DNA from: a virus
Virus record (IMG/VR): IMGVR_UViG_3300031991_000112
Length of the DNA stretch: 64,000 nucleotides
Direction: 5' to 3' (one strand)
The notes under the pieces were generated by a model. The model saw nothing but the letters and a program-made list of their open reading frames with translations, was not told the origin of the DNA and searched no databases. Both the position numbers and the translations under genes were made by a program. This document shows, in pieces, positions 1-64,000 of the stretch (within the stretch, counting starts at the first letter, position 1; each line of letters starts with the position of its first letter).

Positions 1-1
1 A

Positions 2-577
2 GGGGATTCGGACCTAAAATACGATGTATGCAAAAACCCAAAAGGCGAAAAACTTCCAACTGCTGAGCACGCATTCTTACCAAAAATGGTCAAAGATGCA
101 ATTCTTGCAAACCCTCGTATGATCGAACACATCGTCAACGAGCTTCACAAGGCAAAGCTTTTGGGACCAGTTGTCGCTGAACTCACGAGTTATCGTGAGA
201 CTTTCACTCATCTCACTGAAATCATGGCAAGCGAGGCTTATGGACCAACTGTCTGTGATCGTTTTGCTAGAAGTTTGCAAGAAAGCGTATCGCCCGGAAA
301 ATATGGAAGTGGTCGAGACGAATTTCTTCAAAAAGGTTTAGACGGCGAAGACGAGGAATCGCCTGATGAATTAGCCGACTTCGATGGCGAAGACGAAATT
401 CCAGACGATGAGATGATGGGAGACGAAGAAGGCGGCTCCCCGTTTGACGAGGAACCGCCTCTGGATGACGAGTTGGAACCGGGAATGGACGGTATGGGTC
501 CGCAAAAGCCAAAGGGTCTTCCAATGCCCAAGGCTCTTGAACACCTAAACTATTCTCTCGGCAAAAACTTCATTTAA
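2..577 (+). CDS. Hypothetical protein with acidic/Gly-Pro-Met-rich C-terminal tail, 5'-truncated by window edge
   Basis: Frame of ORF 86..577 is open back to position 2 (GDSDLKYDVCKNPKGEK...); D/E-rich low-complexity tail. Confidence 0.7.
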   Translation, partial: GDSDLKYDVCKNPKGEKLPTAEHAFLPKMVKDAILANPRMIEHIVNELHKAKLLGPVVAELTSYRETFTHLTEIMASEAYGPTVCDRFARSLQESVSPGKYGSGRDEFLQKGLDGEDEESPDELADFDGEDEIPDDEMMGDEEGGSPFDEEPPLDDELEPGMDGMGPQKPKGLPMPKALEHLNYSLGKNFI

Positions 578-1092
578 GGTCGCCAAACTTCGCCGTTGAA
601 GAGAAGTTCTGGTCCACCGAGAGTGCCATCAATAAGCTCGTATTCAACACCAGCTTCTTTCAGCATGACAAACGCCGTCTCAATGGATTCTTTCCAATGA
701 GGCGGCGTTTTGTTCATCATGGCTTTATGCCCGATGACCAAACGCACGCCAGAGCAGATGATTGATCGAGCACAATCAGCACAAGCGAACCACGGTACAA
801 ACATTGTACTGCCGTGGGTGCAATTGCCGCTCGCCGCTGCATCGAAGACCGCCCCACGCTCAGCATGTTCAACCATTGCGTACTTCAATGGACGCTCAAG
901 ACGCTCTGGCTTGTTCTCAACGCCCTCTGGGAAGGTGTTACAGGCAGCACCCAAAATGAGGTCAATATCTGGCTCTTTGCTCAGCATCCATGCTTCCGAT
1001 ACAATAATTGCACCGTTCTGCGTGGATGGATCAGGACTGGATTGAGCAATCTTATACGCTTCCAGCAACCAAAGTCTTTTTAGCTCTTCCAT
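574..1092 (-). CDS. dCMP deaminase (CMP/dCMP deaminase zinc-binding family)
   Basis: SPDPSTQNGA, HAE (VEHAERGAV) and CxxC (WFACADCARSII) motifs. Confidence 0.9.
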   Translation of the reverse strand: MEELKRLWLLEAYKIAQSSPDPSTQNGAIIVSEAWMLSKEPDIDLILGAACNTFPEGVENKPERLERPLKYAMVEHAERGAVFDAAASGNCTHGSTMFVPWFACADCARSIICSGVRLVIGHKAMMNKTPPHWKESIETAFVMLKEAGVEYELIDGTLGGPELLFNGEVWRP

Positions 1093-1735
1093 GATTCAAA
1101 ATCTCCATGAGTTCTGTGAGTGGTCTCATCTCTGAAAACCACATTTCCTTGTTTTTATGGGAACCACGAATTGCATCGACTCTGGGTTGATTCAGCACAT
1201 ACGCTTTATCCACCCAACCGACCATCACAACCCGTGCCCACCCATACTCACGCTCTTCTCTTTCAACAAAGCCTCCAACATAATAGTCTTTGTTGATCTC
1301 ATATCCTCGACCACTACAGCGGACGAGTGTTCTTCCATAATTTCGAGCAGCACATTTGATGTCGATCTTATATTGATCGATCAAATTATCGAACTCATCT
1401 CCGAATTCACGGTATTTCACATCCAATCGGTCGTGAAACAACTTGGCAAAAGCCATCTGCCCTAACAGTCCGGTTCGAACTGTTTTGTACTCATCTCCAC
1501 TTTCTCGAAGTAATCCTTGACCGTAATCCCCCGGCTTAGAATTTGCCCAATAGTTTTCACCCAAAGAACCTTTTACACAAACCGCATACTCTTCCTTTTC
1601 AACCATAACGGACATTGCTTCAATGTAGCGTCCGTCTTGTTTCAAAGTGGTGGTATCAGGGCATTCGAGGAATTCGGGGTAATAACTACCTTCATTAAAG
1701 ATTGCTTCAAGATCATAGTCGCTTAAATCGAACAT
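1052..1735 (-). CDS. Hypothetical protein, possible PD-(D/E)XK nuclease
   Basis: GQMAF...GDEFD...IDIKC pattern resembles restriction-endonuclease-like core; overlaps adjacent methyltransferase gene. Confidence 0.45.
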   Translation of the reverse strand: MFDLSDYDLEAIFNEGSYYPEFLECPDTTTLKQDGRYIEAMSVMVEKEEYAVCVKGSLGENYWANSKPGDYGQGLLRESGDEYKTVRTGLLGQMAFAKLFHDRLDVKYREFGDEFDNLIDQYKIDIKCAARNYGRTLVRCSGRGYEINKDYYVGGFVEREEREYGWARVVMVGWVDKAYVLNQPRVDAIRGSHKNKEMWFSEMRPLTELMEILNHGRAKKTLVAGSV

Positions 1736-2607
1736 AATCGTTCCTTATGACTTTCTGGGTATATGAGGAGTTCCACCTTTTTATTAGCGAAGTGTTCGCC
1801 TTCGTCGATGGATTGCTGAATGGTGTAGTTCACACCAATCTCCTCAATACACGCCCAATCATATATGTCACGAATTTCAGAACAGTCATCGTAAGATAAA
1901 ATCCAATGGTGTTCTGTTTGTTTAAGACTAGCGGCTAGTCTCTCGTGATCCTGTTCGGTGAAGGCATACTGATATAGCGATCCACCCTTAACGAAATAAG
2001 GTGGGTCTAAGTATAACAAAGCCATACCTTCATGGTCAATAAGAGATTGGAAGTCTTGACAAGTACAATTATTGCTTTGCAACTCAAAGTTGTTTAAGAA
2101 GTTGTGCAACTTGTCAATCTTCTTACACAAATTTTTGGGCGACCAACGGCAATCAATTAGATACTTGGAATCTTGAGTCTTGCCGCCCAAAGGTCCGCCA
2201 GACTTCGTTCCCAAACCAGAAAAGCTGATCTGGTGAATGGCAATCTTCTTGAAACCTACATCTACAATTTTTGCTTTTTGCTTTGGTAAAGCCTTCAGTT
2301 TCAACAGTTTGTCCTTGAACTCGTAATACGCCTCAACGCTCGGTGTAAAACTCAGGATTAGTTCTTTCAACTCTTCAGGATACGAAATCACTGAGTTCCA
2401 CAGAGCGGCGAGAGCCGGATCGAAGTCGTTGATCCAGATACGTTCCCACTGAGGATTCTGTTTCAAGAAAGCCGTGCAGATACCACCGCCGCCATAAAAT
2501 GGCTCACGGTACTGAAGCTCATAGTCATCGCCGTACACACTCAGGTGTTCGACAATACCTTTGCTCAGTTTGGACTTACCACCGGGATATCGAAACAAGA
2601 TGCTCAT
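1723..2607 (-). CDS. dam: DNA adenine methyltransferase (Dam/D12 class)
   Basis: FRYPGGKS, YREPFYGGG, INDFD and YLDPPY motifs; target sequence not inferable. Confidence 0.9.
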   Translation of the reverse strand: MSILFRYPGGKSKLSKGIVEHLSVYGDDYELQYREPFYGGGGICTAFLKQNPQWERIWINDFDPALAALWNSVISYPEELKELILSFTPSVEAYYEFKDKLLKLKALPKQKAKIVDVGFKKIAIHQISFSGLGTKSGGPLGGKTQDSKYLIDCRWSPKNLCKKIDKLHNFLNNFELQSNNCTCQDFQSLIDHEGMALLYLDPPYFVKGGSLYQYAFTEQDHERLAASLKQTEHHWILSYDDCSEIRDIYDWACIEEIGVNYTIQQSIDEGEHFANKKVELLIYPESHKERLCSI

Positions 2608-2608
2608 T

Positions 2609-3991
2609 TTAACAAGGACTCACATTGATTGGCTGTTGTGTTGAAAACCGAATTTTCATCTGCTTACCACCACGGGCAGGAGACAAGAAACGGGAGAACA
2701 ACAAATCGTGATGCACAGGCTCAACATCGTGAAGGTGTAAACAGTAAGCGACCAAAGAACCGCAAGCCGATCCACGACCGGGACCAACCGCTTCGCTACC
2801 GTCGCCCCAGCCCAAAACTTGCGGTGAGATAAACCGTGCCTGATCGGTCATTTCTTGCTGAATCAAGAAGTAAGAGGCGAAGCCTTTCTTACAGATCAGA
2901 CGGTATTCTTCTCGGATACGATCAAGGTACTTTTGAGTTTTTGGGAGCTTGCGTTCCTCGAACCCCGCCATCACTTTCTGCAATAGCAGTGTGTTGGCGT
3001 CCTCAAGTTGAGGCAACTTGATAGACCGGTCGAGTTCAACACCTTCACAGCGGCGACACAACTCAACAGTATTCGCCTTGGCTTGCTTGAAGAGTTCGTA
3101 ATCAATGATCTCTGAATACTCTTTCTCCCACATCTCGTTCAATTCAGGTTCGCTCTTCATCCAAAGATTGGTGTCCTGAAGTTCAAAGATGTCATCTTTA
3201 CCTTCGTCGATCAACTTTTGGATGTCCGCCAAAGTTTTGCCGTTTTGTTGAATCAACATCAAGTGCTGGTTCTTGCTGTGTTCTTTCCGACAATAGTGGC
3301 AGTCCTGAGTCAGTAGAAGTGGAAGACCGAACTTCCTATGGGCACGAATCAGAAAGGCGTCGTATGGTTTTTGTTCAACCCAATCCAACATCATGAGTTC
3401 GAGGTATAAGTGATCACGACCAAGCATATCGATATACTTCTGAATCATATCGAAACCTTCTTGATCGTCTTTATTACGCATGAAGGCTTGTGCGATCTCG
3501 CTGTTACCACAAGTTGAAGTGAAGATGATGCCTTCACAATGCTTCTTGAGCATCTCGTGGTTGATGCGGGGCTTGCGATAAAAGCCGTGAATCCACGCCC
3601 AAGACGTAAGACGCACGAGGTTTTGATAGCCGGTGAAGTTGTACGCCAATCCAAGCAAGTGAAATGACTTCTTGAAGATAGCTTGGTCTGCTTCGTTCAA
3701 ACTTTTGTAATAGTCGGCTGAGTCGCCACGAACATCGGCTTCAATCTGCAATGGGTTGATATACATTTCACAACCGAAGATCGGTTTTAGATTGTACTCG
3801 TCAGCTATTGCGATCTGGGACGGGATTGCTCCCATAACGCCGTGATCGGTAATTGCAAGGTACTTTTGATTTACCTCTGCCGAGTATTCGGCGTATTCAT
3901 GAACCTTTGCCAAACCGTCTAACAAGGAATAATCCGAGTGACGATGAGCGTGTTCAAATCCCATGACAGGGTGGTTTTCAATAAGTTTCAT
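2609..3991 (-). CDS. dnaE: DNA polymerase III alpha subunit, N-terminal part only (PHP domain plus start of palm)
   Basis: HAHRHSDYSLLDG, AITDHG, PIFGCEMY, HLLGLAYN, TQDCHY, GPGRGSACGSLVAYCL, LLFSRFLSPAR; ends at TAA before the PDID catalytic motif. Confidence 0.9.
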   Translation of the reverse strand: MKLIENHPVMGFEHAHRHSDYSLLDGLAKVHEYAEYSAEVNQKYLAITDHGVMGAIPSQIAIADEYNLKPIFGCEMYINPLQIEADVRGDSADYYKSLNEADQAIFKKSFHLLGLAYNFTGYQNLVRLTSWAWIHGFYRKPRINHEMLKKHCEGIIFTSTCGNSEIAQAFMRNKDDQEGFDMIQKYIDMLGRDHLYLELMMLDWVEQKPYDAFLIRAHRKFGLPLLLTQDCHYCRKEHSKNQHLMLIQQNGKTLADIQKLIDEGKDDIFELQDTNLWMKSEPELNEMWEKEYSEIIDYELFKQAKANTVELCRRCEGVELDRSIKLPQLEDANTLLLQKVMAGFEERKLPKTQKYLDRIREEYRLICKKGFASYFLIQQEMTDQARFISPQVLGWGDGSEAVGPGRGSACGSLVAYCLHLHDVEPVHHDLLFSRFLSPARGGKQMKIRFSTQQPINVSPC

Positions 3992-4749
3992 AAAGCACCT
4001 TCATCTTTCAGTTCTTGTTTCGTTTGAGCCAATCTTACAGGATCGATCTTACAAAATCCAGCCCTGCGTGACTGATGAATGTACATCAAAAACTTGGGAG
4101 ATTCGCCATTATTCTTCTGATACCAAACCTCATCGCCGGGGGCTTGGTGGAACACGCAACCCCTGTCTTTGATAGAATTGCTCTTCAGCATGGTTTGAAT
4201 GACTTTCTGGGTGAAGTAGGACTTAGGCTTAACCTTTCCTTCTGCTTCACAGTTTTCCCAAGCTTCATCGAGTTTAATGGAGTGTTCTTTAAGTGCCTTG
4301 GATGTGATGTAAGAAACCGTGTCGAATTCACCCAGATCATTCATTGTAGCGACAAAGTATAAGGTACTTACGCTATCCATAAGACCACGCCAATCACGTC
4401 CATCGGCGGTTTGTTCTGAAACTCCCTTTTGGGACCGAGAGAAAATTTCCTGATCCATTCCGTAACATGGTTGATAGCGAGCAACTATAAGGTCTTGGTA
4501 TTTTTTCTTCGATCTGACTTTGAACTGGATCGGGATTTCCTTGTTGGTCTTATACCCTTTGAGATTGTTGATTTTCACAAAGTAGTCAATTCCATTTTTG
4601 TCTTCTTCTTCGGTTGGTGCCCGTGTCAGTTCCCATACTCCATCTTTTTCCATTTGTGCCATCAGAGGCAGGGTAACCTGTCGAATTTGTTTTTCACGAT
4701 GAATCCAATGTAGGTCGTTGATTCCCGATAGCATAATAATCCTTTGCAT
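3988..4749 (-). CDS. Hypothetical protein, possible PD-(D/E)XK-type nuclease
   Basis: EEDKNGIDYFV...IQFKVR pattern; 4-nt overlap with dnaE-N start. Confidence 0.4.
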   Translation of the reverse strand: MQRIIMLSGINDLHWIHREKQIRQVTLPLMAQMEKDGVWELTRAPTEEEDKNGIDYFVKINNLKGYKTNKEIPIQFKVRSKKKYQDLIVARYQPCYGMDQEIFSRSQKGVSEQTADGRDWRGLMDSVSTLYFVATMNDLGEFDTVSYITSKALKEHSIKLDEAWENCEAEGKVKPKSYFTQKVIQTMLKSNSIKDRGCVFHQAPGDEVWYQKNNGESPKFLMYIHQSRRAGFCKIDPVRLAQTKQELKDEGAL

Positions 4750-4829
4750 ATCTGATTGTGTAAGATGGCTTTAGGTCCGCAAGTGTAATCCATCTTATAG
4801 AAAAACACAACCTAGCGGCTAAATAGGGT

Positions 4830-5252
4830 ATGAGCATTCCAGACTTTATCCAATGGGTAGAAAACAGCCTCGATCAACAGGCGGATTCACCGGCATCTGC
4901 CGAAGTGATTCGTACTGGATTGCAGCCGCAGGTAGACGTTGAGGACTCTATCAAAAGCAAAGAAGACCATGATCAAATCATGGCTCTTGACAGTCACATT
5001 CAACGTATGAAAGAAGTCGCTCGCCGCTCAAGGCTTCGAGGCGGACAGGGGAAGAAGATTCAGTCTTTGATTCAACAATTTGCTGATGTTTGGGATGAAA
5101 TCATCAACAGCAACCCCGATGAATCCGACGCTGATGGTCTTGGCAATGAGAATCCAAGTCAGGATCAACTCAACTACATGAAAGACAATCAGCCATTGCC
5201 GGAACCGCCACGGTCTGGGGACGCCATACCGGGCGGTAAACCAGCAATTTAA
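4830..5252 (+). CDS. Hypothetical protein, candidate virion internal protein
   Basis: TAAATA 4 nt upstream of ATG; N-terminus MSIPDFIQWVE; acidic. Confidence 0.65.
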   Translation: MSIPDFIQWVENSLDQQADSPASAEVIRTGLQPQVDVEDSIKSKEDHDQIMALDSHIQRMKEVARRSRLRGGQGKKIQSLIQQFADVWDEIINSNPDESDADGLGNENPSQDQLNYMKDNQPLPEPPRSGDAIPGGKPAI

Positions 5253-6887
5253 TTACAGCGATTCAAAATCTGCACGATGCATAAGTGCCACATCTTTGGC
5301 TGGGTCTTTACCGGTGCAGAGGTAGACGATTTCTTCGTCATCTTCATTAACGGTTGCCAAGGCAACATCATTCTTCCACAACCGATAGATTGAAGTCATG
5401 GTTTCACGAGCATATTTGTCATACAACTGACTGCCATTGCTCATGTGTTGCATCAGGAACCAACCCTTACCACGATGGTTCGGGTCAACCAATCGGATAT
5501 CCGGTAGACCACCGTTGACATATCGGTTCATCAATTTTTTCTTGATGTACTTAAAGTCTTTGTTGGTGATACGCCATTCCCATTCGTGTTTTGGATTCTT
5601 GGACGGGAACTTTTGACGTTCGTAATACTGCATCTTCTCGCAGAACTCCGGTGTGAAGTATTCGGCGATCAGAGTCAAGTCATTACAGTATTCACGAACT
5701 TGGAAGACCTTATCTCGACCAAGACCAAGGTTCTTATCCCAAGCCTTGCGTTCAACAAGGTTATCGCACTCATCGTATTCACGACCAAAGCGACCTTTGT
5801 TCCACCGCTCTTCAATATCCATGAGCAACTCAAAACCAAGTTTGTAAGGGTTTTGAGACCACTCACCGCCCAACACAAGCATCTTGTGCTTGGCGTACTG
5901 AATGATGCCCATATCGTGACGTTTTTGACCAGCGGCACACAAACCTTCGCCGCACATCAAGTGGAAGTCCACGTAAGACGCCCAACCTTCGTTGATCATC
6001 TTAGTCAACCGTTGCGGAGCGAAGTAAATCGATTCTTCGTACAGCATCGACACGATATCTTGTTGCCAAGGTCGTAGGGGTGCGTTGTCTTTCAGGTAAC
6101 CGAAGATATCCTTCTCTGGTCCAGAGAAGATTTCGAGTTCCTTGGCAACTTCCTTACGATTCAATCGTTCTTTCTGCTTACCGATGAATCCTTTGGTGTT
6201 CACCCAATCTTCCATGTACTCGTTTGTAGGCACACGGCGATCTGGGTGTTCGATCTCACGGCGGTCACGAAGTTCCATCTTGGGCATCGGTTTAGGATGC
6301 CATTCTTTCGACGCATCGATCAGGGTATCAACACGCAACACATGGTCGATGAACTCGGTAACTCGCTCCTTGCCCCAACGAGCCATGTACTTGCGAATTC
6401 GTTTGCCGTGATTGGCAAACTTATTCATCATGTCGGTGTTTGTACCACGGAAGAACACATTGTTCTTGAAAAAATCGTTATGCCCCAAGGCGTGAGCGAT
6501 AACGTCAATGTTATCCACAAGCGTGTTGGAGTCGAGACAGTAGATCACGCACGGATTGGTGTTTACCACCATTTCCGAGATGCGATGCATACCGTACTCG
6601 TAACCACGACTCATCTCTTCGTATTCCATACCGAAAGACCAGTGCGGATACCGCACAGGGAAACCACCATAAGAGGCAATTTCCGAAATATCGTCGTAGG
6701 TACAAAACTCGATGATAGTCGGGTAGTAGTCGAGTCCAAACTCTTTACACTTTTTGAAAATTGTATCGAGTTGTTCTTTGACTTCCGGGTGAATCTTCAC
6801 ACCCGGCGTTGAATTATCACCGATGAGGAACGGTGATCCACTCAACATACGACTTTTGTTTTGTGGTGCAGTCTTACTCTTGCTCAT
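5253..6887 (-). CDS. spoVR: SpoVR/YcgB family protein
   Basis: GGFPVRYPHWSFGMEY, EMVVNTNPC, AHALGHNDFFKNN, TKMINEGWASY, NPYKLG motifs. Confidence 0.92.
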   Translation of the reverse strand: MSKSKTAPQNKSRMLSGSPFLIGDNSTPGVKIHPEVKEQLDTIFKKCKEFGLDYYPTIIEFCTYDDISEIASYGGFPVRYPHWSFGMEYEEMSRGYEYGMHRISEMVVNTNPCVIYCLDSNTLVDNIDVIAHALGHNDFFKNNVFFRGTNTDMMNKFANHGKRIRKYMARWGKERVTEFIDHVLRVDTLIDASKEWHPKPMPKMELRDRREIEHPDRRVPTNEYMEDWVNTKGFIGKQKERLNRKEVAKELEIFSGPEKDIFGYLKDNAPLRPWQQDIVSMLYEESIYFAPQRLTKMINEGWASYVDFHLMCGEGLCAAGQKRHDMGIIQYAKHKMLVLGGEWSQNPYKLGFELLMDIEERWNKGRFGREYDECDNLVERKAWDKNLGLGRDKVFQVREYCNDLTLIAEYFTPEFCEKMQYYERQKFPSKNPKHEWEWRITNKDFKYIKKKLMNRYVNGGLPDIRLVDPNHRGKGWFLMQHMSNGSQLYDKYARETMTSIYRLWKNDVALATVNEDDEEIVYLCTGKDPAKDVALMHRADFESL

Positions 6888-8125
6888 GCCTTGTACTCCC
6901 TCTCTTTGCCGATGATGCTTTTAATGGCTTCAATGATTTGAAGGTCACGCTCTTCGTCGCCCAAAGGTTGCGAACCGTAATCAGATTTGCCACTATTGGC
7001 TTTTGGTGCGATTAAAGCGGTACGAACGTGTTCGTACCCAGCTTTGGTAGCCAAATGATCCTTTACACCAAGACTTTTGTCAAGGTATTCTTTTAGAGTT
7101 CCTTCACTGCCCCAACTTCCGTAAGGGCAAATTTCAGTAAACCCGATCATGTTGACAATTTCGGGACCAAGTTCTTTCTGCATAAGATCGATGATCTTAT
7201 TGTTGTCCCCACCGCCCCAATTATCACCATCAGAGAAGTAGAAAATGTAAATGTTATACTGATCTGGTGGGAATCGGTTCTCAAGGATGTCGGCGACCAA
7301 TTGGAAGCCAGACGAGCATCGAGTTCCGCCGCCGCCACGATAGCCATAGAACTTTTCTTTCGAAACTTCCTCGGCATCTGTGTCGTGGACGATGTAACAT
7401 CGTTCCATTCGGTCGTAGTATTGCTTAATCCAGATGTCAATCCACCAAGACATATCACTCACGACATCACAACGGAAATCATCCATCGATCCCGAACAGT
7501 CACGAATAAAGAAGATCACAGCATTGCTGGATGGAATCTTCTCTTCTTGGTACTGACGGTATCGTTTATCGGAATTGATTGGAGTGATCAACGGCATCGG
7601 CACAGTGGTGCCGGGCAGTAGATGCAACTTTTGCAATTCGCCAGTAGCCGCCAATCGTTTAGCGGCTTCCAGCATTGTTCGGCGTGTATGACGAAGTGAC
7701 TCTGGACCCATTCGAGAGATGTCGTTGTAACGAATCTTAATCTCTTCATAGGTCTGGTTTGGCTTCGGCTTCATTTCCGGCAGTTGCAACTCATCCTTGA
7801 GGAACTTGAGGAATTCGTCGAGATCGACGCCTACCGTAATTCCATCAACGTGTTGATCACCGGCTTTGTTACCCTTGCCGTCACCCGGTTCGTAGCCAAC
7901 AACATCGCCTTCTTCACCTTCGCCACGTCCAAGGGCTTTCTGCCCGTTGTCGCCATGAAGGAAACGAGGTTGTTCAATACCTGTGACATTGACTCGAATA
8001 CGACCACCATCAGGGCGTTGCTTAATGAATCCGCCTGATTTTGTTAATCGTTTGAGTTCTTTGCGAGTTCGTCCGCCGACGACATCTCTGAAATGTTTGT
8101 GATCTTCTTGAATTCTTCTAGGCAT
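6884..8125 (-). CDS. yeaH: YeaH/YhbH (DUF444) family vWA-like protein
   Basis: AVIFFIRDCSGSM (MIDAS-like), GGGTRCSSG, YFSDGDNW; start set at MPRRI (8125) with GAGGA RBS. Confidence 0.9.
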   Translation of the reverse strand: MPRRIQEDHKHFRDVVGGRTRKELKRLTKSGGFIKQRPDGGRIRVNVTGIEQPRFLHGDNGQKALGRGEGEEGDVVGYEPGDGKGNKAGDQHVDGITVGVDLDEFLKFLKDELQLPEMKPKPNQTYEEIKIRYNDISRMGPESLRHTRRTMLEAAKRLAATGELQKLHLLPGTTVPMPLITPINSDKRYRQYQEEKIPSSNAVIFFIRDCSGSMDDFRCDVVSDMSWWIDIWIKQYYDRMERCYIVHDTDAEEVSKEKFYGYRGGGGTRCSSGFQLVADILENRFPPDQYNIYIFYFSDGDNWGGGDNNKIIDLMQKELGPEIVNMIGFTEICPYGSWGSEGTLKEYLDKSLGVKDHLATKAGYEHVRTALIAPKANSGKSDYGSQPLGDEERDLQIIEAIKSIIGKEREYKA

Positions 8126-8215
8126 TTGAATGTCCTCGTATAAGAAAAAGGCTAACTCTCGTCCGCTGTTCCGCCATGACATCACCTTTCAGCGGACGAG
8201 AGTAGCCAGTGTCAA

Positions 8216-10288
8216 TTACTCATCTTCATCGCCAGAAGCGAAGATGCTTGCGACGTATTCCAGAACATCGGTTGCCGATTTCTCGTTGTAACCGAAGTTC
8301 TTGACGAGTCGAGCTTTGATCGCATCGATCTTATCCTGAAGTTCAGGATCAACCGCTGCTGCTTCACTCGACAGTGAGGACAACTTGATAGAGTCTCTCG
8401 TATCATCGAACAACTTCAACTCAAGAGCACGCTTCAACTCAGGGTTTGAATCCCACTTGAAGTCCTGCTTACGAGCAGCCAATGTACCGATGAAGGCGGC
8501 GATCGACCGACGGAAGTCGGGAGAACCCTGATCGGGAATCTCGATCTTCTCTTCGATGCTTCTCATCAAACGTTCATCAGGCTCTTGGTCTTGACCAGTG
8601 ATTGGGTTGCGAACCTTTTCACGGTTGACGAAGGCAACAACGTTGTCGATGTACTTGGCACAGATGCGGACGATCAAGTTTTCGTCGCTGACAAGAGCTT
8701 TCTGAACTTCGTTCTTCAGAATGTCTTGCAGTTCCTTGACCGCCAGATCGTGAGCCTTTTCGTACTGATCGAGGTACTCGGCATCGACCAGCGAAGAGTT
8801 TTGCAAACGTGACTTCAGTTCGTTAAGAACGTGGAAGGCGTTGACATAACCCTTTTCACGGGCGATACAAGAAGAGATGCAGTCTTGCACATAACGTGCA
8901 GATACACCGAATTGCATACCTTCAGCAGGATACTTGTCACGGAGTTCTTTCACTCCGTCTTCGGTCCAGTTCGGCAGACTCTTGCCATCGTACAACTTGG
9001 CTTTGTCACGCAAATCCAGCTTGTTATCCGGGTCGTCATAGAGACGAGTCAGAACAGCGAAGAATGCAGACACTTCCAAGGTGTGCGGCATGATGTGCTG
9101 CTTCACCTTATCTGGTGCGTAGTCAAGCTGAAGAACCTTTAGTTCATCCGAGACACGCAGCAGGTACGGGATGTCAACCTTAACCGTTCGGTCACGAAGA
9201 GCTTCCATGTAGCGATTGCCACGCAGCTTTTCGTATTCAGGGTTGTTGGTGTGACCGATGATCAATTCATCCACACTGATTCGTGGGAACTTCTTCGGCT
9301 TGACACTGTGATCCTGAGTTGCTTCGAGCAAGTCGTAGAGGAATTCGTTCTGAAGCTTGAGTGCTTCAATGAATTCGATCATACCACGGTTGCCGACTTC
9401 GAATTCGCCATCGAAGTTGAAGGCACGAGGATCAGAGTCCGAACCATAGAAAGCGATGTTGCGGAAGTTGATGTCACCCGTCAACTCAGTCGAGTCTTGG
9501 TTCTTTTCGTCCTTCGGCTGGAACGTGCCGATTCCGATACGATCAGACTCAGAGTGGGCGAGACGCACCACACGAATGTGTTTGGCAACAACCTGTTCCC
9601 AATCACCGTTATACTTGTCGAGCAACTTCTTCATGAAGAGCTTGCAACGTGGGTTGAGTTCACCTTCGACACGCAGGTCGTAAGATTGGTGACTCTTAAC
9701 GCCATTCACTTCATGTGAATCTACAAATTTTGCATTCACATCTTCGAGGAACGGAACCAACATTTCCTTTGGCAGGAGTTTGACCGGGTTTTCACGAAGA
9801 GCAGAGCGGCACTCTGGTTCCGCAAAAACATCTTCAGGAAGATCAATCCAATCAAAGGTGTACCAAGCACCTTCATCCGTGCGGCTGTATCGTTCCAAGC
9901 CTTCTTTGATGGCTCGGCAGATGGTGGATTTCGAAGAACCCACAGGACCGTGGAGAAGCAAGAAACGCTTCTGAGTTCCGTAACCACCGGCAGCACCTTC
10001 AAGGTAGTTGACAATGGCGTCCAACGATTCCTCAAGTCCAAAAATCTTGACCTTGTGCTTGGTGAAGAAGTTGTACTTGGTGTATGTCTTACGGAATCTC
10101 TTGAACTTCTCAGTTCCGTCCGACATGATCATTTCATAGACGTACTGGTAAGCATTACGCAGTAGTCTTGGGTTTTCAGTACACTTCGTCAGATACTCAT
10201 CGAGAGTCATTGACTCATTGAGCGTCACAAAACGCTCTCGATCATAGTGTCGGGTGTACTTGGACAGGGTGGAATTGGTGACTTCCAT
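8216..10288 (-). CDS. prkA: PrkA/YeaG AAA+ ATPase / serine protein kinase
   Basis: LLLHGPVGSSKST, QPKDEKNQDSTELTG, DPRAFNFDG, NRGMIEFIEALK, HTNNPEY; start set at MEVTN (10288) with GAGAGG RBS. Confidence 0.93.
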   Translation of the reverse strand: MEVTNSTLSKYTRHYDRERFVTLNESMTLDEYLTKCTENPRLLRNAYQYVYEMIMSDGTEKFKRFRKTYTKYNFFTKHKVKIFGLEESLDAIVNYLEGAAGGYGTQKRFLLLHGPVGSSKSTICRAIKEGLERYSRTDEGAWYTFDWIDLPEDVFAEPECRSALRENPVKLLPKEMLVPFLEDVNAKFVDSHEVNGVKSHQSYDLRVEGELNPRCKLFMKKLLDKYNGDWEQVVAKHIRVVRLAHSESDRIGIGTFQPKDEKNQDSTELTGDINFRNIAFYGSDSDPRAFNFDGEFEVGNRGMIEFIEALKLQNEFLYDLLEATQDHSVKPKKFPRISVDELIIGHTNNPEYEKLRGNRYMEALRDRTVKVDIPYLLRVSDELKVLQLDYAPDKVKQHIMPHTLEVSAFFAVLTRLYDDPDNKLDLRDKAKLYDGKSLPNWTEDGVKELRDKYPAEGMQFGVSARYVQDCISSCIAREKGYVNAFHVLNELKSRLQNSSLVDAEYLDQYEKAHDLAVKELQDILKNEVQKALVSDENLIVRICAKYIDNVVAFVNREKVRNPITGQDQEPDERLMRSIEEKIEIPDQGSPDFRRSIAAFIGTLAARKQDFKWDSNPELKRALELKLFDDTRDSIKLSSLSSEAAAVDPELQDKIDAIKARLVKNFGYNEKSATDVLEYVASIFASGDEDE

Positions 10289-10331
10289 GTTTTCGAACCT
10301 CTCTATGAGTTTTGATGCTGAAAAAAGAAGC

Positions 10332-10544
10332 TTAACAAACTTCTTCGTCCGTTTCAACGGTCTTAATGATAACCTCTGGTATAAGATCGTCAAGACCAAT
10401 CGCTCTTAAATAATCTTTGCAGGCATCACGCATTTCTAAAGCTTCAGAAATATCGTTTGTGTCCCAAAGTCCAAATTTCGGATGTTTAAGATCAACACCC
10501 GACGAGCGATTGTGTAATTTATACTTTACCGGGGTTACTGTCAA
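10332..10544 (-). CDS. Small hypothetical protein
   Basis: 70-aa ORF co-oriented and contiguous in the minus-strand operon. Confidence 0.55.
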   Translation of the reverse strand: MTVTPVKYKLHNRSSGVDLKHPKFGLWDTNDISEALEMRDACKDYLRAIGLDDLIPEVIIKTVETDEEVC

Positions 10545-10794
10545 GACTACTTCCTTTACGAATCTTGAATCGGTTCTTGGGATTTGTAAGACGCTGCTTT
10601 TTCAAAACAGCAGAAACGGGCGACGGAGGCGTAGGAGCTTTCACAGCATTACGTAATCTGCGAGATACTGCCTTCTTTGGTTTCCTCATATCCTTAGAAA
10701 CCTTGAGTCCAGTCTCCTTGCTGATCCGCTGCTTCAATAGAGTAGTCTCTGGCTTAACTCCAAGAGCATTTAGAAATTCTCTGAAAGTTTGCAT
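10519..10794 (-). CDS. Basic hypothetical protein, candidate virion internal protein
   Basis: GGAGG RBS; N-terminus MQTFREFL; K/R-rich. Confidence 0.65.
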   Translation of the reverse strand: MQTFREFLNALGVKPETTLLKQRISKETGLKVSKDMRKPKKAVSRRLRNAVKAPTPPSPVSAVLKKQRLTNPKNRFKIRKGSSLDSNPGKV

Positions 10795-11117
10795 CAGACC
10801 TCCGGTTTGATACCAGCAACATCGCCAACCGCTTTTGCAATATCTCCTACTTGCAAGTTCTTACGCTTGTTGACGTTCATGTGAGGTTGAAACTTTGAGA
10901 CCGCTTTGATAGCTGTTTGGTAAGATTGTTTTGGACTAGAGGCTTTTGTCATCTTGCCTACAACATCAGGATTGTCAGCAACAATCCTATTAGCAGTTGC
11001 CGTCAAATCTTTAGATGGTTTTTCTAATCCATTGGCGTAGTCTTTGCCCATATCCATGCTGATTTCCAGCAAGGATTGTTGATAACGTAGCCATTCTGTG
11101 AAGTTCATTGGTCTCAT
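10794..11117 (-). CDS. Hypothetical protein, candidate virion internal protein
   Basis: TAAATA 5 nt upstream of ATG 11117; N-terminus MRPMNFTEWL. Confidence 0.65.
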   Translation of the reverse strand: MRPMNFTEWLRYQQSLLEISMDMGKDYANGLEKPSKDLTATANRIVADNPDVVGKMTKASSPKQSYQTAIKAVSKFQPHMNVNKRKNLQVGDIAKAVGDVAGIKPEV

Positions 11118-11193
11118 GCGAGTATTTATGCGTTCAAGATTCCAATTTGCCACACTACAATACAATAGAGATCATCCAACATAAGGGGGAACT

Positions 11194-11982
11194 ATGTTCA
11201 GAACATTCTGTACTCTGTTTGTAGCTCTGTTTCTCGGTATCTCCGTACAAGCTGAGGAAACTTCTCAGCAAGTCAGAGGCGGTCTTCGCATCGGCGACTA
11301 CTCTGTATCAATCGGACATCAAGAATACAAAGAATATCGTGACCAGCGTGGTTATATCGTTCGTGGAAATGTATGGACAGCCAATGAAGCTGATAGCCGT
11401 GGCTATGTCCGCATGGATCACATGCAGCGATATGAAGTACGCCTTGGTTCGTCTTACTATGGCGAATCTGATGCAAAAATTGAAATTGATGGCAAGGAGA
11501 TTGGTGTTTTTAGAGTCCACTCTAATTCAGCAATCGTCATCGAACGCAGCATCAAGGACAAAGGACGTTTGACGTTCTTGACAAATGGCACTAGAGAATA
11601 CTTCGATGCAGGTCTGGATCGTGTTCCAGCTAACCAAAGAGGTTTGATCAAGGTCACGTTCTATCCAGAAAGACTTAGACATCGTGTTACAGAAAAGACA
11701 GAAGTGCCACACGAAACCACAGAAGGTAAGATTGCAACTTTCGGTTCGAAAGATTTAAGATCAGGCGGCACTGGTCTTACAGGTCGCAGCGACCAAGAAT
11801 TTCGTGACGCTAATGAAATCACAAGAGACTACAGCAACAGCGTTACCATCTATCTTCGTTTGGTTGAAGAAGAACGATTCCGTGCCTCGGAATCAGAGGT
11901 CAGACCACTTGAGGATACCAGAAATTATGGTAGAACCAGTGTGCCTAGGAACAACCCTGTTCCACCACCAGTAGAACGATAA
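11194..11982 (+). CDS. Secreted hypothetical protein
   Basis: Signal peptide (VALFLGISVQA-EE); GGGGGAA RBS; followed by a terminator. Confidence 0.75.
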   Translation: MFRTFCTLFVALFLGISVQAEETSQQVRGGLRIGDYSVSIGHQEYKEYRDQRGYIVRGNVWTANEADSRGYVRMDHMQRYEVRLGSSYYGESDAKIEIDGKEIGVFRVHSNSAIVIERSIKDKGRLTFLTNGTREYFDAGLDRVPANQRGLIKVTFYPERLRHRVTEKTEVPHETTEGKIATFGSKDLRSGGTGLTGRSDQEFRDANEITRDYSNSVTIYLRLVEEERFRASESEVRPLEDTRNYGRTSVPRNNPVPPPVER

Positions 11983-12012
11983 GACTCATCTGCCATGTGT
12001 AGAAGGAGATCG

Positions 12013-12045
12013 GACGCCGTACCCAAAAGTACGGCGTCTGTTTTT
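12013..12045 (+). terminator. Intrinsic terminator
   Basis: GACGCCGTAC-ccaaaa-GTACGGCGTC followed by TGTTTTT. Confidence 0.8.
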
Positions 12046-12307
12046 AGGTATCGAGCCATTTTTCTTCGCCGTCAATCTCGCAGTGTAACACGTATTTTCC
12101 CGATGTACTGAAGTATTTTCGATGTGTTACAATACGACCCGCATGTATCTTACGGTGACACAAGGAACAAACTGTAAGGGTGTTGTGCTCGTTGTATGTA
12201 CCACCTTCAGAACCGGGTAAGATTCGATGAACGTCTAGTAGCTCGTAATCGTCTTCTTCACAAAAGAAGCACTTCTTGTCTCTGAGTTTCTTGTGTTGCT
12301 TATTCAT
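12044..12307 (-). CDS. Small HNH endonuclease
   Basis: CFFC...DVHRILPGSEGG...NTLTVCSLCHRKIH. Confidence 0.85.
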   Translation of the reverse strand: MNKQHKKLRDKKCFFCEEDDYELLDVHRILPGSEGGTYNEHNTLTVCSLCHRKIHAGRIVTHRKYFSTSGKYVLHCEIDGEEKWLDT

Positions 12308-12340
12308 ATATACTTACGATCAAATTTCGGAGGATATCCA

Positions 12341-12496
12341 ATGAAGAAGTTTTTCTTAGCACTTATGATTGCAGCAAGTTGTTTTGCGGTAGTAGGCTGT
12401 CAGCCTTGTAATTGCTCATGTGGTCCTGAATGCAAATGCAGTCAGAACCAATGTTGCATCGACCACAATTGCAAACACTGTAATCACAGTAAATAA
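12341..12496 (+). CDS. Small Cys-rich lipoprotein
   Basis: GGAGG RBS; MKKFFLALMIAASCFAVVG-C lipobox; mature part CQPCNCSCGPECKCSQNQCCIDHNCKHCNHSK. Confidence 0.7.
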   Translation: MKKFFLALMIAASCFAVVGCQPCNCSCGPECKCSQNQCCIDHNCKHCNHSK

Positions 12497-12519
12497 CCAC
12501 TTTTCCACAGGAGTACCGC

Positions 12520-12663
12520 ATGAAGCAATTCATGATGTTTGTATTCGCTGTTGCTCTCGGTATCAGTACCATTGGGTGCTGCCGTACATGTAGCCCACGC
12601 TACACGCCGGAAGAAGCTGGACAATCCCAGCAAGCAGAGCCTCAGCAAGACGGTCAAAAGTAA
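12520..12663 (+). CDS. Small lipoprotein (47 aa; not in ORF track)
   Basis: AGGAG RBS; MKQFMMFVFAVALGISTIG-CCRTCSPRYTPEEAGQSQQAEPQQDGQK. Confidence 0.7.
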   Translation: MKQFMMFVFAVALGISTIGCCRTCSPRYTPEEAGQSQQAEPQQDGQK

Positions 12664-12678
12664 CCGTGATCAACCATT

Positions 12679-12710
12679 TCAGCCCCTTTCAAAAAAGGGG
12701 CTGATTTTTT
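12679..12710 (+). terminator. Intrinsic terminator
   Basis: TCAGCCCCTTT-caaa-AAAGGGGCTGA followed by TTTTTT. Confidence 0.8.
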
Positions 12711-12760
12711 ATCAAGACCACCCTATGATAATTAGGGAATAACCCCAAAAGGAGTAAGTC

Positions 12761-12922
12761 ATGAAAAACTTAATGATTTTCGTTTTTGCTGTGGTGTTTT
12801 GCGGTATGGTCGCCGGTTGTCGAGTTGAGGGTCAAGTTGGTGGCAATCCTCGATATTCTCAAGAAGAAGCTCAAGAGCTTCAACAAAAGTCTGTCGATCA
12901 GCCACAAGATGTCCAAAACTAA
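12761..12922 (+). CDS. Small lipoprotein (53 aa; not in ORF track)
   Basis: AGGAG RBS; MKNLMIFVFAVVFCGMVAG-CRVEGQVGGNPRYSQEEAQELQQKSVDQPQDVQN. Confidence 0.7.
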   Translation: MKNLMIFVFAVVFCGMVAGCRVEGQVGGNPRYSQEEAQELQQKSVDQPQDVQN

Positions 12923-14307
12923 GTACCGGTAATGCCGCCGCCTCTCGTCAAAAGACCAGTTGTACTGAGTCCTTCGACGAGGGGCGAGCGACATACTTCT
13001 CCAACCAAATCGGCTCCTACGATATTATCCACATCGTAGTCAGAGCCTTTCACAAGCACATCTGGCTTGCAAGCTTTCACCGCTTCATACGGCGTGTCTT
13101 CTTCAAACGAAACAACGAAGTCAACCATGTCGAACGCCGCCATGACTGCTTCCCGTTCGACAAGAAGTTTAACAGGTCGGTCCTCGCCTTTCAAGCGTCT
13201 TACAGAATCATCGGAATTCAGTGCTACAACCAACTTGTCGCCTTTGCTTTTGGCAAAACGCAAAGTTTGTAAATGACCACGATGGATAATGTCAAAACAA
13301 CCATTTGTAAAAACCAACTTGAAATCTCGATGGGCAAGGTCTTCTGGTGATACCAATTTGTCTTTAGCTAGTTCAGCCGGAACGATTGGTCTGTTCATTC
13401 GGTTTGTTACATAGATCGCACCAGCCTCAAAAGCAATTTGAGCAGATTCTTCTGCTGAAAAACCCAAACCGAGTGCATGTGCTAGAAAAGCCGAGAAGCA
13501 ATCACCGGCTCCAATTACACTCTCTGGCAACGAACAACAAGACTCCGGTCGGTATTCAAATACTTTGCCTTCTGTAATACCAATAAAACCTGAGCCGCCT
13601 TGTGTGATAATTACAGACTTACAACCCAAAACCTTTTCGAAGAATTTGCATTGCTCGACTGGATCGGTAAGACCACTTAAGTCTTGAGCTTCTTTGGAAT
13701 TAGGCTTGAATACGGTGCAACCAATCCACTGTTCAACAGGTCCGTGCTTGGGGTCAACGACAGTGATAGATTCTTTGTAGCGATCAATCCACTGAGGGGC
13801 ACGATCAGGATCGAAAAAACCTTTATCATAATCAGAAAGAATTGCTACAACCGGCGTTTCGAAATTTTCTGTGAATTCCAGTGCGTCACCACGTTGGCTG
13901 ATTGGGTCGGACAAGCCATAACTTTTTTGTTCGATATCCCAACGTTTGACTTGAATCCCATTGTCCAAGAAACGTTTCTTGCGAGGGATTATAGAACGCC
14001 CTGTAATACAAGGTGTGAAGTTAAGATTGTGTTCTCGAAACACAACTGTTGCTTCTGTGTCTGAGAAACAAATAAGCCGGGCATTCACGTTCAAATGTCG
14101 AAACTGATGTGCAACATTTGCAACGCCACCCGGCTTTCTTACAGCCTCTTCTTTTTCCGAATGCATAATTGGCACAGGAAATTCAGGACTGATTCTGTTG
14201 ACGGATACGTGATAGTATTCGTCAATCATCGCATCGCCAACACAATGAATGTTAAGTTTTTGGTTTCTCTGCTTCTTTAGATACTGGTTCAGTAGATTCA
14301 TCTTCAC
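12919..14307 (-). CDS. hldE: Bifunctional heptose-7-phosphate kinase / heptose-1-phosphate adenylyltransferase (HldE/RfaE)
   Basis: VGDAMIDEY, RISPEFPVP, PGGVANVA, ILSDYDKG, VIGAGD (PfkB) then VFTNGCFDIIHRGH, LNSDDSVRRLKG, VKGSDY, GLSTT. Confidence 0.93.
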   Translation of the reverse strand: MKMNLLNQYLKKQRNQKLNIHCVGDAMIDEYYHVSVNRISPEFPVPIMHSEKEEAVRKPGGVANVAHQFRHLNVNARLICFSDTEATVVFREHNLNFTPCITGRSIIPRKKRFLDNGIQVKRWDIEQKSYGLSDPISQRGDALEFTENFETPVVAILSDYDKGFFDPDRAPQWIDRYKESITVVDPKHGPVEQWIGCTVFKPNSKEAQDLSGLTDPVEQCKFFEKVLGCKSVIITQGGSGFIGITEGKVFEYRPESCCSLPESVIGAGDCFSAFLAHALGLGFSAEESAQIAFEAGAIYVTNRMNRPIVPAELAKDKLVSPEDLAHRDFKLVFTNGCFDIIHRGHLQTLRFAKSKGDKLVVALNSDDSVRRLKGEDRPVKLLVEREAVMAAFDMVDFVVSFEEDTPYEAVKACKPDVLVKGSDYDVDNIVGADLVGEVCRSPLVEGLSTTGLLTRGGGITGT

Positions 14308-14536
14308 CTTCTTTTACGGGCTTTGGCCAATAGAGGTCTTGGTATTTTCGCCACCAAGCCTTAATGAATTCCATCGTAAAGAAAGTGAGAATACTACGAA
14401 GAAGTAGAGTGCCAACCCACGTCAACATACCTGCACTGGTGGCAGGATCGATGAAATTACGATCACGGCTTTGTGCAGTTAATTGAGTGTCTTCGCCCGT
14501 GTTTTCTTGGTCGAGTTCTTCTTGATATTCTTCCAT
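14252..14536 (-). CDS. Small membrane protein
   Basis: GGAGG RBS before ATG 14536; one hydrophobic segment (AGMLTWVGTLLLRSILTFF). Confidence 0.6.
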   Translation of the reverse strand: MEEYQEELDQENTGEDTQLTAQSRDRNFIDPATSAGMLTWVGTLLLRSILTFFTMEFIKAWWRKYQDLYWPKPVKEGEDESTEPVSKEAEKPKT

Positions 14537-14572
14537 AGTAACCTCCAAATTATCTATCCATATCAAGAAACG

Positions 14573-14602
14573 AAAAAAGCCACGGAGGTCATCCGTGGCT
14601 TT
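14573..14602 (-). terminator. Intrinsic terminator after folA
   Basis: AAAGCCACGGA/TCCGTGGCTTT inverted repeat with adjacent A-tract on the + strand. Confidence 0.75.
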
Positions 14603-14619
14603 CAAAATTTGTATTTGAT

Positions 14620-15078
14620 TTATCGTCTGTATTCGACGACCTTGAACTCGCCGTAATCTACCGGTTCGCTCTGTTTCCATTCTTCTCCCAACTTGGGAAA
14701 AAATACATCGGCTTCATGAACGCCTTTGATCTCAGAGGCGATCACTCGGTTAACCAAATTTTGTTCAATCGCTTGGCGGTAAATCTCGGCACCACCGATG
14801 ATAAAAGCATGTGAACCAGCTTTGGCAACAGCCTCAGCGAGGGACTTACACACAAAGGCATCAGATAGCTCCGTAAGTGTGCGAGATACCACAATGTTGG
14901 TTCTTGACTTCAATGGTCGTTTAGGGAGCGATTCCCACGTTTTACGACCCATTATCACCGTACCATTGAGTGTGACCAGCTTGAAATGTGTCCAATCTTC
15001 TTTGATAGGAACCCAAGGCAGATCGTTTTTGAGACCAATAGCCCGGCTTTCGTCGTAAGCAACAATTATGGATGCCAT
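14620..15078 (-). CDS. folA: Dihydrofolate reductase
   Basis: IIVAYDESRAIG...LPW, VIMGRKTWESLPKRPL..RTNIVVS, IIGGAEIY, DVFFP. Confidence 0.93.
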   Translation of the reverse strand: MASIIVAYDESRAIGLKNDLPWVPIKEDWTHFKLVTLNGTVIMGRKTWESLPKRPLKSRTNIVVSRTLTELSDAFVCKSLAEAVAKAGSHAFIIGGAEIYRQAIEQNLVNRVIASEIKGVHEADVFFPKLGEEWKQSEPVDYGEFKVVEYRR

Positions 15079-15089
15079 TGTGAAATTCC

Positions 15090-15311
15090 TTAGTGGAACC
15101 ACCACCAGAGATGATCGTCAAATAAACTATGCAGACCAATAGCGATACTGATGATAGCTGAGATAATGGTCAGAATAGTTGCAATCAAAGCAAGTGTGAT
15201 TCCGCCGATAACGATAAATTGACGCTGCTGTTTGATCTTCTGGTGTTCTTGATATGCCCAAGCACCTAGACCAATCGTAGCAAACAACAAAGCAATGAAA
15301 AACAAACTCAT
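15090..15311 (-). CDS. Small two-TM membrane protein
   Basis: Two hydrophobic segments; GGGGGAA RBS. Confidence 0.6.
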   Translation of the reverse strand: MSLFFIALLFATIGLGAWAYQEHQKIKQQRQFIVIGGITLALIATILTIISAIISIAIGLHSLFDDHLWWWFH

Positions 15312-15420
15312 GATTCCCCCTTGTATAAAAGGTTATATCATAGATAGTTCACTCTTCATATATTTTTGACGATTTAACGTCAAAAACACCATACAAAATT
15401 GCCTCGTCTTTGTCCACTTC

Positions 15421-15669
15421 CTAAAGACTTTGAACCTCAAAGTCTTCATTCTTGGGGTTCCAAGTGTCTTCCCAATCAATGTCGTGAATGGTTTCCTCAA
15501 CAGCTTTCGCTATTGGTAATTCCTTACAAAGTTTGGAAAATTCTCGCAAGCGGTCAGTACCCTCTGCCTTAAAATATGCTTCGTATGACGGGTCTTCGTC
15601 ATCGACACACAAAAACAACGAAGTGCTGAGCACCTTTGTGATATCAAGCTGTAAAAAACGCTCTGCCAT
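15421..15669 (-). CDS. Hypothetical protein
   Basis: Contiguous with thyA; GGTGT RBS-like spacing. Confidence 0.6.
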   Translation of the reverse strand: MAERFLQLDITKVLSTSLFLCVDDEDPSYEAYFKAEGTDRLREFSKLCKELPIAKAVEETIHDIDWEDTWNPKNEDFEVQSL

Positions 15670-15671
15670 GA

Positions 15672-16541
15672 CTACACCGCCACTGGAATTTCGAGTTTTG
15701 GTCCAGACTCGTATTCGCTAAGCACGAAGTCTTCGAGCTTGTAGGAATAGATGTCAGGAGCCTTGTTGATTGTAAGGGTTGGACAATCAAAAGTTGGAAG
15801 AGTCAGATACTCTTCGATTGCGTCCAATTGATCCCAATAGATGTGGCTGTCTACGGTGTAATGCACAAACTCCACAGCATTGAAGCCGCTTTGTTGAGCC
15901 AACATCATCGTGAGTGCCGAGTAGAACTGAATGTTCGCTGGGACGCCAATGGGGAAGTCACAAGAGCGTTGGGTCAGCGAACCGGTAAGATCGCCGTTGT
16001 CATCAACCATCACTTGGTATGTGTAATGACAAGGAGGTAACTTCATGCGACCGGTGTCTTGCGGATTCCAGAGGGAAAAGAGGATGCGTCGGCAGGAAGA
16101 GTCTTCTTTCAGCCGATTAACCATCCAATCCAACTGATCGAAACCACCTTTACCGTAATCAGGATTGTCGCTACGACCGTCAGCGTAATCGCCACCAAAG
16201 TGACGAAGCTGGAAACCGTAGACAGGTCCGAATGATCCGGGGGCATAACCATGTTTCTTCTCGAATTCCTCATCCACCCAAGGATTCCAAATTTTGGCAC
16301 CCAGAGCGTTGAGATCGTTGTTGTTAGTTGAACCCGAAATGAACCACAAGAGTTCTGCCCAGATTGACTTTGGCCAAATCTTGCGACGGGTCACCAAAGG
16401 GAATGATTGTGTAAGGTCGTACCGGCTACAGATGCCGGGAATGTACTTGGTTTTAATACCAGTACGTTTATTGGACTTCAGAACGCCTTCATCAAGGATA
16501 CTCTGAAGTGCTTCGTCATAAGGTTGAATTGCGTAAGACAT
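15672..16541 (-). CDS. thyA: Thymidylate synthase
   Basis: FPLVTRRK, ELLWFISGS, GPVYGFQLR, RRILFSLWNP, LPPCH, QRSCDFPIGVPAN, DSHIY. Confidence 0.95.
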   Translation of the reverse strand: MSYAIQPYDEALQSILDEGVLKSNKRTGIKTKYIPGICSRYDLTQSFPLVTRRKIWPKSIWAELLWFISGSTNNNDLNALGAKIWNPWVDEEFEKKHGYAPGSFGPVYGFQLRHFGGDYADGRSDNPDYGKGGFDQLDWMVNRLKEDSSCRRILFSLWNPQDTGRMKLPPCHYTYQVMVDDNGDLTGSLTQRSCDFPIGVPANIQFYSALTMMLAQQSGFNAVEFVHYTVDSHIYWDQLDAIEEYLTLPTFDCPTLTINKAPDIYSYKLEDFVLSEYESGPKLEIPVAV

Positions 16542-16565
16542 GTTTCTGTTCCAAAGTCTAAGAAG

Positions 16566-16588
16566 AAAAAAGGGGACATCTTGTCCCC
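16566..16588 (-). terminator. Intrinsic terminator immediately upstream of thyA
   Basis: GGGGACA-tct-TGTCCCC with 6 T on the minus strand. Confidence 0.7.
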
Positions 16589-16630
16589 GGTGTCATCCTT
16601 GACCGAGCCTTCCATTGCTCGCACGACAAT

Positions 16631-16658
16631 ACCTTAACGAATTCCCAAATCGAGTCAA
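16631..16658 (-). promoter_or_regulatory. Sigma70-like promoter
   Basis: TTGACT-N16-TAAGGT on the minus strand. Confidence 0.45.
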
Positions 16659-16688
16659 GACCACTCTTTTATTTCGTAAGGAGAAATA

Positions 16689-17360
16689 ATGATTACAGAA
16701 CTCGGTGACAACCTGCACGTGCTTTTTGTTCCAAAGGTCGGAGAGGATTGGGAAATCTTTGCTTCATGGTATTCGGTAAACAAGAACTTACCTTATGCAT
16801 CCACATCATTGGTTTACACAATTGAGGAAGACACAATCGTCTTTCAGTTGTTCCAATGGGCGAAGCGACTTGAGATTCCAACTTGCGGACTCTCGGACCG
16901 AAAGGATAATTTACTGAATTCTATCGTTGCTCTCTATAAGACTTTGAAAGAAGTTAACAAGCCAATTTTGATTGTGCCATCCTTACACATGGTTCTTAAG
17001 CCGTTACCAACAGAAATTATTGATGTGCTTAACAACCGAGGAGAACTTATCTGGGATCAAACGGGTATTGGACTCTGTACGATGACGGCAAAAAATTTAG
17101 AAGATGCATGGAATGCTTATGCTTTAACGGGAACGATTCCAAACTTGCAGCAGTTGAGCGTAATAGTGGAAGCCAAAGAGACTGAAGAGTCTAAATCACT
17201 GGTCAGCTATAAGAAAGGGTGCGGCAAATGGATACATACGAAGAAGGGATGTCCGTTTGCAAGTGCAGGAGGCTTGGTTGATGAAGTGATGACAATCAAC
17301 GAACAGAAGATCGTTGATTTGTGGCGAAAGATGGTTCCACTTTACAGTTCAATTAGTTAG
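16689..17360 (+). CDS. Hypothetical protein
   Basis: 223-aa ORF with AGGAG RBS. Confidence 0.7.
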   Translation: MITELGDNLHVLFVPKVGEDWEIFASWYSVNKNLPYASTSLVYTIEEDTIVFQLFQWAKRLEIPTCGLSDRKDNLLNSIVALYKTLKEVNKPILIVPSLHMVLKPLPTEIIDVLNNRGELIWDQTGIGLCTMTAKNLEDAWNAYALTGTIPNLQQLSVIVEAKETEESKSLVSYKKGCGKWIHTKKGCPFASAGGLVDEVMTINEQKIVDLWRKMVPLYSSIS

Positions 17361-17373
17361 CGAGGAAAACATC

Positions 17374-17640
17374 GTGGAGAGATACTTTCATAACGAGCCT
17401 GACGATGATGATGAAAACGAGCACGAAGACATGGAGCAATTTGTAAGAGCTTCCAAGTCAGACATCATGGACGTAATGCAAATGGAGCTTGCCGAACAAG
17501 AACTCAATCAGAGACTTTTGGAGCAAGCACATACAATCGCAAAAGCAGAGTGGAAGTGGATGTTCCGTTCTACAACTTACAAAATGAAGAAAGTTCAAAG
17601 AATTTTCGACAGACTAAAACGAATTGTTTCAGAGGAATAA
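17374..17640 (+). CDS. Hypothetical protein
   Basis: GAGG RBS then GTG; acidic N-terminus. Confidence 0.6.
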   Translation: MERYFHNEPDDDDENEHEDMEQFVRASKSDIMDVMQMELAEQELNQRLLEQAHTIAKAEWKWMFRSTTYKMKKVQRIFDRLKRIVSEE

Positions 17641-17643
17641 GAA

Positions 17644-17979
17644 ATGCCTTTTTATGATTTCAAGTGTTCTAAATGCGAACACATTTGGGATGAAATGACG
17701 AGCCACGATCCGAGCGATAAATACGAAAAGATCGTTTGTCCAGAATGCGGCTCGAAAAAGAAAGAAAAACTGTTTCCAAGCAGTTTTTCTATTGGCGGTC
17801 CTACATCGTCTAAGATGGACAACTTTGGTTACCGAGCGGGTTTTAATTGGGAACGTGCTCAAGGTGAACGTCGTGCGGCAGAGGAAGCCGCAGGGGGTTC
17901 TTCGCCATATCGTGATACAAACGACTTCGCTCTAGGCGAAGGTATTCATGATCCAGAAACCAGACCGGGTATGAGTTAA
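17644..17979 (+). CDS. FmdB-family zinc-ribbon protein
   Basis: MPFYDFKCSKCEH...CPECGSKK pattern. Confidence 0.8.
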   Translation: MPFYDFKCSKCEHIWDEMTSHDPSDKYEKIVCPECGSKKKEKLFPSSFSIGGPTSSKMDNFGYRAGFNWERAQGERRAAEEAAGGSSPYRDTNDFALGEGIHDPETRPGMS

Positions 17980-18154
17980 TCTTTAACTTGTGGTTGTTCT
18001 TTTGGCTTCTTCTTTTTGTTGTCGATATCAAGTTCGTCAAACTTGGGCATTTTGCCTCGACGAACTGGTCCCGGCAAAGCTGGTCTAGCAAAGCCAGCTA
18101 CACATGAAGTGGAAGTCATAGCTTCCTTATAGAACCACTCTTTGAAACTCAACA

Positions 18155-18634
18155 TTACATCATCCCTCCACCCATCGGTGGTCCACCCATTCCGCCGCCA
18201 GCACCGCCTGCTTGCGAGAATGGCTTCAATAGAATGTCATCAAGTGTACGGTTTTTGTTTTTACCTCGACCACGAAGACGTAACTTTTTGTCTTTCAAAT
18301 CACCTTTATACTGAGTCCCATTTGGGTTTCTCATCTTTTGGCGATTTTGCATCGAGTACATGATATTACCCTTCAAGTCGCCGTCTTCGCTATCTTCGAG
18401 ATCAACGAAAACAGGGGCAGAGGTCTTTGGACCGCCATCTTGATCCAGCGGTTCAAAACTTGTAATAGGTTCTTTCAGATAATCCTTTGGTTCCAGTCCA
18501 TCAAATTCACTACCAAGCTCTCTAGTAGCATAACGAAAATCGTTGACTTTCTTGGAGCCGGGTGCGGACGGTCCCCCACCAGCGACAGGTGCCGCTTCCT
18601 CTTGTTGCATCATGAATTCACGAAAAGTAATCAT
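18155..18634 (-). CDS. Hypothetical protein, candidate virion internal protein
   Basis: TATATA 7 nt upstream of ATG 18634; MITFREFMMQQEE; Gly/Met/Pro-rich tail. Confidence 0.65.
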   Translation of the reverse strand: MITFREFMMQQEEAAPVAGGGPSAPGSKKVNDFRYATRELGSEFDGLEPKDYLKEPITSFEPLDQDGGPKTSAPVFVDLEDSEDGDLKGNIMYSMQNRQKMRNPNGTQYKGDLKDKKLRLRGRGKNKNRTLDDILLKPFSQAGGAGGGMGGPPMGGGMM

Positions 18635-18675
18635 ACAGAGATATATACACTTGGGACACAAGAATGGAGGCGTCT

Positions 18676-19116
18676 TTGACATCACTAGGTTTTTCTACCT
18701 TTAGAGACTTGATCGATCTATGGGACGAACAAGTTGAAAAATACCAGAAAGAGCGGCAAATCCGTAATTTGGTAGATGGTCAAGGTATGCTTTTATTCTT
18801 TAAGTGTAACGGAGACATTTTTGGTGCTGGTGAGGATGGTCGAGTTGTTTTTGCCAGAATCAAAAACCCCGACAAAGAAGACAAAGAGTGGGGAGAGGAA
18901 GCAAGTTTCTCCGCTCTCAATTTAACTAAAACTGTTGCTGGCGAACGCTCAAGTTCAATCTTCGGAAAGAAAGACTTGGATAAGATCAAAGTGATCGACA
19001 GCGAAGCGGCAGTTAAAGAACTATGCAAGAAGGACGTTGATCAAGAAATCGAAGTTCCTGACGGCGAAGACGGCGATCATACGCCAGACAACTTTATTCA
19101 GACAATGGAGCAATAA
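18676..19116 (+). CDS. Hypothetical protein
   Basis: GGAGG then TTG start; stop coupled to the next ATG. Confidence 0.65.
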   Translation: MTSLGFSTFRDLIDLWDEQVEKYQKERQIRNLVDGQGMLLFFKCNGDIFGAGEDGRVVFARIKNPDKEDKEWGEEASFSALNLTKTVAGERSSSIFGKKDLDKIKVIDSEAAVKELCKKDVDQEIEVPDGEDGDHTPDNFIQTMEQ

Positions 19117-19514
19117 TGGCTGATATAGACAATTCACTGGTATTACATGACCTGAGAAAAGAATCCATTGTTCGTGAACTGATTGAGAAGACGAAGAATG
19201 GCGGTATTACATGGGCTTCTCTTGGAAGCAACCAGTTCCAAGCATCCTTCGTAGCTACTGACCTTGTGACAGTTTGGACATTTTTCGTAAGCAAAACTCA
19301 AATCGGAAGTTTGAGTTACAAGTATAACCTTGACGTTAAGAGAAACTCTAACTCTTTCCTCACTTTGAGTGACGGACCTTTGGCTTCCTCTTCGAGAGAT
19401 AGTCAAACCAAGGATTTGTACGAAATTATCGAAATGTTGACCTTACAACTTGATCAACGTGCTGAAGAGGCTTTGCGTGCAATCCAAAACGTATTGAGTT
19501 GTGCAGAGGTTTAA
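19116..19514 (+). CDS. Hypothetical protein
   Basis: TAATG translational coupling with the upstream gene. Confidence 0.65.
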   Translation: MADIDNSLVLHDLRKESIVRELIEKTKNGGITWASLGSNQFQASFVATDLVTVWTFFVSKTQIGSLSYKYNLDVKRNSNSFLTLSDGPLASSSRDSQTKDLYEIIEMLTLQLDQRAEEALRAIQNVLSCAEV

Positions 19515-19519
19515 TCACC

Positions 19520-20200
19520 ATGACTTTCTGGACTGAAACAATGAATCCACCTGTCAGAACTTGGCAGTGCTTCGTGTGTGGCGGCAAGCTCGAAACATAC
19601 GGTGACTACGCCGAACATATCATTAAAGAACACGACGAAGGACGAGATTACGTTAAGTGTCCAGTAGACACTTGCGGGGCACCTGTAAGGGACTTAAAAA
19701 CCCACTTCAAAGTGAAGCACCCAAAACGTGACATGCCAAAAAACTGCCAATTAAAGGCAACAATCTGGCGTGATTTCTCGCCAAACGGCAACAAGAAGCC
19801 TAAAACAAGAAAACCAACCTTCAAAGAAGGTTGGTTTGAATCCCTCAAGAACAGCGGTGCAAAAATGTACTACCGTTCCGGGTACGAAGCTGATGTCTAT
19901 CAGTGTTTGGAAGATGACAATGATGTTAAGGCTTTCCAACCAGAACCATTCAAGGTTCCTTACTACTTCCAAAATGAATGGCACAACTATATCCCAGACA
20001 TCAAGATTACATACCAAGATGGTACAACTGAAATCTGGGAGATCAAGCCAGCGACACAAACTGGCTATGAAAAGAATAAAGCCAAGTGGAAAGCGATGAA
20101 TGAATACGCTGACAAACTTGGCTGGAATTTTACTGTTGTGACCGAGAAGGGTATCAGCACCCTTAAGAAAAAGGTTCGAGATCAAGGCAAAACGACATAA
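19520..20200 (+). CDS. Zinc-finger protein fused to a TnsA-N/T4 gp4 (head completion)-like nuclease domain
   Basis: CxxC...H..H and CxxxxC...H..H fingers; YRSGYE...EPFKVPY...YIPD...WEIKP. Confidence 0.65.
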   Translation: MTFWTETMNPPVRTWQCFVCGGKLETYGDYAEHIIKEHDEGRDYVKCPVDTCGAPVRDLKTHFKVKHPKRDMPKNCQLKATIWRDFSPNGNKKPKTRKPTFKEGWFESLKNSGAKMYYRSGYEADVYQCLEDDNDVKAFQPEPFKVPYYFQNEWHNYIPDIKITYQDGTTEIWEIKPATQTGYEKNKAKWKAMNEYADKLGWNFTVVTEKGISTLKKKVRDQGKTT

Positions 20201-20529
20201 ATGCCGCTGATGTCTACATGAACCATTTCACCAGTAAATAGGTTGATACCCGCACCGTAGTTGATACGTTGGGTAACGAGTGTACCTTCATCATCGTGGA
20301 TAATGCAGAATCCATCGATGTGACAATCTTCTGGCATTGTCCATGTGATAATGCCTAGATCATCATAAGTCACATGATCGTGATCATCAAAGGCGTCGTC
20401 GCTCCAATAGACCTCAGACCATTGATGATATTTTCCAAGACCACCGCCAACGTCTTCGTAAAGGACAAACTTACATTTGTTCTTTAGTTTTCTGACTAAC
20501 CGGCGTTGAATCCAAAAATTGTATGGCAT
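20182..20529 (-). CDS. Hypothetical protein
   Basis: AGGA RBS before MPYNF. Confidence 0.55.
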   Translation of the reverse strand: MPYNFWIQRRLVRKLKNKCKFVLYEDVGGGLGKYHQWSEVYWSDDAFDDHDHVTYDDLGIITWTMPEDCHIDGFCIIHDDEGTLVTQRINYGAGINLFTGEMVHVDISGIYVVLP

Positions 20530-20590
20530 TAAAAATTCCTTGAGAACGTTGACCGATGGGGCACCCCTATATCCGCAACCGCCCCACCGG

Positions 20591-20842
20591 TCAACTTTCA
20601 ACAACTTCCACAGGAATCCACCAACACTGATAGCCTCGCAGAGTACGTCCGTCTGGCATTTCAATTGTAGGTGAATTCTCGAAAAGTTCCTCTACAGTTT
20701 GTGTTTCGAAATCTTCATCAGCAGGGTGGAAATCATATACTAACTTCCCCTCGCCAATATAACGAGTTTCTCCGTCTTGCAAACACTCAAGAACACGAAC
20801 CTGAGTGCCAGCGATCCAACGTCGGTCTGTCCATGAAGTCAT
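20591..20842 (-). CDS. Hypothetical protein
   Basis: 83-aa ORF in the minus-strand operon. Confidence 0.6.
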   Translation of the reverse strand: MTSWTDRRWIAGTQVRVLECLQDGETRYIGEGKLVYDFHPADEDFETQTVEELFENSPTIEMPDGRTLRGYQCWWIPVEVVES

Positions 20843-20847
20843 GTCGA

Positions 20848-21297
20848 TTACCCTCTACCTTGCTCTTTTCGATAAGAATCGGAGTCAAAATGTTGCGTGG
20901 AAATCTCAATGATTTCCACGTCTGACAAGGCAGTCATCTGGTGAAGGATTCCCGGCGTTACGTGCCAAGCATCACCAGCTTCTAAGACAAAGATATCCTC
21001 TTCGCCTTCCTTGTGTATCGATGGATCATGAATACGGAACTGACATTTGCCTGCACGAATATATAACACTTCGTCCTTAAGCTTATGTTCGTGGAAGCTA
21101 CATTGATGCCCTCTTCTGATGAAGAGAATCTTTCCGCAATACTTCTCCGTGTTCGTGATCCAAACCTCATACCCCCATCTTTTGGGCACAAAGTTCATGT
21201 CTTCAGGTTTAATCCACCCCTTGGCGGCAACCTTCTCTTTGTTTTCTTTACGTAGTTTTTCTAGGTCGATTTCGACCCACTCTTGGGTTTCGGACAT
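20848..21297 (-). CDS. Cupin-fold protein (mannose-6-phosphate/D-lyxose isomerase-like)
   Basis: PKRWGYEVW, SFHEHKLKDE, PGILHQM, EISTQH cupin motifs. Confidence 0.75.
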   Translation of the reverse strand: MSETQEWVEIDLEKLRKENKEKVAAKGWIKPEDMNFVPKRWGYEVWITNTEKYCGKILFIRRGHQCSFHEHKLKDEVLYIRAGKCQFRIHDPSIHKEGEEDIFVLEAGDAWHVTPGILHQMTALSDVEIIEISTQHFDSDSYRKEQGRG

Positions 21298-21307
21298 GTG
21301 ACTCCTT

Positions 21308-21892
21308 TTAGGCAGTCACAAGCTTCCCTTCATTCCAAATATCGCCGTTCTCTTCAATCTTAGTTTCTTCGTAAGGTGTTGTCTTACGTCGATAACACTC
21401 GGAGATTACGTCGTTCAGAACGCCTCGAACCGTGACCGCTCGTCGTAGATGCTGTGCATCCGGGGAACCAGATGCGTTGAACTTAGTGGAGTTAAGCGTG
21501 GACAAAAATTGTTCCAGCATCCCACGAGTTACGCATCGGAACCCATAACCAGCTTGGTCTGCCTCGGTATGATCTCCGCAAATTCCCCACCAAACCGAAC
21601 TGATAACGTAGTTTAAGTTGCCTGCGGTCATGATTGGCTGATCTTGCCCAATTGCCGATGCAATTTTTGTAGCCAAATCTTCAAGTTGCTTTTTGTGACC
21701 AGAATTAAATCCAGTTGAGTTGAACAAATTCGTCATTGGCTGAGCGTTCATGTAATGCTCGCAAAGACGGGCAACCCAATATCCGAAATACTCAGCACGT
21801 ACCATCGGAGGCATACTATTGCGAACGATAGTCAACACAGTCGTTTCAATCAACTCGCTGTATTGTCGATCTTGTGGTTTGATGTAGGGCAT
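21308..21892 (-). CDS. Phage-type hypothetical protein
   Basis: MPYIK..DR and AGNLNYVIS pattern typical of a widespread phage family. Confidence 0.65.
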   Translation of the reverse strand: MPYIKPQDRQYSELIETTVLTIVRNSMPPMVRAEYFGYWVARLCEHYMNAQPMTNLFNSTGFNSGHKKQLEDLATKIASAIGQDQPIMTAGNLNYVISSVWWGICGDHTEADQAGYGFRCVTRGMLEQFLSTLNSTKFNASGSPDAQHLRRAVTVRGVLNDVISECYRRKTTPYEETKIEENGDIWNEGKLVTA

Positions 21893-22176
21893 TACGCTTC
21901 CTCTGCATATTTGTTGAATAGGGCGGTTTGATCCAACATCACATTAGTGATCTTGGTCATAAATGTTTTGAATCGGTCGAAGTCTTGCTCAAACTCATCT
22001 TTCGTCAACTTGTCACCCACAGCGACAATGGTTTGTTCTGCAAGAATTCTTTTGGTATCAAGGCGAGCCTTGGCGGGGTCTTTGATACCATCTTCCAACA
22101 CGTCGTTCAAAGAGTCCATGACTCTATCGAAGGCATCACGCATCGACTCTTTGTCTTTCACAACATATTCAATCAT
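21892..22176 (-). CDS. Hypothetical protein
   Basis: Translationally coupled on both sides. Confidence 0.6.
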   Translation of the reverse strand: MIEYVVKDKESMRDAFDRVMDSLNDVLEDGIKDPAKARLDTKRILAEQTIVAVGDKLTKDEFEQDFDRFKTFMTKITNVMLDQTALFNKYAEEA

Positions 22177-22819
22177 TGCTCATTTCCTTGATTTTGATTT
22201 TGATGAACGGAAGGATTTGAGAATCGGCGAGTTGGTATAAATCATCCATCTCTTTATCGTTCCGAACGAAGTAGGAGAACAACGGCATGTGTTCTGGTTT
22301 GCCGTCGCCTGTGATTTTGTTGGGGTTGCCACTCATCGGTAAATGATCGAGGCACCATACCGCATACGGGCGAATTTGAGCCTCTGAACCATTAGGGTCG
22401 TCATTGACTCGATCTGGATGTGCAATCAATAAATTGAAGCCGCCCTCTTTTACAATTCTTGCAGCCTCGTTGATGTATCGCACATCGCTAACGATCTTGT
22501 TTTCTCCGCTACGAAACATCAAGTCAATCCAGATCGATGCTTTGATTTTGCGGAAGCCATCACCAATAAACTGAAGGGCTTCACGTACTGTCATATCGAA
22601 ACCGGGCGGCGGTGTGGGTTGAACCTTCCACTCTTCAATGAAGTCGTAACTTACATCAAAGGTCTCGGCAAACACCTTCTTCACGTTTTTCGCAAAGGCG
22701 GCTCGCTCGAAATCAATCTGGAACGCTTCATCTTTCTGAAGCTGTGCAAAAATATAATCGGCTAGAGTATCTTTGCCGTTTTGTTTCTGACCAGCAATTC
22801 CGATATAAACAGGTTTCAT
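22169..22819 (-). CDS. Deoxynucleoside monophosphate kinase (T4 gp1-like)
   Basis: IGIAGQKQNGKDT P-loop; REALQFIGDGFR; VSDVRYINEA. Confidence 0.8.
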   Translation of the reverse strand: MKPVYIGIAGQKQNGKDTLADYIFAQLQKDEAFQIDFERAAFAKNVKKVFAETFDVSYDFIEEWKVQPTPPPGFDMTVREALQFIGDGFRKIKASIWIDLMFRSGENKIVSDVRYINEAARIVKEGGFNLLIAHPDRVNDDPNGSEAQIRPYAVWCLDHLPMSGNPNKITGDGKPEHMPLFSYFVRNDKEMDDLYQLADSQILPFIKIKIKEMSND

Positions 22820-22839
22820 GACTACGCCCTTCTTATAGG

Positions 22840-23148
22840 TTAAGACAACTTTTCAACTTTCGACTGCAAAACTGATTCTTGCAGAAAACCCATAGCTGTG
22901 TCAACTACCTGTCCGTTCTTAAAGAACTTTAAGCAGGGAATTGCTGAAATTTGGTGCTGACTCGCCAAATCTTGAGATTCGTCGATATTGCATTTGACGA
23001 AAGTTACACTTGGATTTGCCTTCGAAACCTTCTCGAACAAAGGTGCCAAAGCTCGGCAGGGACCACACCAAGGTGCCCAAAAGTCCACAACAACCGAACC
23101 TTGTGCTGTAAGTGCCTCAAGTTCTGTAACTGTTTTGATTTCTTGCAT
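22840..23148 (-). CDS. trxA: Thioredoxin
   Basis: VDFWAPWCGPC active site. Confidence 0.93.
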   Translation of the reverse strand: MQEIKTVTELEALTAQGSVVVDFWAPWCGPCRALAPLFEKVSKANPSVTFVKCNIDESQDLASQHQISAIPCLKFFKNGQVVDTAMGFLQESVLQSKVEKLS

Positions 23149-23217
23149 TTTTCACTCCTCAAACGTTAATAGTGTAGGGTTCGCTATTATAGTAACAGTC
23201 ACAGGAGGACACAACCC

Positions 23218-23538
23218 ATGTTCGGAATTTTCAAACACAAAAAACCCGTCGAGCCAATTTGCGGCAACTGCCGCCTCTTCAATCCAAAAGACAAACGCTG
23301 TAGTGTTGTAATCTTACACGAAGGTGAAAAGATCAACATTCCTGTCGATCCAGAGGATTCCTGTTTCTTCGAAGAACAATACTTTGACCCCATCACCGGC
23401 AAAGTCGAAGATTTCAATGACATCAAAGAAGTCAAAATTTGGACAGAAGATGATAAGGGTCGGCGGTCGAACAAAGGCACCGTTAAAGTCGAAGTTCCAG
23501 AGGAACTCGAAATTGGCGGCATTGACAGCTTCATCTAA
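23218..23538 (+). CDS. Hypothetical Cys-containing protein
   Basis: AGGAGG RBS; CGNC...C...C. Confidence 0.65.
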   Translation: MFGIFKHKKPVEPICGNCRLFNPKDKRCSVVILHEGEKINIPVDPEDSCFFEEQYFDPITGKVEDFNDIKEVKIWTEDDKGRRSNKGTVKVEVPEELEIGGIDSFI

Positions 23539-25571
23539 AGCATCTTACGCAAATTGGCGAGTTTAGCATCCTGCTTGAGTTTCTGAATTGCTTTAACGTC
23601 TTTTAGCTTCAAGGTTGCCGAGAGAGCGTCTACACTCATGTTGGCTACATCATCTACAGTGAGACCAGCAGCATGTAGTCGCTCTGCTCGGACTTTGCCC
23701 ACACCGGGCAAAGAAACAAGCTCAAGCAACTCAGGCTTAACTCCGTACAGAATACGTTGACGCAGTGTGTTGAAGAAGTCTTTCTTCTTCCACTTCGAAC
23801 TCATGTCGTCGATAGCGTTGACAACTTCCATCGTGCGGTCGAGATCAAGACGAATACCAGACTGTAATGCAGCAAGAGATTTGGCGTTCTCGCCATTCAT
23901 CATCTTGTAGTAAGCACAACCAGCCTTGATGCAGCCATCAGAGAACTTGCCGCTGCCATAGATGCCTTGCACCTTGCGTTGGAAACTCTCAATCTCCATC
24001 TTTTCTGCCTTGTTGACAATACTGAAACGGTGACTATCTACATTCCCAAGAGCCATCGCAACAGCAAGGTCGTTTTTCTCTTGACCCTTCTCAAAAACAC
24101 CGTGCAAATTACGGCGTAGGTCTGAAACGTCAAAGGGAGAGAAGTAGAACATCGAGGCAATGTTGCCAACCGGTGTGGTCTTATACTTCCCATCTTCGAT
24201 GGTGATACACTTGGTATTTTCCAAAAGCTTGATTACCTTGTCGATGACATGATCGTCAAACCTTTGGTCTTGGAAGTGTGCCAGTGAGTCAGAAAACCAC
24301 TCGTAGAAACCTTCTTTGGTTTGAATGTTGTTGTGATGGATTTCACTTACGATATGGAATGCTAACGTCTTGTGGTGCCCACCAACGTCTTCCAACAACT
24401 GTGATTTAATCGGCGTTGCTTTCTGCAACCGGATCATCCACTCATTGCTTCTGCTGTCTGGAATGAGGATATGAGCATCACCACGAGGGTCATACTTCGG
24501 GCGACCAGCACGTCCAATCATCTGACGGATGTCATAGTTTTCCACATTGCTGAGACCTCGATGCACGCCGGTAACGATCACACGGCGAGCGGGAAGGTTA
24601 AGACCCCAAGCAAGCGTGCTGGTTGCGACAATAACACGGGTTTTCGGGTCATTCTTGAATGCTTCTTCAAGTTTGCCACGCTTTTCGGCAGTTAGATCGG
24701 CATTATGGAACTCAGCCTCAATGCCGAGGTTTTCCAAAGTTTCAACCATCAACTTGCCAGTGTTTTTGGTATGCACAAAGACAAGAAACTTATCATCAGA
24801 ATAGTGGTTGACAATACCAGCCGCCATTCCAACTTTTGCTTTTTCCTTCTCCTCGTAATTTCCATAATCTGGATAGGTTTCGTAATGGATTTTCAAAGGA
24901 CAAGGACGATAATCTGATTCGATCAAAACTGTGTCCCGACCAGTAATACTGCTTAACCAGTCGCAGATTTCGTCTACGTTGGGCATTGTTGCGGAGAGCA
25001 ACACAATGCGAACATTGGGGTTGATGGAAACCATCTTCATCAAAGCAACCTCAATATGGTCGCCACGAGATGGTACAGTAAGAAGGTGAGACTCATCGAA
25101 AACGATGGTCCCGACTTCTTTGAGGAAGCTTGACTTTTCAGACTTCTGGTTGCGACATCGTGAAGCCAACATTTCTGGCGTCATAACAATCACATCCGAC
25201 TTGTCGAGTTCCTTAATACGAGAATTTGTAAGTCGGAAGTCGCCGGTGCAGATGGAGATATTCAGATCATTGAAGTGATGATTTTTATCAGTCCAATCAT
25301 CTTGTTTCTCTTTGGCGAGAGCTTTGAGAGGTCCGACGTAGAGTGCTTTGCCCTTCCGTCTGCGAATTTCATCAGACATGTACATCTCGCCCATTACAGT
25401 CTTGCCAGCCGAAGTTGCGGCGGCGATTGCAATGTTTGTATCGTCGGATACATGATCGATGATGGCGGATTGAACGGGGTTAAAGAACTCAAATGGCCAA
25501 GATGCGTATTTGAATTCCTTAGTAGGAACCAAAGCATCATCTTCCTTGTCGTGGATGCGGATAACCGACAT
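23535..25571 (-). CDS. Ski2/Hel308-like SF2 helicase with C-terminal HhH
   Basis: AATSAGKT, DESH, LSAT, VATSTLAWGLNLPA, QMIGRAGRP, LPGVGKVRAERL; start set at MSVIR. Confidence 0.88.
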   Translation of the reverse strand: MSVIRIHDKEDDALVPTKEFKYASWPFEFFNPVQSAIIDHVSDDTNIAIAAATSAGKTVMGEMYMSDEIRRRKGKALYVGPLKALAKEKQDDWTDKNHHFNDLNISICTGDFRLTNSRIKELDKSDVIVMTPEMLASRCRNQKSEKSSFLKEVGTIVFDESHLLTVPSRGDHIEVALMKMVSINPNVRIVLLSATMPNVDEICDWLSSITGRDTVLIESDYRPCPLKIHYETYPDYGNYEEKEKAKVGMAAGIVNHYSDDKFLVFVHTKNTGKLMVETLENLGIEAEFHNADLTAEKRGKLEEAFKNDPKTRVIVATSTLAWGLNLPARRVIVTGVHRGLSNVENYDIRQMIGRAGRPKYDPRGDAHILIPDSRSNEWMIRLQKATPIKSQLLEDVGGHHKTLAFHIVSEIHHNNIQTKEGFYEWFSDSLAHFQDQRFDDHVIDKVIKLLENTKCITIEDGKYKTTPVGNIASMFYFSPFDVSDLRRNLHGVFEKGQEKNDLAVAMALGNVDSHRFSIVNKAEKMEIESFQRKVQGIYGSGKFSDGCIKAGCAYYKMMNGENAKSLAALQSGIRLDLDRTMEVVNAIDDMSSKWKKKDFFNTLRQRILYGVKPELLELVSLPGVGKVRAERLHAAGLTVDDVANMSVDALSATLKLKDVKAIQKLKQDAKLANLRKML

Positions 25572-25652
25572 GTCATTTTCCTTGACTATGAAACAAAATG
25601 AGTGCAGGTCGGTGCTATTATGAAACGACCTGCACTCATCCAAAATGCACAC

Positions 25653-25985
25653 TTAAGACCGACGCTGATAAGGTTTACGATCAGACTTCTTCTCGTCTTT
25701 GTCCTTATCTTTGCGGTCGCTGCCCCAAAGATTAACCTTTCGTTTTTTCGCTTCTTTCAGAAGCATGTCACTGATTACATCGCAGAGTTGGTAAAGTTCG
25801 TCTGCTGTTCGTGCCGATCCGAGGATATTGTCTATTTGAGGCTTTTGAGCAAGATTGTCCAAAGCATCGCCTAGATCGCCTGAAAACCTCTCGGTTAGGC
25901 GAGTATCTAGAAAACGCAGTTCAGCATCAGAAAGTGACCCACAATACTCTACTAGGATAGTCTTGTGATCCTTTTGGATCTTCAT
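25653..25985 (-). CDS. Hypothetical protein
   Basis: 110-aa ORF with charged tail. Confidence 0.6.
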   Translation of the reverse strand: MKIQKDHKTILVEYCGSLSDAELRFLDTRLTERFSGDLGDALDNLAQKPQIDNILGSARTADELYQLCDVISDMLLKEAKKRKVNLWGSDRKDKDKDEKKSDRKPYQRRS

Positions 25986-25998
25986 TGGAATTCCTCAC

Positions 25999-26337
25999 AT
26001 GAGTAGCAATCTGATCATACCCGAAAAGCTGGAACAGCTTTTCTTACAAAATTGGGCTGAGTTCGTTGATAAAACCGCCTTGATACGGAGAGTCCTCGCA
26101 GATGCAAGGGACGCCGATCTCCAAGTAGTGAACGGTGATCCCCCAACATCTCAGTTGAAGCTTACTATAACAAGGTTTCATTTGGTTGACAACACCAAAT
26201 TTGAAGTTTGGATCGAATTTGCAATACCGAAAGATGGCGGAATGATCGTTGGATCACACGTCTATCTTACGGAATGCAGCGGCGATTTTCAACTCCAAGA
26301 TACTTACGGCGTCATCTTTCAAACGCAAAGTTCTTAA
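25999..26337 (+). CDS. Hypothetical protein
   Basis: 112-aa ORF, convergent 4-nt overlap. Confidence 0.6.
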   Translation: MSSNLIIPEKLEQLFLQNWAEFVDKTALIRRVLADARDADLQVVNGDPPTSQLKLTITRFHLVDNTKFEVWIEFAIPKDGGMIVGSHVYLTECSGDFQLQDTYGVIFQTQSS

Positions 26338-26639
26338 ACAACCTCTAGGCTTCTTACAGTTCGACCCTCAGAATCAACTGAGTTATCGAAGCAAACAATC
26401 ATGTTTTCCTTATCGGTGTACTGAAGGCTCAGATTGTAAGTATCGAGCATAGCGGATTTTCCTTCTCTGGATGACTTGACATAGCAATAGTCATTTGTAA
26501 TTTCCGTGCCATTCTTGCCTTCTTGCGTAATTCCGATTTCGAGTGTTACGCCGTCTGGCAGAAGCAGGCTGATTTCGCCTTGGTCAAGAAGGTGGGCAAT
26601 TAGAAGAGCTTGAATCTTCTGTGCGTATGATTTCTTCAT
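26334..26639 (-). CDS. Hypothetical protein
   Basis: 101-aa ORF; TAGATA motif upstream. Confidence 0.6.
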   Translation of the reverse strand: MKKSYAQKIQALLIAHLLDQGEISLLLPDGVTLEIGITQEGKNGTEITNDYCYVKSSREGKSAMLDTYNLSLQYTDKENMIVCFDNSVDSEGRTVRSLEVV

Positions 26640-26710
26640 CTCAGTACACCCCTCTTATGTGGATAAGTGTTGTATCTGGGAACACTTTGTTCCCGTACAA
26701 TATCTATCCA

Positions 26711-27172
26711 TCAACAACCGTATAAATTGCCACAACCTGATGGTAGCACTTTATATTCAAAGCCTTCATAAACAGCTTCGAACGCACGGTCTGTTGGAGG
26801 TATCTTGTTGTCTTCTTGATAACGGACAGTCCAGCAATAAACCTTCTCGCCTTTCTTGAAAAATTCAGCGTAACCGAGATACTGGTCACCCAAAAAAGCC
26901 CTGCCGATTTTACAAACCATATTGAACGGCAAGAAGGGCGTCCGAACTGACGAAATTTGCAATGACTCAATCCCATATTCAGGATATTTCGCTTTGCTTA
27001 GAATTACTGAGATATCGTAGCCATCAAGAGTAATTTGTCTTTGTTTGAGAATCAGAATTTCTTGCTCTTCTTCAATACTAACAACCGGAAAGGTGTAAGG
27101 CACTAACGTCTCAGCCAGTGCTTGCATCTCTTTGACTTGTTTTTCTAATGGCGGTTGTTCGTAATATCTCAT
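26711..27172 (-). CDS. Hypothetical protein
   Basis: Start set at MRYYEQ after GAGAG. Confidence 0.6.
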   Translation of the reverse strand: MRYYEQPPLEKQVKEMQALAETLVPYTFPVVSIEEEQEILILKQRQITLDGYDISVILSKAKYPEYGIESLQISSVRTPFLPFNMVCKIGRAFLGDQYLGYAEFFKKGEKVYCWTVRYQEDNKIPPTDRAFEAVYEGFEYKVLPSGCGNLYGC

Positions 27173-27182
27173 ATCTCTCAGA

Positions 27183-28184
27183 TCACAGAAAAAACTCTTT
27201 TGAGTATAAGAGAGTATCTTGATCTTGATCTGTAACAGGTTCTTCGGCAACCACCATCTCACTTATTTCCTTGATTGCAGGCTCACGTAAAGCTGATTGC
27301 CAGAAACCAATACCACTTTGCGTGACATTGCGTCTGAGTTGTTTGAGGAACCAATGCTTGGTTTGTTTCAGACCCGGCGAGATAAGATTGTTGTCGTTGA
27401 ACTTGAGAAACTGAAACACTTCTTTTGGACTTAGCCAAAACAGACCCGTCCAAGGGTCTCCTTGACGAACACGTGGCGGCATTCCTCGTTCCAAACCACA
27501 CTCCACAAAATGCAGCAAAAGACGAATCCAGTTCTTTACAAAAATGGGATTCAAACAGAACTCATTGCCAGCGATTCGGAACTCGGCAGACTTTCTTCTT
27601 TTCTGTCTCATGTGGTAAACATTTGCCGAGTGGTATTTCACATCAGACAGAGCATCAATGATATAGTCTGCCGGGTAATTGGCTATGTGTGACTCAAAAC
27701 GGTCACACATTCCAATCAACTGTGCGTGGCGATGGCATTTTCTCTGTAAGGGTACAGAATCGAAAAAGACCGCCTCACATTTGATCCACCACGCCAGAAC
27801 CGCTCCAATCTGTTGCTCGTCAAGGTCTTCTAGGTTGACGTGAACATGAAAGGAACAACGCTCATCTGCTCGGATTTCTGGGTGTTTCGCCAGATTTTCT
27901 ACCACTTTACAAAGTTTGGCTAGATCAAAACCGCCTTTCAAAATTGGCGAGTTAATCTCGATTCCACAAGTCGAGTCTGGCTTAATGATCCAAGAATCAT
28001 TGTTGTTGACGTGTAACCAACCATTCAAGGCGATGTAATCGTTACAAACTTTGCGAATGATCTCTGCAACTACTTCAGACCCGTCAGGGACATGTTTTTT
28101 GTCCTTGATGATGTTTGTCGTGGTGTTGAGTTCGATCTCGACGCCAAATCTTCGATAGAATTCGCATGTATTGAGCTTGCCCAT
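27183..28184 (-). CDS. Putative amidoligase (COOH-NH2 ligase type 2)
   Basis: FGVEIE, WIIKPDSTCGIEINSPIL, CSFHVHV, EFR motifs. Confidence 0.8.
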   Translation of the reverse strand: MGKLNTCEFYRRFGVEIELNTTTNIIKDKKHVPDGSEVVAEIIRKVCNDYIALNGWLHVNNNDSWIIKPDSTCGIEINSPILKGGFDLAKLCKVVENLAKHPEIRADERCSFHVHVNLEDLDEQQIGAVLAWWIKCEAVFFDSVPLQRKCHRHAQLIGMCDRFESHIANYPADYIIDALSDVKYHSANVYHMRQKRRKSAEFRIAGNEFCLNPIFVKNWIRLLLHFVECGLERGMPPRVRQGDPWTGLFWLSPKEVFQFLKFNDNNLISPGLKQTKHWFLKQLRRNVTQSGIGFWQSALREPAIKEISEMVVAEEPVTDQDQDTLLYSKEFFL

Positions 28185-28237
28185 AGTAGTCCCATTATAG
28201 TATGATGTAGCTCACTCAGTCAACCACGGAGGTTAAG

Positions 28238-28717
28238 ATGACTCAGAAAATCATGATCCAAACCAAGAGCAAGACGTTCTTCGTACACAAGAAGAACCTC
28301 CCTATGCTTATTGAATTCGCCAAAACTTTCAAGGCTAAACTCGCCATTGTGGAAGTTTCCGGCACCGAAATTACAGAACTAGAAGACTTGGCGACAAAGT
28401 TTTGTGACCAAAACTTTAAGACACCGACGACCGACTATAAGGAACTCGAAGTCTTATACCCCGACCCGGCTACAAACATCGCCAAGACACGTGCTCAAAT
28501 TCTTGCCGATGCCAAACAAATCAAAAAGTTCATCAAAGAACGATTCTGCAAGAAGGGACGTGTTTCACTCAAAGACCTGAAAAGTCAGTTTGAAGCACTA
28601 TGCGTAACAGATTCTTGTCTGTCGAATCATCTCGCCAGCGTTCGTAAAGAACTTGCGAAAGAAGAAGGTGCTTCATTCAACACATTGGCTAAGGGAACTT
28701 ACGAACTCGTAAAGTAA
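28238..28717 (+). CDS. Hypothetical protein, possible C-terminal winged helix
   Basis: GGAGG RBS; ends in a terminator. Confidence 0.65.
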   Translation: MTQKIMIQTKSKTFFVHKKNLPMLIEFAKTFKAKLAIVEVSGTEITELEDLATKFCDQNFKTPTTDYKELEVLYPDPATNIAKTRAQILADAKQIKKFIKERFCKKGRVSLKDLKSQFEALCVTDSCLSNHLASVRKELAKEEGASFNTLAKGTYELVK

Positions 28718-28724
28718 GTCTCTT

Positions 28725-28766
28725 ACAAATAAAAAGGGCAGTCGAAAGACTGCCCTTTTTATTTGT
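28725..28766. terminator. Bidirectional intrinsic terminator
   Basis: Perfect 19-bp inverted repeat ACAAATAAAAAGGGCAGTC-gaaa-GACTGCCCTTTTTATTTGT between convergent genes. Confidence 0.9.
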
Positions 28767-28777
28767 CCTAACAACGA

Positions 28778-30028
28778 TTACTCGTCATCGTTGGTTTCTT
28801 CTTCGTCTTCAACTTCAATATCCAACGGATTTCCGTCAGCATCGAAGACGACCTTCTTCTCAGAGAAGAGTCCGCTGTCCGTGTAGTTGATGGCAGCTTG
28901 GAATGGCAACAGGTATTCAGAAACCTGCTCAGCAGTCGTAGCACCAATCAAGGCTGGACACTCAAGCAACACTGCCGGTGGAACGTCATTACGTTCGAGG
29001 CTGCTCTTGAACTTGTACTCGTCTCTGCCTTCTGGCAAGTATTCAGAAGCAACGGTGTAGTTGCCCTTACCGGTCACACGTCCATCTTCGATGATGGCGG
29101 TCAACAATCCAGTAATTGGATTGATACCAGTCTCGAAGTAGAGCTTAATGCCTTCGTGCTTCACAAACGGACGGAAGGCACGATTCTTGATGTTCTTGAC
29201 TTCCATGTTCACACCAGAGAAGGTCTTGAGCTTCTTGTGCTCAATCTTCTTCTTCTGTTGTGTGCGTAGTCGGCAAGACGCATAGAATGGCAGCGAGTTT
29301 CCACCACCAGCGGTGGTTTCAGGTGAACCATAAAGAACACCGATCTTATCACGAGTTTGGTTGATGATGACAACTGTCACATCTTCCTTCTCAAGCATCG
29401 GTTGTAAGAGACGCAAACCTTTACCACAGACCTTGGCACGTTCGCCCGGTTGCTCTTTGGCACCGACGATTGTCTTCCAATCGGTTGGCTTGTAGTTCTC
29501 TGGCAAGTTCGTTTCACGGAACTCTCGTTCACAAGGCGAAACCGAGATCGAGTCGTAAACGACAACGATTGGCTTTCGTTCTTGCTTCAAAGCAATTTCA
29601 CGTGCTCGAATTTTCTTGACCGCATTGTGAATCTTGTTGAAAGCTTCTTCAAGAGTGAACGGCGTGTAACGCAATACACGCTTGGTGTTCAAGTGGGAAG
29701 CCTTCTCCATCCACTCAGCATTGGTTGCATTTTCGCAGTCAAGAATGATTGGCCAACCGCCAATCTTCTGGCAACCGAACAGAATGTTCGATGCGAGCAA
29801 AGACTTACCGGACGCTGAAGGTCCATAGATTTCGGTAATACGTTGACCGGGGATACCACCGTCAATGAACTTGCCGGAACAAATATAGTTCACTGCAAGG
29901 TTGCCTGTATCCACGAAGAACTTACAGTTCTCCAACTCGCCCAAGATATCGCCACCAGTTTCTTCTGCGACCGACTTAAAGAGATCGTCGCACATCTCAT
30001 CTTCACTTACAACTTTTTTCTTAGCCAT
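28778..30028 (-). CDS. recA: RecA/UvsX recombinase
   Basis: GIPGQRITEIYGPSASGKS, LDCENA, VYDS, INQTRDKIG..YGSPETTAGG..LPFYASCRL; start at MAKKK with GGAGA RBS. Confidence 0.92.
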   Translation of the reverse strand: MAKKKVVSEDEMCDDLFKSVAEETGGDILGELENCKFFVDTGNLAVNYICSGKFIDGGIPGQRITEIYGPSASGKSLLASNILFGCQKIGGWPIILDCENATNAEWMEKASHLNTKRVLRYTPFTLEEAFNKIHNAVKKIRAREIALKQERKPIVVVYDSISVSPCEREFRETNLPENYKPTDWKTIVGAKEQPGERAKVCGKGLRLLQPMLEKEDVTVVIINQTRDKIGVLYGSPETTAGGGNSLPFYASCRLRTQQKKKIEHKKLKTFSGVNMEVKNIKNRAFRPFVKHEGIKLYFETGINPITGLLTAIIEDGRVTGKGNYTVASEYLPEGRDEYKFKSSLERNDVPPAVLLECPALIGATTAEQVSEYLLPFQAAINYTDSGLFSEKKVVFDADGNPLDIEVEDEEETNDDE

Positions 30029-30216
30029 TGAAAGTTCTCCCATTTTTGTAATTCGTTTATATAGCCAATAGTTCATATTGCTCCAATCAGTCTATGTTCT
30101 TTTTCTTTTACGACTGTTGAAGAAATCGTCGCTCATCCCCTGTTCGTTTAGAGAAAGAGCCAGAACCAGTCTAGCTGATTCTGGCTCTCCTCAAATTCCG
30201 TTCTCAGAAAACCAGA

Positions 30217-31203
30217 TTAGCTGGCTTCCTTTTCCATTTCTTGCATCTGGCGAATGAAGTCTTCGTCTTCAACCGCAACTTCTTCTTCGACAGCCACTTC
30301 AGGAGTGGTTTCGACCGATGCCGATGCCTTGCCGACTACGCTTGCAACAGCGTCTTCGTCAGAGGCAGCAGAAGCCTTTCCACCGAACTTGGCGTCGAAA
30401 TCTGCCACGTTGAAGCCTTCACGATCATCTTCGATCAGACCACGGTGAATGGCGAGTTCCTTCTCAAGCTCTTCGAGCGGCACAACACGGTGCAACTCTT
30501 CGAGATCGTGCATACCAGCGACCCATTTTTGTACTTCTTCGGGAGTACCGAGAGGAGAAGGGTCACGGGCGAAGCTGGAACGGTCGTAGTTCGGGTAAGC
30601 TTCGTTACCAGTTCCACGCATTTCCACCTTGATGTGGAAATCGTATCCAGCCTGCGGATCAGTGATGTCACCGAGTGCTTCTTCAACGTCGTCACCGACG
30701 ATAGCACGAACGATCATCTTGTGAAGCGTCTTGCCAACACTCAGGATGCGAGGACCAACGTTGTTGAGGGTGTTGCCCTCACCGTCAGTCATCTTGCGAA
30801 CGATAGCGTTGTAGTAGTATCGTTCAATCGGCTTGATCGAACGAGCTTCAGCCTTGCAGCGTTCAGCCTCATCCTTGCGACCAAACTGTTCAGCCTTGTC
30901 AGCATCTCGCCACAGCGAGTTGTAGAAATCAACGATTGGGTTGGGCGTCTTGTCCCACTTGCCGTTGACGAGCCGCTTGGGATCATGCACCTTGCGACCG
31001 TTGATGTTGTGGATGCGTGTGTACGAATACAGACGCTTGCCCTTCAACGGTGGTAGGATGCGGACAGTAATCACGCCAGTCTGCCCCGGCTTGGGCTTAG
31101 GCATGGGGACGAATTTGTCCAAGAAAGACGACTGCTGGTCAGTATTGACCCGCTGATCTTCCTGTTGCATTTCGTCAAGATTCAACTTCCCGAATTCAGA
31201 CAT
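30217..31203 (-). CDS. Single-stranded DNA-binding protein, T4 gp32-like
   Basis: VRILPP, RYYYNAIV, ILSVGKTL, ITDPQAGYDF, YPNYDRSSF and acidic C-tail; upstream of recA. Confidence 0.8.
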   Translation of the reverse strand: MSEFGKLNLDEMQQEDQRVNTDQQSSFLDKFVPMPKPKPGQTGVITVRILPPLKGKRLYSYTRIHNINGRKVHDPKRLVNGKWDKTPNPIVDFYNSLWRDADKAEQFGRKDEAERCKAEARSIKPIERYYYNAIVRKMTDGEGNTLNNVGPRILSVGKTLHKMIVRAIVGDDVEEALGDITDPQAGYDFHIKVEMRGTGNEAYPNYDRSSFARDPSPLGTPEEVQKWVAGMHDLEELHRVVPLEELEKELAIHRGLIEDDREGFNVADFDAKFGGKASAASDEDAVASVVGKASASVETTPEVAVEEEVAVEDEDFIRQMQEMEKEAS

Positions 31204-31297
31204 TGTAGTTCTCCGTTTTCAAAGTGGTTAAGTTGTTCGTCTTTGTTTGTCATTGTCGAACGTTTGTTTGTCGGACATCTCCCGAACAACGAGGGAT

Positions 31298-31326
31298 GTT
31301 ATACAAGGTATCGAAAGTCGGGTCAA
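31298..31326 (-). promoter_or_regulatory. Sigma70-like promoter for ssb-recA
   Basis: TTGACC-N17-TATAAC on the minus strand. Confidence 0.6.
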
Positions 31327-31355
31327 GATTCTTTAATGCCGAAACTGAAATTACG

Positions 31356-31384
31356 AAAAAAGCCCCGGCTCATCACCGGGGCTT
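31356..31384 (-). terminator. Intrinsic terminator
   Basis: AAGCCCCGG/CCGGGGCTT stem with T-tract on the minus strand. Confidence 0.75.
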
Positions 31385-31409
31385 GGTTCTTAAACTTTTG
31401 GACCCAATC

Positions 31410-31958
31410 TTACGCATTCGCTTTGAATGTGCATTCCGCACTTCCGCCAACACCCTCAATCTGGTCTATACACCCTTCACCGAACTCTTCTTGAGCTTGT
31501 TCTGCAAGATGCTTCATCTTCTCTTCCATAGACTTGAATCCCTGTTCTTCAAGCTCTTTGTTGATCTGGCTGCGATGCTCTGATTGTTCGACATACTCAG
31601 CTTCAAGTTCTTCAAGAACAGCAATGTTCTTCAAGACCTGTTGCTGTTGTTCCGGTGTAAGTTGAGTTTTCACCTTTTCGTAAGAAGCCTTTGCGACATT
31701 GATCTTTTCAGCAAGAGCCTTCGCTTTTGGAGATAAAGACGCAGTTCCATTTGCTAGAGCCTGTTGTTCTCGAATTTCTCTTAGCATGGCGTTATTCGCA
31801 CGGTTTTCGGCTTTCTCTTCCGCACGTGCCTTTAGCTGTGCCTCTTTCTCAATCTTACGTTGCTGTTGTGCAAGAGTTTTGCGTCTCAAAAGATTCTTTC
31901 GAGTTTGCTCTTCACGAGCCTTACGCTTCTTCAACTTCTTCTGTTCTTTGCTGGTCAT
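31410..31958 (-). CDS. Charged coiled-coil hypothetical protein
   Basis: K/E/Q-rich helical composition; TAATG coupling. Confidence 0.65.
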   Translation of the reverse strand: MTSKEQKKLKKRKAREEQTRKNLLRRKTLAQQQRKIEKEAQLKARAEEKAENRANNAMLREIREQQALANGTASLSPKAKALAEKINVAKASYEKVKTQLTPEQQQQVLKNIAVLEELEAEYVEQSEHRSQINKELEEQGFKSMEEKMKHLAEQAQEEFGEGCIDQIEGVGGSAECTFKANA

Positions 31959-32818
31959 TATACCCTCGTTGGTTTTGGTGGAACGTAGTCTGGTCGGATG
32001 TTGTGCATGGGGATTTCCATAACAGCATCTTCTTCACCTTCAACAGGAATGTGTGCAAACTCTTCAGGAATCTGCGAACGATCCACTTTGACGGCTCTTC
32101 GTTGTGGCACTCCACTGGAACTGTTTTGATATAAGAGTCGAGGTTGTTCTTCTTGTCGAAAGTCTCGATTGAATTGCTCGCCTCCCACCAAGCCTTGTGG
32201 TGCAATAATGAAATACTTCTCGTCTACTTCTGCAATTTCACCTGCATCATTGGTGATGGCATAAACGCTACCGAACTGTCCACCCAAGGGATTGTTACGT
32301 TGACGGTGGACATTGTATTTCTTCTCTGCCGTAAGCTTGTACTTCTTGGCAATGGCTACATCTTGTGGCTCAGGTCGGAAGATGATTTTGAACAGAGTTC
32401 TACGTTTTTGATCCGGTGTGAGTTCGATATTATCTTCAAAATTCACATCGCCAAGTTGAGGGTTCTGAATATGTCTTACAGCGGCGGCGACCACCGGACC
32501 ACCATTGTCTTCGACATACTCTTCAACCTGAACACCCTCGGTGTCCTCGATGGTGAATTTCTTACCTTTAAGTAAGATTCCAAAACCATCTTTGGACTCC
32601 TTGAAGGAAACTTTGCGTTTCACAAGTTCTTCGAGTTCAACATCTACAACCCAGATGTCTCGACGAGCCAGTTGTGCAAGAATTGCTTTGGCTGCACTAG
32701 AAAGGGGCGTGTCGTCAAAAGCTTTGCCGACTTTACGCTTCAGTTCCTTTCTTTGTTCGGTGTTGTAACCACCTTCGGGGTTACGTTCATGATAATGATA
32801 TGTAATCTCAAATCCCAT
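31958..32818 (-). CDS. Hypothetical protein
   Basis: 286-aa ORF with GAGGT RBS. Confidence 0.7.
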   Translation of the reverse strand: MGFEITYHYHERNPEGGYNTEQRKELKRKVGKAFDDTPLSSAAKAILAQLARRDIWVVDVELEELVKRKVSFKESKDGFGILLKGKKFTIEDTEGVQVEEYVEDNGGPVVAAAVRHIQNPQLGDVNFEDNIELTPDQKRRTLFKIIFRPEPQDVAIAKKYKLTAEKKYNVHRQRNNPLGGQFGSVYAITNDAGEIAEVDEKYFIIAPQGLVGGEQFNRDFRQEEQPRLLYQNSSSGVPQRRAVKVDRSQIPEEFAHIPVEGEEDAVMEIPMHNIRPDYVPPKPTRV

Positions 32819-32821
32819 TTG

Positions 32822-33433
32822 TTACCTCTTTGCTACTATCCCTAGAGTATATCGAGTCTGGTAAACGTCCGGTTCTCTACTGATGGACTTACACCAGTCT
32901 TGGAAAATTTCCATTCGACTCGGTTCTTGAAGGTGGTCTACAACTATTAACGCTTCAGAGGTTAGATTTCTCCAAACCTTGTCCAAGTAACGTCTCAAAA
33001 ACTTTTCCTCAACGTTTTGTGTAATCAGCCCGATATCCCATAAATCCGTTGAAACTAGCTCTTCAAACCTTGGAGTATCTCCAACATCAACCTTAATACT
33101 TCCGTTGTAATACTCTTTTAGAGTGGCTGTTCCGAGACGTGTTGAGTAGTAGTAGTCGCCAGTTGTAATTTGGAATCCGACATACTTTTCAACAGTCGAA
33201 CAACCTTGTGTAAAAGAAGCCACTACAAGCCCAAGCCCGAACCCAAGCTCAAGTACCTTTTTGGACTGAAGCTGAGTTCCCAGATGATAGTAGAACGGCA
33301 AATACTTCGGATCGTTCATGGTTGGAGTATCCCAATCACGAACCTCCATCAGTCTTGCTCGTGCAAGAAGAACCCTAGTAAAGACTCTACCATTGTGCAA
33401 TTTGTCGGTTAAATACTCTTTCATGTAATACAT
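32822..33433 (-). CDS. Class I SAM-dependent methyltransferase-like protein
   Basis: VLELGFGLG glycine motif and LIVVDH; start uncertain. Confidence 0.55.
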   Translation of the reverse strand: MYYMKEYLTDKLHNGRVFTRVLLARARLMEVRDWDTPTMNDPKYLPFYYHLGTQLQSKKVLELGFGLGLVVASFTQGCSTVEKYVGFQITTGDYYYSTRLGTATLKEYYNGSIKVDVGDTPRFEELVSTDLWDIGLITQNVEEKFLRRYLDKVWRNLTSEALIVVDHLQEPSRMEIFQDWCKSISREPDVYQTRYTLGIVAKR

Positions 33434-33452
33434 GAGTATAAGGTAAAAGAAA

Positions 33453-34445
33453 ATGAACGAGAGACTTGTAGCACTTTTGGCGGCGTTGTTCACGGTTCTT
33501 TTGATCGTGTTGGTTTTTGCTTCTAAACCCAAACAACATCAGCCACAAGATCAACCGCCGCCCATCGTTTCGCCTGATGTTCAACCAAACAACCCAGAGC
33601 CAACTGAGCCGCCAAAACCAGAAGAACCTTCAACACCAGAACCTAAATTCGAAAAGCACCCAGCCCAAAGGAACATTACAAATCTTGGAAAGGTACTTTC
33701 GGATATCGAGAGTCACATGCCTGCCGGTCACATCTATCAAGACAGTGATAAAATCACTTGGGGGCATGAAACAACTCACGGTATCAACTCCAATTTGAGA
33801 ATGGAGTTTAGCCGAAGAACCACCGCATACGACAACAATCCAAACAGGATGATTCGTGGTCAGATCGAAAACACAGAACTATTGGGTGAAATGATTGAAG
33901 ACATACATGGACACCCGGTTTTCAAATCCTATGCTCGTATCAATGGATTTTATGTTCTGGAAGATCGTGCGGTTATTATTGACGAACCCAACACAACCAT
34001 TACCGCAGCGGCAAACTTGGTTCCAAAGTCACTCAGAGGCGGTGTTTACAATCTCTACATGGTTCAACAGGCAAGTTCTTGGAACGACACCCCACTTTAT
34101 GTGTTTGATGAGTGGACGGCTTACGGTAATGGGGCTGCTGTTCGATTAGACTTAGGAATCAAAGAAAGAGCCGAAACAGTAACATTCATGTTGGAGTTCA
34201 ACGTCTATGCTATTTGCGTTGGTCAAGCCAGCAAAACAACCGACGAACAGTTCAAAAATTATCTAAAATGGAACATCGCTCGGTCCATGAAATTGTATGC
34301 AGATTCAAAAGAAAAACTCGGCAACGCTGAGTCCCATGATTCCTATTTAGAAACCATGAGAACTGCAACAGATGCCGAGTCATTCCGAGCATTCGCCAGA
34401 AGTTATTTAGGTGCGGACTGGACGAAGCACATTATGGGATTCTAA
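33453..34445 (+). CDS. Membrane-anchored putative zinc metallopeptidase
   Basis: N-terminal TM, Pro-rich linker, HETTH (HExxH) and downstream DEWTAY. Confidence 0.55.
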   Translation: MNERLVALLAALFTVLLIVLVFASKPKQHQPQDQPPPIVSPDVQPNNPEPTEPPKPEEPSTPEPKFEKHPAQRNITNLGKVLSDIESHMPAGHIYQDSDKITWGHETTHGINSNLRMEFSRRTTAYDNNPNRMIRGQIENTELLGEMIEDIHGHPVFKSYARINGFYVLEDRAVIIDEPNTTITAAANLVPKSLRGGVYNLYMVQQASSWNDTPLYVFDEWTAYGNGAAVRLDLGIKERAETVTFMLEFNVYAICVGQASKTTDEQFKNYLKWNIARSMKLYADSKEKLGNAESHDSYLETMRTATDAESFRAFARSYLGADWTKHIMGF

Positions 34446-34897
34446 GAAAAGAAACCCATGTTTACTGCTTCATTCATGATGAGACGGTAAACAAATCTGT
34501 TTGGGGCATACTTTTGGAAAAAGTACATATCGTCCCCAAGAAAGACCTTTGACAATGCTGCTGCAATGCCCGGTGAACGAGACCAACCCGCCTCGCAGTG
34601 TACCAGCAATAGGTCTACTTTTCCTTGAACTTCCAAGTAGAAGTCCAAAATTTGTTTCGCCATCTCGTTGTTGAAGAACGGGGTTCCTCGTTCATCGGTC
34701 ATTTGACCTTCGTAAGCTTTTTGAAGCTCTTGCATGGTCATATCCAAATCAGCAAAGTTCATCTGTAAAAGATGAGATGGCTGTTGGAACACAAACTCTG
34801 GCCAATCTCCGTGTTTTGTGACGACACTGATGCAAGCCCAAGGCTCAGATGGTTTGTAGATCGAAGCCATTGCTTTCGACCGAACTTCGATGATCAT
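34442..34897 (-). CDS. Protein-tyrosine/dual-specificity phosphatase-like protein
   Basis: VHCEAGWSRS (CX5R) motif; AAGGA RBS before MIIEV. Confidence 0.8.
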   Translation of the reverse strand: MIIEVRSKAMASIYKPSEPWACISVVTKHGDWPEFVFQQPSHLLQMNFADLDMTMQELQKAYEGQMTDERGTPFFNNEMAKQILDFYLEVQGKVDLLLVHCEAGWSRSPGIAAALSKVFLGDDMYFFQKYAPNRFVYRLIMNEAVNMGFFS

Positions 34898-34955
34898 TGT
34901 CGTCCTTTCACAAAGAGGTAGAATTTTACACGGCTGATTGTACGAACTTTGTGAC

Positions 34956-34996
34956 AAAAAGAAAGGGAACCACTTTGACTACGCAGAGTGGTTCCC
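34956..34996 (-). terminator. Intrinsic terminator closing the candidate ncRNA
   Basis: GGGAACCACT/AGTGGTTCCC stem followed by TTTCTTTTT on the minus strand. Confidence 0.75.
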
Positions 34997-35145
34997 CCGT
35001 GCTTTCACACTGTCGTTTGGACCCGTCTAATCCATCACTCACGAAGAATGATCTGAATCCTGTACTGACCGGTGTCCGCCACTGTTCTCGATAAAGCATC
35101 CGTACAGACAGCCTTAACGTTCTGCTCAGTGGTAGAAGACGGACA
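34997..35145 (-). ncRNA. Candidate structured (pseudoknotted) ncRNA or leader
   Basis: No ORF on this strand beyond MSVFYH; several complementary segments; TAGATA upstream and terminator downstream. Confidence 0.45.
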
Positions 35146-35161
35146 TTCTATCTACGGTTCA

Positions 35162-35935
35162 TTACAGATAACTTATAGCCAGTTCTCGATAGCGATCTAA
35201 ATAATCGAACCGCTTCAAGTATTCTCTTTGCGTCAAATACGCAAAATGGATTACTACCGAATCCCCACAAACAAAGTTTTTCTTGCCATACAAAGCCGGT
35301 CCTATCTCCGATATCCAGTGTTCTTCGTTCGGTGCAACAACTCCACCAAACTTTGCGAACTCAGAACCGAACCAACAAAACGAGTTGATATTAAACCCCT
35401 CGATTGTAGCAAAAGAAAACCCTTTCAGATTGTCCCAATCTTTCAAGGACAAACAGTATTCATGTAGTTTCGCCACATGCTCTAGGTCTTTGTAATAATC
35501 GTTGGTCTGTAGAACTGCCCGAATTGGACTGTAAGACAACATGTTCATTTTGTTGTTGACGATATGTGGGTAAACAACAAAATAATCAGGGTGTTTGATC
35601 CTAGCACGTAACAAATTTTGTACTGCATCTGGGGCGATGAAACAAATGTCGTCGTCAAACCGAATATAGATCGTGTCTTCTTCAATACAAGCTGGGAAGA
35701 AGGTATAAATCGTGCCCATCGCTTTTGGGGTGGTACAGCACTCAATGAACTTGAAGAAAGGGTTGCTTGCACAAACCGACTTCATGTAGTTAATATCAGA
35801 CTCGACGGTCGTGTTGACCCAAAAATGATGTTCATCAATGATGTGACTATTTCTCAACAAGTATTGGTTGAGAATTTCCAGATGTTCCTTGCGTCCAGCA
35901 GGAGTGACAGAAACTACTCGGTAACCTTCAAACAT
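35162..35935 (-). CDS. Glycosyltransferase (GT-A fold)
   Basis: VVSVTPAGR N-terminus and YIRFDDDICF DxD motif; TAATG coupling. Confidence 0.7.
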   Translation of the reverse strand: MFEGYRVVSVTPAGRKEHLEILNQYLLRNSHIIDEHHFWVNTTVESDINYMKSVCASNPFFKFIECCTTPKAMGTIYTFFPACIEEDTIYIRFDDDICFIAPDAVQNLLRARIKHPDYFVVYPHIVNNKMNMLSYSPIRAVLQTNDYYKDLEHVAKLHEYCLSLKDWDNLKGFSFATIEGFNINSFCWFGSEFAKFGGVVAPNEEHWISEIGPALYGKKNFVCGDSVVIHFAYLTQREYLKRFDYLDRYRELAISYL

Positions 35936-36309
35936 TACAAAATGAAACTCGATTTGATGGTTCCGATCAAATAAGATGTCACAGAGAAGAACATCTTTTG
36001 ACTTTGCCAAGGACGATGGAGATTGATGTACTTCATCATTGGCAGAACCCAACATTCACGCAAAGTTGCATTCTTGTATATCCTCAGTTCGCCTTGATGA
36101 TCAGAAATGATGCCGGGAGTGAGCATGGTTCTGATAGCAGATTCGATGTTCGAATCGTAATTGCATTTCATGATGAGAACTTGTTGGTTTTGGTCAAAGA
36201 CCACGTTATCCAAATAGAACTCATTGAACACAATCTTGTTTGTAGAACCCCTCGTGACTTCGATTGAATAGTCAAGGGATCGTTTCCGTTTATTCAACCA
36301 ATAGTTCAT
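35935..36309 (-). CDS. Hypothetical protein
   Basis: Coupled to neighbours. Confidence 0.6.
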   Translation of the reverse strand: MNYWLNKRKRSLDYSIEVTRGSTNKIVFNEFYLDNVVFDQNQQVLIMKCNYDSNIESAIRTMLTPGIISDHQGELRIYKNATLRECWVLPMMKYINLHRPWQSQKMFFSVTSYLIGTIKSSFIL

Positions 36310-36872
36310 TTACGCTCCCGGTACTCGTTCCATATTTGTAGATCGAAAACGGCTGGATGCACATTTTTCTCCTTACAGATATTTAGGAAGTCACCTTGAA
36401 TTTCAAGATACCTCCGACGAGCCGGGGTTTGTTTTGGGATATCTGGAAAGCCTTGATCTCTCATGTATTTCAAAATGTGCGTATCAAGACACGCCACATT
36501 ACAGTCGCCAGCACGAGTGTGCATAATGAAAAACCTTGAGGTTTTCATGCCAACACCGGGACACAACTCCAATTCATCAACTGTGCAATTGCCCAAATTA
36601 AGTCCAGCATTAGCAATCCACCAGAAACCACGGGCTTTCAGATTATAACATCCGAAACCCACTTTTTTCATGGCGGCACGGAGCTTCGCTTCTGATTTGA
36701 ATGCACGCACTGAGGCGAAAGGGGATTCTGGTTCTTGTTTTGTCAAAAGCTCTTCGAGCAATCTGGCAGTTGTAAGAGCCGGTTTGCCTGCGACTCCAAT
36801 GGAGAAGAGGATGTACTCTTCAAGACCATTGGTGTCCAGTGCAAAATTTGTAAACTTGATTGGATCGATCAC
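36306..36872 (-). CDS. HhH-GPD DNA glycosylase (8-oxoguanine glycosylase-like)
   Basis: LELCPGVGMKTSRFF HhH with Lys; ACLDTHIL catalytic Asp. Confidence 0.75.
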   Translation of the reverse strand: MIDPIKFTNFALDTNGLEEYILFSIGVAGKPALTTARLLEELLTKQEPESPFASVRAFKSEAKLRAAMKKVGFGCYNLKARGFWWIANAGLNLGNCTVDELELCPGVGMKTSRFFIMHTRAGDCNVACLDTHILKYMRDQGFPDIPKQTPARRRYLEIQGDFLNICKEKNVHPAVFDLQIWNEYRERK

Positions 36873-36873
36873 T

Positions 36874-37101
36874 TCAATCTTCCTTGATCAAATCGTTATG
36901 GAAACGAAGACACATAGCGGCAATTTGTACCAACTCAGATTTAAGGTTCTCTTGGTCTGGAACCTTTTTGAAAATCTCAGTTTTAAGTTCGTCAAACTCT
37001 TCCCAGATCACAGCTAAACCGTGATGCATAGTTGGGAATTTAGGATGCTTTTTGGAAGCACGTTCACATTCGTTTTGTACTTCCAACAAAAACTCATCCA
37101 T
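36874..37101 (-). CDS. MazG-like all-alpha NTP pyrophosphohydrolase
   Basis: IWEEFDEL...ELVQIAAM; start at MDEFL. Confidence 0.6.
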   Translation of the reverse strand: MDEFLLEVQNECERASKKHPKFPTMHHGLAVIWEEFDELKTEIFKKVPDQENLKSELVQIAAMCLRFHNDLIKED

Positions 37102-37102
37102 C

Positions 37103-37624
37103 TTAATTCTCCTCTTCAGATTCCACGTGCTTGACGATCTTATCCACTTCGGACTCGAAATCGGTATGTGTGCCGTAACCACCGTAGTAGTTGCCGCCAC
37201 GGATGTCAGAATTCAGCTTGTCCATTTCCTTGCGTAGGAAGTGACCCAAACTTTGTGCGTTGTCATGGTTCTTATCCCATGCTCGCAAGTGATTCTTCAA
37301 ACGGTTCACCAAATACTTTGCATCAACAACCTTTTCTTTAGCTTTGATGTATTCGGCATCTGATTTCGCACGAGCTTCGCAAAGCTTGTCCGAACCACCG
37401 TTGTCTTTGAATGTTGCGAATCTTTCGGAATAAGTTTCTTCCGCTCTAAGTTCCGCAATCTGCAATAGCTTTTCTGCACGAGACAGATAGCCACCAAAGT
37501 TATCGTAAAATCCACCTTCCTTAGTGATGTATTCACTAAGGTTGGTTTCGTTGAAACTGAGGTTTTGAGGGTCAAGAATAACCTTCTCCCCACCAACAAC
37601 CAACTCTTCTTTTGTGATACTCAT
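37103..37624 (-). CDS. UvsY-like recombination mediator
   Basis: Long helical protein (AKSDAEY...LKNHLRAWDK) immediately downstream of the helicase; assignment rests on context and composition. Confidence 0.55.
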   Translation of the reverse strand: MSITKEELVVGGEKVILDPQNLSFNETNLSEYITKEGGFYDNFGGYLSRAEKLLQIAELRAEETYSERFATFKDNGGSDKLCEARAKSDAEYIKAKEKVVDAKYLVNRLKNHLRAWDKNHDNAQSLGHFLRKEMDKLNSDIRGGNYYGGYGTHTDFESEVDKIVKHVESEEEN

Positions 37625-37672
37625 TTTTCTCTCCTTGTGTTCCACTTATTATCGTGAAATCGGGTTAAATCT

Positions 37673-39223
37673 TTATGCTTCTTCGTCATCTTCGGGCGGC
37701 TTATAGCTCTTGGCAATACTGGTTGCACCAGAGACCATCGATGAGGCGGCTGATTCAGGACTGTCAACGCCCTTGACAATCTTATCCATCATGTCTTTCT
37801 CAACACTTTCGCTGATTTCAGTCTTCTTACGAGAGTTCAAATCTTTGTAAGTGTCGTGGTGAATCTGGATGATTCGCAAGTTTTCGGGGTTAAATCCGAC
37901 ATACATCATGTAACGTGATTTACCGTTACGTTGTTTAATCACCCACATTCTGCCGATGTTTACAGCTTTCTCATTCTTATTCTGATTCAAACTAATGCAG
38001 CCATCCAAAGGACGAATCTGACCGAAAGAATCAGCCAAGTGTTCTTCTTCAATTACTCCACCATTTTCCTGCAACTCTTTTGAGCTACGGTTAGGCTGGA
38101 AGGCGGTGATCATGAAGACATTCTCTTCGCCAGCCAAACCACGCAATTCCTTCACCATACGCTCACGAGACTCGTGGGTCGGAAGTCCCGGCGTATCTTT
38201 CATTTCACCGATGTAATCTACGATTACAACATCTGGATTGAATCCAAGAAATCTCAACTGTGAAAGATAAGCACGAATCGTATTCACGTCAGCCGAAGCG
38301 GACGGGAACTGTTTGATCAACATGACATTTTTGTCACTACGACTTTGAACAATCTCTTCGAGTTTATCAAAGACATCATTTCGAACGTCGTACAAACAAT
38401 GGATCGGCAAACCAGACAGGATCGAGTCGAAACGTTCGGCGACACGTTCTTGAGTCAACTCCAATGAGATGTACAAGACGTTTTTACCGGCTCGCAAGTT
38501 GTGCGAAGCCATGCACGCCATACAGATGGATTTACCAACACCAGAACCGGCGACAATACCTAGAAGTTCGCCACGAATGTAACCACCACCTTTGATCTCA
38601 CGATCAAGGTCTTCGTAACCAGTGTGGAAGTATTCTGTTTGCTGGTCGGCTTTGCCCATCGCATCGTAACGTTCTCTGACAGTCTTGAAGTATTCAAGAC
38701 CCGGATCGAAGTTACGGTCAGTATTCATCGCCTCACGAAGCATGTCGTAAATCTTGCTCCAAGTCTCTTCGGACTCTGGGGCTTTATCAATCTCTTTGAG
38801 GCTCTTAGAGAAAGCCTGACGGAGAGCTTGAATCTTGGCGAAGAATGCTACCTTGTCGGTCAGATAATCTCGTGACTCAACATTAGGTTCAAAGTAGTCA
38901 TAAAGAGTTTTGATTTCACTGATGTAGTACAACGCCGACTTGTCATCTTTGAACTTGTCTTTCAATTCTTGTATTAGTTCGATACGAGTCGGTGCGTATC
39001 GGTACTTCTTGAAGTGATCAAACACTACTTCGCACGCTTTGGAGTGTGCCTTGTTGGTGAAGTAGTTCGGCTTAATCAAATCAATTGATTGCAACAAGAA
39101 GCTGCGATCCATCAACAGAAGGTTGATGATCGTGCGTTGAAACTCTTCGTCCCAAGTGAACTGAGAACTGTTGTTCAACGAATCGGGGTCTTGCAATTCT
39201 GGGTCGTCCCAAATCTCGCTCAT
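37673..39223 (-). CDS. dnaB: Replicative DNA helicase (DnaB / T4 gp41-like)
   Basis: IVAGSGVGKS, YISLEL, VIVDYI, TAFQPNR, LADSFG, KQRNG motifs. Confidence 0.9.
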   Translation of the reverse strand: MSEIWDDPELQDPDSLNNSSQFTWDEEFQRTIINLLLMDRSFLLQSIDLIKPNYFTNKAHSKACEVVFDHFKKYRYAPTRIELIQELKDKFKDDKSALYYISEIKTLYDYFEPNVESRDYLTDKVAFFAKIQALRQAFSKSLKEIDKAPESEETWSKIYDMLREAMNTDRNFDPGLEYFKTVRERYDAMGKADQQTEYFHTGYEDLDREIKGGGYIRGELLGIVAGSGVGKSICMACMASHNLRAGKNVLYISLELTQERVAERFDSILSGLPIHCLYDVRNDVFDKLEEIVQSRSDKNVMLIKQFPSASADVNTIRAYLSQLRFLGFNPDVVIVDYIGEMKDTPGLPTHESRERMVKELRGLAGEENVFMITAFQPNRSSKELQENGGVIEEEHLADSFGQIRPLDGCISLNQNKNEKAVNIGRMWVIKQRNGKSRYMMYVGFNPENLRIIQIHHDTYKDLNSRKKTEISESVEKDMMDKIVKGVDSPESAASSMVSGATSIAKSYKPPEDDEEA

Positions 39224-39309
39224 ATATCTCTTATCCTTTCAATTTCCCTGTATCTACGTCTTATCAAAACAGGGCTTGCGTATTAAGCAATTTCTTGTGA
39301 TTCAGAGAT

Positions 39310-39338
39310 ATTACACAATCTCCGGGTCCAATGCAAAC
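39310..39338 (-). promoter_or_regulatory. Sigma70-like promoter with extended -10 for dnaB
   Basis: TTGCAT-N17-TAATAT with TGTG immediately before the -10. Confidence 0.55.
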
Positions 39339-39361
39339 AGTAAGTTTCGGACCGAAGACCA

Positions 39362-39403
39362 AAAAGAAAGGCACCCGGTTCCGAGGAGAAAACCGGGTGC
39401 CTT
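39362..39403 (-). terminator. Intrinsic terminator
   Basis: AAGGCACCCGGTT/AACCGGGTGCCTT stem with T-tract on the minus strand. Confidence 0.8.
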
Positions 39404-39428
39404 AAGCTGTCATCCGTGACAAGCGAGG

Positions 39429-40007
39429 TTAATTGCCACCACCGAGATAATCGAATTCAGAGATCGAGACCATGCCCGACCGCCAGAACTTTTCTCGTGT
39501 GATCTTCTTGCCCTTCTGCTTCAACTCGTTCCAAGTAATTTGCTTGCAGTAAGTCTTAAACTTGGTGTCGATGTTGATATGAGCCTTCCTATCAGAACGG
39601 TACTCTTTGGGCACGTGTTTCTTGACGAGCTTATCCAGAATGTCTTCTTGATGTTCACCAAACTTTTGGCGGTTTGCACCATGCCTCGTTCTGTTGTCCC
39701 ACAAGTGTTCAAGTTCATTTACGACACGTAGGATAAATGTGTCGTCAACGTGTTCCTTGAGTGCCTCGAAACTTCGCTCGATATAGGTTTGTCTTTTGTA
39801 GTACGAAGCCGCCTTAATCATGGCGATTCGTAAATCTTGAACAATGTCTTCCTGTTCGTCAGAACAATTGTTCTTCCAGTTCATCCCAAGCAAAATCCAA
39901 GCTTGCTTGTGACATAGTTTGATGAATTGCTTCTCAAGAAGTTCGTACTCTTCAACTGAGATAGGCCAACTGTTTACAACGTTTTGCATACTTTGCATTG
40001 GAACCAT
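39429..40007 (-). CDS. Sigma-70 region-2-like protein (candidate phage late sigma factor)
   Basis: EDIVQDLRIAMIKAASYY and FKTYCKQITWNELK resemble regions 2.2 and 2.3-2.4; no region-4 HTH. Confidence 0.55.
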   Translation of the reverse strand: MVPMQSMQNVVNSWPISVEEYELLEKQFIKLCHKQAWILLGMNWKNNCSDEQEDIVQDLRIAMIKAASYYKRQTYIERSFEALKEHVDDTFILRVVNELEHLWDNRTRHGANRQKFGEHQEDILDKLVKKHVPKEYRSDRKAHINIDTKFKTYCKQITWNELKQKGKKITREKFWRSGMVSISEFDYLGGGN

Positions 40008-40048
40008 TCCTTTGATAACGTGAGTTTATATTCATGTTTTGTAATCCT

Positions 40049-41359
40049 TCACTTCCACAGTGTTCGGAGATTGTTCAGCCTCTTGCCGAACTGAGCATGA
40101 AAGTCCAAGCGTAAGCCGGGACACAATAAGGATTCGATTTGCACCGCATCCTTTACAGCCTGCCAAGTTTCCTTGGCACGGTTGATTTTGCACGTGATGC
40201 CGTAGCCGTCGTGAACCGTGAAAACGGTTTGTGAACCAACAGATGTCACAGCATCATCGATCTGTACCAACTTCTCCAAACATACAGTCGCCGCTGGTCC
40301 TTGGACGACGAAGTTCCGAGAAGTGTAATAGTTGTCTTCTGTAAATGTTCGAGGGCGTCCGAAGAAATCTTCGACAATTCCCTTGTCTTTTGCCTCTTTC
40401 TCTTTAGAGGTAACCCATTCGATGGCTTCTTTGAAATAATGATGCACCCTTTTTACCAAATCACGACAAGTAGGTTCGGGAACGCCGATATTTTCAGATA
40501 GACGTTTCGCACCGCAACCGTACATGACGGGTAGAAAGATAAGCTTGCACATACCTCGCTTCTTGTCGGTATCGCAAGTGTCTCCGGTAAGTAGTTCGTA
40601 AATCTGGACATAAACATCCCTGCCTGATTCCAAAAACTCTTTGATCTTCAAATCCCCCGATAGGTATTGAAGAACGGTAACTTCACAGTTGTTGATATCG
40701 GCGAGCATAAAAAAGTCGTCGAAACTTTTTGGGCGTAGGACACGCTTTTGATCTTCTCCCATTGTGTGCGGGAGGTATGAACGCTTGAATTTGCCGTAAC
40801 TAAGAAGGCGACCATTCCTTTGTCCTTCAATTTCGTAATATGCAAATTTGCCAGAGAGATCGGCGTCGTTGTGGATAGAAGCTGTTTCCAGCCGTGGAAG
40901 TGTCTTCAAGATCAGAGGTAGGTGTAGTTTGTTGTAGACAGACTTCCAACTTTTGTATTCGCCAACCCTCTTGAACCTATGTATGGCTTCAGCGAGATTT
41001 TCTGGCGACTTCTGTTCAAAAAATCCCAAGAAGTTTTCGATCACCTTCAAATCGAGCAAACTGCTCTTGGGACAAAGCGAACCACCAACAGCAAACCGGT
41101 GGTAAGACATGAGTGGCTTAATGTTCCAAGCCAAAGCAATCTTGTCTGGTGCAAAGATTGTATCTTCCAATGTCCCCAAGAACTGCCGGATATTTTGCGG
41201 ACCCAAATCTACGGCAACCCGATTGCCTGAACCGGACACGATCAACTGAAATGGTTGATCGATTGTGAAATCTGGGATTTCCGGCAGACATCGGATGTAC
41301 GAGAGATTGCTGCTCTCAGCGATCTCAATCAATTTGGGCATTGCATTTTCAGGGTTCAT
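40049..41359 (-). CDS. polA: Minimal family A DNA polymerase
   Basis: GRL, motif A (LADINNCEV), motif B (RGMCKLIFLPVMYG), FFGRPR, NFVVQGPAA, motif C (VHDG). Confidence 0.85.
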   Translation of the reverse strand: MNPENAMPKLIEIAESSNLSYIRCLPEIPDFTIDQPFQLIVSGSGNRVAVDLGPQNIRQFLGTLEDTIFAPDKIALAWNIKPLMSYHRFAVGGSLCPKSSLLDLKVIENFLGFFEQKSPENLAEAIHRFKRVGEYKSWKSVYNKLHLPLILKTLPRLETASIHNDADLSGKFAYYEIEGQRNGRLLSYGKFKRSYLPHTMGEDQKRVLRPKSFDDFFMLADINNCEVTVLQYLSGDLKIKEFLESGRDVYVQIYELLTGDTCDTDKKRGMCKLIFLPVMYGCGAKRLSENIGVPEPTCRDLVKRVHHYFKEAIEWVTSKEKEAKDKGIVEDFFGRPRTFTEDNYYTSRNFVVQGPAATVCLEKLVQIDDAVTSVGSQTVFTVHDGYGITCKINRAKETWQAVKDAVQIESLLCPGLRLDFHAQFGKRLNNLRTLWK

Positions 41360-42039
41360 TCGAGGAACGCCTCAATTCTTTCAAACATGTTTCTCATCTC
41401 CCAATAAGGAACACATAGTAATGGAATCTTACATTCGAGGCAATAGTCCCGTTTGATCTTGTCGCTATCTTGAGTTCTTTGCAGCCTAGCGTTTCCGCCC
41501 CAACCTTTGGTTGTTTCGTAATGATGTTTTCCTTGAAATTCAATCAGACGTATGTTCGGAAGAAAAACTGCGAAGTCGAAAGGCAGCGGTTTTGTTCTTT
41601 TACAATCCTTGAACTTGTATTCTCGTTCAAACTTATAACCATTTTCTGCAAGCCAAGTATCAATAAGTTCGTTTGCGTAAGAACAAATACAACCGCATGA
41701 CTTCGTTTTGGCTCGCTTGAGGTTATCGAATGTAGTTGTAGTTGTTTTGCCACAATCACATAAACATCGGAGTACCTGATGCCCTCGATCATTCGTTCCA
41801 AGTGATTCTTGAACAACAAGCTTATGGAATCGTTGTCCCGTCAAATCTTCCGTTCGCTTGCAACCACAATTCAAACTTCCACCTTTGAAAAGGTTGTCTA
41901 CCCGAACCTCCGCAATGTTTCCACAAGTACAAGTGCATTCAACTCTCCTGTGTCTTTTGTCCTTCTGATTGATTTCAACATTTGTAACGATCCATTCGCC
42001 AAACTGCAATCCCAGAACTTGTTGTCTTTGTCTAGCCAT
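41356..42039 (-). CDS. Free-standing homing-type endonuclease (Cys-rich repeats plus PD-(D/E)XK/Vsr-like C-terminus)
   Basis: Repeated LTGQRFxKL...CxCxCG...SCGC units; LPFDF...LIEFQGKHHY; 4-nt overlap with polA. Confidence 0.75.
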   Translation of the reverse strand: MARQRQQVLGLQFGEWIVTNVEINQKDKRHRRVECTCTCGNIAEVRVDNLFKGGSLNCGCKRTEDLTGQRFHKLVVQESLGTNDRGHQVLRCLCDCGKTTTTTFDNLKRAKTKSCGCICSYANELIDTWLAENGYKFEREYKFKDCKRTKPLPFDFAVFLPNIRLIEFQGKHHYETTKGWGGNARLQRTQDSDKIKRDYCLECKIPLLCVPYWEMRNMFERIEAFLE

Positions 42040-42064
42040 GTGCTACCTCCTTTGAGGTATCTAT

Positions 42065-42500
42065 GCACATGGTAAGCAGTTTATAGACCGAGTGCCGAAG
42101 GTGAATGATCTAAGTAAAAGGACCAATAAGGAAATCTAAGTTACTTTAAGTTAATGACGAAAAGCCAAAAACAAGTCTTTCCTTATCGGGCTGGGTGAAA
42201 AATCACCCTACTCGATCACACATCTTTACTCGTTGTAGTCACCGACCGCCTAACACTACCCCCTAGATGTCGCCACCCGCCAAGCTTTGAAGACATCTCT
42301 TCGGCATGGATGCGGGTTTCGGAGGTTGGCTTACCTTGGTCGCTGAGCATGGCATGAGGCTCTCGGTGTGCCTGCCTTGGACAGTTAGATCAACCCGTTG
42401 CTCAGGTTTTCCAAATTCCCGTAGGGGACTACCGCCTACGATCTGTAATTGGGAATCTGGTTTCCGGTACTTTAAGTCAAACGAGGATTTCTTTCAAGAC
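42065..42500. other. Long structured non-coding region (candidate ncRNA or replication origin)
   Basis: ~440 bp without a credible ORF; multiple inverted repeats and an AT-rich sub-region. Confidence 0.4.
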
Positions 42501-42558
42501 CCATTCTTTAATTTTCGGACCGAATTGTGTAAGATAGTCTTATACAAATGGGGTTCAC

Positions 42559-42942
42559 ATGCTTCGAGTCGAATGTTATAAGAACTTGCACAAAGATTGC
42601 TTTTCGGTTAGAAGGGGTGGTCGGGTTATCCAATACGCCGATTCTCTGGTGTTGTTCGATGCAACATTTGCAGTACAACCCGCAGGTAGACAGAAAGTTT
42701 TGGACCAGAAGCGTAAGAACGTTCATGCCTTCGTAAGGGGAAGTTTGGGGACATATCCCGTAAATCCTGATTTTGACCCAAGTTCAGGCATTGCCGTGAG
42801 CTATAACCCGTACAAATTTGGTTTTTTCTACGTTAGATCAACTGACTTGCCTATTTTTGAGGCAGAGGTTGCCTTCTTAACCAACAGTGGAGTTTTCGTG
42901 TGGACTCAAAACGATTACAGCCAATTCTCGACTACGATCTGA
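42559..42942 (+). CDS. Phage-type hypothetical protein
   Basis: YKNLHKDCFSV...GRQKVLDQKRKNVHAFV...YNPYK pattern common in phages. Confidence 0.7.
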   Translation: MLRVECYKNLHKDCFSVRRGGRVIQYADSLVLFDATFAVQPAGRQKVLDQKRKNVHAFVRGSLGTYPVNPDFDPSSGIAVSYNPYKFGFFYVRSTDLPIFEAEVAFLTNSGVFVWTQNDYSQFSTTI

Positions 42943-43610
42943 CCGAGGAAGAGGGCAAGGCATTCAGATTGGCTCTTATCTGGGAAGACCTGACACGTCA
43001 GATGTTCCCGAAAGAGAAAGGTGTTGCACGACTACCTAGTGGCGACCCAAGAAAGAGTACCTTGTTCCGGTTCTGTTGGAAGCTACGTAGAGAAACACGT
43101 GGGCTTTTGAAGTTTGAGGAATATAAGCTCTACATGAAGGCTAACTTGACTATGATCAAGGTCAAAAACCTTCATTTGTCCCCCAACGTTTTGTGTGGTG
43201 ATAGTGCATGGATTCGTTGGCGTATCTGGAAAAGACTATACGACAAGAAGCTCCTTGAAATGGCTGGTGATGAGAACAAAAAACTGAATGTTGAAGTTAC
43301 ACCAGCGGTCGTCAAGAAGCTCGAAACAACCAAACGCTTTTTGTTTGAGAAGTGTGAAGGTCAGCCGAGCATCGACAAATTGAGAGCCTTCTATGACGAT
43401 AAGTCGCTTCATTTGTGGGCTGGCACACGTATTGCTCATCTCTACCTGCTTCTTTCGCCTTGGGTCAAAGAAGTTGCCCCAATCAAGATGTTAGAAAGAG
43501 AGATGTTCTTTGACGCCAAGGTTTATGAAGAACAGATCAACGAGAATGTGAAGATTTACTTCAGGCAAGAATTCGCTCATGAGTTTGGGGAGCCTCTGAT
43601 CAATGAGTGA
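42900..43610 (+). CDS. Hypothetical protein
   Basis: 236-aa ORF in the plus-strand operon. Confidence 0.7.
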   Translation: MDSKRLQPILDYDLTEEEGKAFRLALIWEDLTRQMFPKEKGVARLPSGDPRKSTLFRFCWKLRRETRGLLKFEEYKLYMKANLTMIKVKNLHLSPNVLCGDSAWIRWRIWKRLYDKKLLEMAGDENKKLNVEVTPAVVKKLETTKRFLFEKCEGQPSIDKLRAFYDDKSLHLWAGTRIAHLYLLLSPWVKEVAPIKMLEREMFFDAKVYEEQINENVKIYFRQEFAHEFGEPLINE

Positions 43611-43950
43611 CATTGTGTTAAGATATTGGGGTGATCTCACTGAAGAACAACAAGGGTATTTCAGCCAAGGTATGCGTACAGCAAACCGAAATTTGTTGCG
43701 AGAATACTTGAGAGTTGATTGCGAAAGGGTCGCTTTCTATAAGCCAGACGAAATCTTTGTTCGGTTCGTCTCTCAAGAATACCAGTTCTGTGACTACTTT
43801 ATTGTGAATGCCGCTGTGTTTGAAGAGATGCTACTGCGATTTAACCTCAACGATACTGCTTCGATGTTAAGCACGTTACGTGACTTTTGTCACCGCCGTT
43901 GTGTTCCAGTAGTTGAAGAAGAAGTTAATTGGGAGAAAGAAGGTTTCTAA
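43603..43950 (+). CDS. Hypothetical protein
   Basis: Coupled to neighbours. Confidence 0.65.
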   Translation: MSDIVLRYWGDLTEEQQGYFSQGMRTANRNLLREYLRVDCERVAFYKPDEIFVRFVSQEYQFCDYFIVNAAVFEEMLLRFNLNDTASMLSTLRDFCHRRCVPVVEEEVNWEKEGF

Positions 43951-44282
43951 TGAGAATCGTTAAAGTCCGTACCAAAAAGAATTACGCCGAAGCCTCTAAC
44001 CATGTGCTGATCGGCGAAGTCGTGGAGTTCAACAAGGTCTTCATTCGTGTGAAATGCCGATCATTTCATTACAAATATGTGACTCTGACGGAGGATCAGG
44101 TAACCGAAGGATCGGTTGATGATCGTCTCGTTCCTTGGCAGAATGTTGAGTGTGTGAATGTATTGGATGCCAATTTTGATTGGGAACATGCTTCACTGAC
44201 AAAATGCACCGATGGTATCTGTCTCAAAGATGAGAAAGAACTTTCAACTCTTGTAAGTCGTTATCGAATGACTCATCAGTAG
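43950..44282 (+). CDS. Hypothetical protein
   Basis: TAATG coupling; MRIVKV start. Confidence 0.65.
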   Translation: MRIVKVRTKKNYAEASNHVLIGEVVEFNKVFIRVKCRSFHYKYVTLTEDQVTEGSVDDRLVPWQNVECVNVLDANFDWEHASLTKCTDGICLKDEKELSTLVSRYRMTHQ

Positions 44283-45064
44283 TATTTGAAGTGTACTGCT
44301 ATGCAGTCGCAAATTTCTTCCATTGGTTGTGTTGGGAAGAAATACATGTTGATGTCGTCGGGCATAATCTCGAACTTACGTTCTCGTCCCGTGCCTGATT
44401 CGAGATTGTAGTTGTTGATTCTTACTGTTCCAGTAGTCTCGTCAAACGAGATTTGGGTGACGTTAGCGTCAACGGTTTGTTGATCTTGAGCTTCCACACC
44501 CCCGGCTCGGCATTCAAAAACAACGTGGTAGCAGGTTTCGCTGAGCTTCTTAATGCCACGAAAGATAAAGATTGGGTTCGAAACCCTACGCATTGCTTGA
44601 GAGACTTTATGAGTCAACTTTTCTAAGTTCTCAAATTTCGGCTTTGGATGATCGATCTCATTTTGGTTGAGTTTTTCGATGGTCTCGTAGATTTCATTGG
44701 CGATTATGTCTTCGTATCCAGCCAAACCTCGTCGGTTCAACTGAAACAATTTTTTGGTCGCCCAACGTTTATTTCCTTCAAGGTCGTAATTTAGGCGTCT
44801 TATATGAAATGTGTATCCGGTGTCAACTTTGAGGCTCATAGCACCCGGTCGTTCCCCGCCCCAACTGATTTCGTTCATAAAGCCACTGTAATCTGCTTCG
44901 TGGAGACCGAGTTTTTTACGTACCAATAGCTTCATCATCAGTTCGACATCGAACTGACGAATTGGATAGTTTTCGAGTTCTTTATGTGCCTCATCTTCGA
45001 CGGCATTACGACCGCCTTCGAACCCGAAAATGTCAACAGCTTCGTAAAATCTCTTAAAGTCCAT
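44276..45064 (-). CDS. Hypothetical protein, candidate virion protein
   Basis: TATATA 5 nt upstream of ATG 45064; N-terminus MDFKRFYE. Confidence 0.7.
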   Translation of the reverse strand: MDFKRFYEAVDIFGFEGGRNAVEDEAHKELENYPIRQFDVELMMKLLVRKKLGLHEADYSGFMNEISWGGERPGAMSLKVDTGYTFHIRRLNYDLEGNKRWATKKLFQLNRRGLAGYEDIIANEIYETIEKLNQNEIDHPKPKFENLEKLTHKVSQAMRRVSNPIFIFRGIKKLSETCYHVVFECRAGGVEAQDQQTVDANVTQISFDETTGTVRINNYNLESGTGRERKFEIMPDDINMYFFPTQPMEEICDCIAVHFKYY

Positions 45065-45165
45065 GATGGTATATAGATTCTTGGTGTTCAAAAGGTTGTC
45101 TTGCAAATTTTAGTTAAAATTGATCAAATGGTCTCTTGTCAACTCAATCAGATAAGGGGCATTGA

Positions 45166-46083
45166 ATGCGTGACATACTCTCGGTCGATGATTTCGCTCA
45201 AGAAGATATTGCCGAACTTTGCACACTCGCTGACGGTTTTCGGCGTTACCGAATGGCGGCGAATTCCAATCTCATGAAAGTCAACCTGAATTTTGATTTT
45301 CGTGGAAGGCTCATGGGAACGCTGTTCATTGAACCGTCTACTAGAACAAGGTTGTCTTTTGAATCGGCTATGAAGAGGTTGGGTGGAGATGTCATCAAAA
45401 TCGATAATCCAAAATCTGCATCGACTGAAAAAGGCGAGTCTTTCCAAGACACGCTCAGAACTATCGGGCAATACGTCGATGTTCTCGTGGTTCGCACCGA
45501 CCGGAAGATTTCCGATCATCCTAGAAACTACGTCAATTGTCCAGTTATCAATGCTGGTGATGGTGCTGGTGAACACCCAACTCAAGCCCTCACCGATCTT
45601 TATACCATGTGGCGTAAATTTCCTGATCTCCGTGGTGAAGTTGCAATCACAGGTGACCTAAAACATGGTCGTGCCGCACACTCAGTAATCCGTATGTTGA
45701 ACCTTTATACCAAGTTCAACGTTCATGTCTACAGTTATACACCGTTTGACCTCAAAACTATCGGTGATATCAAGTATCCTGAAAACCTTCATTTCGTGAA
45801 GGATGAAAAGTCTTTAGAGAGTCGCCTCCCCGATCTCGATGTGCTTTATATGACTCGTTTTCAAAAAGAACGTGTTGATCTACAAGCGGTGATTCCTCAA
45901 AAATTCATTTTGACAACTGATCGTTTGGCTGGGATGAAGCGTGATGCAATGCTTCTCCACCCGCTGCCTAGATTGGACGAGATTCCAAGAGAGATCGATA
46001 ATGATCCTCGTGCAGCGTATTTTGAACAGGTGCAAAATGGGATGTATGCGAGGATGGCTTTGTTGCACAAGATTTTTGCGTGA
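45166..46083 (+). CDS. pyrB: Aspartate carbamoyltransferase catalytic subunit
   Basis: FIEPSTRTRLSFE, KGESFQDT, INAGDGAGEHPTQAL, GDLKHGR, LYMTRFQKER, HPLPR. Confidence 0.95.
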   Translation: MRDILSVDDFAQEDIAELCTLADGFRRYRMAANSNLMKVNLNFDFRGRLMGTLFIEPSTRTRLSFESAMKRLGGDVIKIDNPKSASTEKGESFQDTLRTIGQYVDVLVVRTDRKISDHPRNYVNCPVINAGDGAGEHPTQALTDLYTMWRKFPDLRGEVAITGDLKHGRAAHSVIRMLNLYTKFNVHVYSYTPFDLKTIGDIKYPENLHFVKDEKSLESRLPDLDVLYMTRFQKERVDLQAVIPQKFILTTDRLAGMKRDAMLLHPLPRLDEIPREIDNDPRAAYFEQVQNGMYARMALLHKIFA

Positions 46084-46098
46084 AGCCTATATACTTGC

Positions 46099-46695
46099 AT
46101 GAACAGTTTTAGACTTTGGCTCGAAGAACAAGAAAACGCAGAGGCTAATCGGAAGAATTTTTTCGATCAGGTCATGCGTACCTTGCAAGCTACGGAAGAC
46201 GATCTGAGCAAGCCTCTTGATGAGCTTCCAGCAGTCCGTACACCAAAACCCGCTGATGGCGAGTCTCAACCGCCAAGTAAGGGTCGTGGTGCTCTCGTCA
46301 AAGTACAACAACTTCTAAGTAACATCTTGCAACAGATGTCTAATGATCGTGGTGATGTAGATAGCTCGGTTCGAGCTAAACGCACGATGGATATGCTGAA
46401 CAAGCGGTCAAATGACGGCAAAGTCAGTCCAGACCTTTATTTACAAGATTTGTTACGTGAGCTTTTTGGCAATGATTTCCATCAGGACTTCTTGAATTCT
46501 CAGCCGAGTGCTGACACGAAACCTACGCCACCACCGGATGACAACGCCGCCATGCAACAGGGTCAAGACCCGGCAGCAGGGGCAGACTTGAATGATCCAA
46601 CTGGTGGTGCTGGAATGGAACAGCCACCGGGCGGGATTCCTGACGAAATGCCTATGCCCAATAAGCCTCCTTTTGGCGGACGCAAGTTCATTTGA
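46099..46695 (+). CDS. Hypothetical protein, candidate virion internal protein
   Basis: TATATA 5 nt upstream of ATG; MNSFRLWLEEQE; Pro/Gly/Met-rich tail. Confidence 0.7.
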   Translation: MNSFRLWLEEQENAEANRKNFFDQVMRTLQATEDDLSKPLDELPAVRTPKPADGESQPPSKGRGALVKVQQLLSNILQQMSNDRGDVDSSVRAKRTMDMLNKRSNDGKVSPDLYLQDLLRELFGNDFHQDFLNSQPSADTKPTPPPDDNAAMQQGQDPAAGADLNDPTGGAGMEQPPGGIPDEMPMPNKPPFGGRKFI

Positions 46696-46717
46696 TTTTT
46701 GGGACCAAAAACCAGCC

Positions 46718-46745
46718 TTTACAAAGTTCGTAAAATTCGTATCCT
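46718..46745 (+). promoter_or_regulatory. Conserved promoter, class TTTACA-N12-TTCG-TAnnnT
   Basis: TTTACA-aagttcgtaaaa-TTCG-TATCCT. Confidence 0.45.
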
Positions 46746-46780
46746 ATACGGGTCGTTGAAAGAGATTTTTCTCTCTCGGT

Positions 46781-46808
46781 TTAACAAAACCGAACAACTC
46801 CGTAGAAT
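46781..46808 (+). promoter_or_regulatory. Conserved promoter, same class
   Basis: TTAACA-N12-TCCG-TAGAAT. Confidence 0.6.
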
Positions 46809-46819
46809 AGGAACCGAAC

Positions 46820-47005
46820 ATGTCTGTGTTGATTTGGATTGCTTTGCTCGTCGGTATTTTCGTTTGGCCAGAAGCCACACTATGCGTGGTATTGTTTCAA
46901 GCGGGCTACCCGATCCTCGCAGTTCTTGCAATTTTCGCCACGTTCTTCAACGGTCGAGACATCGTGAAGAACAAAATCAAGGAAGCTAAAGAAGTGCAAT
47001 CATGA
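46820..47005 (+). CDS. Small two-TM membrane protein
   Basis: Two hydrophobic segments; AGGAA RBS. Confidence 0.6.
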   Translation: MSVLIWIALLVGIFVWPEATLCVVLFQAGYPILAVLAIFATFFNGRDIVKNKIKEAKEVQS

Positions 47006-47538
47006 ACGAACGCCGTCTGGTAATCATGCGTGGTCTGCCGTGGTGTGGGAAGTCCTACACTGCGAAGCAAATCGCTGGGGATGTAGGAGTGGTCTATGCG
47101 ACCGACGACTACTTCTACACCGAAGTGGACCCGCACGCACCAGACGTTTACAACTTCGTTCCTCGCTTCTTGGCTTATGCCCATAAGTGGAACTTTATCC
47201 GTGCTACCTTGCAGATCAACATTGGTCATCCATTGGTGATCATCGACAACACCAACACTACTGCTTCGGAACCGAAGAAGTATGTCGAGTACGCTTTATG
47301 TCAAGACTACGAAGTTGAGATTCAAGAGCCTACCAGTGACCGTTGGCAGGAGATTCGTGAATTGCTCCAACGCAAGAAGGAGTGTAAGAAGGAACTCCGT
47401 GAATGGGCTGCGAAGTTGGCTGAAGGTAGCAAGGAAACTCACAACGTACCACAATTCGCCATCGAAAAGATGATGTGGCGTTGGGAGAATGACCTGACTG
47501 TGGACCAGATTGTCGCTGCACCCGACTACGGTGCTTGA
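47002..47538 (+). CDS. P-loop kinase (AAA_33 / NEDD4-binding-protein-2-like)
   Basis: IMRGLPWCGKS, ATDDYF, AHKWN, IIDNTNT, HNVP. Confidence 0.8.
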   Translation: MNERRLVIMRGLPWCGKSYTAKQIAGDVGVVYATDDYFYTEVDPHAPDVYNFVPRFLAYAHKWNFIRATLQINIGHPLVIIDNTNTTASEPKKYVEYALCQDYEVEIQEPTSDRWQEIRELLQRKKECKKELREWAAKLAEGSKETHNVPQFAIEKMMWRWENDLTVDQIVAAPDYGA

Positions 47539-47567
47539 AACTGAACCCTGAATAGGAGAACTGAACC

Positions 47568-49397
47568 ATGAAGAGAATTCTGATGTCCTGTCTCGCACTT
47601 TTTCTGTGCGTAGCCACTGTTCAAGCCGAAGAGCCTTTTTCAAAGCTCGTTGGTGATGTGCAGGTTGCGAATGTCCAAGAACCCGGTGGCGTCACTCGTG
47701 TGCCGTTCATCACTTGGGGTGGAGACGTTGCAACCTTCCACGCCAACGGTGGACTCAAAACCAAGCCCGGTTCCATTTTTGCAAATCAAGGTTTGAACCT
47801 TGAACTGACTCCCGGTGACGACTTCGTACAGCAGGTACGGGATTACATGACCGGTAAAACCCCGTACCTGCGTGGTACGATGCGTATGATTGGTCAAGCC
47901 TCTGAGGTTCTGAATTCAAACCCTCAGACCAAGCCGGTTGTTGTTTTCCAGATGACTTGGAGTGCTGGCGACCATATCGTCGGTATTGCATCCATCAAAG
48001 AACTCGGTGACCTCAAAGGAAAACGAGTTGCACTACAGCGTGGTGGACCTCACTTGGGTCTTCTTGACGACGCTTTGCGTGCCGCTGGCATGACTTGGAA
48101 AGACATCACTGTTGTGTGGTGTAAAGACCTGACTGCCACCGATGAGTCTCCTGCCGCCAAGATTCGTGCGGGTCTTGCCGATGCTGCTTGCGTGATCACG
48201 CCCGATATGATCGGTTTGACCGGTGGTCTCGATAGCAAAGGTTCTGGTGCTGAAGGAACTCTGAAAGACGCTCGTGTAGTGGTTTCAACCGCTCAGATGT
48301 CTCGCTCGATTGCTGACGTTTATGTCTGTCGTCGTGATTACTTCAACGCCAACAAAGAGAAGGTCCAGAAGTTTTTCGCTGGCTATCTCAAGGGGTGTGA
48401 AGAAATTATCGCCGAACAGAAGAAGTACAACGACGGCAAGGGTTCGTCCGCTGTTTACGTCAACGCCCTGAAGTTGGCTCAGTCGATCTACGGCGAAGAA
48501 GTCATCCCAACATGGGAAGTCGATGCACACGGTTTGGTTCTCGACTGTACCTATGTCCGTTTGCCCGGTAACGTCAGCTTCTTCACTGACGCTGGTAATT
48601 TGAACGGGTTTGAGAAGAAAATGGCTAACGCCCTTGACCTTGCTACAAGTTTGGGATTGGCGTCGAACCGTTTCGGTTTTGAAGCTCCCGGCTTTGACTA
48701 TCGTCAAGTAGCAACTCTGGCTGGCGTCGAATACGTTGCACCAGTTGCTTCGACTGGTCGTATTCAGGGTGAGATTGAAAAGTTCACCGAAGAGTTGGAT
48801 GACAACACGATCTTGACTTTTGTCATCGAATTCAAGCCCAACCAGAACACTTTCTCGGTTGACACTTACGGTGCCGAGTTCAAGCGAGTTATCGAGAATG
48901 CCAGCACGTTCGGTAACGCCGTGTTTGCTGTTCGTGGTCACGCTGATCCGACTGCCACTCTTCGCAGCTTCTTGAAGGCTGGAATGCAGAAGGGTATCAT
49001 CACCCGAACCGGTGAGAGCGAAGCCAATGGTGGAAAGGGTTACACCTACTACCTGCGTGGTAAAGAGCTTGACTTGAATCAGACTGACGCCTTGGTGCGG
49101 GAAATCCAGCAAGGGAACTTCACTGGTGCTTCGGAAAATCCGAATCAAGTCATGCAGGCAGCACTCAATTTGTCCCTGACACGTTCGGAAGCTATTAAGG
49201 ATGCGATTCTTGAGTTTGCAAAGGCTCAAGGGATCAACCTTGACCCTTCGCAAATCCAACCTCAAGGCGTCGGCATCCGTGAACCGATTGTCGCCAAGCC
49301 TACCAGCATGGAAGAAGCACAGCAGAATATGCGTGTCGAGTTCCGTCTGATCAAGGTTCCTGCCGAAGCTCTCAACGCTTCCGACTTCGATTTCTAA
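47568..49397 (+). CDS. Secreted NMT1/THI5-type substrate-binding domain fused to a C-terminal OmpA-like domain
   Basis: Signal peptide; VPFITWGGD, SAGDHIV, GKRVALQRGGPH; OmpA-like VRGHAD...LSLTRSEAIK...NMRVEF with internal insertion. Confidence 0.8.
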   Translation: MKRILMSCLALFLCVATVQAEEPFSKLVGDVQVANVQEPGGVTRVPFITWGGDVATFHANGGLKTKPGSIFANQGLNLELTPGDDFVQQVRDYMTGKTPYLRGTMRMIGQASEVLNSNPQTKPVVVFQMTWSAGDHIVGIASIKELGDLKGKRVALQRGGPHLGLLDDALRAAGMTWKDITVVWCKDLTATDESPAAKIRAGLADAACVITPDMIGLTGGLDSKGSGAEGTLKDARVVVSTAQMSRSIADVYVCRRDYFNANKEKVQKFFAGYLKGCEEIIAEQKKYNDGKGSSAVYVNALKLAQSIYGEEVIPTWEVDAHGLVLDCTYVRLPGNVSFFTDAGNLNGFEKKMANALDLATSLGLASNRFGFEAPGFDYRQVATLAGVEYVAPVASTGRIQGEIEKFTEELDDNTILTFVIEFKPNQNTFSVDTYGAEFKRVIENASTFGNAVFAVRGHADPTATLRSFLKAGMQKGIITRTGESEANGGKGYTYYLRGKELDLNQTDALVREIQQGNFTGASENPNQVMQAALNLSLTRSEAIKDAILEFAKAQGINLDPSQIQPQGVGIREPIVAKPTSMEEAQQNMRVEFRLIKVPAEALNASDFDF

Positions 49398-49410
49398 AGC
49401 GTTTGACAAT

Positions 49411-49441
49411 AAAGACCCTGCTGATTGTCAGCAGGGTCTTT
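49411..49441 (+). terminator. Hairpin/terminator
   Basis: AAAGACCCTGCTGA-ttg-TCAGCAGGGTCTTT. Confidence 0.75.
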
Positions 49442-49484
49442 GTCAAGCTTTCCAAATACAATCCATGTGTAGGAGAATTGAACC

Positions 49485-50390
49485 ATGAAGAGATTCCTTG
49501 CTGCTCTCGTTCTACTGCTTGTTGCTTCACAAGCGAATGCGGCTGAGAGCCGAAACAACATCGTGATCTTGCTTGATACTTCAGGCTCGATGAGTGAACA
49601 GATGAGAACTGTTCGACAGAGTAAGTGGGATGCGGCTAAGTCTGCTCTCATCAATGTCGTCGATCAGATTCCAGAAAACACAAACATTGGACTCCTGCTT
49701 TTCAATCCAGAAGATTGGCGTTACGATCTCGGTCCTGTCAACAAAGCCGATCTCACTCGTGCGATTCAGTCGGCACAAATCACTGATCGTTCTGGCACGC
49801 CTCTTGGCACTTACATGAAAAAGGGTGTTGATCGGCTTTTGCAGGAACGTGAAAAGTCTTTTGGTTACGGCACCTATAAGTTGTTGATCGTTACGGATGG
49901 CGATCCAACCAATGAGCCTTCTGGTCTTGTGGACAAATTCTTGCCGGATATTCTTGCTCGTGGTATCACGGTCGAATGTATCGGCGTGAGTATGGCGAGC
50001 CACAGTGTTCTCAAGGACAAAGTACACAAGTACATGTCTGCTGATGATCCAACTTCGCTGACACAGCAGATTCAGAGTACTGTGCTTGCTGAAGTTTCTT
50101 TGGAAGATGGAGTCGGCGGTTTTGAAGAGTTGAGCGGCATTCCTACGCCGACTGCCGAGGCGATCATCAGTACGTTGTCCACGTCGGGTAATCATCCGAT
50201 TGGCGAGAATCCTCCAAAGGTGATTGTGGATCAAGAGACTGGACAAACGCAAGTCGTACCGGGTGGACCAATTAACCCAACTCAGGCAGATAGTGGTATG
50301 GGCATCATCGGCGTCGTATTGATTGTTGTGGTCGTGGTTGTCCTTGCCTTTCTGTTTTGTGGTTGTGTGTTAAGCGGCAACCGTTATTGA
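49485..50390 (+). CDS. Exported vWA domain protein with C-terminal TM anchor
   Basis: Signal peptide; ILLDTSGSM MIDAS, GTPL, IVTDGDP; C-terminal hydrophobic helix. Confidence 0.88.
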   Translation: MKRFLAALVLLLVASQANAAESRNNIVILLDTSGSMSEQMRTVRQSKWDAAKSALINVVDQIPENTNIGLLLFNPEDWRYDLGPVNKADLTRAIQSAQITDRSGTPLGTYMKKGVDRLLQEREKSFGYGTYKLLIVTDGDPTNEPSGLVDKFLPDILARGITVECIGVSMASHSVLKDKVHKYMSADDPTSLTQQIQSTVLAEVSLEDGVGGFEELSGIPTPTAEAIISTLSTSGNHPIGENPPKVIVDQETGQTQVVPGGPINPTQADSGMGIIGVVLIVVVVVVLAFLFCGCVLSGNRY

Positions 50391-50420
50391 TCGTCCAGAT
50401 ACCGTCGAAGGAGGATTCCA

Positions 50421-51986
50421 ATGGGAGATAAAAGCATGTCAAAAGTCAAGATGCTCTTTGTGGGCATCGTTTGGCTAGGAATTCTTGGTGTTGGGGTTTT
50501 GGGGTATCGATGGATTTTCGTGCCTCAACAAGAGAAAGCCGCCGAACAAGCCGCCGAACAAGCGGCTGTTCAACAAAAAGAAGAACTTCTCAACCACACC
50601 AGTGCGAATGCACGGTACACAGAACAAGTACAGATCAACCTCGACTCTTTCAGTGGTTACTCTGTACTTCGTTCGGAAGAGTTCCGCAATGAACTCGGTT
50701 CATATAAGATTGGCTTGACCCTCAAAGACGATGGTGCCGACTACACACAGCGTCTCAAGGATATCCAAGACGGAAAGTCACAGTTCGCCGTCTTTACGGT
50801 AGACGCTTTGATCAAAGCGTCTCAGGAACTTGGCGACCTTCCGGGGACAATCATTTTTGTTGTTGATGAATCTCGTGGTGCTGATGCAGCAATCGGTGTG
50901 GAACGCATCATCAGTAACATCGATGCATTGAACGACCCGGAAACAAAATTTGTAGTCGTCCCCGACTCGCCTAATGAGACGTTGGCACGAGTCATTATGT
51001 CTTACTTTTCTCTCGACCGCCTTGGCAATGATCCGTTTATTCGAGTCAATTCAGCCAAGGAGTTGTATGAAATGTATAGGCGGCATAAGCCAACTGAGAA
51101 GCGTATTTTCGTGACTTGGGAACCTTATGTTTCAAAGATGGCAGAGAACCCCGACTACAAGATTTTGGTTGATTCAAGCAAGTTCCGTGGGTATATCGTG
51201 GATGTTATGGTGGTTAGCCGTGACTACCTTGCCAAGAATCCACGCCAAGTTCGCAATGTTACTGAAGCCTACTTTAGGTCGATGTTTCATCATCAAAACA
51301 ATCTGCCGCAGCTTTTGACAGATGATTCGATTCGGATTGGTGAACCCTTAAAGCCTGAATTGGCTGAGTCCTTGGCAGAAAAGATTCGCTGGCGGAACAC
51401 TCGTGAGAACTACGCTCATTTCGGTTTGGCTCAAGGAACTGGTCTTCAACATATCGAAGACGTGATCATCAACATCACACGAGTTCTGCGTCAGACCGGT
51501 GGTATTCCTGATGATCCAACCGGTGGTCGCCCGAACCAACTGTACTACGATCAGATTCTCAAAGACATGATGGCTGCGAACTTCCATCCCGGCAATGTCG
51601 GTGATCAAGAAAAGATCAGGGACGATACGCAGCTTGCGGCTCTTTCAGATGAGGATTGGAAACGTTTGGAACCAGTAGGAACTTTGCAGGTTCCAAATCT
51701 TGTATTCGCTCGTGGAACTTCTCGTTTGACCGAGAGTAGCAAGCATACGCTTGATGAACTGGTGCAAAAGTTGAAAGATGCTCCGCAGTTTTATCTTCTA
51801 GTTACCGGCAATGCTGGTCTTGAAGGTAACCTTGACGCCAATACAGCTTTGGCAATGTCGAGAGCGGAAACCGCAAAAGAGTATCTGATCAGTGCAGGAA
51901 TTCCAGCCCAACGCATTCGTGCGGTAGGTGGTGAACCGAGCGGTCAAACGATTGTTACATTCGTAGTCGGTCAGTTACCTTACTGA
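50421..51986 (+). CDS. Membrane-anchored substrate-binding domain fused to an OmpA-like domain
   Basis: N-terminal TM; DSFSGY, DESRGADA, VTWEPY, YIVDVMVV; OmpA-like AMSRAETAKEYL...GIPAQRI. Confidence 0.8.
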   Translation: MGDKSMSKVKMLFVGIVWLGILGVGVLGYRWIFVPQQEKAAEQAAEQAAVQQKEELLNHTSANARYTEQVQINLDSFSGYSVLRSEEFRNELGSYKIGLTLKDDGADYTQRLKDIQDGKSQFAVFTVDALIKASQELGDLPGTIIFVVDESRGADAAIGVERIISNIDALNDPETKFVVVPDSPNETLARVIMSYFSLDRLGNDPFIRVNSAKELYEMYRRHKPTEKRIFVTWEPYVSKMAENPDYKILVDSSKFRGYIVDVMVVSRDYLAKNPRQVRNVTEAYFRSMFHHQNNLPQLLTDDSIRIGEPLKPELAESLAEKIRWRNTRENYAHFGLAQGTGLQHIEDVIINITRVLRQTGGIPDDPTGGRPNQLYYDQILKDMMAANFHPGNVGDQEKIRDDTQLAALSDEDWKRLEPVGTLQVPNLVFARGTSRLTESSKHTLDELVQKLKDAPQFYLLVTGNAGLEGNLDANTALAMSRAETAKEYLISAGIPAQRIRAVGGEPSGQTIVTFVVGQLPY

Positions 51987-51992
51987 TCGTCC

Positions 51993-52028
51993 AAAATGGA
52001 CCGGGAGGCAGGCTCCCGGTCCATTTTT
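51993..52028 (+). terminator. Intrinsic terminator
   Basis: AAAATGGACCGGGAG-gcagg-CTCCCGGTCCATTTT. Confidence 0.85.
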
Positions 52029-52041
52029 ATTGGAGTTTCTC

Positions 52042-52794
52042 ATGAGAATACTTGTCACAAGTGGAGGCACCAAAGTTCCTATTGATAGCGTTCGTGATAT
52101 TACGAATATGAGCAAAGGAACCTTTGGAACCAAAATTGCGAAACTGTTCATGACCGCTGGTCATGAAGTTACGTTCTTTTATGGCAAAGACACCAAAACA
52201 CCACTCAAATTTGAGTTGGATTCGTTCCAACAGCCAGATTACGAACGCTCGATGAGTTTGTTCGCTGGGCATTTGATGGATGTTGCCCTGTATAAAGATC
52301 GTTACTCCGAGAGAGTCTTCCGTAACTTTGATGATTACGAAGATGGTTTTTGGAAATTGATGAACGCTTACAATTACGATATCGTTGTCCTTGCGGCGGC
52401 GGTAAGTGATTACGGAGTTGTTCCAATTTCTGGAAAAGCTCGTAGTAGCGAGGAATTGAAGCTTGAACTCTTTCCACTGCCAAAAATTATTTCAAAGGTC
52501 AAGCAGAAGTTTCCAGACACTTGCTTGGTTGGGTTCAAGTTGTTGGTTGGCAGCACTGATGAGGAATTGATTGCTGCTGTCAAAGCCAGCATGGAAAATA
52601 ACGGTTGTGATTTGGTTGTTGGGAATGATCTGCGTGATATCAAGCAAGGTGACCATCGGTTGTTGCTTGGTTTCAAAGATGGCGGCGAGGTTCTACCTTT
52701 TAGTACCAAACCCGACGACAGTGAATTTTTGGCATCAATTGTTGTTTCTTATGCCATCGAACAAAGGGTTTTACAAATCCAGAAAAGTTCGTAG
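52042..52794 (+). CDS. coaB: Phosphopantothenate-cysteine ligase (stand-alone CoaB)
   Basis: ILVTSGGTKVPIDSVRDITNMSKGTFG, LAAAVSDY, VGFKL, LVVGNDL. Confidence 0.88.
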   Translation: MRILVTSGGTKVPIDSVRDITNMSKGTFGTKIAKLFMTAGHEVTFFYGKDTKTPLKFELDSFQQPDYERSMSLFAGHLMDVALYKDRYSERVFRNFDDYEDGFWKLMNAYNYDIVVLAAAVSDYGVVPISGKARSSEELKLELFPLPKIISKVKQKFPDTCLVGFKLLVGSTDEELIAAVKASMENNGCDLVVGNDLRDIKQGDHRLLLGFKDGGEVLPFSTKPDDSEFLASIVVSYAIEQRVLQIQKSS

Positions 52795-52797
52795 AAT
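52770..52797 (+). promoter_or_regulatory. Conserved promoter upstream of coaC-M23
   Basis: TTTACA-aatccagaaaag-TTCG-TAGAAT. Confidence 0.65.
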
Positions 52798-52803
52798 ACC
52801 GTC

Positions 52804-53871
52804 ATGAACATCTTACTTGGAATAACCGGAAGTGTGGCAGCAAAGCTGGCACCTAAGTTGCAAACCGCTTTACAAAAGTTGGGTGATGTAACTTGTGTTG
52901 CTACGCAGTCTTCGCTCAACTTCTTGTCTGAAGAATTTGAGTGTCTTACAGACGCCGACGAGTGGGGTGTTTGGAAACAAGAAGAGAGTGTTTTGCATAT
53001 CGATCTTCGCCGTAAAGCATCTATTTTGGTGTTGGCTCCATTGGATGCTAATACTTTAGCAAAGATGGCGAATGGTTTATGTGACAATCTGCTTACTTCC
53101 GTCATTCGTGCGTGGGACACCAATCGTCCTATTGTGATTGCCCCGGCGATGAATACGTTCATGTGGGAACATCCTTTGACCGCCGAGCATATTCGGCGTA
53201 TTAGTGAATTGCCTTGTGTGCATGTGGTTCAGCCACAAACCAAAACTCTTGTTTGTGGTGATACGGGTGTCGGGGCGATGTGTGACATCGAACAGATTGT
53301 TTCCAAGGTTGAAGCTTTAACCAAATGGAGCTTCCCGTTGCTCGAACGTCGTGGTGTTCCGAAGGGGAATCATCCCGGTGCGTTTGGATACAAACGAAAA
53401 TATGATCGGCACACTGGTGTTGATCTTTATTGCGACGTTAGCAAGTACAATGCGGTCTATGCTGTTGAGTCTGGTGTTGTGGTTCAGATTGAACATTTCA
53501 CTGGATCGAAAGATAACTCACCTTGGTGGAATGATACCAAGTGTGTAATGATTGAGGGTGCGAGTGGTGTCGTCAATTATGGAGAGATTGAACCTGACGC
53601 CATTTATGTTGGTGCCCAAGTCAAGCGTGGTATGCAGGTTGGACGTGTAGTGCCGGTTTTGCCGGTTTTGCCTGAAGGTAAAGAGCGACCAGATTTACCC
53701 GGTCATTCACGTTCTATGTTGCATGTTGAGTTGTATGAACACGGGGTTCGCCGTGCCTCTGATAAATGGGACCATGATGGACCAACCCCACCGGGGCTTA
53801 AAGACCCGACGCCATATTTGTTGAATTGTAAAGATGGTGTTCAGGAGGTTCTTGAATGCCCGGTTGGATGA
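52804..53871 (+). CDS. coaC: Phosphopantothenoylcysteine decarboxylase (CoaC flavoprotein) fused to an M23 peptidase-like domain
   Basis: ILLGITGSVAA, HIDL, APLDANTLAKMANGLCDNLLT, PAMNTFMW, LVCGDTG; then RHTGVDLY...AVESGVV...MLHVE. Confidence 0.88.
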   Translation: MNILLGITGSVAAKLAPKLQTALQKLGDVTCVATQSSLNFLSEEFECLTDADEWGVWKQEESVLHIDLRRKASILVLAPLDANTLAKMANGLCDNLLTSVIRAWDTNRPIVIAPAMNTFMWEHPLTAEHIRRISELPCVHVVQPQTKTLVCGDTGVGAMCDIEQIVSKVEALTKWSFPLLERRGVPKGNHPGAFGYKRKYDRHTGVDLYCDVSKYNAVYAVESGVVVQIEHFTGSKDNSPWWNDTKCVMIEGASGVVNYGEIEPDAIYVGAQVKRGMQVGRVVPVLPVLPEGKERPDLPGHSRSMLHVELYEHGVRRASDKWDHDGPTPPGLKDPTPYLLNCKDGVQEVLECPVG

Positions 53872-54683
53872 CTTTACAAGAAACTCTTGACTCCACAGGA
53901 GAATCTATACCAACTTTCAGGAGAACGCACGTGAAACCCGAAAACAATGTAGTCGATAAGATTCGGCAAAAAATCTTACTCGACTTGTTCATCACGCCTT
54001 ATTCTTTGTTCCCATTCATTGGCGGTTGCAGTCTGTTGATGCTTGCTTGGGCGACCAAGGTTTATGGGATTTTTGCATTCGGTGGTTTCATCGGTTGTGT
54101 GCTTGGAATTGGCGTGGCTCTGACCAACTTCTTGTTCAACATCGACAAGTTTTCAGAGAAAGCTGTACAACAGGTCAAAGCGGCGATGATGAAGCAACGA
54201 GAGGGACAGTTAAATGAACTGGCTCGAAAGTTGACACTTACTCGTGAACGCAAGGATGATGACTGTCTGGAAGCGTTGCGTAGTTTGTACAAGGACTTTT
54301 TGCGTGATCTTGAAGACAATCGAATTGACGTGACGCCAGAGATCATCACGCAAGTTGACCATATCTTTGAAGAGTGCATTACTGCTTTGGACCACTCTTG
54401 CGACTTATACCACACGGCAGGAAACATGCCGAAGGGTCAAAAACAATCTGTCTTGGATAAACGGAATGCTGTTCTTGGTGAAGTTGAAGAGAGCGTCAAT
54501 TTGCTCTCAGACCTGATGGTTCAGGTTCGGACCATGAACACGCAAGAAAAGAAAATTCGTCTTGCAAAGTTGCGTGGTGAACTTCGTACACAATTGGAAG
54601 CCGCCGAAGCTACCAATGAGCGTATGTTGAACATCGAACATGGCGGTGTGGACGAAGATTATTCCGAATATCTCAAAGAGTAG
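53868..54683 (+). CDS. Two-TM protein with cytoplasmic helical domain (XpaC-like architecture)
   Basis: Two N-terminal TM helices then coiled-coil; ATGA overlap; directly upstream of pspA. Confidence 0.6.
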   Translation: MTLQETLDSTGESIPTFRRTHVKPENNVVDKIRQKILLDLFITPYSLFPFIGGCSLLMLAWATKVYGIFAFGGFIGCVLGIGVALTNFLFNIDKFSEKAVQQVKAAMMKQREGQLNELARKLTLTRERKDDDCLEALRSLYKDFLRDLEDNRIDVTPEIITQVDHIFEECITALDHSCDLYHTAGNMPKGQKQSVLDKRNAVLGEVEESVNLLSDLMVQVRTMNTQEKKIRLAKLRGELRTQLEAAEATNERMLNIEHGGVDEDYSEYLKE

Positions 54684-54685
54684 GT

Positions 54686-54713
54686 TTTACAAATCAATTC
54701 GACTTCGTAGAAT
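54686..54713 (+). promoter_or_regulatory. Conserved promoter upstream of pspA
   Basis: TTTACA-aatcaattcgac-TTCG-TAGAAT. Confidence 0.65.
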
Positions 54714-54760
54714 TGGTTAAGTCGTGGCAATAACACTTTTGGTCAAGAGGAGAACAGAAC

Positions 54761-55555
54761 ATGATCCGTTATTTGCGAGCACTTTGGTACTTTTGTACCG
54801 GACGATTTTCTGCCGCTGCTGAAGCACTGGCAAGCAATGAGTATGTGATGGCGGCGACCTATGATGCTGCTATCGAAAAGTCGGGTAACCGATACCAAAC
54901 GGTTCGCAACGCTGTCGCCAAGTTGGTTGGCATCGAGCAAGAGAGGGTTGCGAAGATCAAGCTGTTGACCGAGAAGTTCGAGAAGCTCGAAAAGGTCAAA
55001 CAAGGTGCGGCTGGCAAGGCGAAAATTCTCGCCCAACAGCTTCAGGCACAAGGACAGACCATCGAGCAAATCAAGTCCAATCCTGAATATCTGAAGCACA
55101 TGGCTGCGTTCCAAAACGCTGCGACTTCGGCAAAAGATGCTGAGACTGAAATTCAGCAGATCGAAGCCGAGTTGGATAACCAGCGTAAGCAGATCGCTCA
55201 GTACAAGATTCAGCTTCAGAACATGCAGCGTTCTCAAAAAGACCTGCAAGAAGAGAAGAATGCTGCTATCGCTGATGTTGCAGTCGCCAAGGAAATGCAA
55301 GCGGTCAATGATGTCCTCAACGGTGTCGCCACCGACACGACGGACAAAGACCTTGATGCTGCACGCAAAGCTCGTCAGCACGCCAAAGCAAGTGCTCAGA
55401 TCACGGCTGAATTGGCTGGCAACGATGCTCAGCTTGCGGAAGACGAGTATCTTCACTTCGCCGCTGACAACGATGCGTCCAGCGAGTTTGACGCCCTGAT
55501 CGGTCTCACCGAAGAGCCGAGCGGCAACTTCGATCCTGCCAAGTTGCCCGAATAA
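54761..55555 (+). CDS. pspA: PspA/IM30 family coiled-coil protein
   Basis: Amphipathic N-terminal helix, long heptad coiled-coil, C-terminal ...SEFDALIG pattern; ~260 aa. Confidence 0.7.
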   Translation: MIRYLRALWYFCTGRFSAAAEALASNEYVMAATYDAAIEKSGNRYQTVRNAVAKLVGIEQERVAKIKLLTEKFEKLEKVKQGAAGKAKILAQQLQAQGQTIEQIKSNPEYLKHMAAFQNAATSAKDAETEIQQIEAELDNQRKQIAQYKIQLQNMQRSQKDLQEEKNAAIADVAVAKEMQAVNDVLNGVATDTTDKDLDAARKARQHAKASAQITAELAGNDAQLAEDEYLHFAADNDASSEFDALIGLTEEPSGNFDPAKLPE

Positions 55556-55566
55556 CCAAAATTGTA

Positions 55567-55604
55567 AAGATAGCCCGTTGCTCTCTTGTAGCGGGCTGTC
55601 TTTT
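55567..55604 (+). terminator. Intrinsic terminator
   Basis: AAGATAGCCCGTTGC/GTAGCGGGCTGTCTT stem (with G-U pairs) plus T-tract. Confidence 0.65.
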
Positions 55605-55649
55605 CTTGTAGAGTTTGACATTCCCTGTCCTGTGTTAAGGAGAAGAACC

Positions 55650-56729
55650 ATGAAGTGTCTGATGTCCCTGAGTTTGTGTCTTGCGTTGTTTGTCGGTTGT
55701 AGTTCCGATAAGCCGGGTGAGGATGGTGCTGTGAAGGCACCGGCTTCAACCCCTGTTTTCTCGCTCACTTGGAGTGAGTACCCGTCTTGGTCGGTCTTCG
55801 GTGTCGCCAATGAGTTGGGCATCCTGAACGGCGAAGAAGGTCAGATGTCTGAGTTGGAACAGAAGTACGGCGTCGATGTCGTGTTGAAGGAAGCTGACTA
55901 CGATACCTGTATCCAGTATTACGGCACCGGCACGGTCGATGCCGCTTGCTTGACGAACATGGATACTTTGTCGCCTTCCCTCGGACGCCCGGCTCGTGGA
56001 ATTTTGCCGACTTCGACTTCTGCTGGTGCTGACGCCGTTCTGTCGGTGGAAGGTGCCACTCTAGTCGATCTGAAGGGCAAGAAGGTTTACGGTCTCGACA
56101 AGTCCGTGTCTGAATACCTGTTTGTGCGAGCGATTGAAGAAGCGGGTCTGAATCCTGCTGATTTCGAGTTCGTCGGTATGGACCCGTTCGCCGCTTCTCA
56201 GGCTTTGCAGACTGACAGCCCGAACGTCAAGTCGATCTGTGTCTGGAATCCGTTCAAGATGTCCACGTTGGACAAGCGAGCCGAAGCCGTTCTGGTTGTT
56301 GACTCCAAGGTGATCCCCGGCGAAATCGTTGACATGGTTGTGGTCGGCGAAGACAGCATGGCAAAAGAAGGTTCTGCCGAGTTCTGTGCCTGTATCTGTG
56401 AAGCCTACTACAAAGTTTGTCAACTGCTGAACGATCCGGCTACTCGTGACAAGACGCTCGTCGCTCTCGGTGCCAAGTTTTCAGACTTGAACGCTGAACA
56501 GATGGCGGTTTGCACGACGGAGACTGCGTTCTACGATACGCCTGATAAGGGTATCGCCTTGTTTGACGGCACCAATACTGATGGTTCCAAGTTGACCGAC
56601 ACGATGGTGCGTGTTGTGAAGTTCTGCGTCGATAAGCAGATTTGCGACAGCGAACCAACCGTCACTTTTGGCGGCAAGACTGATGGTGAATTCAACTTCG
56701 ATTCATCCTTCATGAAACAAGTCAAGTAA
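55650..56729 (+). CDS. ABC transporter substrate-binding lipoprotein (NitT/TauT, putative urea-type)
   Basis: Lipobox LFVG-C; WSEYPSW, TNMDTL, TSAGADAV, GLDKSVSEY, VWNPF, IPGEIVDMVV. Confidence 0.85.
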   Translation: MKCLMSLSLCLALFVGCSSDKPGEDGAVKAPASTPVFSLTWSEYPSWSVFGVANELGILNGEEGQMSELEQKYGVDVVLKEADYDTCIQYYGTGTVDAACLTNMDTLSPSLGRPARGILPTSTSAGADAVLSVEGATLVDLKGKKVYGLDKSVSEYLFVRAIEEAGLNPADFEFVGMDPFAASQALQTDSPNVKSICVWNPFKMSTLDKRAEAVLVVDSKVIPGEIVDMVVVGEDSMAKEGSAEFCACICEAYYKVCQLLNDPATRDKTLVALGAKFSDLNAEQMAVCTTETAFYDTPDKGIALFDGTNTDGSKLTDTMVRVVKFCVDKQICDSEPTVTFGGKTDGEFNFDSSFMKQVK

Positions 56730-56753
56730 TCCCGAAAAGGTTGCTGTGTCTTG

Positions 56754-56789
56754 AAAACCTCGTTGGAATCACTTCCAACGAGGTTTTTT
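56754..56789 (+). terminator. Intrinsic terminator
   Basis: AAAACCTCGTTGGAA-tcac-TTCCAACGAGGTTTTTT. Confidence 0.85.
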
Positions 56790-56791
56790 CT

Positions 56792-56819
56792 TTTATAAAC
56801 TTCCCATTCTTCGTATAAT
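56792..56819 (+). promoter_or_regulatory. Conserved promoter, same class
   Basis: TTTATA-aacttcccattc-TTCG-TATAAT. Confidence 0.65.
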
Positions 56820-56867
56820 CACCAAGGTGGTTTGTCAACTTTGGCATCAAGACTGAGAGGTTCTGAA

Positions 56868-57491
56868 ATGTATATCTTTGTGATTGACACTGACCAGTAT
56901 GCCGGTAATTTCGAGCGAGAGATGACCGCCTACATGACTGGTCAGTATGGTGATTGCGGTGTGGGTGCAGAACTCATTTCTGAGATTGAGTCGGCTGGTC
57001 TTTCCGCTGATTATTTCGAGGATTTGATTGACACCAGACCTGATGAGCACGGGTGTTATCGCCCTTGTAAGATTTGGCAAACTCCGGGTTGGTTCAATGA
57101 TGGTCTTGGTGGACACTTCCGTGAAGGTGATGAAGAGATCGCCAAGAAGCGTCATCGGGCAGAATGTCTCAAGAAGGCAAACGATCCAGTTGGCGTACAT
57201 CCCAACGACGTTGAACGTAACAAGAAGCGATGGCTGGAAGCGGCAGATGAGTTCAAAAAATACCCGGCGTACAACTCCGTGGCTATCTTCATGACTCGTG
57301 AGCCGACTGAAGAAGAAGTTCGTGTTCTCAAGCAGCGTGCTCACGATTGGACCAATTACGTTCAAACCAAGCAGGCGTGCTCAGCAGAATCGCCCGGCAC
57401 ATATTGCTTCTTGAAGTACGGAAACATTGAAGGGTTCCGTTTGATTCGAGAAGAAACCACACAAGAACAAGTCAAGAAATGGGAGTTGTGA
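56868..57491 (+). CDS. Phage-type hypothetical protein inserted in the ABC operon
   Basis: GAGAGG RBS; FVIDTDQYAGNFEREMTAY pattern. Confidence 0.7.
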   Translation: MYIFVIDTDQYAGNFEREMTAYMTGQYGDCGVGAELISEIESAGLSADYFEDLIDTRPDEHGCYRPCKIWQTPGWFNDGLGGHFREGDEEIAKKRHRAECLKKANDPVGVHPNDVERNKKRWLEAADEFKKYPAYNSVAIFMTREPTEEEVRVLKQRAHDWTNYVQTKQACSAESPGTYCFLKYGNIEGFRLIREETTQEQVKKWEL

Positions 57492-57492
57492 T

Positions 57493-58302
57493 ATGATTCG
57501 TCAAGAACTCGAATACAAGTGGCAGTTGGTTCTTGGTTGTGTTTCTTTGGCAGTGCTTGCGTTTGCTTACCAATGCCTGTCTTGGAACCGTCGTGCCGAG
57601 AACCCCAAAGATACGACCATGCCCGGATTGGTTGAAATCTTCACCGAAGGTACTTACAAAGTTTGTACCCCTGATGCATTTGACCATATCTGGATTGTCG
57701 AGGATTCCATTGCAACTTTTGGAAGACTCGCTGTTGGAATGGGAACCGGTGTGTTCTTCGCTTTTATCATCGGTGTATCAATGGGTTGTTTCTCGTATGT
57801 CGAGAGTGTCTTCCGATGGCCAGTTGTTTTCTTTGGTCAAATCCCACCAACTGCTATGCTCGCAGTTTATCTTGTTGTGTACACACTTACCGAGTTGCCA
57901 GTCGTCCCAATGATGGTGTGTTTTGGTATTTTACCAACACTCACCTTGACCATCTACAACTCAGTCAAGAATGACGTTCACGACGAGTCGGTTTACAAAG
58001 CTTACACTCTTGGTGCATCTAACGCCGAAGTGATCTGGAATGTTGTTGTCCAGCAGATTCTTCCACGTGTTCTTGACGCCATCCGTATCTGTATCGGACC
58101 AGCTTTGGTGTATCTCATCGCCGGGGAATGGGCGAATGAGCATGTCGGTTTCGGTTATCGGCTGAAACTTCAAGGACGTATGACGCACATGGCTGTTGTT
58201 TATAACTATCTTGTGTTTCTTGCACTTGCTGGTTATGGCATGAGTTGGGTTGTGCTTCGATTTCGACAATTCGTATCCCCGTGGTATGGGAATGGCAAAT
58301 AA
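57493..58302 (+). CDS. ABC transporter permease (NitT/TauT family)
   Basis: Multiple TMs; QIPPTAML; EAA-like AYTLGASNAEVIWNVV..QILP; GFGY. Confidence 0.88.
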   Translation: MIRQELEYKWQLVLGCVSLAVLAFAYQCLSWNRRAENPKDTTMPGLVEIFTEGTYKVCTPDAFDHIWIVEDSIATFGRLAVGMGTGVFFAFIIGVSMGCFSYVESVFRWPVVFFGQIPPTAMLAVYLVVYTLTELPVVPMMVCFGILPTLTLTIYNSVKNDVHDESVYKAYTLGASNAEVIWNVVVQQILPRVLDAIRICIGPALVYLIAGEWANEHVGFGYRLKLQGRMTHMAVVYNYLVFLALAGYGMSWVVLRFRQFVSPWYGNGK

Positions 58303-58313
58303 TGGAGACAAAA

Positions 58314-59270
58314 ATGAAAGACATTGTACTCGACATTCAAAAGTTGTCACATTGGTTCCCGAACACACACCTTCAATACGACGCTGGCACGAAGCGAGTG
58401 CTACACAACGTCGATTTGAAGATTCTGCGTGGGCAATTCACCGCTCTTGTTGGACCTTCGGGTTGTGGTAAATCCACTTTGTTCCGTGCAATCCTCGGAA
58501 CACACCCACCGTGTTCGGGTGCCGTTGTGATTAACGGCAAGAAGGTTGTATCACCGAACCGGAATGTCGGTATCGTCTATCAGAACTACAGTCTTTACGA
58601 CTTTCTTACAGCCGAAAAGAATGTGGCTTTTGGACCTATGCTCGATCAGACCAACTTGCTTCATCGTGCCTTTATGCCTTGGTACTGGTGGCCACTTCGC
58701 AAGAAGCATCTTGCCGAAGCAAAAGAGTGGTTGGTGCGTCTTGACCTCGAACGAGCCATTGGCTTATATCCACGTGAACTCTCAGGTGGTATGCGTCAGC
58801 GTGTTGCTATCGCTCAAGCGTTGGTCATTAAACCAAGCATCATTTTGCTCGACGAACCTTTTGGTGCTTTGGATGAAAGCACCCGTGAAGATTTGCAAAT
58901 GATGCTTTTGCGTCTCTATCAAGAGAACTTACAAGCCAAGGCAAATGGCGAAGAACCACCTTATACTGTTGTGATGGTGACGCACGAACTCAACGAGGCG
59001 TTTTACATCGCTGATCGTGTTGTTGGTTTGTCACAGTATTGGAAAGAGGACCATGCTAAGGTTGGCGAAGATGGATTGCACTATGGTGCAACTATTTGCT
59101 ATGATAAGCCCTGTCCAATCTTCCACCCAGACGAACCAAGAGATTTCAGTCGCTTTGCGGACCAAAAGGAAGAACTGAGAGAGGCTGTCTTTTCTCAAAA
59201 GTTGGTTGTTCCAACTGTCAATCGGACTTACTGGAACGACCGTGAAAACTCAGTGGAGGTACGTGTCTAA
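58314..59270 (+). CDS. ABC transporter ATP-binding subunit (NitT/TauT family)
   Basis: GPSGCGKST, VYQNYSL, LSGGMRQRVAIAQAL, LLDEPFGALD, VTH. Confidence 0.92.
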   Translation: MKDIVLDIQKLSHWFPNTHLQYDAGTKRVLHNVDLKILRGQFTALVGPSGCGKSTLFRAILGTHPPCSGAVVINGKKVVSPNRNVGIVYQNYSLYDFLTAEKNVAFGPMLDQTNLLHRAFMPWYWWPLRKKHLAEAKEWLVRLDLERAIGLYPRELSGGMRQRVAIAQALVIKPSIILLDEPFGALDESTREDLQMMLLRLYQENLQAKANGEEPPYTVVMVTHELNEAFYIADRVVGLSQYWKEDHAKVGEDGLHYGATICYDKPCPIFHPDEPRDFSRFADQKEELREAVFSQKLVVPTVNRTYWNDRENSVEVRV

Positions 59271-59704
59271 TGTTTGAATTCCATGAGGGTACTTACGACG
59301 AACTTTACCACGCTCTCGGTCTGATGGGGGCGGAAGCACGTAAGAAGAAAATTCAAGTGCTTCCTCACAATCCGAACGGCGACCTTCCGACTGGAACAAT
59401 GCCGGTTTACGCCGTTGGTACGGTTCAGGAACTCTGTGATCCAAATGTTGGAATTCGCTCTTGTTATGATGGTGAAAACCATCTCGACGATATTGTGTTG
59501 ATCGCCGATGATTATCCTTTCGCAGAAGATGGGGCGATTGGCTATGATCTCTTGACGAGCGAGCCATGTTATGGCAAAAATCAACGCCATTTTACCGCCG
59601 AAGAACTGAATTTCTTGTTCACTCTTGTTCACTCTTGGTTTTACGGCGAAGGACGGCGAAGGACGACGATACACTTGTTGGAAACTTCGCCGTCACTCAG
59701 ATGA
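59270..59704 (+). CDS. Hypothetical protein
   Basis: TAATG coupling to the ABC ATPase. Confidence 0.65.
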   Translation: MFEFHEGTYDELYHALGLMGAEARKKKIQVLPHNPNGDLPTGTMPVYAVGTVQELCDPNVGIRSCYDGENHLDDIVLIADDYPFAEDGAIGYDLLTSEPCYGKNQRHFTAEELNFLFTLVHSWFYGEGRRRTTIHLLETSPSLR

Positions 59705-59826
59705 GTGTGGTGATTCAGGACGGTTCGATTATTCTCACCGTCAAGGGTTTGGAAGAAGCGAAGGTCTACGAGTACAAGATGTTCTACAAGTTCATTCACC
59801 ACGTACTCTCACTCATTGAAGGATAA
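59701..59826 (+). CDS. Small hypothetical protein (41 aa)
   Basis: ATGA overlap with the upstream stop; fills the gap to the next gene. Confidence 0.45.
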   Translation: MSVVIQDGSIILTVKGLEEAKVYEYKMFYKFIHHVLSLIEG

Positions 59827-59829
59827 ACC

Positions 59830-60768
59830 ATGTCAGCCGAAATTGTGTTAATCATGGGGTATAACGCTGCTGGAAAGACAACCTTGACGCAAGGTTTTGT
59901 CCAACAGGGTTATACTCGGATCAATCGAGACGAGCTTGGTGGTAAGTTGAAAGACTTGCATGAACACGCCGAGAAAGCAATTTCGGAAGGCAAAGATCGT
60001 CTTGTTCTCGACAACACTTATCGCAATCGGGAGTCACGAAAATCTATTATCCAAGTCGCAAAAAAACATGGCATCCCTATTCGTTGCATCCATCTTAACA
60101 CGTCGTTTGAGGACGCTCAGTTCAATGCTTGTCAACGAATGGTGCGTGATACCGGCAAGCTACTGATGCCCGATGATCTCAAGTTGACCAAGAACCCGAA
60201 TCACTTTCCACCTGCCGCTCTTTTCGGGTATCGAAAAGAGTTTGAGAAACCGACTTCGGGAGAAGGGTTCAGTAAAATCGAGGTTGTTCCTTTTGTTCGG
60301 AAGCCAAATGGATACACGAACAAGGCTTTGATTTTGGACTATGATGGCAACCTGCGTGACTCTACTGGCTCCAAAGACTATCCAGTCAAGCCAAGTGAAG
60401 TTGTGTTGCTGCTGGGTCGAACTGAGAAGATTCAAGAGTATGTCGATCAAGGTTACATGCTGCTTGGGGTCTCGAATCAGAGTGGCGTTGCAAAAGGTGT
60501 ACTAACACACCAAGACGCTATCGACTGTTTTGAGAAGACCAACGAATTGCTGGGTCACCAGATCGAGTACCATTTTTGTCCTCACTCAGTTCCGCCAGTC
60601 AAGTGCTATTGCCGGAAGCCTCACCCCGGCATCGGTGTTTACTTGATCGAGAAACACAAACTCGATCCGAGTCAAACACTCTTTGTAGGTGATCAGACCA
60701 CCGACAAAACTTTTGCCGAACGGTGTGGTTTCCAGTTCTTTCACACAAATGATTTCTTTGGAGTTTAG
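59830..60768 (+). CDS. P-loop kinase fused to a HAD-IIIA phosphatase (PNKP-like kinase plus GmhB/HisB-like phosphatase)
   Basis: GYNAAGKTT, RINRD, VLDNT; LDYDGNL, VSNQSG, CPH...CYCRKP, FVGDQTTD. Confidence 0.82.
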   Translation: MSAEIVLIMGYNAAGKTTLTQGFVQQGYTRINRDELGGKLKDLHEHAEKAISEGKDRLVLDNTYRNRESRKSIIQVAKKHGIPIRCIHLNTSFEDAQFNACQRMVRDTGKLLMPDDLKLTKNPNHFPPAALFGYRKEFEKPTSGEGFSKIEVVPFVRKPNGYTNKALILDYDGNLRDSTGSKDYPVKPSEVVLLLGRTEKIQEYVDQGYMLLGVSNQSGVAKGVLTHQDAIDCFEKTNELLGHQIEYHFCPHSVPPVKCYCRKPHPGIGVYLIEKHKLDPSQTLFVGDQTTDKTFAERCGFQFFHTNDFFGV

Positions 60769-60770
60769 TC

Positions 60771-61304
60771 ATGGGATCACACATCGGTCATTCAAGGTTG
60801 GTTTACGGGTTTCAAGTTGGTGTTGAGGTTGAATTGGTTGATCGTAACTTCAGTCGATTCGACCCCAAGACCGGACAACCAATGAACGTCTCGTCCAAGA
60901 CGTTTGTTTCTAGTCTTGTCCTGAAAGATCAGTCTCGCACAATTTCTTTGCCCGATGAAACCGACACTTACGAAGAGTCTCATCAGAGTCGTGGCGGTTA
61001 TCCGATCCTGAGTCCTGCCTTTAACGATTGGGTTAAAACACGCCTGAGTCAGAAGATTTATGACTTCTTCAAGGCGGCTGGTCTTGAGGAAGATGGAGTC
61101 AAAAAGGACTTGTACTACTGGCGTGAGTCGTACTACCAGATGTCGGGGTCAAGTCTCGCTGTGGGTGTTGAGATCATTTCAGGACACGGCGAGAATGCCC
61201 GTCTTGTTGTGGTTTCCCCCGATTTGATCGAAGCCGCCAAAGAAGTCTTCTATGAGAAGATTGGACCATTGAGCTATTTGGTGTTCAGCCTCAGCCTAAC
61301 CTGA
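60771..61304 (+). CDS. Hypothetical protein
   Basis: 177-aa ORF with GGAG RBS. Confidence 0.65.
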   Translation: MGSHIGHSRLVYGFQVGVEVELVDRNFSRFDPKTGQPMNVSSKTFVSSLVLKDQSRTISLPDETDTYEESHQSRGGYPILSPAFNDWVKTRLSQKIYDFFKAAGLEEDGVKKDLYYWRESYYQMSGSSLAVGVEIISGHGENARLVVVSPDLIEAAKEVFYEKIGPLSYLVFSLSLT

Positions 61305-61333
61305 TTCTGTTGACTGCTTAAGGAGTTCGGTAA

Positions 61334-63004
61334 ATGTCAAATCATCGTTTTGTGCGGGAAATTTCTCGACTCATCAATACCGGACAGTCACGTTCTATCG
61401 TGCTGTCCGGTAATATCGACGACTTGTTTTTCGATGGCACGAGCTATGTGCCGTTGGTAGATTTCCTGTCAAAACGATACATGGTCAAAAAGCAAGAGGG
61501 TTCTCGTGGCATCGTACAAGTTTTGTACGAAGTCAATAAGAAGATCACCATTGTTGGTGAAGGTGCCCCTGCGTTGCGTTTGGCTTGGAAATCACTCAAG
61601 CCAAAAGACGATTTGGACGATTTGCTTGAAAAGTCCTTTGCAAATCCAACACTTGCAATGGAAGTTCTGCGACAACTCACGGTTGCTTCTCGTGAGTACA
61701 TGAAGAACAACTATGATCTTCTTTTGATCATTGAACGTGCTGATCTCATGTTGCCGCAAGCAGAGATTTCTCGCATGAACTATGCTGACCGCAAGCGTTG
61801 TGCAATTGTTCATGACTGGTTCAGCGATCCAGAGTTTTGCAATTCAACCGACTCGGTTGTATTGATCTCTGAGTCACGTAGTAACTTACACGAACTTGTG
61901 TCAAAGTTACCACAAGTTCTGGAAGTAGAAATCCCCTATCCAGATACCGAAACACGCAAGGCTTTTATCGAATTTCAAAAGCCTAGTGTACTTAGTACAC
62001 ATCCAAATCTTCCTGTACAAACCGCTGGTCTTTCTATTCACGCACTTCGCCAGTTGTTGTGTGAAGATGACATCGACAAAGATGCTGTCAACAACAAGGT
62101 TGAGGAATACATCTGTGCTCAACTTGGTGAAGATGTTGTGGAGTTCAAGCGACCCGAACATCGAATGGAAGATGTTGTTGGCTTTCAACAGATCAAGGGA
62201 TTTATCGCCAACGAGATGGTTCCTCGTTTTATGGCTGATGATGAGTCTTCGTTAGTTGGGGCGGCTGTTGCTGGACCTATCGGTGGTGGTAAGACCTTTA
62301 TCATGGAAGCTCTTGCTGCCGAACTTCACATGCCGGTTTTGGTCCTCAAGAATCTTCGTAGTCAATGGTACGGTCAAACAGATGTGATCTTTGAACGTTT
62401 GAAGCGTACTCTGACCGCCTTAGACAAGGTGATGATCTTTATTGATGAAGCCGATACTCAGTTTGGCGGCGTCGATAGTAATGCTCATGAGACAGAGCGA
62501 AGACTGACTGGCAAGATTCAGGCTATGATGTCTGATGTCAAGTTGCGTGGCAAGGTGATCTGGTTGTTGATGACCGCTCGTATTGAGATGTTGTCCCCAG
62601 ATATTCGACGCCCCGGTCGTGCCGGTGATTTAATCATCCCGATTCTCGACCCAGAAGGCGAAGATCGTACTGCCTTTTTGAAGTGGGTTCTCAAGTCTGT
62701 GGACACAAATCCTACTGAAGAAACTATTCAGTTGATTGGTGTTCACACTGAGGGTTATTCAGCCGCTTCCTTTGCAGCACTTCGCTCCATGATTAAAGCG
62801 AAGAAATGCAAAGGCATCGACGAGGTAATTGAGGTAGCTGAGGAAATTATTCCTAGTGACATCGAGTCCACTCGTCGTTACCAAACCCTCCAAGCTTTGC
62901 TAAATTGTACACGCAAGTCGCTTCTTCCCTTAGAGACTAACAAGTCTGTCAAGGAACAAAGAGAAGCTTGGCGTCAAGAGCTTGCAGAGTTGGAACGCAT
63001 CTAG
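61334..63004 (+). CDS. AAA+ ATPase (degenerate N-terminal AAA plus active C-terminal AAA)
   Basis: GPIGGGKT, IFIDEAD, LLMTAR, RRPGR; N-terminal module lacks a canonical Walker A. Confidence 0.85.
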   Translation: MSNHRFVREISRLINTGQSRSIVLSGNIDDLFFDGTSYVPLVDFLSKRYMVKKQEGSRGIVQVLYEVNKKITIVGEGAPALRLAWKSLKPKDDLDDLLEKSFANPTLAMEVLRQLTVASREYMKNNYDLLLIIERADLMLPQAEISRMNYADRKRCAIVHDWFSDPEFCNSTDSVVLISESRSNLHELVSKLPQVLEVEIPYPDTETRKAFIEFQKPSVLSTHPNLPVQTAGLSIHALRQLLCEDDIDKDAVNNKVEEYICAQLGEDVVEFKRPEHRMEDVVGFQQIKGFIANEMVPRFMADDESSLVGAAVAGPIGGGKTFIMEALAAELHMPVLVLKNLRSQWYGQTDVIFERLKRTLTALDKVMIFIDEADTQFGGVDSNAHETERRLTGKIQAMMSDVKLRGKVIWLLMTARIEMLSPDIRRPGRAGDLIIPILDPEGEDRTAFLKWVLKSVDTNPTEETIQLIGVHTEGYSAASFAALRSMIKAKKCKGIDEVIEVAEEIIPSDIESTRRYQTLQALLNCTRKSLLPLETNKSVKEQREAWRQELAELERI

Positions 63005-63079
63005 TATATTGTGGAAATCACTGACCTCCTGAGACCGCTGTTACTCAGTGCCCACAACACTTCCCCGATAGGTGACGAG

Positions 63080-64000
63080 ATGCGTCCCACCGCTCTGTTC
63101 ATTGTTTTGTGTGTTTCTTCTTTCGCTTTTGGTCAGACGCCTAAGCCTGCCACCAAGCCGGTTTCAACCAAGTTTGAGTATCCGCTTGATTTGGCTAAGT
63201 TGGGCATTAGGTTGCCGACTATGGATGACTATCGCTTCCAACAGAAGCTACGTGATCCAGATACCATCTTCTACAAGCTGCCTATGGCGTGGCAGCATTA
63301 CATTCCACCGAGTCGTGTTGAACACAAGAACTTGACTTTGGGCACAGTCTCTTACTCACGAACTGAAATTCAGTGGGGAATCTACTACGCTTCTTACTTG
63401 AAAGAGTTCAATGCAAATATGGACTTTCCTTGGGAAGGCACCATTGGCTTAAACTCTTTGATCAAGGATGGCGACGAAGGTAAGACGATTGAAACCATCA
63501 ACTTCCTGATCTTGCCAAAAGATGACAAAGGGGAAGTCCAACCTGTTATTTTGATTTACGAGATTCCAACAAAATGGATTTTCCCCATCGGTACGATTGT
63601 CGGCGAGATCATTATGGTTCGTTACGACGACCGTTGGTGGGTTCAGGAAATTCGCTGTCGTGAGAAGAGCGACGATAGTCATGATTGGGAACCGATTGTA
63701 TATCGACCCTGTAAAAACCGAACAGAGCTAATGCAACTTCTGCACTTGCCTGCCGACTATCGACCAGCCAAAAAACACATGTTCTTCCGTAATCCAGAAG
63801 AAGATGAAGTCTTCAAGATGGAAGGATTGGTTGAGCGACTTCCGCATATTGCTCCCGATCTTGTGAAGAAGATTTTGTCGATGCCTTTCAAAGACGTGAC
63901 TTACGAGTCTTGGTCCGAGGTATCGACTGCACCCTGTAGTGACGAAGATTTCAGTATTCTTCCAAAGAACTACAGTTTCGGTTTGATCGCCCCGGATTCT
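63080..64000 (+). CDS. Secreted hypothetical protein, 3'-truncated (not in ORF track)
   Basis: MRPTALFIVLCVSSFAFG-Q signal peptide; frame open to the window end. Confidence 0.7.
   Translation, partial: MRPTALFIVLCVSSFAFGQTPKPATKPVSTKFEYPLDLAKLGIRLPTMDDYRFQQKLRDPDTIFYKLPMAWQHYIPPSRVEHKNLTLGTVSYSRTEIQWGIYYASYLKEFNANMDFPWEGTIGLNSLIKDGDEGKTIETINFLILPKDDKGEVQPVILIYEIPTKWIFPIGTIVGEIIMVRYDDRWWVQEIRCREKSDDSHDWEPIVYRPCKNRTELMQLLHLPADYRPAKKHMFFRNPEEDEVFKMEGLVERLPHIAPDLVKKILSMPFKDVTYESWSEVSTAPCSDEDFSILPKNYSFGLIAPDS

Follow-up and report, generated by a model that had tools for sequence, protein, structure and literature searches.

Evidence for a two-chain, intein-less DnaE polymerase in a lineage of huge phages

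Results

The 64-kb stretch of phage DNA analysed here (the window) encodes the N-terminal part of a DnaE-type DNA polymerase, which we call alpha-N or the N-half. We conclude that this protein is probably the N-terminal subunit of a natural two-chain DnaE that belongs to a huge-phage lineage, in which the chains would associate non-covalently, without an intein, to form a composite active site and would be docked by a tail on the first chain and an extension on the second.

The N-half gene ends before the first catalytic aspartate

The ORF had been described in the initial annotation as a DnaE with a PHP domain, the motifs GRGS and LLFSRFLSPAR and an early TAA stop, with dam starting 1 nt further on, and the reading frame, the Pfam search and the sequence itself bore out each of these features (Table 1). 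GRGS occupies residues 405–408 (nt 2768–2779). LLFSRFLSPAR ends at R440, and the protein then continues with GGKQMKIRFSTQQPINVSPC up to the TAA. Pfam recognises the N-terminal PHP domain of DnaE-type C-family polymerases. Of the polymerase domain PF07733, only profile positions 3–98 of 260 are found, at residues 336–440; this part contains the GS motif and none of the catalytic aspartates. Fingers, HhH and OB domains are found neither in the ORF nor elsewhere in the window.

Table 1. Features of the N-half and of the genes beyond its stop codon, in window coordinates
Feature	Coordinates	Strand	Content or basis
DnaE N-half (alpha-N), 460 aa	2609..3991	-	PHP, linker, nucleotide-binding palm-N, conserved tail
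PHP domain core, residues 14-200	3392..3952	-	Pfam PF02811, E 7e-36
Palm-N subdomain, residues 336-440, with GRGS and LLFSRFLSPAR	2672..2986	-	Pfam PF07733 positions 3-98
Split-specific tail motif RGGKQMKIRFSTQQPI, residues 440-455	2627..2674	-	Cluster counts, low pLDDT
N-half stop codon TAA	2609-2611	-	dam ATG 1 nt beyond the stop
dam-type N6-adenine methyltransferase	1723..2607	-	Pfam MethyltransfD12; first cargo gene after the N-half
227-aa ORF	1052..1735	-	No Pfam or PHROGs match
dCMP deaminase	574..1092	-	Pfam/PHROGs; cargo after the N-half
Acidic protein gene, 3' part	2..577	+	BLASTP E 3e-4 and 4e-4 to relatives

All nine PHP metal ligands are present in the N-half (H16, H18, D25, H50, E75, H111, C161, D230 and H232), the last two falling slightly outside the Pfam PHP envelope. 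They align residue by residue with those of M. tuberculosis DnaE1 (PDB 7pu7/5lew), which is about 30% identical to the N-half and shares its PHP metal site and GS motif, and they are invariant or nearly so in the alignment of relatives. In the palm-N region, G403, G405, R406, G407, S408, F432, R434, F435, S437 and R440 are invariant among 38 sequences of 57–77% identity. A single-chain AF2 model of the N-half (mean pLDDT 85.7) matches residues 9–418 of M. tuberculosis DnaE1 and 6–397 of E. coli alpha. With the first catalytic aspartate of E. coli alpha, which we take to be D401, as reference, the break lies 3–4 residues short of that aspartate in E. coli numbering.

Relatives encode the complementary part in a second gene

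The remainder of the enzyme, with PDxDxD, the third aspartate, fingers, HhH and OB, is encoded in relatives by a separate gene of ∼860 aa (the C-half). We surveyed the co-occurrence of the two genes in 50 IMG/VR records, of which 46 have the split and four the fused form; the best IMG/VR matches to the N-half show 56–64% identity. The C-half is present in 36 of the 46 split records, always on the same strand as the N-half and downstream of it, at a distance of 2.2–14.8 kb, and the 36 include one genome, G036 (572 kb), that is complete and has terminal repeats. In eight of the 46 the contig ends less than 10 kb downstream of the N-half. Two more, G038 and G044, have no C-half in over 50 kb of downstream sequence, and a search for the finger domain was negative there too. 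Proximity of the halves is therefore not universal; strict linkage of strand and order holds in 36 of the 38 informative records. JGI contigs show the same arrangement as the IMG/VR records, and in G001 and G002 a second ORF with PF07733 positions 100–259 lies downstream on the same strand, at distances of 6.5 kb and 21 kb. In abundance, the C-half family equals the N-half family.

The Pfam coverage of the two products is complementary, with PF07733 positions 3–98 in the N-half and 100–260 in the C-half of relatives. The C-half of contig L002 (17598..20180, 860 aa) matches PF07733 100–260, DNA_pol3_finger and HHH_6 and has no PHP domain, and its model aligns with Pol III alpha structures, with Z 20–24, over the stretch that begins at E. 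coli residue ∼406 and extends to the OB domain. P89, D90, D92, D94, K247 and D249 of the C-half are invariant in the alignment of relatives.

Two further genes were seen in these contigs. A conserved AAA ATPase, possibly a replisome accessory factor of the lineage, is encoded directly upstream of the L002 C-half (16621..17601) and close upstream of the fused DnaE of L001 (4147..5211). G050, the IMG/VR record behind L164, holds besides its split pair a third ORF (31890..32558, 573 aa) that matches PF07733 3–259 in one piece and may be a second, short DnaE-like gene.

The partner gene of the window phage is expected beyond the left edge

The absence of a continuation within the window, noted earlier from the sequence, was confirmed by tblastn with full-length DnaE and C-half queries. 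C-half queries from two relatives had no match in the 64 kb. The full-length DnaE of LR756511.1 gave a single weak match (31988–32452, E 0.008), which we rejected as chance: the ORFs at 31410..33532 are without a Pfam or PHROG match, and hhalign probabilities against both DnaE profiles were below 1%.

As only 2.6 kb lies downstream of the N-half, the C-half gene of the window phage is probably located outside the window. The acidic protein gene that runs off the left edge matches genes at L002:14010-15227 and L003:14810-16036 (BLASTP). In relatives this gene is found on the opposite strand between the halves; in L057 and L063 it immediately precedes the C-half. Because of this synteny, the C-half should lie just past coordinate 1. 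The contig to which the window belongs had no match in INPHARED or IMG/VR and no exact one in JGI metagenomes or GTDB genomes. The proposal of a two-chain replicase, made in the initial annotation, is thus supported by the relatives, which encode a separate downstream C-half; for the window phage the partner gene is predicted from synteny. The cargo between the halves varies among relatives and includes dam, dCMP deaminase, glycosyltransferase-like genes, the acidic protein and the AAA ATPase.

The halves overlap, and the signature motifs are divided between them

The GS motif and the DxD, the two signature elements of the Pol-beta-type nucleotidyltransferase core, are separated by the break (between PF07733 positions 98 and 100), leaving the GS motif and the Arg-bearing helix in the N-half and PDxDxD with K247 and D249 in the C-half. 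The halves do not simply abut: they overlap by ∼90–110 residues, as the C-half opens with a diverged copy, ∼90 residues long, of the last subdomain of the N-half. Residues 327–376 of the N-half align with residues 4–52 of the C-half (hhalign, E 6.5e-4), and residues 13–88 of the C-half align onto the palm-N region of fused DnaEs (tblastn). The copy is ∼30 residues shorter and contains neither a GS loop nor an FxRFLxPxR helix. Its own conserved features are RLK.E..EID.Q.E.dYFL, NENNLL and D-F-D, with E33, Y45, N59, N62 and L69 invariant, and it folds as four confident helices in the single-chain model. The structure aligner VIA-align began every C-half alignment at model residue ∼95, so that the extension was not placed on the canonical subdomain. 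Two copies of one subdomain cannot both fill the canonical site, and motif conservation is the only guide to which of them would do so.

In the single-chain models, pLDDT is below 50 for the catalytic strand (85–93) and region 234–246 of the C-half and for the GRGS loop and tail of the N-half. As soft evidence, these low-confidence catalytic segments would fit an active site that is completed only in the complex.

The duplicated subdomain also bears on another reading, in which the N-half is a free-standing PHP exonuclease or phosphoesterase that serves the PolA-like ORF at 40049..41359 or, loosely, the C-half; its palm fragment would be the remnant of an anchor, and the C-half would be self-sufficient. 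This would agree with the intact set of nine metal ligands, with the confidently folded copy of the palm-N helices that the C-half keeps for itself, with the resemblance of the N-half tail to the hexapeptide clamp-binding pattern, which is used by E. coli epsilon, and with the two records that have an N-half and no detectable C-half. However, GPGRGS and FSRFLSPAR, the nucleotide-binding signature of the Pol-beta fold, never vary in the N-half, whereas the C-half copy does not have them. This is the reverse of what is expected, since an anchor would not need the signature and a self-sufficient polymerase would. The linkage of the halves in nearly all informative records also speaks against this reading, as does the finding that fused relatives retain the N-half-type and not the C-half-type copy of the subdomain. 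We therefore regard it as unlikely. For its narrower form, a stand-alone PHP proofreader partnering PolA as suggested in the initial annotation, we found no support, because a mere exonuclease would not need the nucleotide-binding segment that the N-half keeps, and the N-half co-occurs with the C-half.

The tail of the N-half is a conserved element

Relatives of the N-half were collected from 5.8 billion proteins at E<1e-20, which gave 4499 matches, and the best 120 clusters were analysed. The tail had been called unrelated on first reading. It indeed shows no kinship with canonical DnaE, yet its first 15 residues form a motif that is kept in 119 of these 120 clusters. Position counts over the 119 clusters give R-G-G-[KR]-Q-M-[KR]-[ILTF]-[RK]-[HF]-[ST]-[IL]-x-P-[IV], and R440-G441-G442 are invariant in the 38-sequence alignment. 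Because the same motif and stop recur across relatives, we consider the tail a conserved functional element and not a read-out beyond the break. It is basic and amphipathic, with variable residues at 456–460, and the AF2 monomer model shows residues 438–460 as disordered (pLDDT below 50). The mean net charge is about +3.9 for the tail and about -5.7 for the C-half extension, so that the two elements are complementary in charge, in line with the proposed docking.

The tail could instead be a clamp-binding-like peptide whose partner is the sliding clamp and not the C-half. Q-M-K-I-R-F fits the clamp-type pattern Q-x-x-[ILM]-x-F, but half of the family has His at the last position, and Thr occurs at the fourth, both of which are atypical of clamp motifs. 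The alternating pattern of the tail moreover appears to match the V-D-V-D-F strand in whose place the tail stands. Returning to docking on the C-half, about 20 cognate pairs show variants of tail and extension that are specific to a lineage, ...LEF... tails being paired with ...YGD-PD.... As the variant pairs belong to one clade, this is not independent evidence.

Fused relatives are without tail and extension

Fused close relatives are rare, amounting to six clusters (L001, P0302, P0320, P0322, P0325 and P0315) among the best 120 longer matches, the rest of which are intein-bearing N-halves, and to the four IMG/VR records mentioned above. They read ...FSRFLSKARKDWPDVDVDF...; their subdomain is of the N-half type, and both tail and extension are missing. 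That both elements vanish when the chains are joined is our main argument that they serve assembly. Full-length enzymes, namely those of LR756511.1 (48.6% identity between the N-half and its first 440 residues), Streptomyces phage Muntaha (gp58) and M. tuberculosis (DnaE1), are single chains of 1100–1200 aa with a continuous FLxxxRxxxPDxDxDF.

In a tree of the N-terminal part, all split forms together with fused LR756511.1 form one clade that is nested among ordinary fused DnaEs. Within it, LR756511.1 groups with the split forms L022 and L026 (SH-aLRT 99). An AU test of a group that was named after the tree had been seen rejects the split forms as an exclusive clade (p 0.003). In a tree of the C-terminal part, built from members other than the deep ones, LR756511.1 is sister to 12 split forms and stands next to L022. 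A single split of a fused DnaE through partial duplication, with at least one later re-fusion, would be the most parsimonious history; alternatively, a fused lineage may have branched off early.

The halves are probably not rejoined covalently

A covalent product would arise if the tail were the very short N-fragment of an atypical split intein, or if the halves were joined by RNA splicing or bypass. In favour of this, inteins are common in this DnaE family, many N- and C-halves having matches to PF14890/PF14528; a split intein rejoins the DnaE of cyanobacteria; and phage metagenomes contain atypical split inteins with short N-fragments. However, the residue that directly follows the N-extein R440 is an invariant Gly and not Cys, Ser or Ala. 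The N-half protein matches no intein family in Pfam, in agreement with the earlier remark that it has no intein N-terminal block, and no Hint or intein family is found at the start of the C-half, although Pfam detects inteins elsewhere in the relatives. The N-terminus of the C-half is homologous to palm-N and not to Hint, with no His-Asn plus Cys/Ser/Thr before PDID. As to RNA, Rfam finds no intron and indeed no family at all in the window, and the halves are set apart by genes on the opposite strand. Covalent joining is thus highly unlikely.

Cyanobacterial dnaE-n and dnaE-c are likewise two distant genes, and functional alpha requires both products. Those halves bear intein fragments, through which protein trans-splicing ligates them, and their split is located much further towards the C-terminus. 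The huge-phage DnaE has no intein blocks at either end and is broken near E. coli alpha ∼397, so it is not a split-intein DnaE of the cyanobacterial type.

Both halves are often invaded by inteins in relatives (Intein_splicing, LAGLIDADG_3; insertions of 0.5–1.2 kb) at several sites, never at the split junction itself, and the window copy has none. Inteins are seen in the C-halves of L018, L031, L062, L065 and L067 and in the N-halves of L041, L046, L056, L059, L062 and L065; further intein-bearing members are P0006, P0134 and P0241-P0332.

The same break recurs in independent assemblies

The best 120 clusters are 57–90% identical to the window copy and 407–483 aa long, apart from one intein-bearing exception of 739 aa, and derive from contigs of up to 693 kb. 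The position of the stop and the tail are common to at least 119 clusters and more than 100 independent assemblies, which answers the earlier question whether homologous phages share the breakpoint. Far more distant homologs (L076 and L080, 34% identity) likewise end in SPxRGG plus a short peptide. PHROGs already contains families of ∼460 residues that match the window N-half end to end, among them phrog_7513 (461 positions).

A pseudogene, or a frameshift or misassembly in this one contig, might be suggested by the full-length 1179-aa gene of LR756511.1, the nearest record in the phage collection, and by the abrupt divergence of the 90% identical P0001 right after FSRFL. This reading has a negligible probability, as the recurrence of stop and conserved tail is far beyond chance or assembly error, the window copy carries every residue that is invariant in the 38-sequence alignment, and the N-half is no single truncated gene among full-length homologs.

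P0001, the closest relative, comes from a 21.6-kb JGI contig. Its C-terminus after FSRFL reads ITCSWWQTNEN, a departure from the tail motif that resembles a one-base frameshift in the P0001 assembly.

Discussion

In the two-chain enzyme that we propose, chain 1, the N-half, would contribute the PHP domain with its full metal site, probably a proofreading exonuclease, and the triphosphate-binding elements, that is the GPGRGS loop and the FSRFLSPAR helix. Chain 2, the C-half of ∼860 aa, would supply the metal-binding half of the palm (PDxDxD and K..D), the fingers, HhH and OB. The chains would associate non-covalently into a composite polymerase active site, the docking pieces being the basic tail of chain 1 and the acidic four-helix extension of chain 2 (the duplicate without GRGS, with NENNLL). 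More tentatively, and with more doubt than confidence, we suggest that a large huge-phage lineage of global distribution has a Pol-beta-type site split over two chains, with docking elements that co-evolve, and that this state arose by partial duplication of a fused DnaE and was reversed by re-fusion at least once.

The only precedent for a split DnaE in phages that we found in the literature is that of Iyer et al. 2021 (PMC7824862), who reported that group 2.2 jumbo phages have a minimal Pol III alpha in split form. Its two stand-alone proteins are encoded by distant genes and are predicted to make up one enzyme with no intein involved, and it comprises only the nucleotidyltransferase core and the template-binding domain, beside a family B polymerase (PMC7824862). 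Compared by its description only, that enzyme is divided at the same seam as the huge-phage DnaE, the NTP-binding and the Mg2+/template-binding subdomains being encoded by separate genes in both. The minimal version is without PHP and the other Pol III domains, whereas the huge-phage pair carries PHP, palm, fingers, HhH and OB. Also unlike the jumbo-phage description, the huge-phage split DnaE is close kin of ordinary fused DnaE, with the duplicated overlap and the tail motif. No family B polymerase was noticed among the ORFs scanned, which are part of those in the 64-kb window. In the full-text literature, a coverage that leaves subscription journals outside, we found no description of a PHP-bearing, full-size, intein-less two-gene DnaE with overlap and tail.

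Phage genes that were broken up by homing endonucleases yield pieces that reassemble non-covalently. Such pieces abut, whereas the huge-phage DnaE halves overlap by about a hundred residues. Neither the part of the gap that lies within the window, where dam, the 1052..1735 ORF and dCMP deaminase had no endonuclease match in Pfam or PHROGs, nor the gap in the relatives examined showed a recognisable homing endonuclease. The T4-like genes in pieces (nrdA, gene 43) and the "fractured genes" with split inteins of Dassa et al. 2009 (PMC2677866) nevertheless resemble the present case in that an essential replication enzyme is made in two pieces with foreign genes between them.

If our reading is true, the huge-phage DnaE would be a natural and widespread replicative polymerase whose catalytic centre is shared by two non-covalent chains; assembly of the replicase would be a potential control point, and the split state would be derived and not primordial. 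The position of the huge-phage split clade within fused DnaEs and its apparent ability to fuse again argue that its split is a derived and reversible state. This nesting bears on the proposal that the split Pol III modules of jumbo phages reflect an ancestral state. The site 3–4 residues before the first catalytic aspartate would be defined as a tolerated split site of DnaE, and the tail and extension form a natural pair of candidate docking elements with a possible use in split-enzyme engineering. For annotation, "DNA polymerase III alpha" proteins of ∼460 aa in huge phages should not be marked as truncated pseudogenes, and the PHP-less proteins of ∼860 aa belong with them as partners.

Other genes in the window

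An HNH homing endonuclease gene (41356..42039, - strand; phrog_559, E 2e-36) overlaps the start of the PolA-like ORF by 4 nt. The PolA-like ORF itself (40049..41359, - strand, 436 aa) covers only positions 138–376 of the Pfam family A polymerase domain and may likewise be a replication gene that has been split, although the upstream stretch from 42040 to 44275 showed no further piece of PolA. The window also holds a T4-like replication and recombination set, comprising a RecA/UvsX-like protein, a gp32-like SSB, a DnaB-type helicase and a DEAD-box helicase with a C-terminal HhH (28778..30076, 30217..31203, 37673..39223 and 23535..25652, all - strand). The RecA match falls into two stretches, hinting at an insertion. 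Just upstream of the N-half lies a complete trio (5253..10399, - strand) of PrkA (8216..10399), a DUF444/YeaH-like protein (6884..8185) and SpoVR (5253..6887), which in bacteria form an operon associated with stress and sporulation and are here encoded by a phage.

Follow-up and report, generated by a model that had tools for sequence, protein, structure and literature searches.

Why should a short DNA motif lying almost on the start codon and a short peptide motif at the N-terminus of the product occur in the same genes? The question is raised by a 64,000-nt stretch of viral DNA (hereafter the window) belonging to a huge phage whose lineage is related to T4. A first-pass annotation had listed five open reading frames (ORFs) with TAAATA or TATATA 4-7 nt before the ATG and no Shine-Dalgarno (SD) sequence, had compared the box with T4 late promoters and the N-termini with the capsid targeting sequence (CTS) of T4 internal proteins, and had held that the coupling of the two motifs was unlikely to be due to chance.

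We find that the two motifs, one in DNA and one in peptide, are indeed coupled and that an entire phage lineage has conserved this coupling. To account for it we favor, as probable though far from assured, a joint reading in which a T4-late-like promoter is read by a 192-aa factor, gives leaderless mRNAs, and drives genes whose CTS-like tag leads to packaging of their products in the capsid.

Boxed and tagged genes in the window

Over the whole window, the pattern TA(A/T)ATA-N4-7-ATG followed by an ORF of at least 40 codons occurs at exactly five sites, all of them where the first-pass annotation had placed them, while in 200 dinucleotide-preserving shuffles of the window such sites averaged 0.24 and never exceeded 2, so that the motif is enriched before ORFs relative to shuffled DNA. 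Regardless of ORF length, TAWATA-N4-7-ATG was observed 7 times against 1.6 expected in the same test. None of the five ATGs is preceded by an AGGAG-like element, which most other window genes possess, and four of the five sites are housed in divergent intergenic gaps. The five proteins begin with the pattern M-x-x-F-(K/R)-x-(W/F)-(L/I). More generally, F-x-x-[FW]-hydrophobic is found at the N-terminus of seven window genes for about 0.75 expected (0.0018 per residue, 84 genes), namely the five boxed genes and the SD-led genes that start at 10794 and 18155. To these is added the partial first gene (2..577, + strand), the 3' part of a 261-aa gene whose tagged, SD-led start (MAQDFLEYLNS) is situated about 208 nt before the window begins; its orthologue in G001, a 459-kb relative syntenic with the window (40-64% amino-acid identity), is gene 121936 and begins MAFMKFDEYLDS.

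The first putative promoter box, TAAATA at 4820..4825 (+), is located 4 nt before ATG 4830 in the divergent gap 4749(-)/4830(+), without an SD. The gene behind it (4830..5252, +; 140 aa, MSIPDFIQWVE) bears the weakest instance of the tag and encodes a polar, low-complexity protein for which Pfam and PHROG searches returned no match. The second, TAAATA at 11123..11128 (-), lies 5 nt before ATG 11117, divergently from 11194(+), and precedes a 107-aa tagged gene (10794..11117, -; MRPMNFTEWL). The automatic gene call had put the start of this gene at 11057, so that the tag was missed; at the same position, G001 gene 107399 has TATATA-N4 and MSLSFKNWL. The second gene of the operon (10519..10794, -; 91 aa, MQTFREFL) encodes a basic protein and is also tagged, and it does lie downstream of the 11117 gene as previously noted, with a GGAGGT Shine-Dalgarno of its own.

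A palindromic TATATA (18642..18647, assigned to neither strand) occupies the 29-nt gap between ATG 18634(-) and ATG 18664(+) and is a candidate bidirectional promoter; G001 has the same divergent arrangement at 100451/100481. The box is 7 nt from ATG 18634, or 6 nt if read as TATATAT. On the minus strand it precedes a 159-aa tagged gene (18155..18634; MITFREFMMQQEE) whose product has a disordered, Gly/Met-rich C-terminus and whose orthologue, G001 100481 (26% identity over 157 aa, E=2e-6), shows TATATA-N6 and MLRSFKEFV. The second gene of this operon (17976..18155, -; 59 aa, MLSFKEWFYKEA), absent from the earlier list, is SD-led and tagged, with a Lys-rich tail; its orthologue, G001 100963, begins MKFKKWLEMTDTSSVAGF, and its layout is the same as that of T4 gp61.1. 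On the plus strand, the box heads a three-gene operon (18664..20200), the last gene of which (19499-20200) encodes a T4 gp4-like head completion protein, as indicated by a tblastn match with T4 gp4 and by phrog_218 (head closure, E=2e-19).

The last two putative promoter boxes are both TATATA and both 5 nt from the ATG. That at 45070..45075 (-) precedes ATG 45064 of a 262-aa tagged gene (44276..45064, -; MDFKRFYEAVDIFGF, listed earlier as MDFKRFYE), which belongs to a core family of the phage lineage. Among its 79 homologues, N-terminal residues F3, E8, D11, F13, G14 and F15 are invariant, and 5' of the orthologous genes only the box and its spacing are conserved, the remaining upstream region being different. 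An AlphaFold2 model of the protein has a pLDDT of 83, falling below 50 over residues 1-23; in it, residues 3-10 form a short, low-confidence tag helix that, together with a linker, is set off from two alpha+beta domains, so that, as modelled, the tag is a detached element outside the fold. A fold search with this model gave no informative match. The box at 46088..46093 (+) precedes ATG 46099 of a 198-aa tagged gene (46099..46695, +; MNSFRLWLEEQE) encoding a disordered protein of the 'F-K-x-W-L-E' family; this family adjoins the 262-aa family back to back in relatives, and the orthologue of the 198-aa gene in G001 is 72633 (E=2e-7).

Conservation of the pairing in related genomes

In 18 non-redundant related loci, the tag was present on 40 of 52 ORFs with a box 4-7 nt before the ATG. 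The gene counts in G001 (tag and box, 15; tag only, 29; box only, 19; neither, 602) correspond to an odds ratio of 16 (Fisher test, p=1.3e-10), and the 44 tagged genes of this genome, about 7% of its genes, compare with 9.7 expected. Together with the window shuffles, these figures uphold the earlier claim that the coupling is unlikely to be fortuitous. The same box and tag system is found in a published 595-kb genome (LR756511.1), and orthologues at 21-48% identity keep the pattern. Untagged genes behind the box form a mixed set (HNH endonuclease, transposase, methyltransferase) and are not classic late genes.

The tag consensus of the lineage, M-(K/L)-(T/S/K/N)-F-(K/R)-x-(W/F/Y)-(L/I)-E, is carried by otherwise unrelated proteins, including an HD plus poly(A)-polymerase/CCA-adding-like protein and an FMN reductase. 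We derived its statistics from 113 curated tagged genes, collected with a search pattern that demanded the aromatic pair. Their ORFs are bounded by in-frame upstream stop codons, and the first aromatic is at residues 3-6 in 111 of them and at residue 2 in the remaining two. Positions left free in the search pattern are biased (K/R 58% at +1, E 39% at +5). The codons used at the tag positions include all six for Leu, both for each of Phe, Lys and Glu, and AGA or CGT for Arg; because codons vary in this way and bias appears at unconstrained positions, we infer selection on the peptide.

The N-terminal tag and T4 capsid targeting

T4 internal proteins IPII and IPIII begin with MKTYQEFIAE and IPI with MKTFKEF. 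In this CTS, residues 4 and 7 determine targeting, and residues 8 and 10 determine processing, gp21 cleaving after L/I-x-E (PMC9026906). Aligned with it, the tag of the lineage matches the T4 CTS at the residues experimentally shown to matter for targeting: Y4/F7 (F4/F7 in IPI) correspond to F followed three residues on by W/F/Y. L/I makes up 71% at the position of T4 residue 8. As in T4 (IPI, IPII, IPIII; Mullaney and Black 1996, reviewed in PMC9026906), the motif is an N-terminal tag of about 10 residues on unrelated proteins, M-K-T-(Y/F)-(Q/K)-E-F-(I) in one case and M-(K/L)-(T/S)-F-(K/R)-x-(W/F)-(L/I) in the other, with aromatics at the two targeting positions, then an aliphatic residue and a Glu. 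The likeness to the T4 CTS drawn in the first-pass annotation thus holds for the aromatics, and less well for the Glu, which is usually one residue earlier than in T4: it is mostly at +5 (W-L-E) and not at +6 (I-A-E), and does not exactly fit the L/I-x-E rule. Among the 113 tagged genes, Glu accounts for 39% one residue before the T4 position and 18% at it; in 80 of these genes a Glu first appears between +5 and +8. The lineage also differs from T4 in its preference for Trp as the second aromatic.

A T4-type head module is encoded in related genomes. G001 has homologues of T4 gp17, gp20, gp21, gp23, gp19, gp15, gp13 and gp4, and Peptidase_S77 (PF03420) scores 88 bits in G001 and 96 bits in LR756511.1; both complete relatives thus have T4-type portal or protease and capsid genes, a gp21-family protease included, as T4 does. 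In the window, the gp4-like gene is the only head gene, the head module being seen in the relatives' genomes. The analogy with T4 internal proteins is supported as regards the tag and, in relatives, the head module, but not as regards location: T4 has a hypervariable IP locus, but the tagged genes of the lineage are conserved, syntenic core genes set within the replication module and not the head module. Moreover, they number about 44 per genome (about 7%) against 3-4 (about 1%) in T4, and about half of them are predicted to be leaderless, unlike the T4 IP genes with their Shine-Dalgarno leaders.

If the tag acts like the T4 CTS, its two aromatics (T4 positions 4 and 7) would dock the protein to the prohead scaffolding core, cleavage behind the neighboring Glu by a gp21-family protease would follow, and the mature proteins would remain with the DNA in the capsid, as DNA-associated internal proteins or as cargo for the next cell. 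Giant phages SPN3US and phiKZ offer a likeness, since in their very large capsids a gp21-related protease processes many targeted internal proteins of the head; their head and ejection proteins carry propeptides of 80-130 residues with no common consensus tag, in contrast to the nearly uniform tag of about 9 residues considered here (PMC5694885).

The most serious alternative is that the tag is a docking motif for some other shared partner (the sliding clamp, RNA polymerase, a replication or assembly compartment, the membrane) and that the proteins act unpackaged in the infected cell. The features that weigh against packaging speak for it, namely the offset of the Glu from the T4 cleavage site, a tagged fraction far above that of T4, the embedding of tagged genes in the replication module, and enzymes such as the HD plus CCA-adding-like protein and the FMN reductase, which have no obvious capsid role. 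In addition, F, W and L at i, i+3 and i+4 make a generic amphipathic helix, and the gp55 epitope that binds the T4 clamp, SLDFLYE, is likewise a short motif of aromatic and acidic residues. However, the tag is strictly N-terminal, whereas T4 clamp-binding epitopes are C-terminal; it is nearly identical to the T4 IP N-termini, M-K-T prefix included; it co-occurs with the gp21-family protease and the T4-type head module; and tagged genes cluster beside the G001 capsid gene, where one operon, 4 kb away, encodes MKTFQEWLNE, MKTFQRFFLTEE and MKTFLNWLKN. We consider docking to another partner rather unlikely, and packaging remains our preferred reading of the tag.

The packaging reading can be extended to the proposal that a widespread lineage of phages of 450-700 kb loads about 40 different proteins into its capsid by means of one portable tag of about 9 residues and expresses them as a separate leaderless regulon from a dedicated promoter, read by a minimal domain-2-only sigma factor, which we put forward only tentatively, as falling short of an even chance. 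If true, the packaged and injected proteome would be an order of magnitude above that of T4 and recognizable from sequence alone, and the cargo would include enzymes, for example the HD plus CCA-adding-like protein.

The box as a putative promoter

Across the lineage, the box takes the form (G/C)TA(A/T)ATA; the two bases upstream of the TA(A/T)ATA core vary, and TATATA is used as often as TAAATA. It is placed 4-7 nt before the ATG, most commonly 5 nt (spacings of 4, 5, 6 and 7 nt in 12, 24, 6 and 9, respectively, of 51 boxed tagged genes, without SD). Palindromic TATATA lies in divergent gaps of 16-18 nt (loci L018, L022 and L023), with both genes 4-7 nt off, and in the 29-nt gap of the window. 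SD-led genes can have this box as well, at a distance of 12-30 nt upstream, as in the window at 12490..12495 (+; TAAATA, 24 nt before a small gene at 12520) and at 30058..30063 (-; TATATA, 29 nt before ATG 30028 of a UvsX-like gene). No conserved element upstream of the box was seen when the upstream regions of orthologues were compared.

The T4 late promoter is TATAAATA at -13 to -6, without a -35 element, and involves gp55, gp33 and gp45; in the Aeromonas phage Aeh1 late box, positions -13/-12 are reported to be variable (PMC2988020). In its TAAATA form, the lineage box equals the 3' six bases of this promoter, with variation at -13/-12 as in Aeh1 and the same want of a conserved upstream element, and exact TATAAATA precedes some G001 operons, including the MKTF operon. 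We propose that the box serves as the -10-type element of a promoter that is specific to the phage, resembles T4 late promoters and has no -35 element. With T4 geometry, transcription would start on the A of the ATG or no more than 2 nt from it (on that A itself at the 5-nt spacing), which would give leaderless mRNAs whose translation needs no Shine-Dalgarno. The spacing fits such transcripts, and messages of boxed tagged genes probably start at the ATG. This predicted placement of +1 on the start codon sets the box apart from T4 late promoters, as does the frequency of TATATA.

Leaderless middle and late transcripts exist in Thermus phage phiYS40. In Deinococcus-Thermus, a -10 motif 6-7 bp before the ORF leads to leaderless mRNA (PMC12340547), and the likeness extends to the lack of an SD and to automatic calls that frequently misplace the 5' end; the lineage differs in that only one class of genes is concerned, the rest of the genome being strongly SD-led, and in that its box is not TANNNT.

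The box would be read by host core RNA polymerase with a 192-aa factor (39429..40007, -) in which domain 2 is the only predicted sigma domain and which ends in a disordered tail, SISEFDYLGGGN. This protein has at least 579 homologues on huge-phage contigs. With its AlphaFold2 model (pLDDT 81), about half of the best 50 matches of a VIA-align fold search were sigma domain 2, at Z 5.6-7.3, a grey zone for helical proteins. Like T4 gp55, it is a small, putatively domain-2-only protein with a hydrophobic C-terminal tail (SEFDYL, resembling the gp55 clamp epitope SLDFLYEAND), encoded nearby in the window. BLASTP against gp55 gave only a weak match (E=0.013), and gp55 profiles (phrog_234, phrog_12791) found nothing in this protein or in G001, so that, unlike in T4, a gp55 homologue is not detectable by sequence.

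These negatives, the grey-zone Z of 6-7 and the non-late untagged boxed genes count against a late sigma factor. On another reading, the box would be an ordinary -10 for the host primary sigma, or would belong to a general non-late phage promoter class, with tagged genes not specifically late. For this speak the failure to find a gp55 homologue by sequence, the absence of structural genes among the untagged genes that TA(A/T)ATA precedes, the fact that an ORF-adjacent -10 is a normal leaderless architecture in some bacterial phyla, and a sister box, TAGATA, which lies 5' of SD-led replication genes (the polA operon and dnaB); yet in the window no TAGATA has the leaderless spacing. A sigma-70-type -10 needs a final T, but the box ends in A and no register shift gives TANNNT. 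The identity with the 3' six bases of the T4 late promoter, the operon with the gp4-like head completion gene behind one box, and the conserved candidate factor with its gp55-like tail also argue for the T4-late-like promoter, and we regard the host-sigma or non-late account as unlikely.

TA(A/T)ATA could instead be an A/U-rich translation-initiation element replacing the SD on longer transcripts, as its ribosome-binding-site position before genes without a Shine-Dalgarno would allow. This we judge very improbable: beyond mere A/U richness, the box has a defined six-base sequence with G/C at its flanks, it recurs upstream of genes with their own SD, and divergent gaps of 16-29 nt, which must contain the promoters, have a single palindromic copy for the two genes. 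Finally, although the motif was defined after seeing the data and F, K and E codons are AT-rich, an origin by chance or as a side effect of AT-rich codon choice at leaderless gene starts is effectively refuted by the shuffles and the G001 Fisher test, by the use of W (TGG) and of every Leu codon at tag positions, by the persistence of the pattern in diverged orthologues, and by the fact that 28 of the 113 tagged genes are SD-led.

Box-led starts and the N-terminal tag

A pattern scan of the window for TA[AT]ATA-N4-7-ATG followed by at least 40 codons returned five genes, with ATGs at 4830, 11117, 18634, 45064 and 46099, precisely those of the first-pass annotation, and all five boxes are positioned as it had claimed. 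The box is enriched before ORFs relative to shuffled DNA (5 sites versus a mean of 0.24 and a maximum of 2 in 200 dinucleotide-preserving shuffles), and the reported lack of a Shine-Dalgarno (SD) site was borne out at all five genes, most window genes having an AGGAG-like SD. Four of the five sites lie in divergent intergenic gaps; that between ATG 18634 (-) and ATG 18664 (+) spans just 29 nt, with one palindromic TATATA inside. Tagged gene 18634 shares this box with a divergent operon that ends with a gp4-like head completion gene (19499-20200). For the gene at 10794-11117 (-), the true start lacks an SD, and the automatic call on the source contig therefore begins at 11057 (87 aa) and leaves out the tag. 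Leaderless starts in the lineage are probably often mis-annotated, and the promoter-plus-ATG arrangement offers a rule to correct the starts of genes in these genomes; it further suggests that a phage otherwise reliant on SD sites has a distinct translational class of leaderless messages.

The tag, a short N-terminal peptide of the form M-x-x-F-(K/R)-x-(W/F)-(L/I), was counted with the pattern F-x-x-[FW]-hydrophobic, whose background in window proteins is 0.0018 per residue. N-terminal matches occur in 7 of the 84 window genes, versus about 0.75 expected: the five boxed genes and two SD-led genes, each second in its operon, 10794 (MQTFREFL) and 18155 (MLSFKEWFYKEA), the latter overlooked in the first pass. 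The window's partial first gene has its start, MAQDFLEYL, just outside the window.

The proposal that box and tag are coupled by more than chance was confirmed in G001, a syntenic IMG/VR relative, where 15 genes have both, 29 the tag only, 19 the box only and 602 neither (odds ratio 16, p=1.3e-10), giving 44 tagged genes versus 9.7 expected. The G001 orthologues of the window's tagged genes keep box, spacing and tag, the remainder being 21-48% identical or beyond detection, and a 40-kb stretch of LR756511.1, a published relative, holds six further examples of box plus tag. The 262-aa product of tagged gene 44276-45064 (-) has at least 79 homologues, whose contigs reach 693 kb, with F3, E8, D11, F13, G14 and F15 invariant at the N-terminus; the upstream DNA of 23 orthologous loci is unrelated save for (G/C)TA(A/T)ATA, 4-7 nt before the ATG. 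The tag is carried by 40 of 52 box-N4-7-ATG ORFs (18 non-redundant loci), typically as MSFKIWLE, MKKFSIWLEE or MKTFRVWLEE. The box-tag pairing is a property of the phage lineage. It is present in LR756511.1 and undescribed within the searchable literature, where we found no description of such a system (capsid targeting sequences or leaderless transcripts) in huge or jumbo phages, and nothing on LR756511.

The consensus of 113 curated tagged genes is M-(K/L)-(T/S/K/N)-F-(K/R)-(E/Q/N)-(W/F/Y)-(L/I)-E-(E/N). Tag positions are encoded by all six Leu codons, TTT/TTC, AAA/AAG, GAA/GAG and AGA/CGT; since synonymous codons vary freely, selection acts on the peptide, not on DNA or RNA, and we rejected the tag as a nucleotide-level element. 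As 28 of the 113 genes are SD-led, the tag is independent of leaderless expression.

The box as a probable promoter element and its candidate reader

The late promoter of T4 consists of an 8-bp TATA box at -13 to -6 without a -35 element, and in T4-related phages it varies at -13/-12 (PMC2988020); TAAATA equals its last six bases. With T4 geometry and a 5-nt spacer, +1 falls on the A of the ATG, and 5 nt is the commonest box-ATG spacing (24 of 51, with 12, 6 and 9 cases of 4, 6 and 7 nt, respectively). At three related loci (L018, L022 and L023), a pair of divergent tagged genes is separated by only 16-18 nt, with a lone palindromic TATATA at the centre; this leaves no space for leaders or SD sites. 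The box is additionally found 12-30 nt upstream of SD-led genes, and an exact TATAAATA precedes the MKTF operon of G001. A ribosome-binding element fits poorly with a single box in these 16-18-nt gaps and with its presence upstream of SD-led genes; by its placement, the box fits a -10-type promoter element. In Deinococcus-Thermus, leaderless mRNA is known to arise from a -10 motif placed 6-7 bp ahead of the ORF (PMC12340547). The final base of the box is A, so that it is not of the sigma-70 type TANNNT. Late structural genes were sought among the untagged boxed genes, which turned out to be a mixed set (HNH endonuclease, SbcD fragment, transposase, methyltransferase) and therefore lend no support to late timing.

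A candidate reader of the box is the 192-aa protein encoded at 39429-40007 (-), which has at least 579 homologues on huge-phage contigs and is 57% identical in G001. It is modelled as a domain built of helices only (pLDDT 81), followed by a disordered tail. In VIA-align, sigma domain 2 accounts for about half of the best 50 matches (SigB, sigma-28, a sigma-70 fragment, ECF sigmas and a sigma-domain-2/-10 DNA complex), with rmsd 2.6-3.9 A and Z 5.6-7.3, a grey zone for helical proteins. The protein has no region 4, and its tail, SISEFDYLGGGN, is similar to SLDFLYEAND, the end of T4 gp55 that binds the clamp. Sequence methods gave no link to gp55: neither tblastn nor PHROG profiles found T4 gp55 in G001, and phmmer and profile searches of the family against PDB sequences returned nothing, as did Foldseek of the model against PDB. 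The protein is only a candidate reader of the box; together, the box and a conserved protein with sigma domain 2 only would provide a testable late-transcription model in a lineage without a cultured member.

Two other elements were observed. A sister box, TAGATA, occurs in the window at 42058-42063, 39251-39256, 26701-26706, 14551-14556 and 35149-35154, all on the - strand, 15-60 nt upstream of SD-led replication genes (the polA operon, dnaB and others) and of one non-coding stretch, and nowhere in the window at leaderless spacing; one base away from the box of tagged genes, it may be a second promoter class. In G001 (L038-L042, about 265,000-350,000, + strand), 85 copies of (T)GATACCAACTAG lie on one strand only, each 20-40 nt before an SD-led gene and often with a G/C-rich hairpin after it. 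This element, absent from the window, looks like a separate, highly uniform promoter class (early region or phage RNA polymerase).

Likeness to T4 capsid targeting

In the T4 record, IPII and IPIII begin with MKTYQEFIAE and IPI with MKTFKEF. The first 10 residues of the T4 capsid targeting sequence (CTS) are enough for packaging, targeting depending chiefly on residues 4 and 7 and processing on residues 8 and 10 (PMC9026906). In the huge-phage tag, T4 residues 4 and 7 are matched by the two aromatic residues, residue 8 by the aliphatic one and residue 10 by the Glu, but that Glu, counted from the first aromatic, is mostly at +5 (W-L-E, 39%) and is at +6, the T4 position, in 18%. Three successive genes of G001, 4 kb downstream of the capsid gene, start with MKTFQEWLNE, MKTFQRFFLTEE and MKTFLNWLKN. 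Over 96% of the T4 genome, the tag pattern has 8 matches, including IPII, IPIII and the uncharacterised gp61.1 (MKTFKEFIKED); by this pattern, tagged genes are about ten times more numerous in huge phages than in T4. The 54-aa gp61.1 (L054:18966-19130, -, in a slice of the T4 record) is rich in Gly/Ser in its middle and in Lys/Glu in its tail, the layout of window gene 17976-18155, and its gene lies in a replication module, adjoining the primase gene.

G001 encodes homologues of T4 gp17, gp20, gp21, gp23, gp19, gp15, gp13 and gp4, with portal, protease, a scaffold-sized gene and capsid in this order at 435-444 kb and Peptidase_S77 matched at 88 bits; the scaffold candidate is at 441199-442095. 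Given T4-type head genes in G001 and LR756511.1, the tag-reading machinery of T4 exists in the lineage, as judged from these relatives' genomes; PF03420 had one weak match only in five fragmentary related contigs (18-25% complete). LR756511.1 has two Peptidase_S77 (gp21-family) genes, at 526118-526534 (96 bits) and 242621-242989 (35 bits), the second recalling the diverged protease paralogue reported for SPN3US.

Most tagged proteins are polar and of small to medium size, with a median of about 170 aa, and their middles are often rich in Gly/Pro/Ser and their tails in Lys; tagged versus untagged proteins of G001 have equal median length, polarity being only slightly higher in the tagged. PHROGs and Pfam gave nothing useful for the seven window proteins, and no family was found for most tagged proteins. 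The 262-aa model has two generic alpha+beta domains, with the tag as a separate low-confidence helix. Foldseek (PDB, BFVD) and VIA-align returned only generic two-domain alpha+beta likeness, uninformative on a capsid role and including the T4 MotA C-terminal domain (Z 6.6), and the protein atlas gave no usable match. A few tagged proteins of G001 have enzyme domains (HD plus PolyA_pol, M36-like peptidase, FMN reductase). The first of these, a 720-aa HD and poly(A)-polymerase/CCA-adding-like protein (209335-211494, L035:9335-11494, -) with tag MKSFNEWLVESS and a TAAATA-N5 box, is an enzyme of the RNA-repair type and might be packaged.

The first-pass annotation had read the tagged genes as late-expressed genes for head-packaged, possibly injected proteins. 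This reading is partly supported, through a specific likeness to the T4 CTS and late promoter that the T4-type head genes of relatives back up. We infer late timing and leaderless 5' ends, along with packaging, cleavage and injection of the products. The strongest competing reading has the tag directing proteins to a different shared partner within the cell. Should the tag prove to be a capsid address label, the genomes of uncultured huge phages could directly reveal which proteins are packaged and injected, yielding dozens of host-takeover, anti-defence or DNA-condensation candidates per phage and a short, possibly portable, packaging tag.

The window and its relatives

The window (G+C about 45%) is part of a 107-kb contig from a biofilm metagenome; sequencing runs containing its DNA are biofilm and cave metagenomes, with no RNA run listed. 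Phage replication genes are closely packed over the 64 kb, among them a DnaE PHP fragment, a split PolA, a DnaB-like helicase, a UvsX-like recombinase and a helicase. LR756511.1 (uncultured, 595 kb) is the sole relative among 50,697 phage records; a DNA search of these with 6.3 kb of the window gave no match, and querying the phage collection with the 262-aa protein by tblastn gave none either. G001, a 458,813-bp contig, shares synteny with window 2,600-45,100, the amino-acid identity being 40-64%.

A complete PrkA/DUF444 (YeaH)/SpoVR operon occupies 5253-10399 (-), 51-64% identical in G001; PrkA is 56% identical in LR756511.1. A 305-aa gene at 45166-46083 (+) is inserted between two tagged genes that are back to back in relatives; phrog_37670 (function unknown) is its sole tool match, and its N-terminus, read by eye, is presumably akin to aspartate/ornithine carbamoyltransferase. 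DnaE is split: 2609-3991 (-) encodes 460 aa, with PHP and the beginning of the alpha NTPase domain, and, about 9 kb upstream of the window, a second DnaE-like gene (L050:18579-20519) encodes 884 aa with alpha, finger and HHH_6 domains.

Follow-up and report, generated by a model that had tools for sequence, protein, structure and literature searches.

Large uncultured phages of a small clade encode a conserved pseudoknotted RNA family

A gap between two protein genes of an uncultured phage was compared with its counterparts in related phages, and the comparison confirms the locus as an evolutionarily conserved structured RNA. We favor, at somewhat better than even odds (a probability of roughly 0.55), the reading that the gene stands alone and that its product, a structured RNA, acts in trans and represents a new family.

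Results

Genomic setting and predicted architecture

The window, a 64-kb stretch of DNA taken from a 153,990-bp metagenomic contig, carries the RNA locus in a 265-bp minus-strand gap, with a glycosyltransferase-like gene upstream and a phosphatase-like gene downstream. The surroundings form a phage replication and recombination module with genes for UvsX-like, gp32-like SSB, DnaB-like helicase, and PolA-type polymerase proteins; ARAGORN found no tRNA or tmRNA across the entire 64-kb window. The phosphatase-like gene matches Pfam DSPc (E = 4e-4, below the curated cutoff) and phrog_5614, and comparison of its product with the PDB gave weak matches to DUSP5/10/16. Its HCEAGWSRSP motif, a signature of cysteine phosphatases, is conserved in the phosphatase homologues.

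In all homologues, conservation sets in abruptly at GUCCG and stops at the U-tract. A structure model was built with RNAalifold and then refined manually (Table 1). In this model, two hairpin domains, P1-P2 and P3-P4-P5, lie one nucleotide apart and are clamped by a 6-bp pseudoknot, one side of which lies in the P2 loop and the other in the segment linking P3 with P4. The invariant unpaired bases are CCGUCUUC in the tail, GAGCAGA in J1/2, ACGGAUG in the P2 loop, and GAACA in J2/1. The P6 tetraloop is GAAA in the window and GAGA or GCAA in homologues. A first-pass annotation of the window, made from the sequence alone, had proposed a pseudoknotted noncoding RNA at this place, and the motifs that it listed (TAGATA, CCACUG/CAGUGG, CUGUAC/GUACAG, CCGUCU/AGACGG, the hairpins, and the U-tract) were all found where it had put them on the minus strand.

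Table 1. Features of the RNA locus and its neighbors, in window coordinates
Feature	Sequence	Position	Strand	Comment
Glycosyltransferase-like gene		35162..36055	-	phrog_4447; context
Promoter-like -10 element (putative function)	TAGATA	35149..35154	-	4-5 nt before the conserved 5' end
Whole predicted RNA		34956..35144	-	about 189 nt: 146-nt core, terminator hairpin, and U-tract
5' tail	GUCCGUCUUCUA	35133..35144	-	CCGUCUUC part invariant, unpaired in the supported model
P1, 5' strand	CCACUG	35127..35132	-	pairs with 35079-35084
J1/2	AGCAGAA	35120..35126	-	purine-rich internal-loop strand; GAGCAGA invariant
P2, 5' strand	CGUUAAGGC	35111..35119	-	pairs with 35089-35097
Pseudoknot, 5' strand	CUGUAC	35102..35107	-	within the 13-nt P2 loop; adjacent ACGGAUG invariant
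P2, 3' strand	GCUUUAUCG	35089..35097	-	partner of CGUUAAGGC
J2/1	(A/U)GAA	35085-35088	-	opposite J1/2
P1, 3' strand	CAGUGG	35079..35084	-	partner of CCACUG
P3, 5' strand	GGAC-A-CCG	35070..35077	-	pairs with 35019-35025
Pseudoknot, 3' strand	GUACAG	35060..35065	-	between P3 and P4
P4, 5' strand	GAUUC	35055..35059	-	pairs with 35029-35033
P5 hairpin	AUCAUUC-UUCGU-GAGUGAU	35034..35052	-	loop UUCGU or UUCGUC
P4, 3' strand	GGAUU	35029..35033	-	partner of GAUUC
P3, 3' strand	CGG-GUCC	35019..35025	-	partner of GGAC-A-CCG
P6 hairpin	GUGU-GAAA-GCAC	34999..35010	-	GNRA tetraloop; after conserved J3/6 AACGACA
Intrinsic terminator		34956..34998	-	11-bp G+C-rich stem, 14-nt loop, UUUCUUUUU tract
Phosphatase-gene promoter, sigma-70 type (candidate)	TTTCTT-N16-TACAAT	34937..34964	-	TTCG before the -10
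Dual-specificity (Cys) phosphatase-like gene		34442..34897	-	151 aa; HCEAGWSRSP active-site motif; context

Homologues and distribution

Homologues of the RNA were gathered through a search with the phosphatase protein and from related contigs, and an exact-pattern scan of JGI metagenomes added more. They occupy loci L002 to L004, L010 to L013, and L021 to L023 and provide nine variants: the window, L003, L004, L022/L023, L010, L011, L013, L002, and L021. The L004 variant recurs identically in L005 to L009 and L012, L013, L014, and L019 are one contig, and the L002 and L021 variants are truncated at the 5' end. The carriers are related large uncultured phages from marine, freshwater, and biofilm metagenomes, with Tara Oceans metagenomes among the source samples; near-identical DNA was found in biofilm and cave runs, and smaller shares in drinking-water and freshwater runs. 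No RNA run was listed among them, and contigs of four DNA runs did not cover the locus; neither outcome says anything about expression.

Beyond these loci, blastn of the locus returned zero copies from the cultured phages of INPHARED (50,697 records). Pattern and protein scans of IMG/VR placed the RNA in one 68.6-kb contig only, and a loose structural pattern run on the same collection returned 26 stretches, which scoring with model R1 resolved into that contig and 25 chance matches. Genome contigs of GTDB gave no copy, one scan being empty and the other returning one chance match inside an open reading frame. Full-length members score 152 to 176 bits with model R1; a second match of the model to the window (11144-11285, 16 bits, E = 0.026) was treated as noise. 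The RNA is single copy in both the window and the 68.6-kb IMG/VR relative. CheckV puts the completeness of this relative at 12%, so the relatives are probably very large phages. Across the collections searched, the RNA family is rare and confined to one small phage clade.

The helices are preserved by compensatory change

Pairing was scored cell by cell over the alignments. For the six full-length homologues, 94.1% of cells were paired, and both partners were substituted in 22 of 54 pairs; none of 500 shuffles was as good, and sliding the partners by 1 to 3 columns left 36 to 45% paired. When all nine variants were scored over the five core helices, including the pseudoknot, the paired fraction was 97.4%, and 16 of 39 pairs were doubly changed, events that are few and partly inherited because the variants come from one clade. 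Again no shuffle out of 500 was as good, and slid partner columns were 32 to 42% paired. The helices thus covary above both shuffled and register-shifted controls; covariation among homologues was one of the checks that the first-pass annotation had proposed.

The pseudoknot is paired in 100% of cells, with three of its six pairs covarying, and occurs as CUGUAC/GUACAG, CUGCAC/GUGCAG, CUAUAC/GUAUAG, and UUGCAC/GUGCAA. Three of six pairs also covary in P1 (CCGCUG/CAGCGG, CCAUUG/CAAUGG, and CUAUUG/CAAUAG are the other versions), as do four of eight in P2, which contains a conserved U.U mismatch. P3 is 92% paired; in L004, L022, and L013, C-G has become U-A at two of its positions. Double changes affect three of the five P4 pairs, and a fourth goes from U.G to U-A; the fifth double change of this helix block falls on the P5 pair that closes the loop. 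The remaining P5 pairs, six of seven, are invariant in all nine variants. G.U pairs occupy 26 of 311 cells, and since the opposite strand would give A.C in their place, the structure belongs to the minus-strand transcript.

The first-pass annotation had named folding energy no better than that of shuffled controls as a finding that would count against the RNA. Single-sequence folding gave z = -1.66, and 11 of 200 shuffles folded equally well, so this measure is uninformative at the locus.

Selection acts on the RNA and not on a hidden reading frame

The 146-nt core is 66 to 96% identical in nucleotide sequence between phages. In the same phages, identity is 45 to 61% for the phosphatase gene and 60 to 77% for the Ogg-like gene, and third codon positions of the flanking genes are 25 to 58% identical, near saturation. 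The comparison of the window with L010 gives 95.9% identity in the RNA, compared to 60% in the phosphatase DNA and 37% at its third positions. There is also no conserved reading frame, as stops occur in all six frames of most homologues and 1-nt indels shift the frames. Because the RNA is conserved beyond its saturated neighbors and no frame is shared, a function at the nucleic acid level explains the conservation, and shared ancestry or a hidden protein does not. These identities indicate that the RNA is noncoding and that purifying selection on it is stronger than on the adjacent protein genes.

A function of the DNA itself (as an origin, recombination site, or protein-binding site) or a hidden small protein would suit the position among UvsX-like, gp32-like, DnaB-like, and PolA-like genes, and a DNA element would also suit the sequence invariance of the P5 stem. 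We regard both as very improbable. The compensatory changes preserve pairing, many strand-specific G.U pairs are present, and the element ends in a directional terminator; a small protein gene was rejected, as no frame is open across the homologues in the face of single-base indels and stops.

The RNA has a terminator and a putative promoter of its own

Every homologue carries a terminator, consisting of a G+C-rich stem of 11 to 14 bp and a U-tract. The stem sequence is different in each homologue while pairing is kept, with five pairs doubly changed, and in all seven homologues tested the hairpin forms with a pair probability of 0.98 to 1.0 and zero competing folds. A simple scan had missed it because the loop is 14 nt long and the scanner admits loops up to 8 nt. 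The homologue sequences showed no conserved segment that could pair with one or the other strand of the terminator. These results bear out the first-pass annotation where it gave the RNA its own terminator and do not support the switchable attenuator that it offered. They also count against a cis-acting leader of the phosphatase operon, be it an attenuator (riboswitch-like or dependent on a protein) or a processive antiterminator of the put type, in which the fold would gate passage through this terminator.

At the other end, TAGATA stands at a fixed distance before GUCCG in five of the six full-length homologues, and the bases around it vary; L013 has TACATAAAT in its place. The same hexamer also precedes the DnaB-like and other window genes, 18 to 27 nt from their start codons, and one gene of L014. 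From its conservation and the analogy with these other sites, we take TAGATA to be a putative promoter element of the RNA. A simple promoter scan found no sigma-70 consensus promoter. What supports the promoter first proposed for the RNA is a conserved promoter-like box directly before the conserved 5' end.

The RNA is placed independently of its neighboring genes

A leader would be expected to stay with its gene, and in seven of eight contexts a phosphatase gene does lie downstream of the RNA on the same strand. In five of the variants (the window, L003, L010, L002, and L021), however, the conserved sequence TTTCTT-N16-TA(C/T)AAT lies between the terminator and this gene and would provide it with a separate promoter; the extended -10 motif TTCGTAnAAT is present at five other sites of the window, in the range 46727-56819. 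L013 has another plausible promoter after the terminator, as judged by sequence inspection. L004 and L022 favor the leader: there, a ribosome-binding site and the start of a small open reading frame come no more than 11 nt after the U-tract, and no promoter is visible in between, so the downstream genes in these phages must be read through the RNA. Small open reading frames of this kind (54 to 68 aa) are inserted downstream of the RNA in L004 and L002.

The eighth context, L011, has no phosphatase gene and no same-strand gene downstream; instead, a convergent, unrelated 264-aa gene abuts the terminator, and a look-up of its protein gave no match on record. Conversely, close relatives of the phosphatase that lie farther off, outside the clade, have 45-nt leaders without the RNA. 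The upstream neighbor also varies by lineage, as the glycosyltransferase-like gene is inserted between a 124-aa gene and the RNA only in the window and L010 lineages; L003 lacks it and has its 124-aa gene immediately 5' of the RNA. As far as these arrangements indicate, the position of the RNA is independent of its flanking genes. TAGATA at the 5' end, an uncontested terminator, the separate promoter usually predicted for the phosphatase gene, and the L011 context together favor a stand-alone gene over a leader, and of the two options in the first-pass annotation, the stand-alone noncoding RNA is the better one.

Alternative pairings of the tail

A leader that switches would use alternative pairings, which the complementarities GUCC...GGAC...GUCC and CCGUCU...AGACGG permit. 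Two helices of this kind had been drawn by the first-pass annotation. It extended the first helix outward by GUCCG:CGGAC, which is 80% paired with no covarying pairs, so that of the helix as first drawn only the CCACUG:CAGUGG part is upheld. The CCGUCU:AGACGG alternative, even when extended to 8 bp, is 83% paired, likewise shows no covarying pairs, and is broken in L013, where P0 is lost. Substitutions in AGACGGGUCC (L004, L022, and L013) break both tail helices, and their compensation is found in GGAC-A-CCG, which is P3. In most members, the tail could nevertheless pair with either strand of P3 (80 to 83% paired, compared to 23 to 63% in slid controls), and because this exceeds the controls, a transient alternative conformation involving the tail may exist, although comparison of the homologues indicates that it is not what evolution preserved.

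A complex, aptamer-like fold with invariant junction bases and two domains one nucleotide apart, which recall the put RNAs of phage HK022, would also be in keeping with a cis-acting leader. With the terminator uncontested and the alternative helices lacking covariation, we consider that explanation unlikely.

The RNA is a new family

The window and five homologues were searched against Rfam 15 (4,227 models) at the gathering thresholds and at E <= 10. No consistent match was obtained: what appeared was microRNA and snoRNA noise at E values of 0.7 to 7, with a different family for each sequence. The ribozyme and riboswitch families of Rfam, including hammerhead, twister, pistol, hatchet, HDV-like, and glmS, gave no match at E <= 10, and a full-text literature search for the RNA sequence found no paper. 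Readings of parts of the fold as a K-turn, an 11-nt tetraloop receptor, or a tRNA-like structure (acceptor plus CCA) were examined by eye and failed across homologues. On these searches, the RNA represents a new family of structured RNAs encoded by phages.

The resemblance to the glmS ribozyme core suggested at first rested on the order of short motifs (AGC-AGAAC, GGAUG, and GGCGGA), and it dissolved on comparison. The residues that are invariant in the glmS core are missing, GGCGGA varies within the family (to GGAGGA, GGUGGA, or GAGGGA), and the downstream gene encodes a phosphatase; with the E <= 10 search empty as well, we give a diverged glmS ribozyme practically no credence.

Discussion

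In the preferred reading, the locus is a stand-alone gene that sits once per genome fragment within the replication and recombination module. Transcription would run from a few bases past TAGATA to the terminator and give a discrete RNA of about 190 nt, produced independently of the phosphatase gene. The compact folded RNA would then act in trans, perhaps by being recognized by a protein or a small ligand, and the likely interaction surfaces would be the CCGUCUUC tail, the P5 hairpin, GAGCAGA, ACGGAUG, and GAACA. This trans-acting role is speculative but is the one that we prefer, over transcription attenuation of the neighboring gene in particular.

The clamped two-domain pseudoknot fold, the GNRA-capped hairpin, and the many invariant unpaired bases suggest an RNA that is read by its three-dimensional shape, be it by a protein partner, as a ligand sensor, or as a catalyst, more than a plain antisense RNA. 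The window and its relatives were searched for sequences complementary to the invariant tail or the P5 loop, and no recurrent site near start codons was found. By eye, the pyrimidine-rich tail can pair with downstream purine-rich ribosome-binding sites in some members, inconsistently.

The pseudoknot, the GNRA-capped hairpin, the invariant junction bases, and a tail that in most members is complementary to both P3 strands could also mark an RNA of huge phages that belongs to a new sensing or catalytic class, either a ligand- or protein-gated trans-acting RNA or a self-cleaving ribozyme. In the gated version, AGACGGGUCC would swap between P3 and the 5' tail and so expose or hide the pyrimidine-rich CCGUCUUC. 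We hold this to be unlikely. Phages often carry small ribozymes, which adds to the case for catalysis (self-cleavage or another reaction) by an RNA of a new class. Its compact pseudoknot, invariant unpaired bases, and GNRA-capped hairpin are equally typical of aptamers, however, and HDV and glmS have nested double pseudoknots, which the helix topology found here does not match. No cleavage site is marked in the sequence data, no ribozyme family of Rfam 15 matches, and we rate catalysis as improbable.

Whatever its role, the RNA is a well-supported new family for the short list of phage structured RNAs with unassigned roles, and nothing else in its neighborhood is as strongly conserved, in phages whose synonymous sites are near saturation. 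A core of about 150 nt puts in-line probing, cleavage assays, ligand screens, crystallography, and cryo-electron microscopy within reach, and the layout of putative promoter, RNA, and terminator eases expression. Should the RNA turn out to work as a sensor, as a ribozyme, or as part of a phage ribonucleoprotein, it would represent a new use of RNA by large phages during infection; if it is a plain small regulatory RNA, it would still be a useful marker for an uncultured phage clade.

Several known systems invite comparison with a stand-alone structured RNA gene of this kind. Transcription-terminating riboswitches likewise combine a complex fold with an intrinsic terminator that follows it, and most members of the new family share with them a same-strand gene downstream. 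Unlike in those riboswitches, there is no overlap between terminator and antiterminator and no match to a known aptamer, a separate phosphatase promoter is predicted, and one member (L011) has no same-strand gene downstream. The glmS ribozyme (RF00234) is of comparable size and also has a pseudoknot and a GNRA-capped peripheral hairpin, but its double pseudoknot contrasts with the helix topology found here, its core residues are missing, and no glmS gene lies downstream.

The putL and putR elements of phage HK022 are antiterminator RNAs of about 70 nt with two stem-loops one nucleotide apart, and no pseudoknot is known in them. The new RNA shares with them a pair of domains one nucleotide apart, which sit between a putative promoter immediately upstream and a terminator; the L011 member, with no same-strand gene downstream, argues against an antiterminator role for it.

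The rnaC and rnaD genes of phage T4 (species 1 and 2 RNAs) also specify phage-encoded stable RNAs, of about 120 to 140 nt and with roles unassigned. Those RNAs lie in a tRNA cluster and are processed from it, whereas the new RNA has its own terminator. Homology to them was rejected, as model R1 scores at most 4.3 bits across the T4 region with filters off.

The manA (RF01745), wcaG, GOLLD, and ROOL RNAs (PMC2864571) differ from the new RNA in that they are widespread, whereas it is confined to one small clade and has no sequence or structure match to them; GOLLD and ROOL are also much larger. The new RNA is nonetheless like them in being phage-borne, supported by covariation, pseudoknotted, rich in conserved unpaired bases, and an orphan, and some members of that group are, as we propose here, free-standing genes (Weinberg et al. 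2010, PMC2864571).

Promoter-like elements in the window

Copies of the TAGATA box that precedes the predicted pseudoknotted RNA were also found upstream of start codons equipped with a ribosome-binding site, both in the window and in the related contig L014, with the start codon lying 18-27 nt after the box. The genes behind these boxes include a DnaB-like gene and the gene at window 42039, among others. The 12 TAGATA sites in 64 kb do not amount to an overall over-representation of the motif, but they cluster on the coding strand immediately 5' of genes. Judged by sequence, the boxes look like a -10-type promoter element specific to the phage. Separately, downstream of one box, the 5' leader of the gene that comes next contains a perfect hairpin, GGGAACAAAGUGUUCCC, which may be a small regulatory or stabilizing stem-loop.

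A sigma-70-type layout also recurs, consisting of a TTTACA-like -35, a 16-nt spacer, and T(T/C)CGTAnAAT. For the site before the phosphatase-like gene, the -35 (TTTCTT) is drawn from the U-tract of the RNA's terminator, an arrangement kept in four relatives.

Promoter-like elements and other features in the window and related contigs
Feature	Sequence	Position	Strand
Sigma-70-type sites	window	46727, 46799, 52788, 54704, 56810	plus
Putative sigma-70-type promoter, phosphatase gene	window	34937-34964	minus
TAGATA box	window	42058-42063	minus
TAGATA box	window	39251-39256	minus
TAGATA box	window	26701-26706	minus
TAGATA box	window	14551-14556	minus
TAGATA box	L014	3065-3070	
Leader with hairpin	window	26640-26706	minus
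54-68-aa ORF	L004	3840-4004	
54-68-aa ORF	L022	2340-2504	
54-68-aa ORF	L002	190-396	
Glycosyltransferase-like gene	window	35162-36055	
Second RNA model match	window	11144-11285	minus

Genomic surroundings of the RNA

In certain lineages only, the terminator of the RNA is separated from the phosphatase gene by an inserted ORF of 54-68 aa with two CxxC pairs, zinc-ribbon-like in character. On the other side, the window and contig L010 carry a glycosyltransferase-like gene that separates the RNA from the 124-aa gene; L003 (compared over 836-1210) lacks this gene, which represents a lineage-specific insertion. The sole IMG/VR relative of the glycosyltransferase-like gene resides on L001, a jumbo-phage contig of 379 kb that lacks the RNA.

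Three independent short contigs (L002, L021, and L009, position 1 each) start at the identical base within the RNA, at GAUG of the P2 loop. The most likely cause is an assembly-graph break brought about by co-occurring strains with an identical conserved 5' domain, and the common start is not taken for a biological end.

The RNA model also gave a weak second match in another intergenic region (16 bits, E = 0.026), which is probably noise. Finally, the 68.6-kb L014 (G001, IMGVR_UViG_3300014205_002439) was estimated by CheckV to be 12% complete, suggesting that the clade carrying the RNA comprises very large (jumbo or mega) phages.
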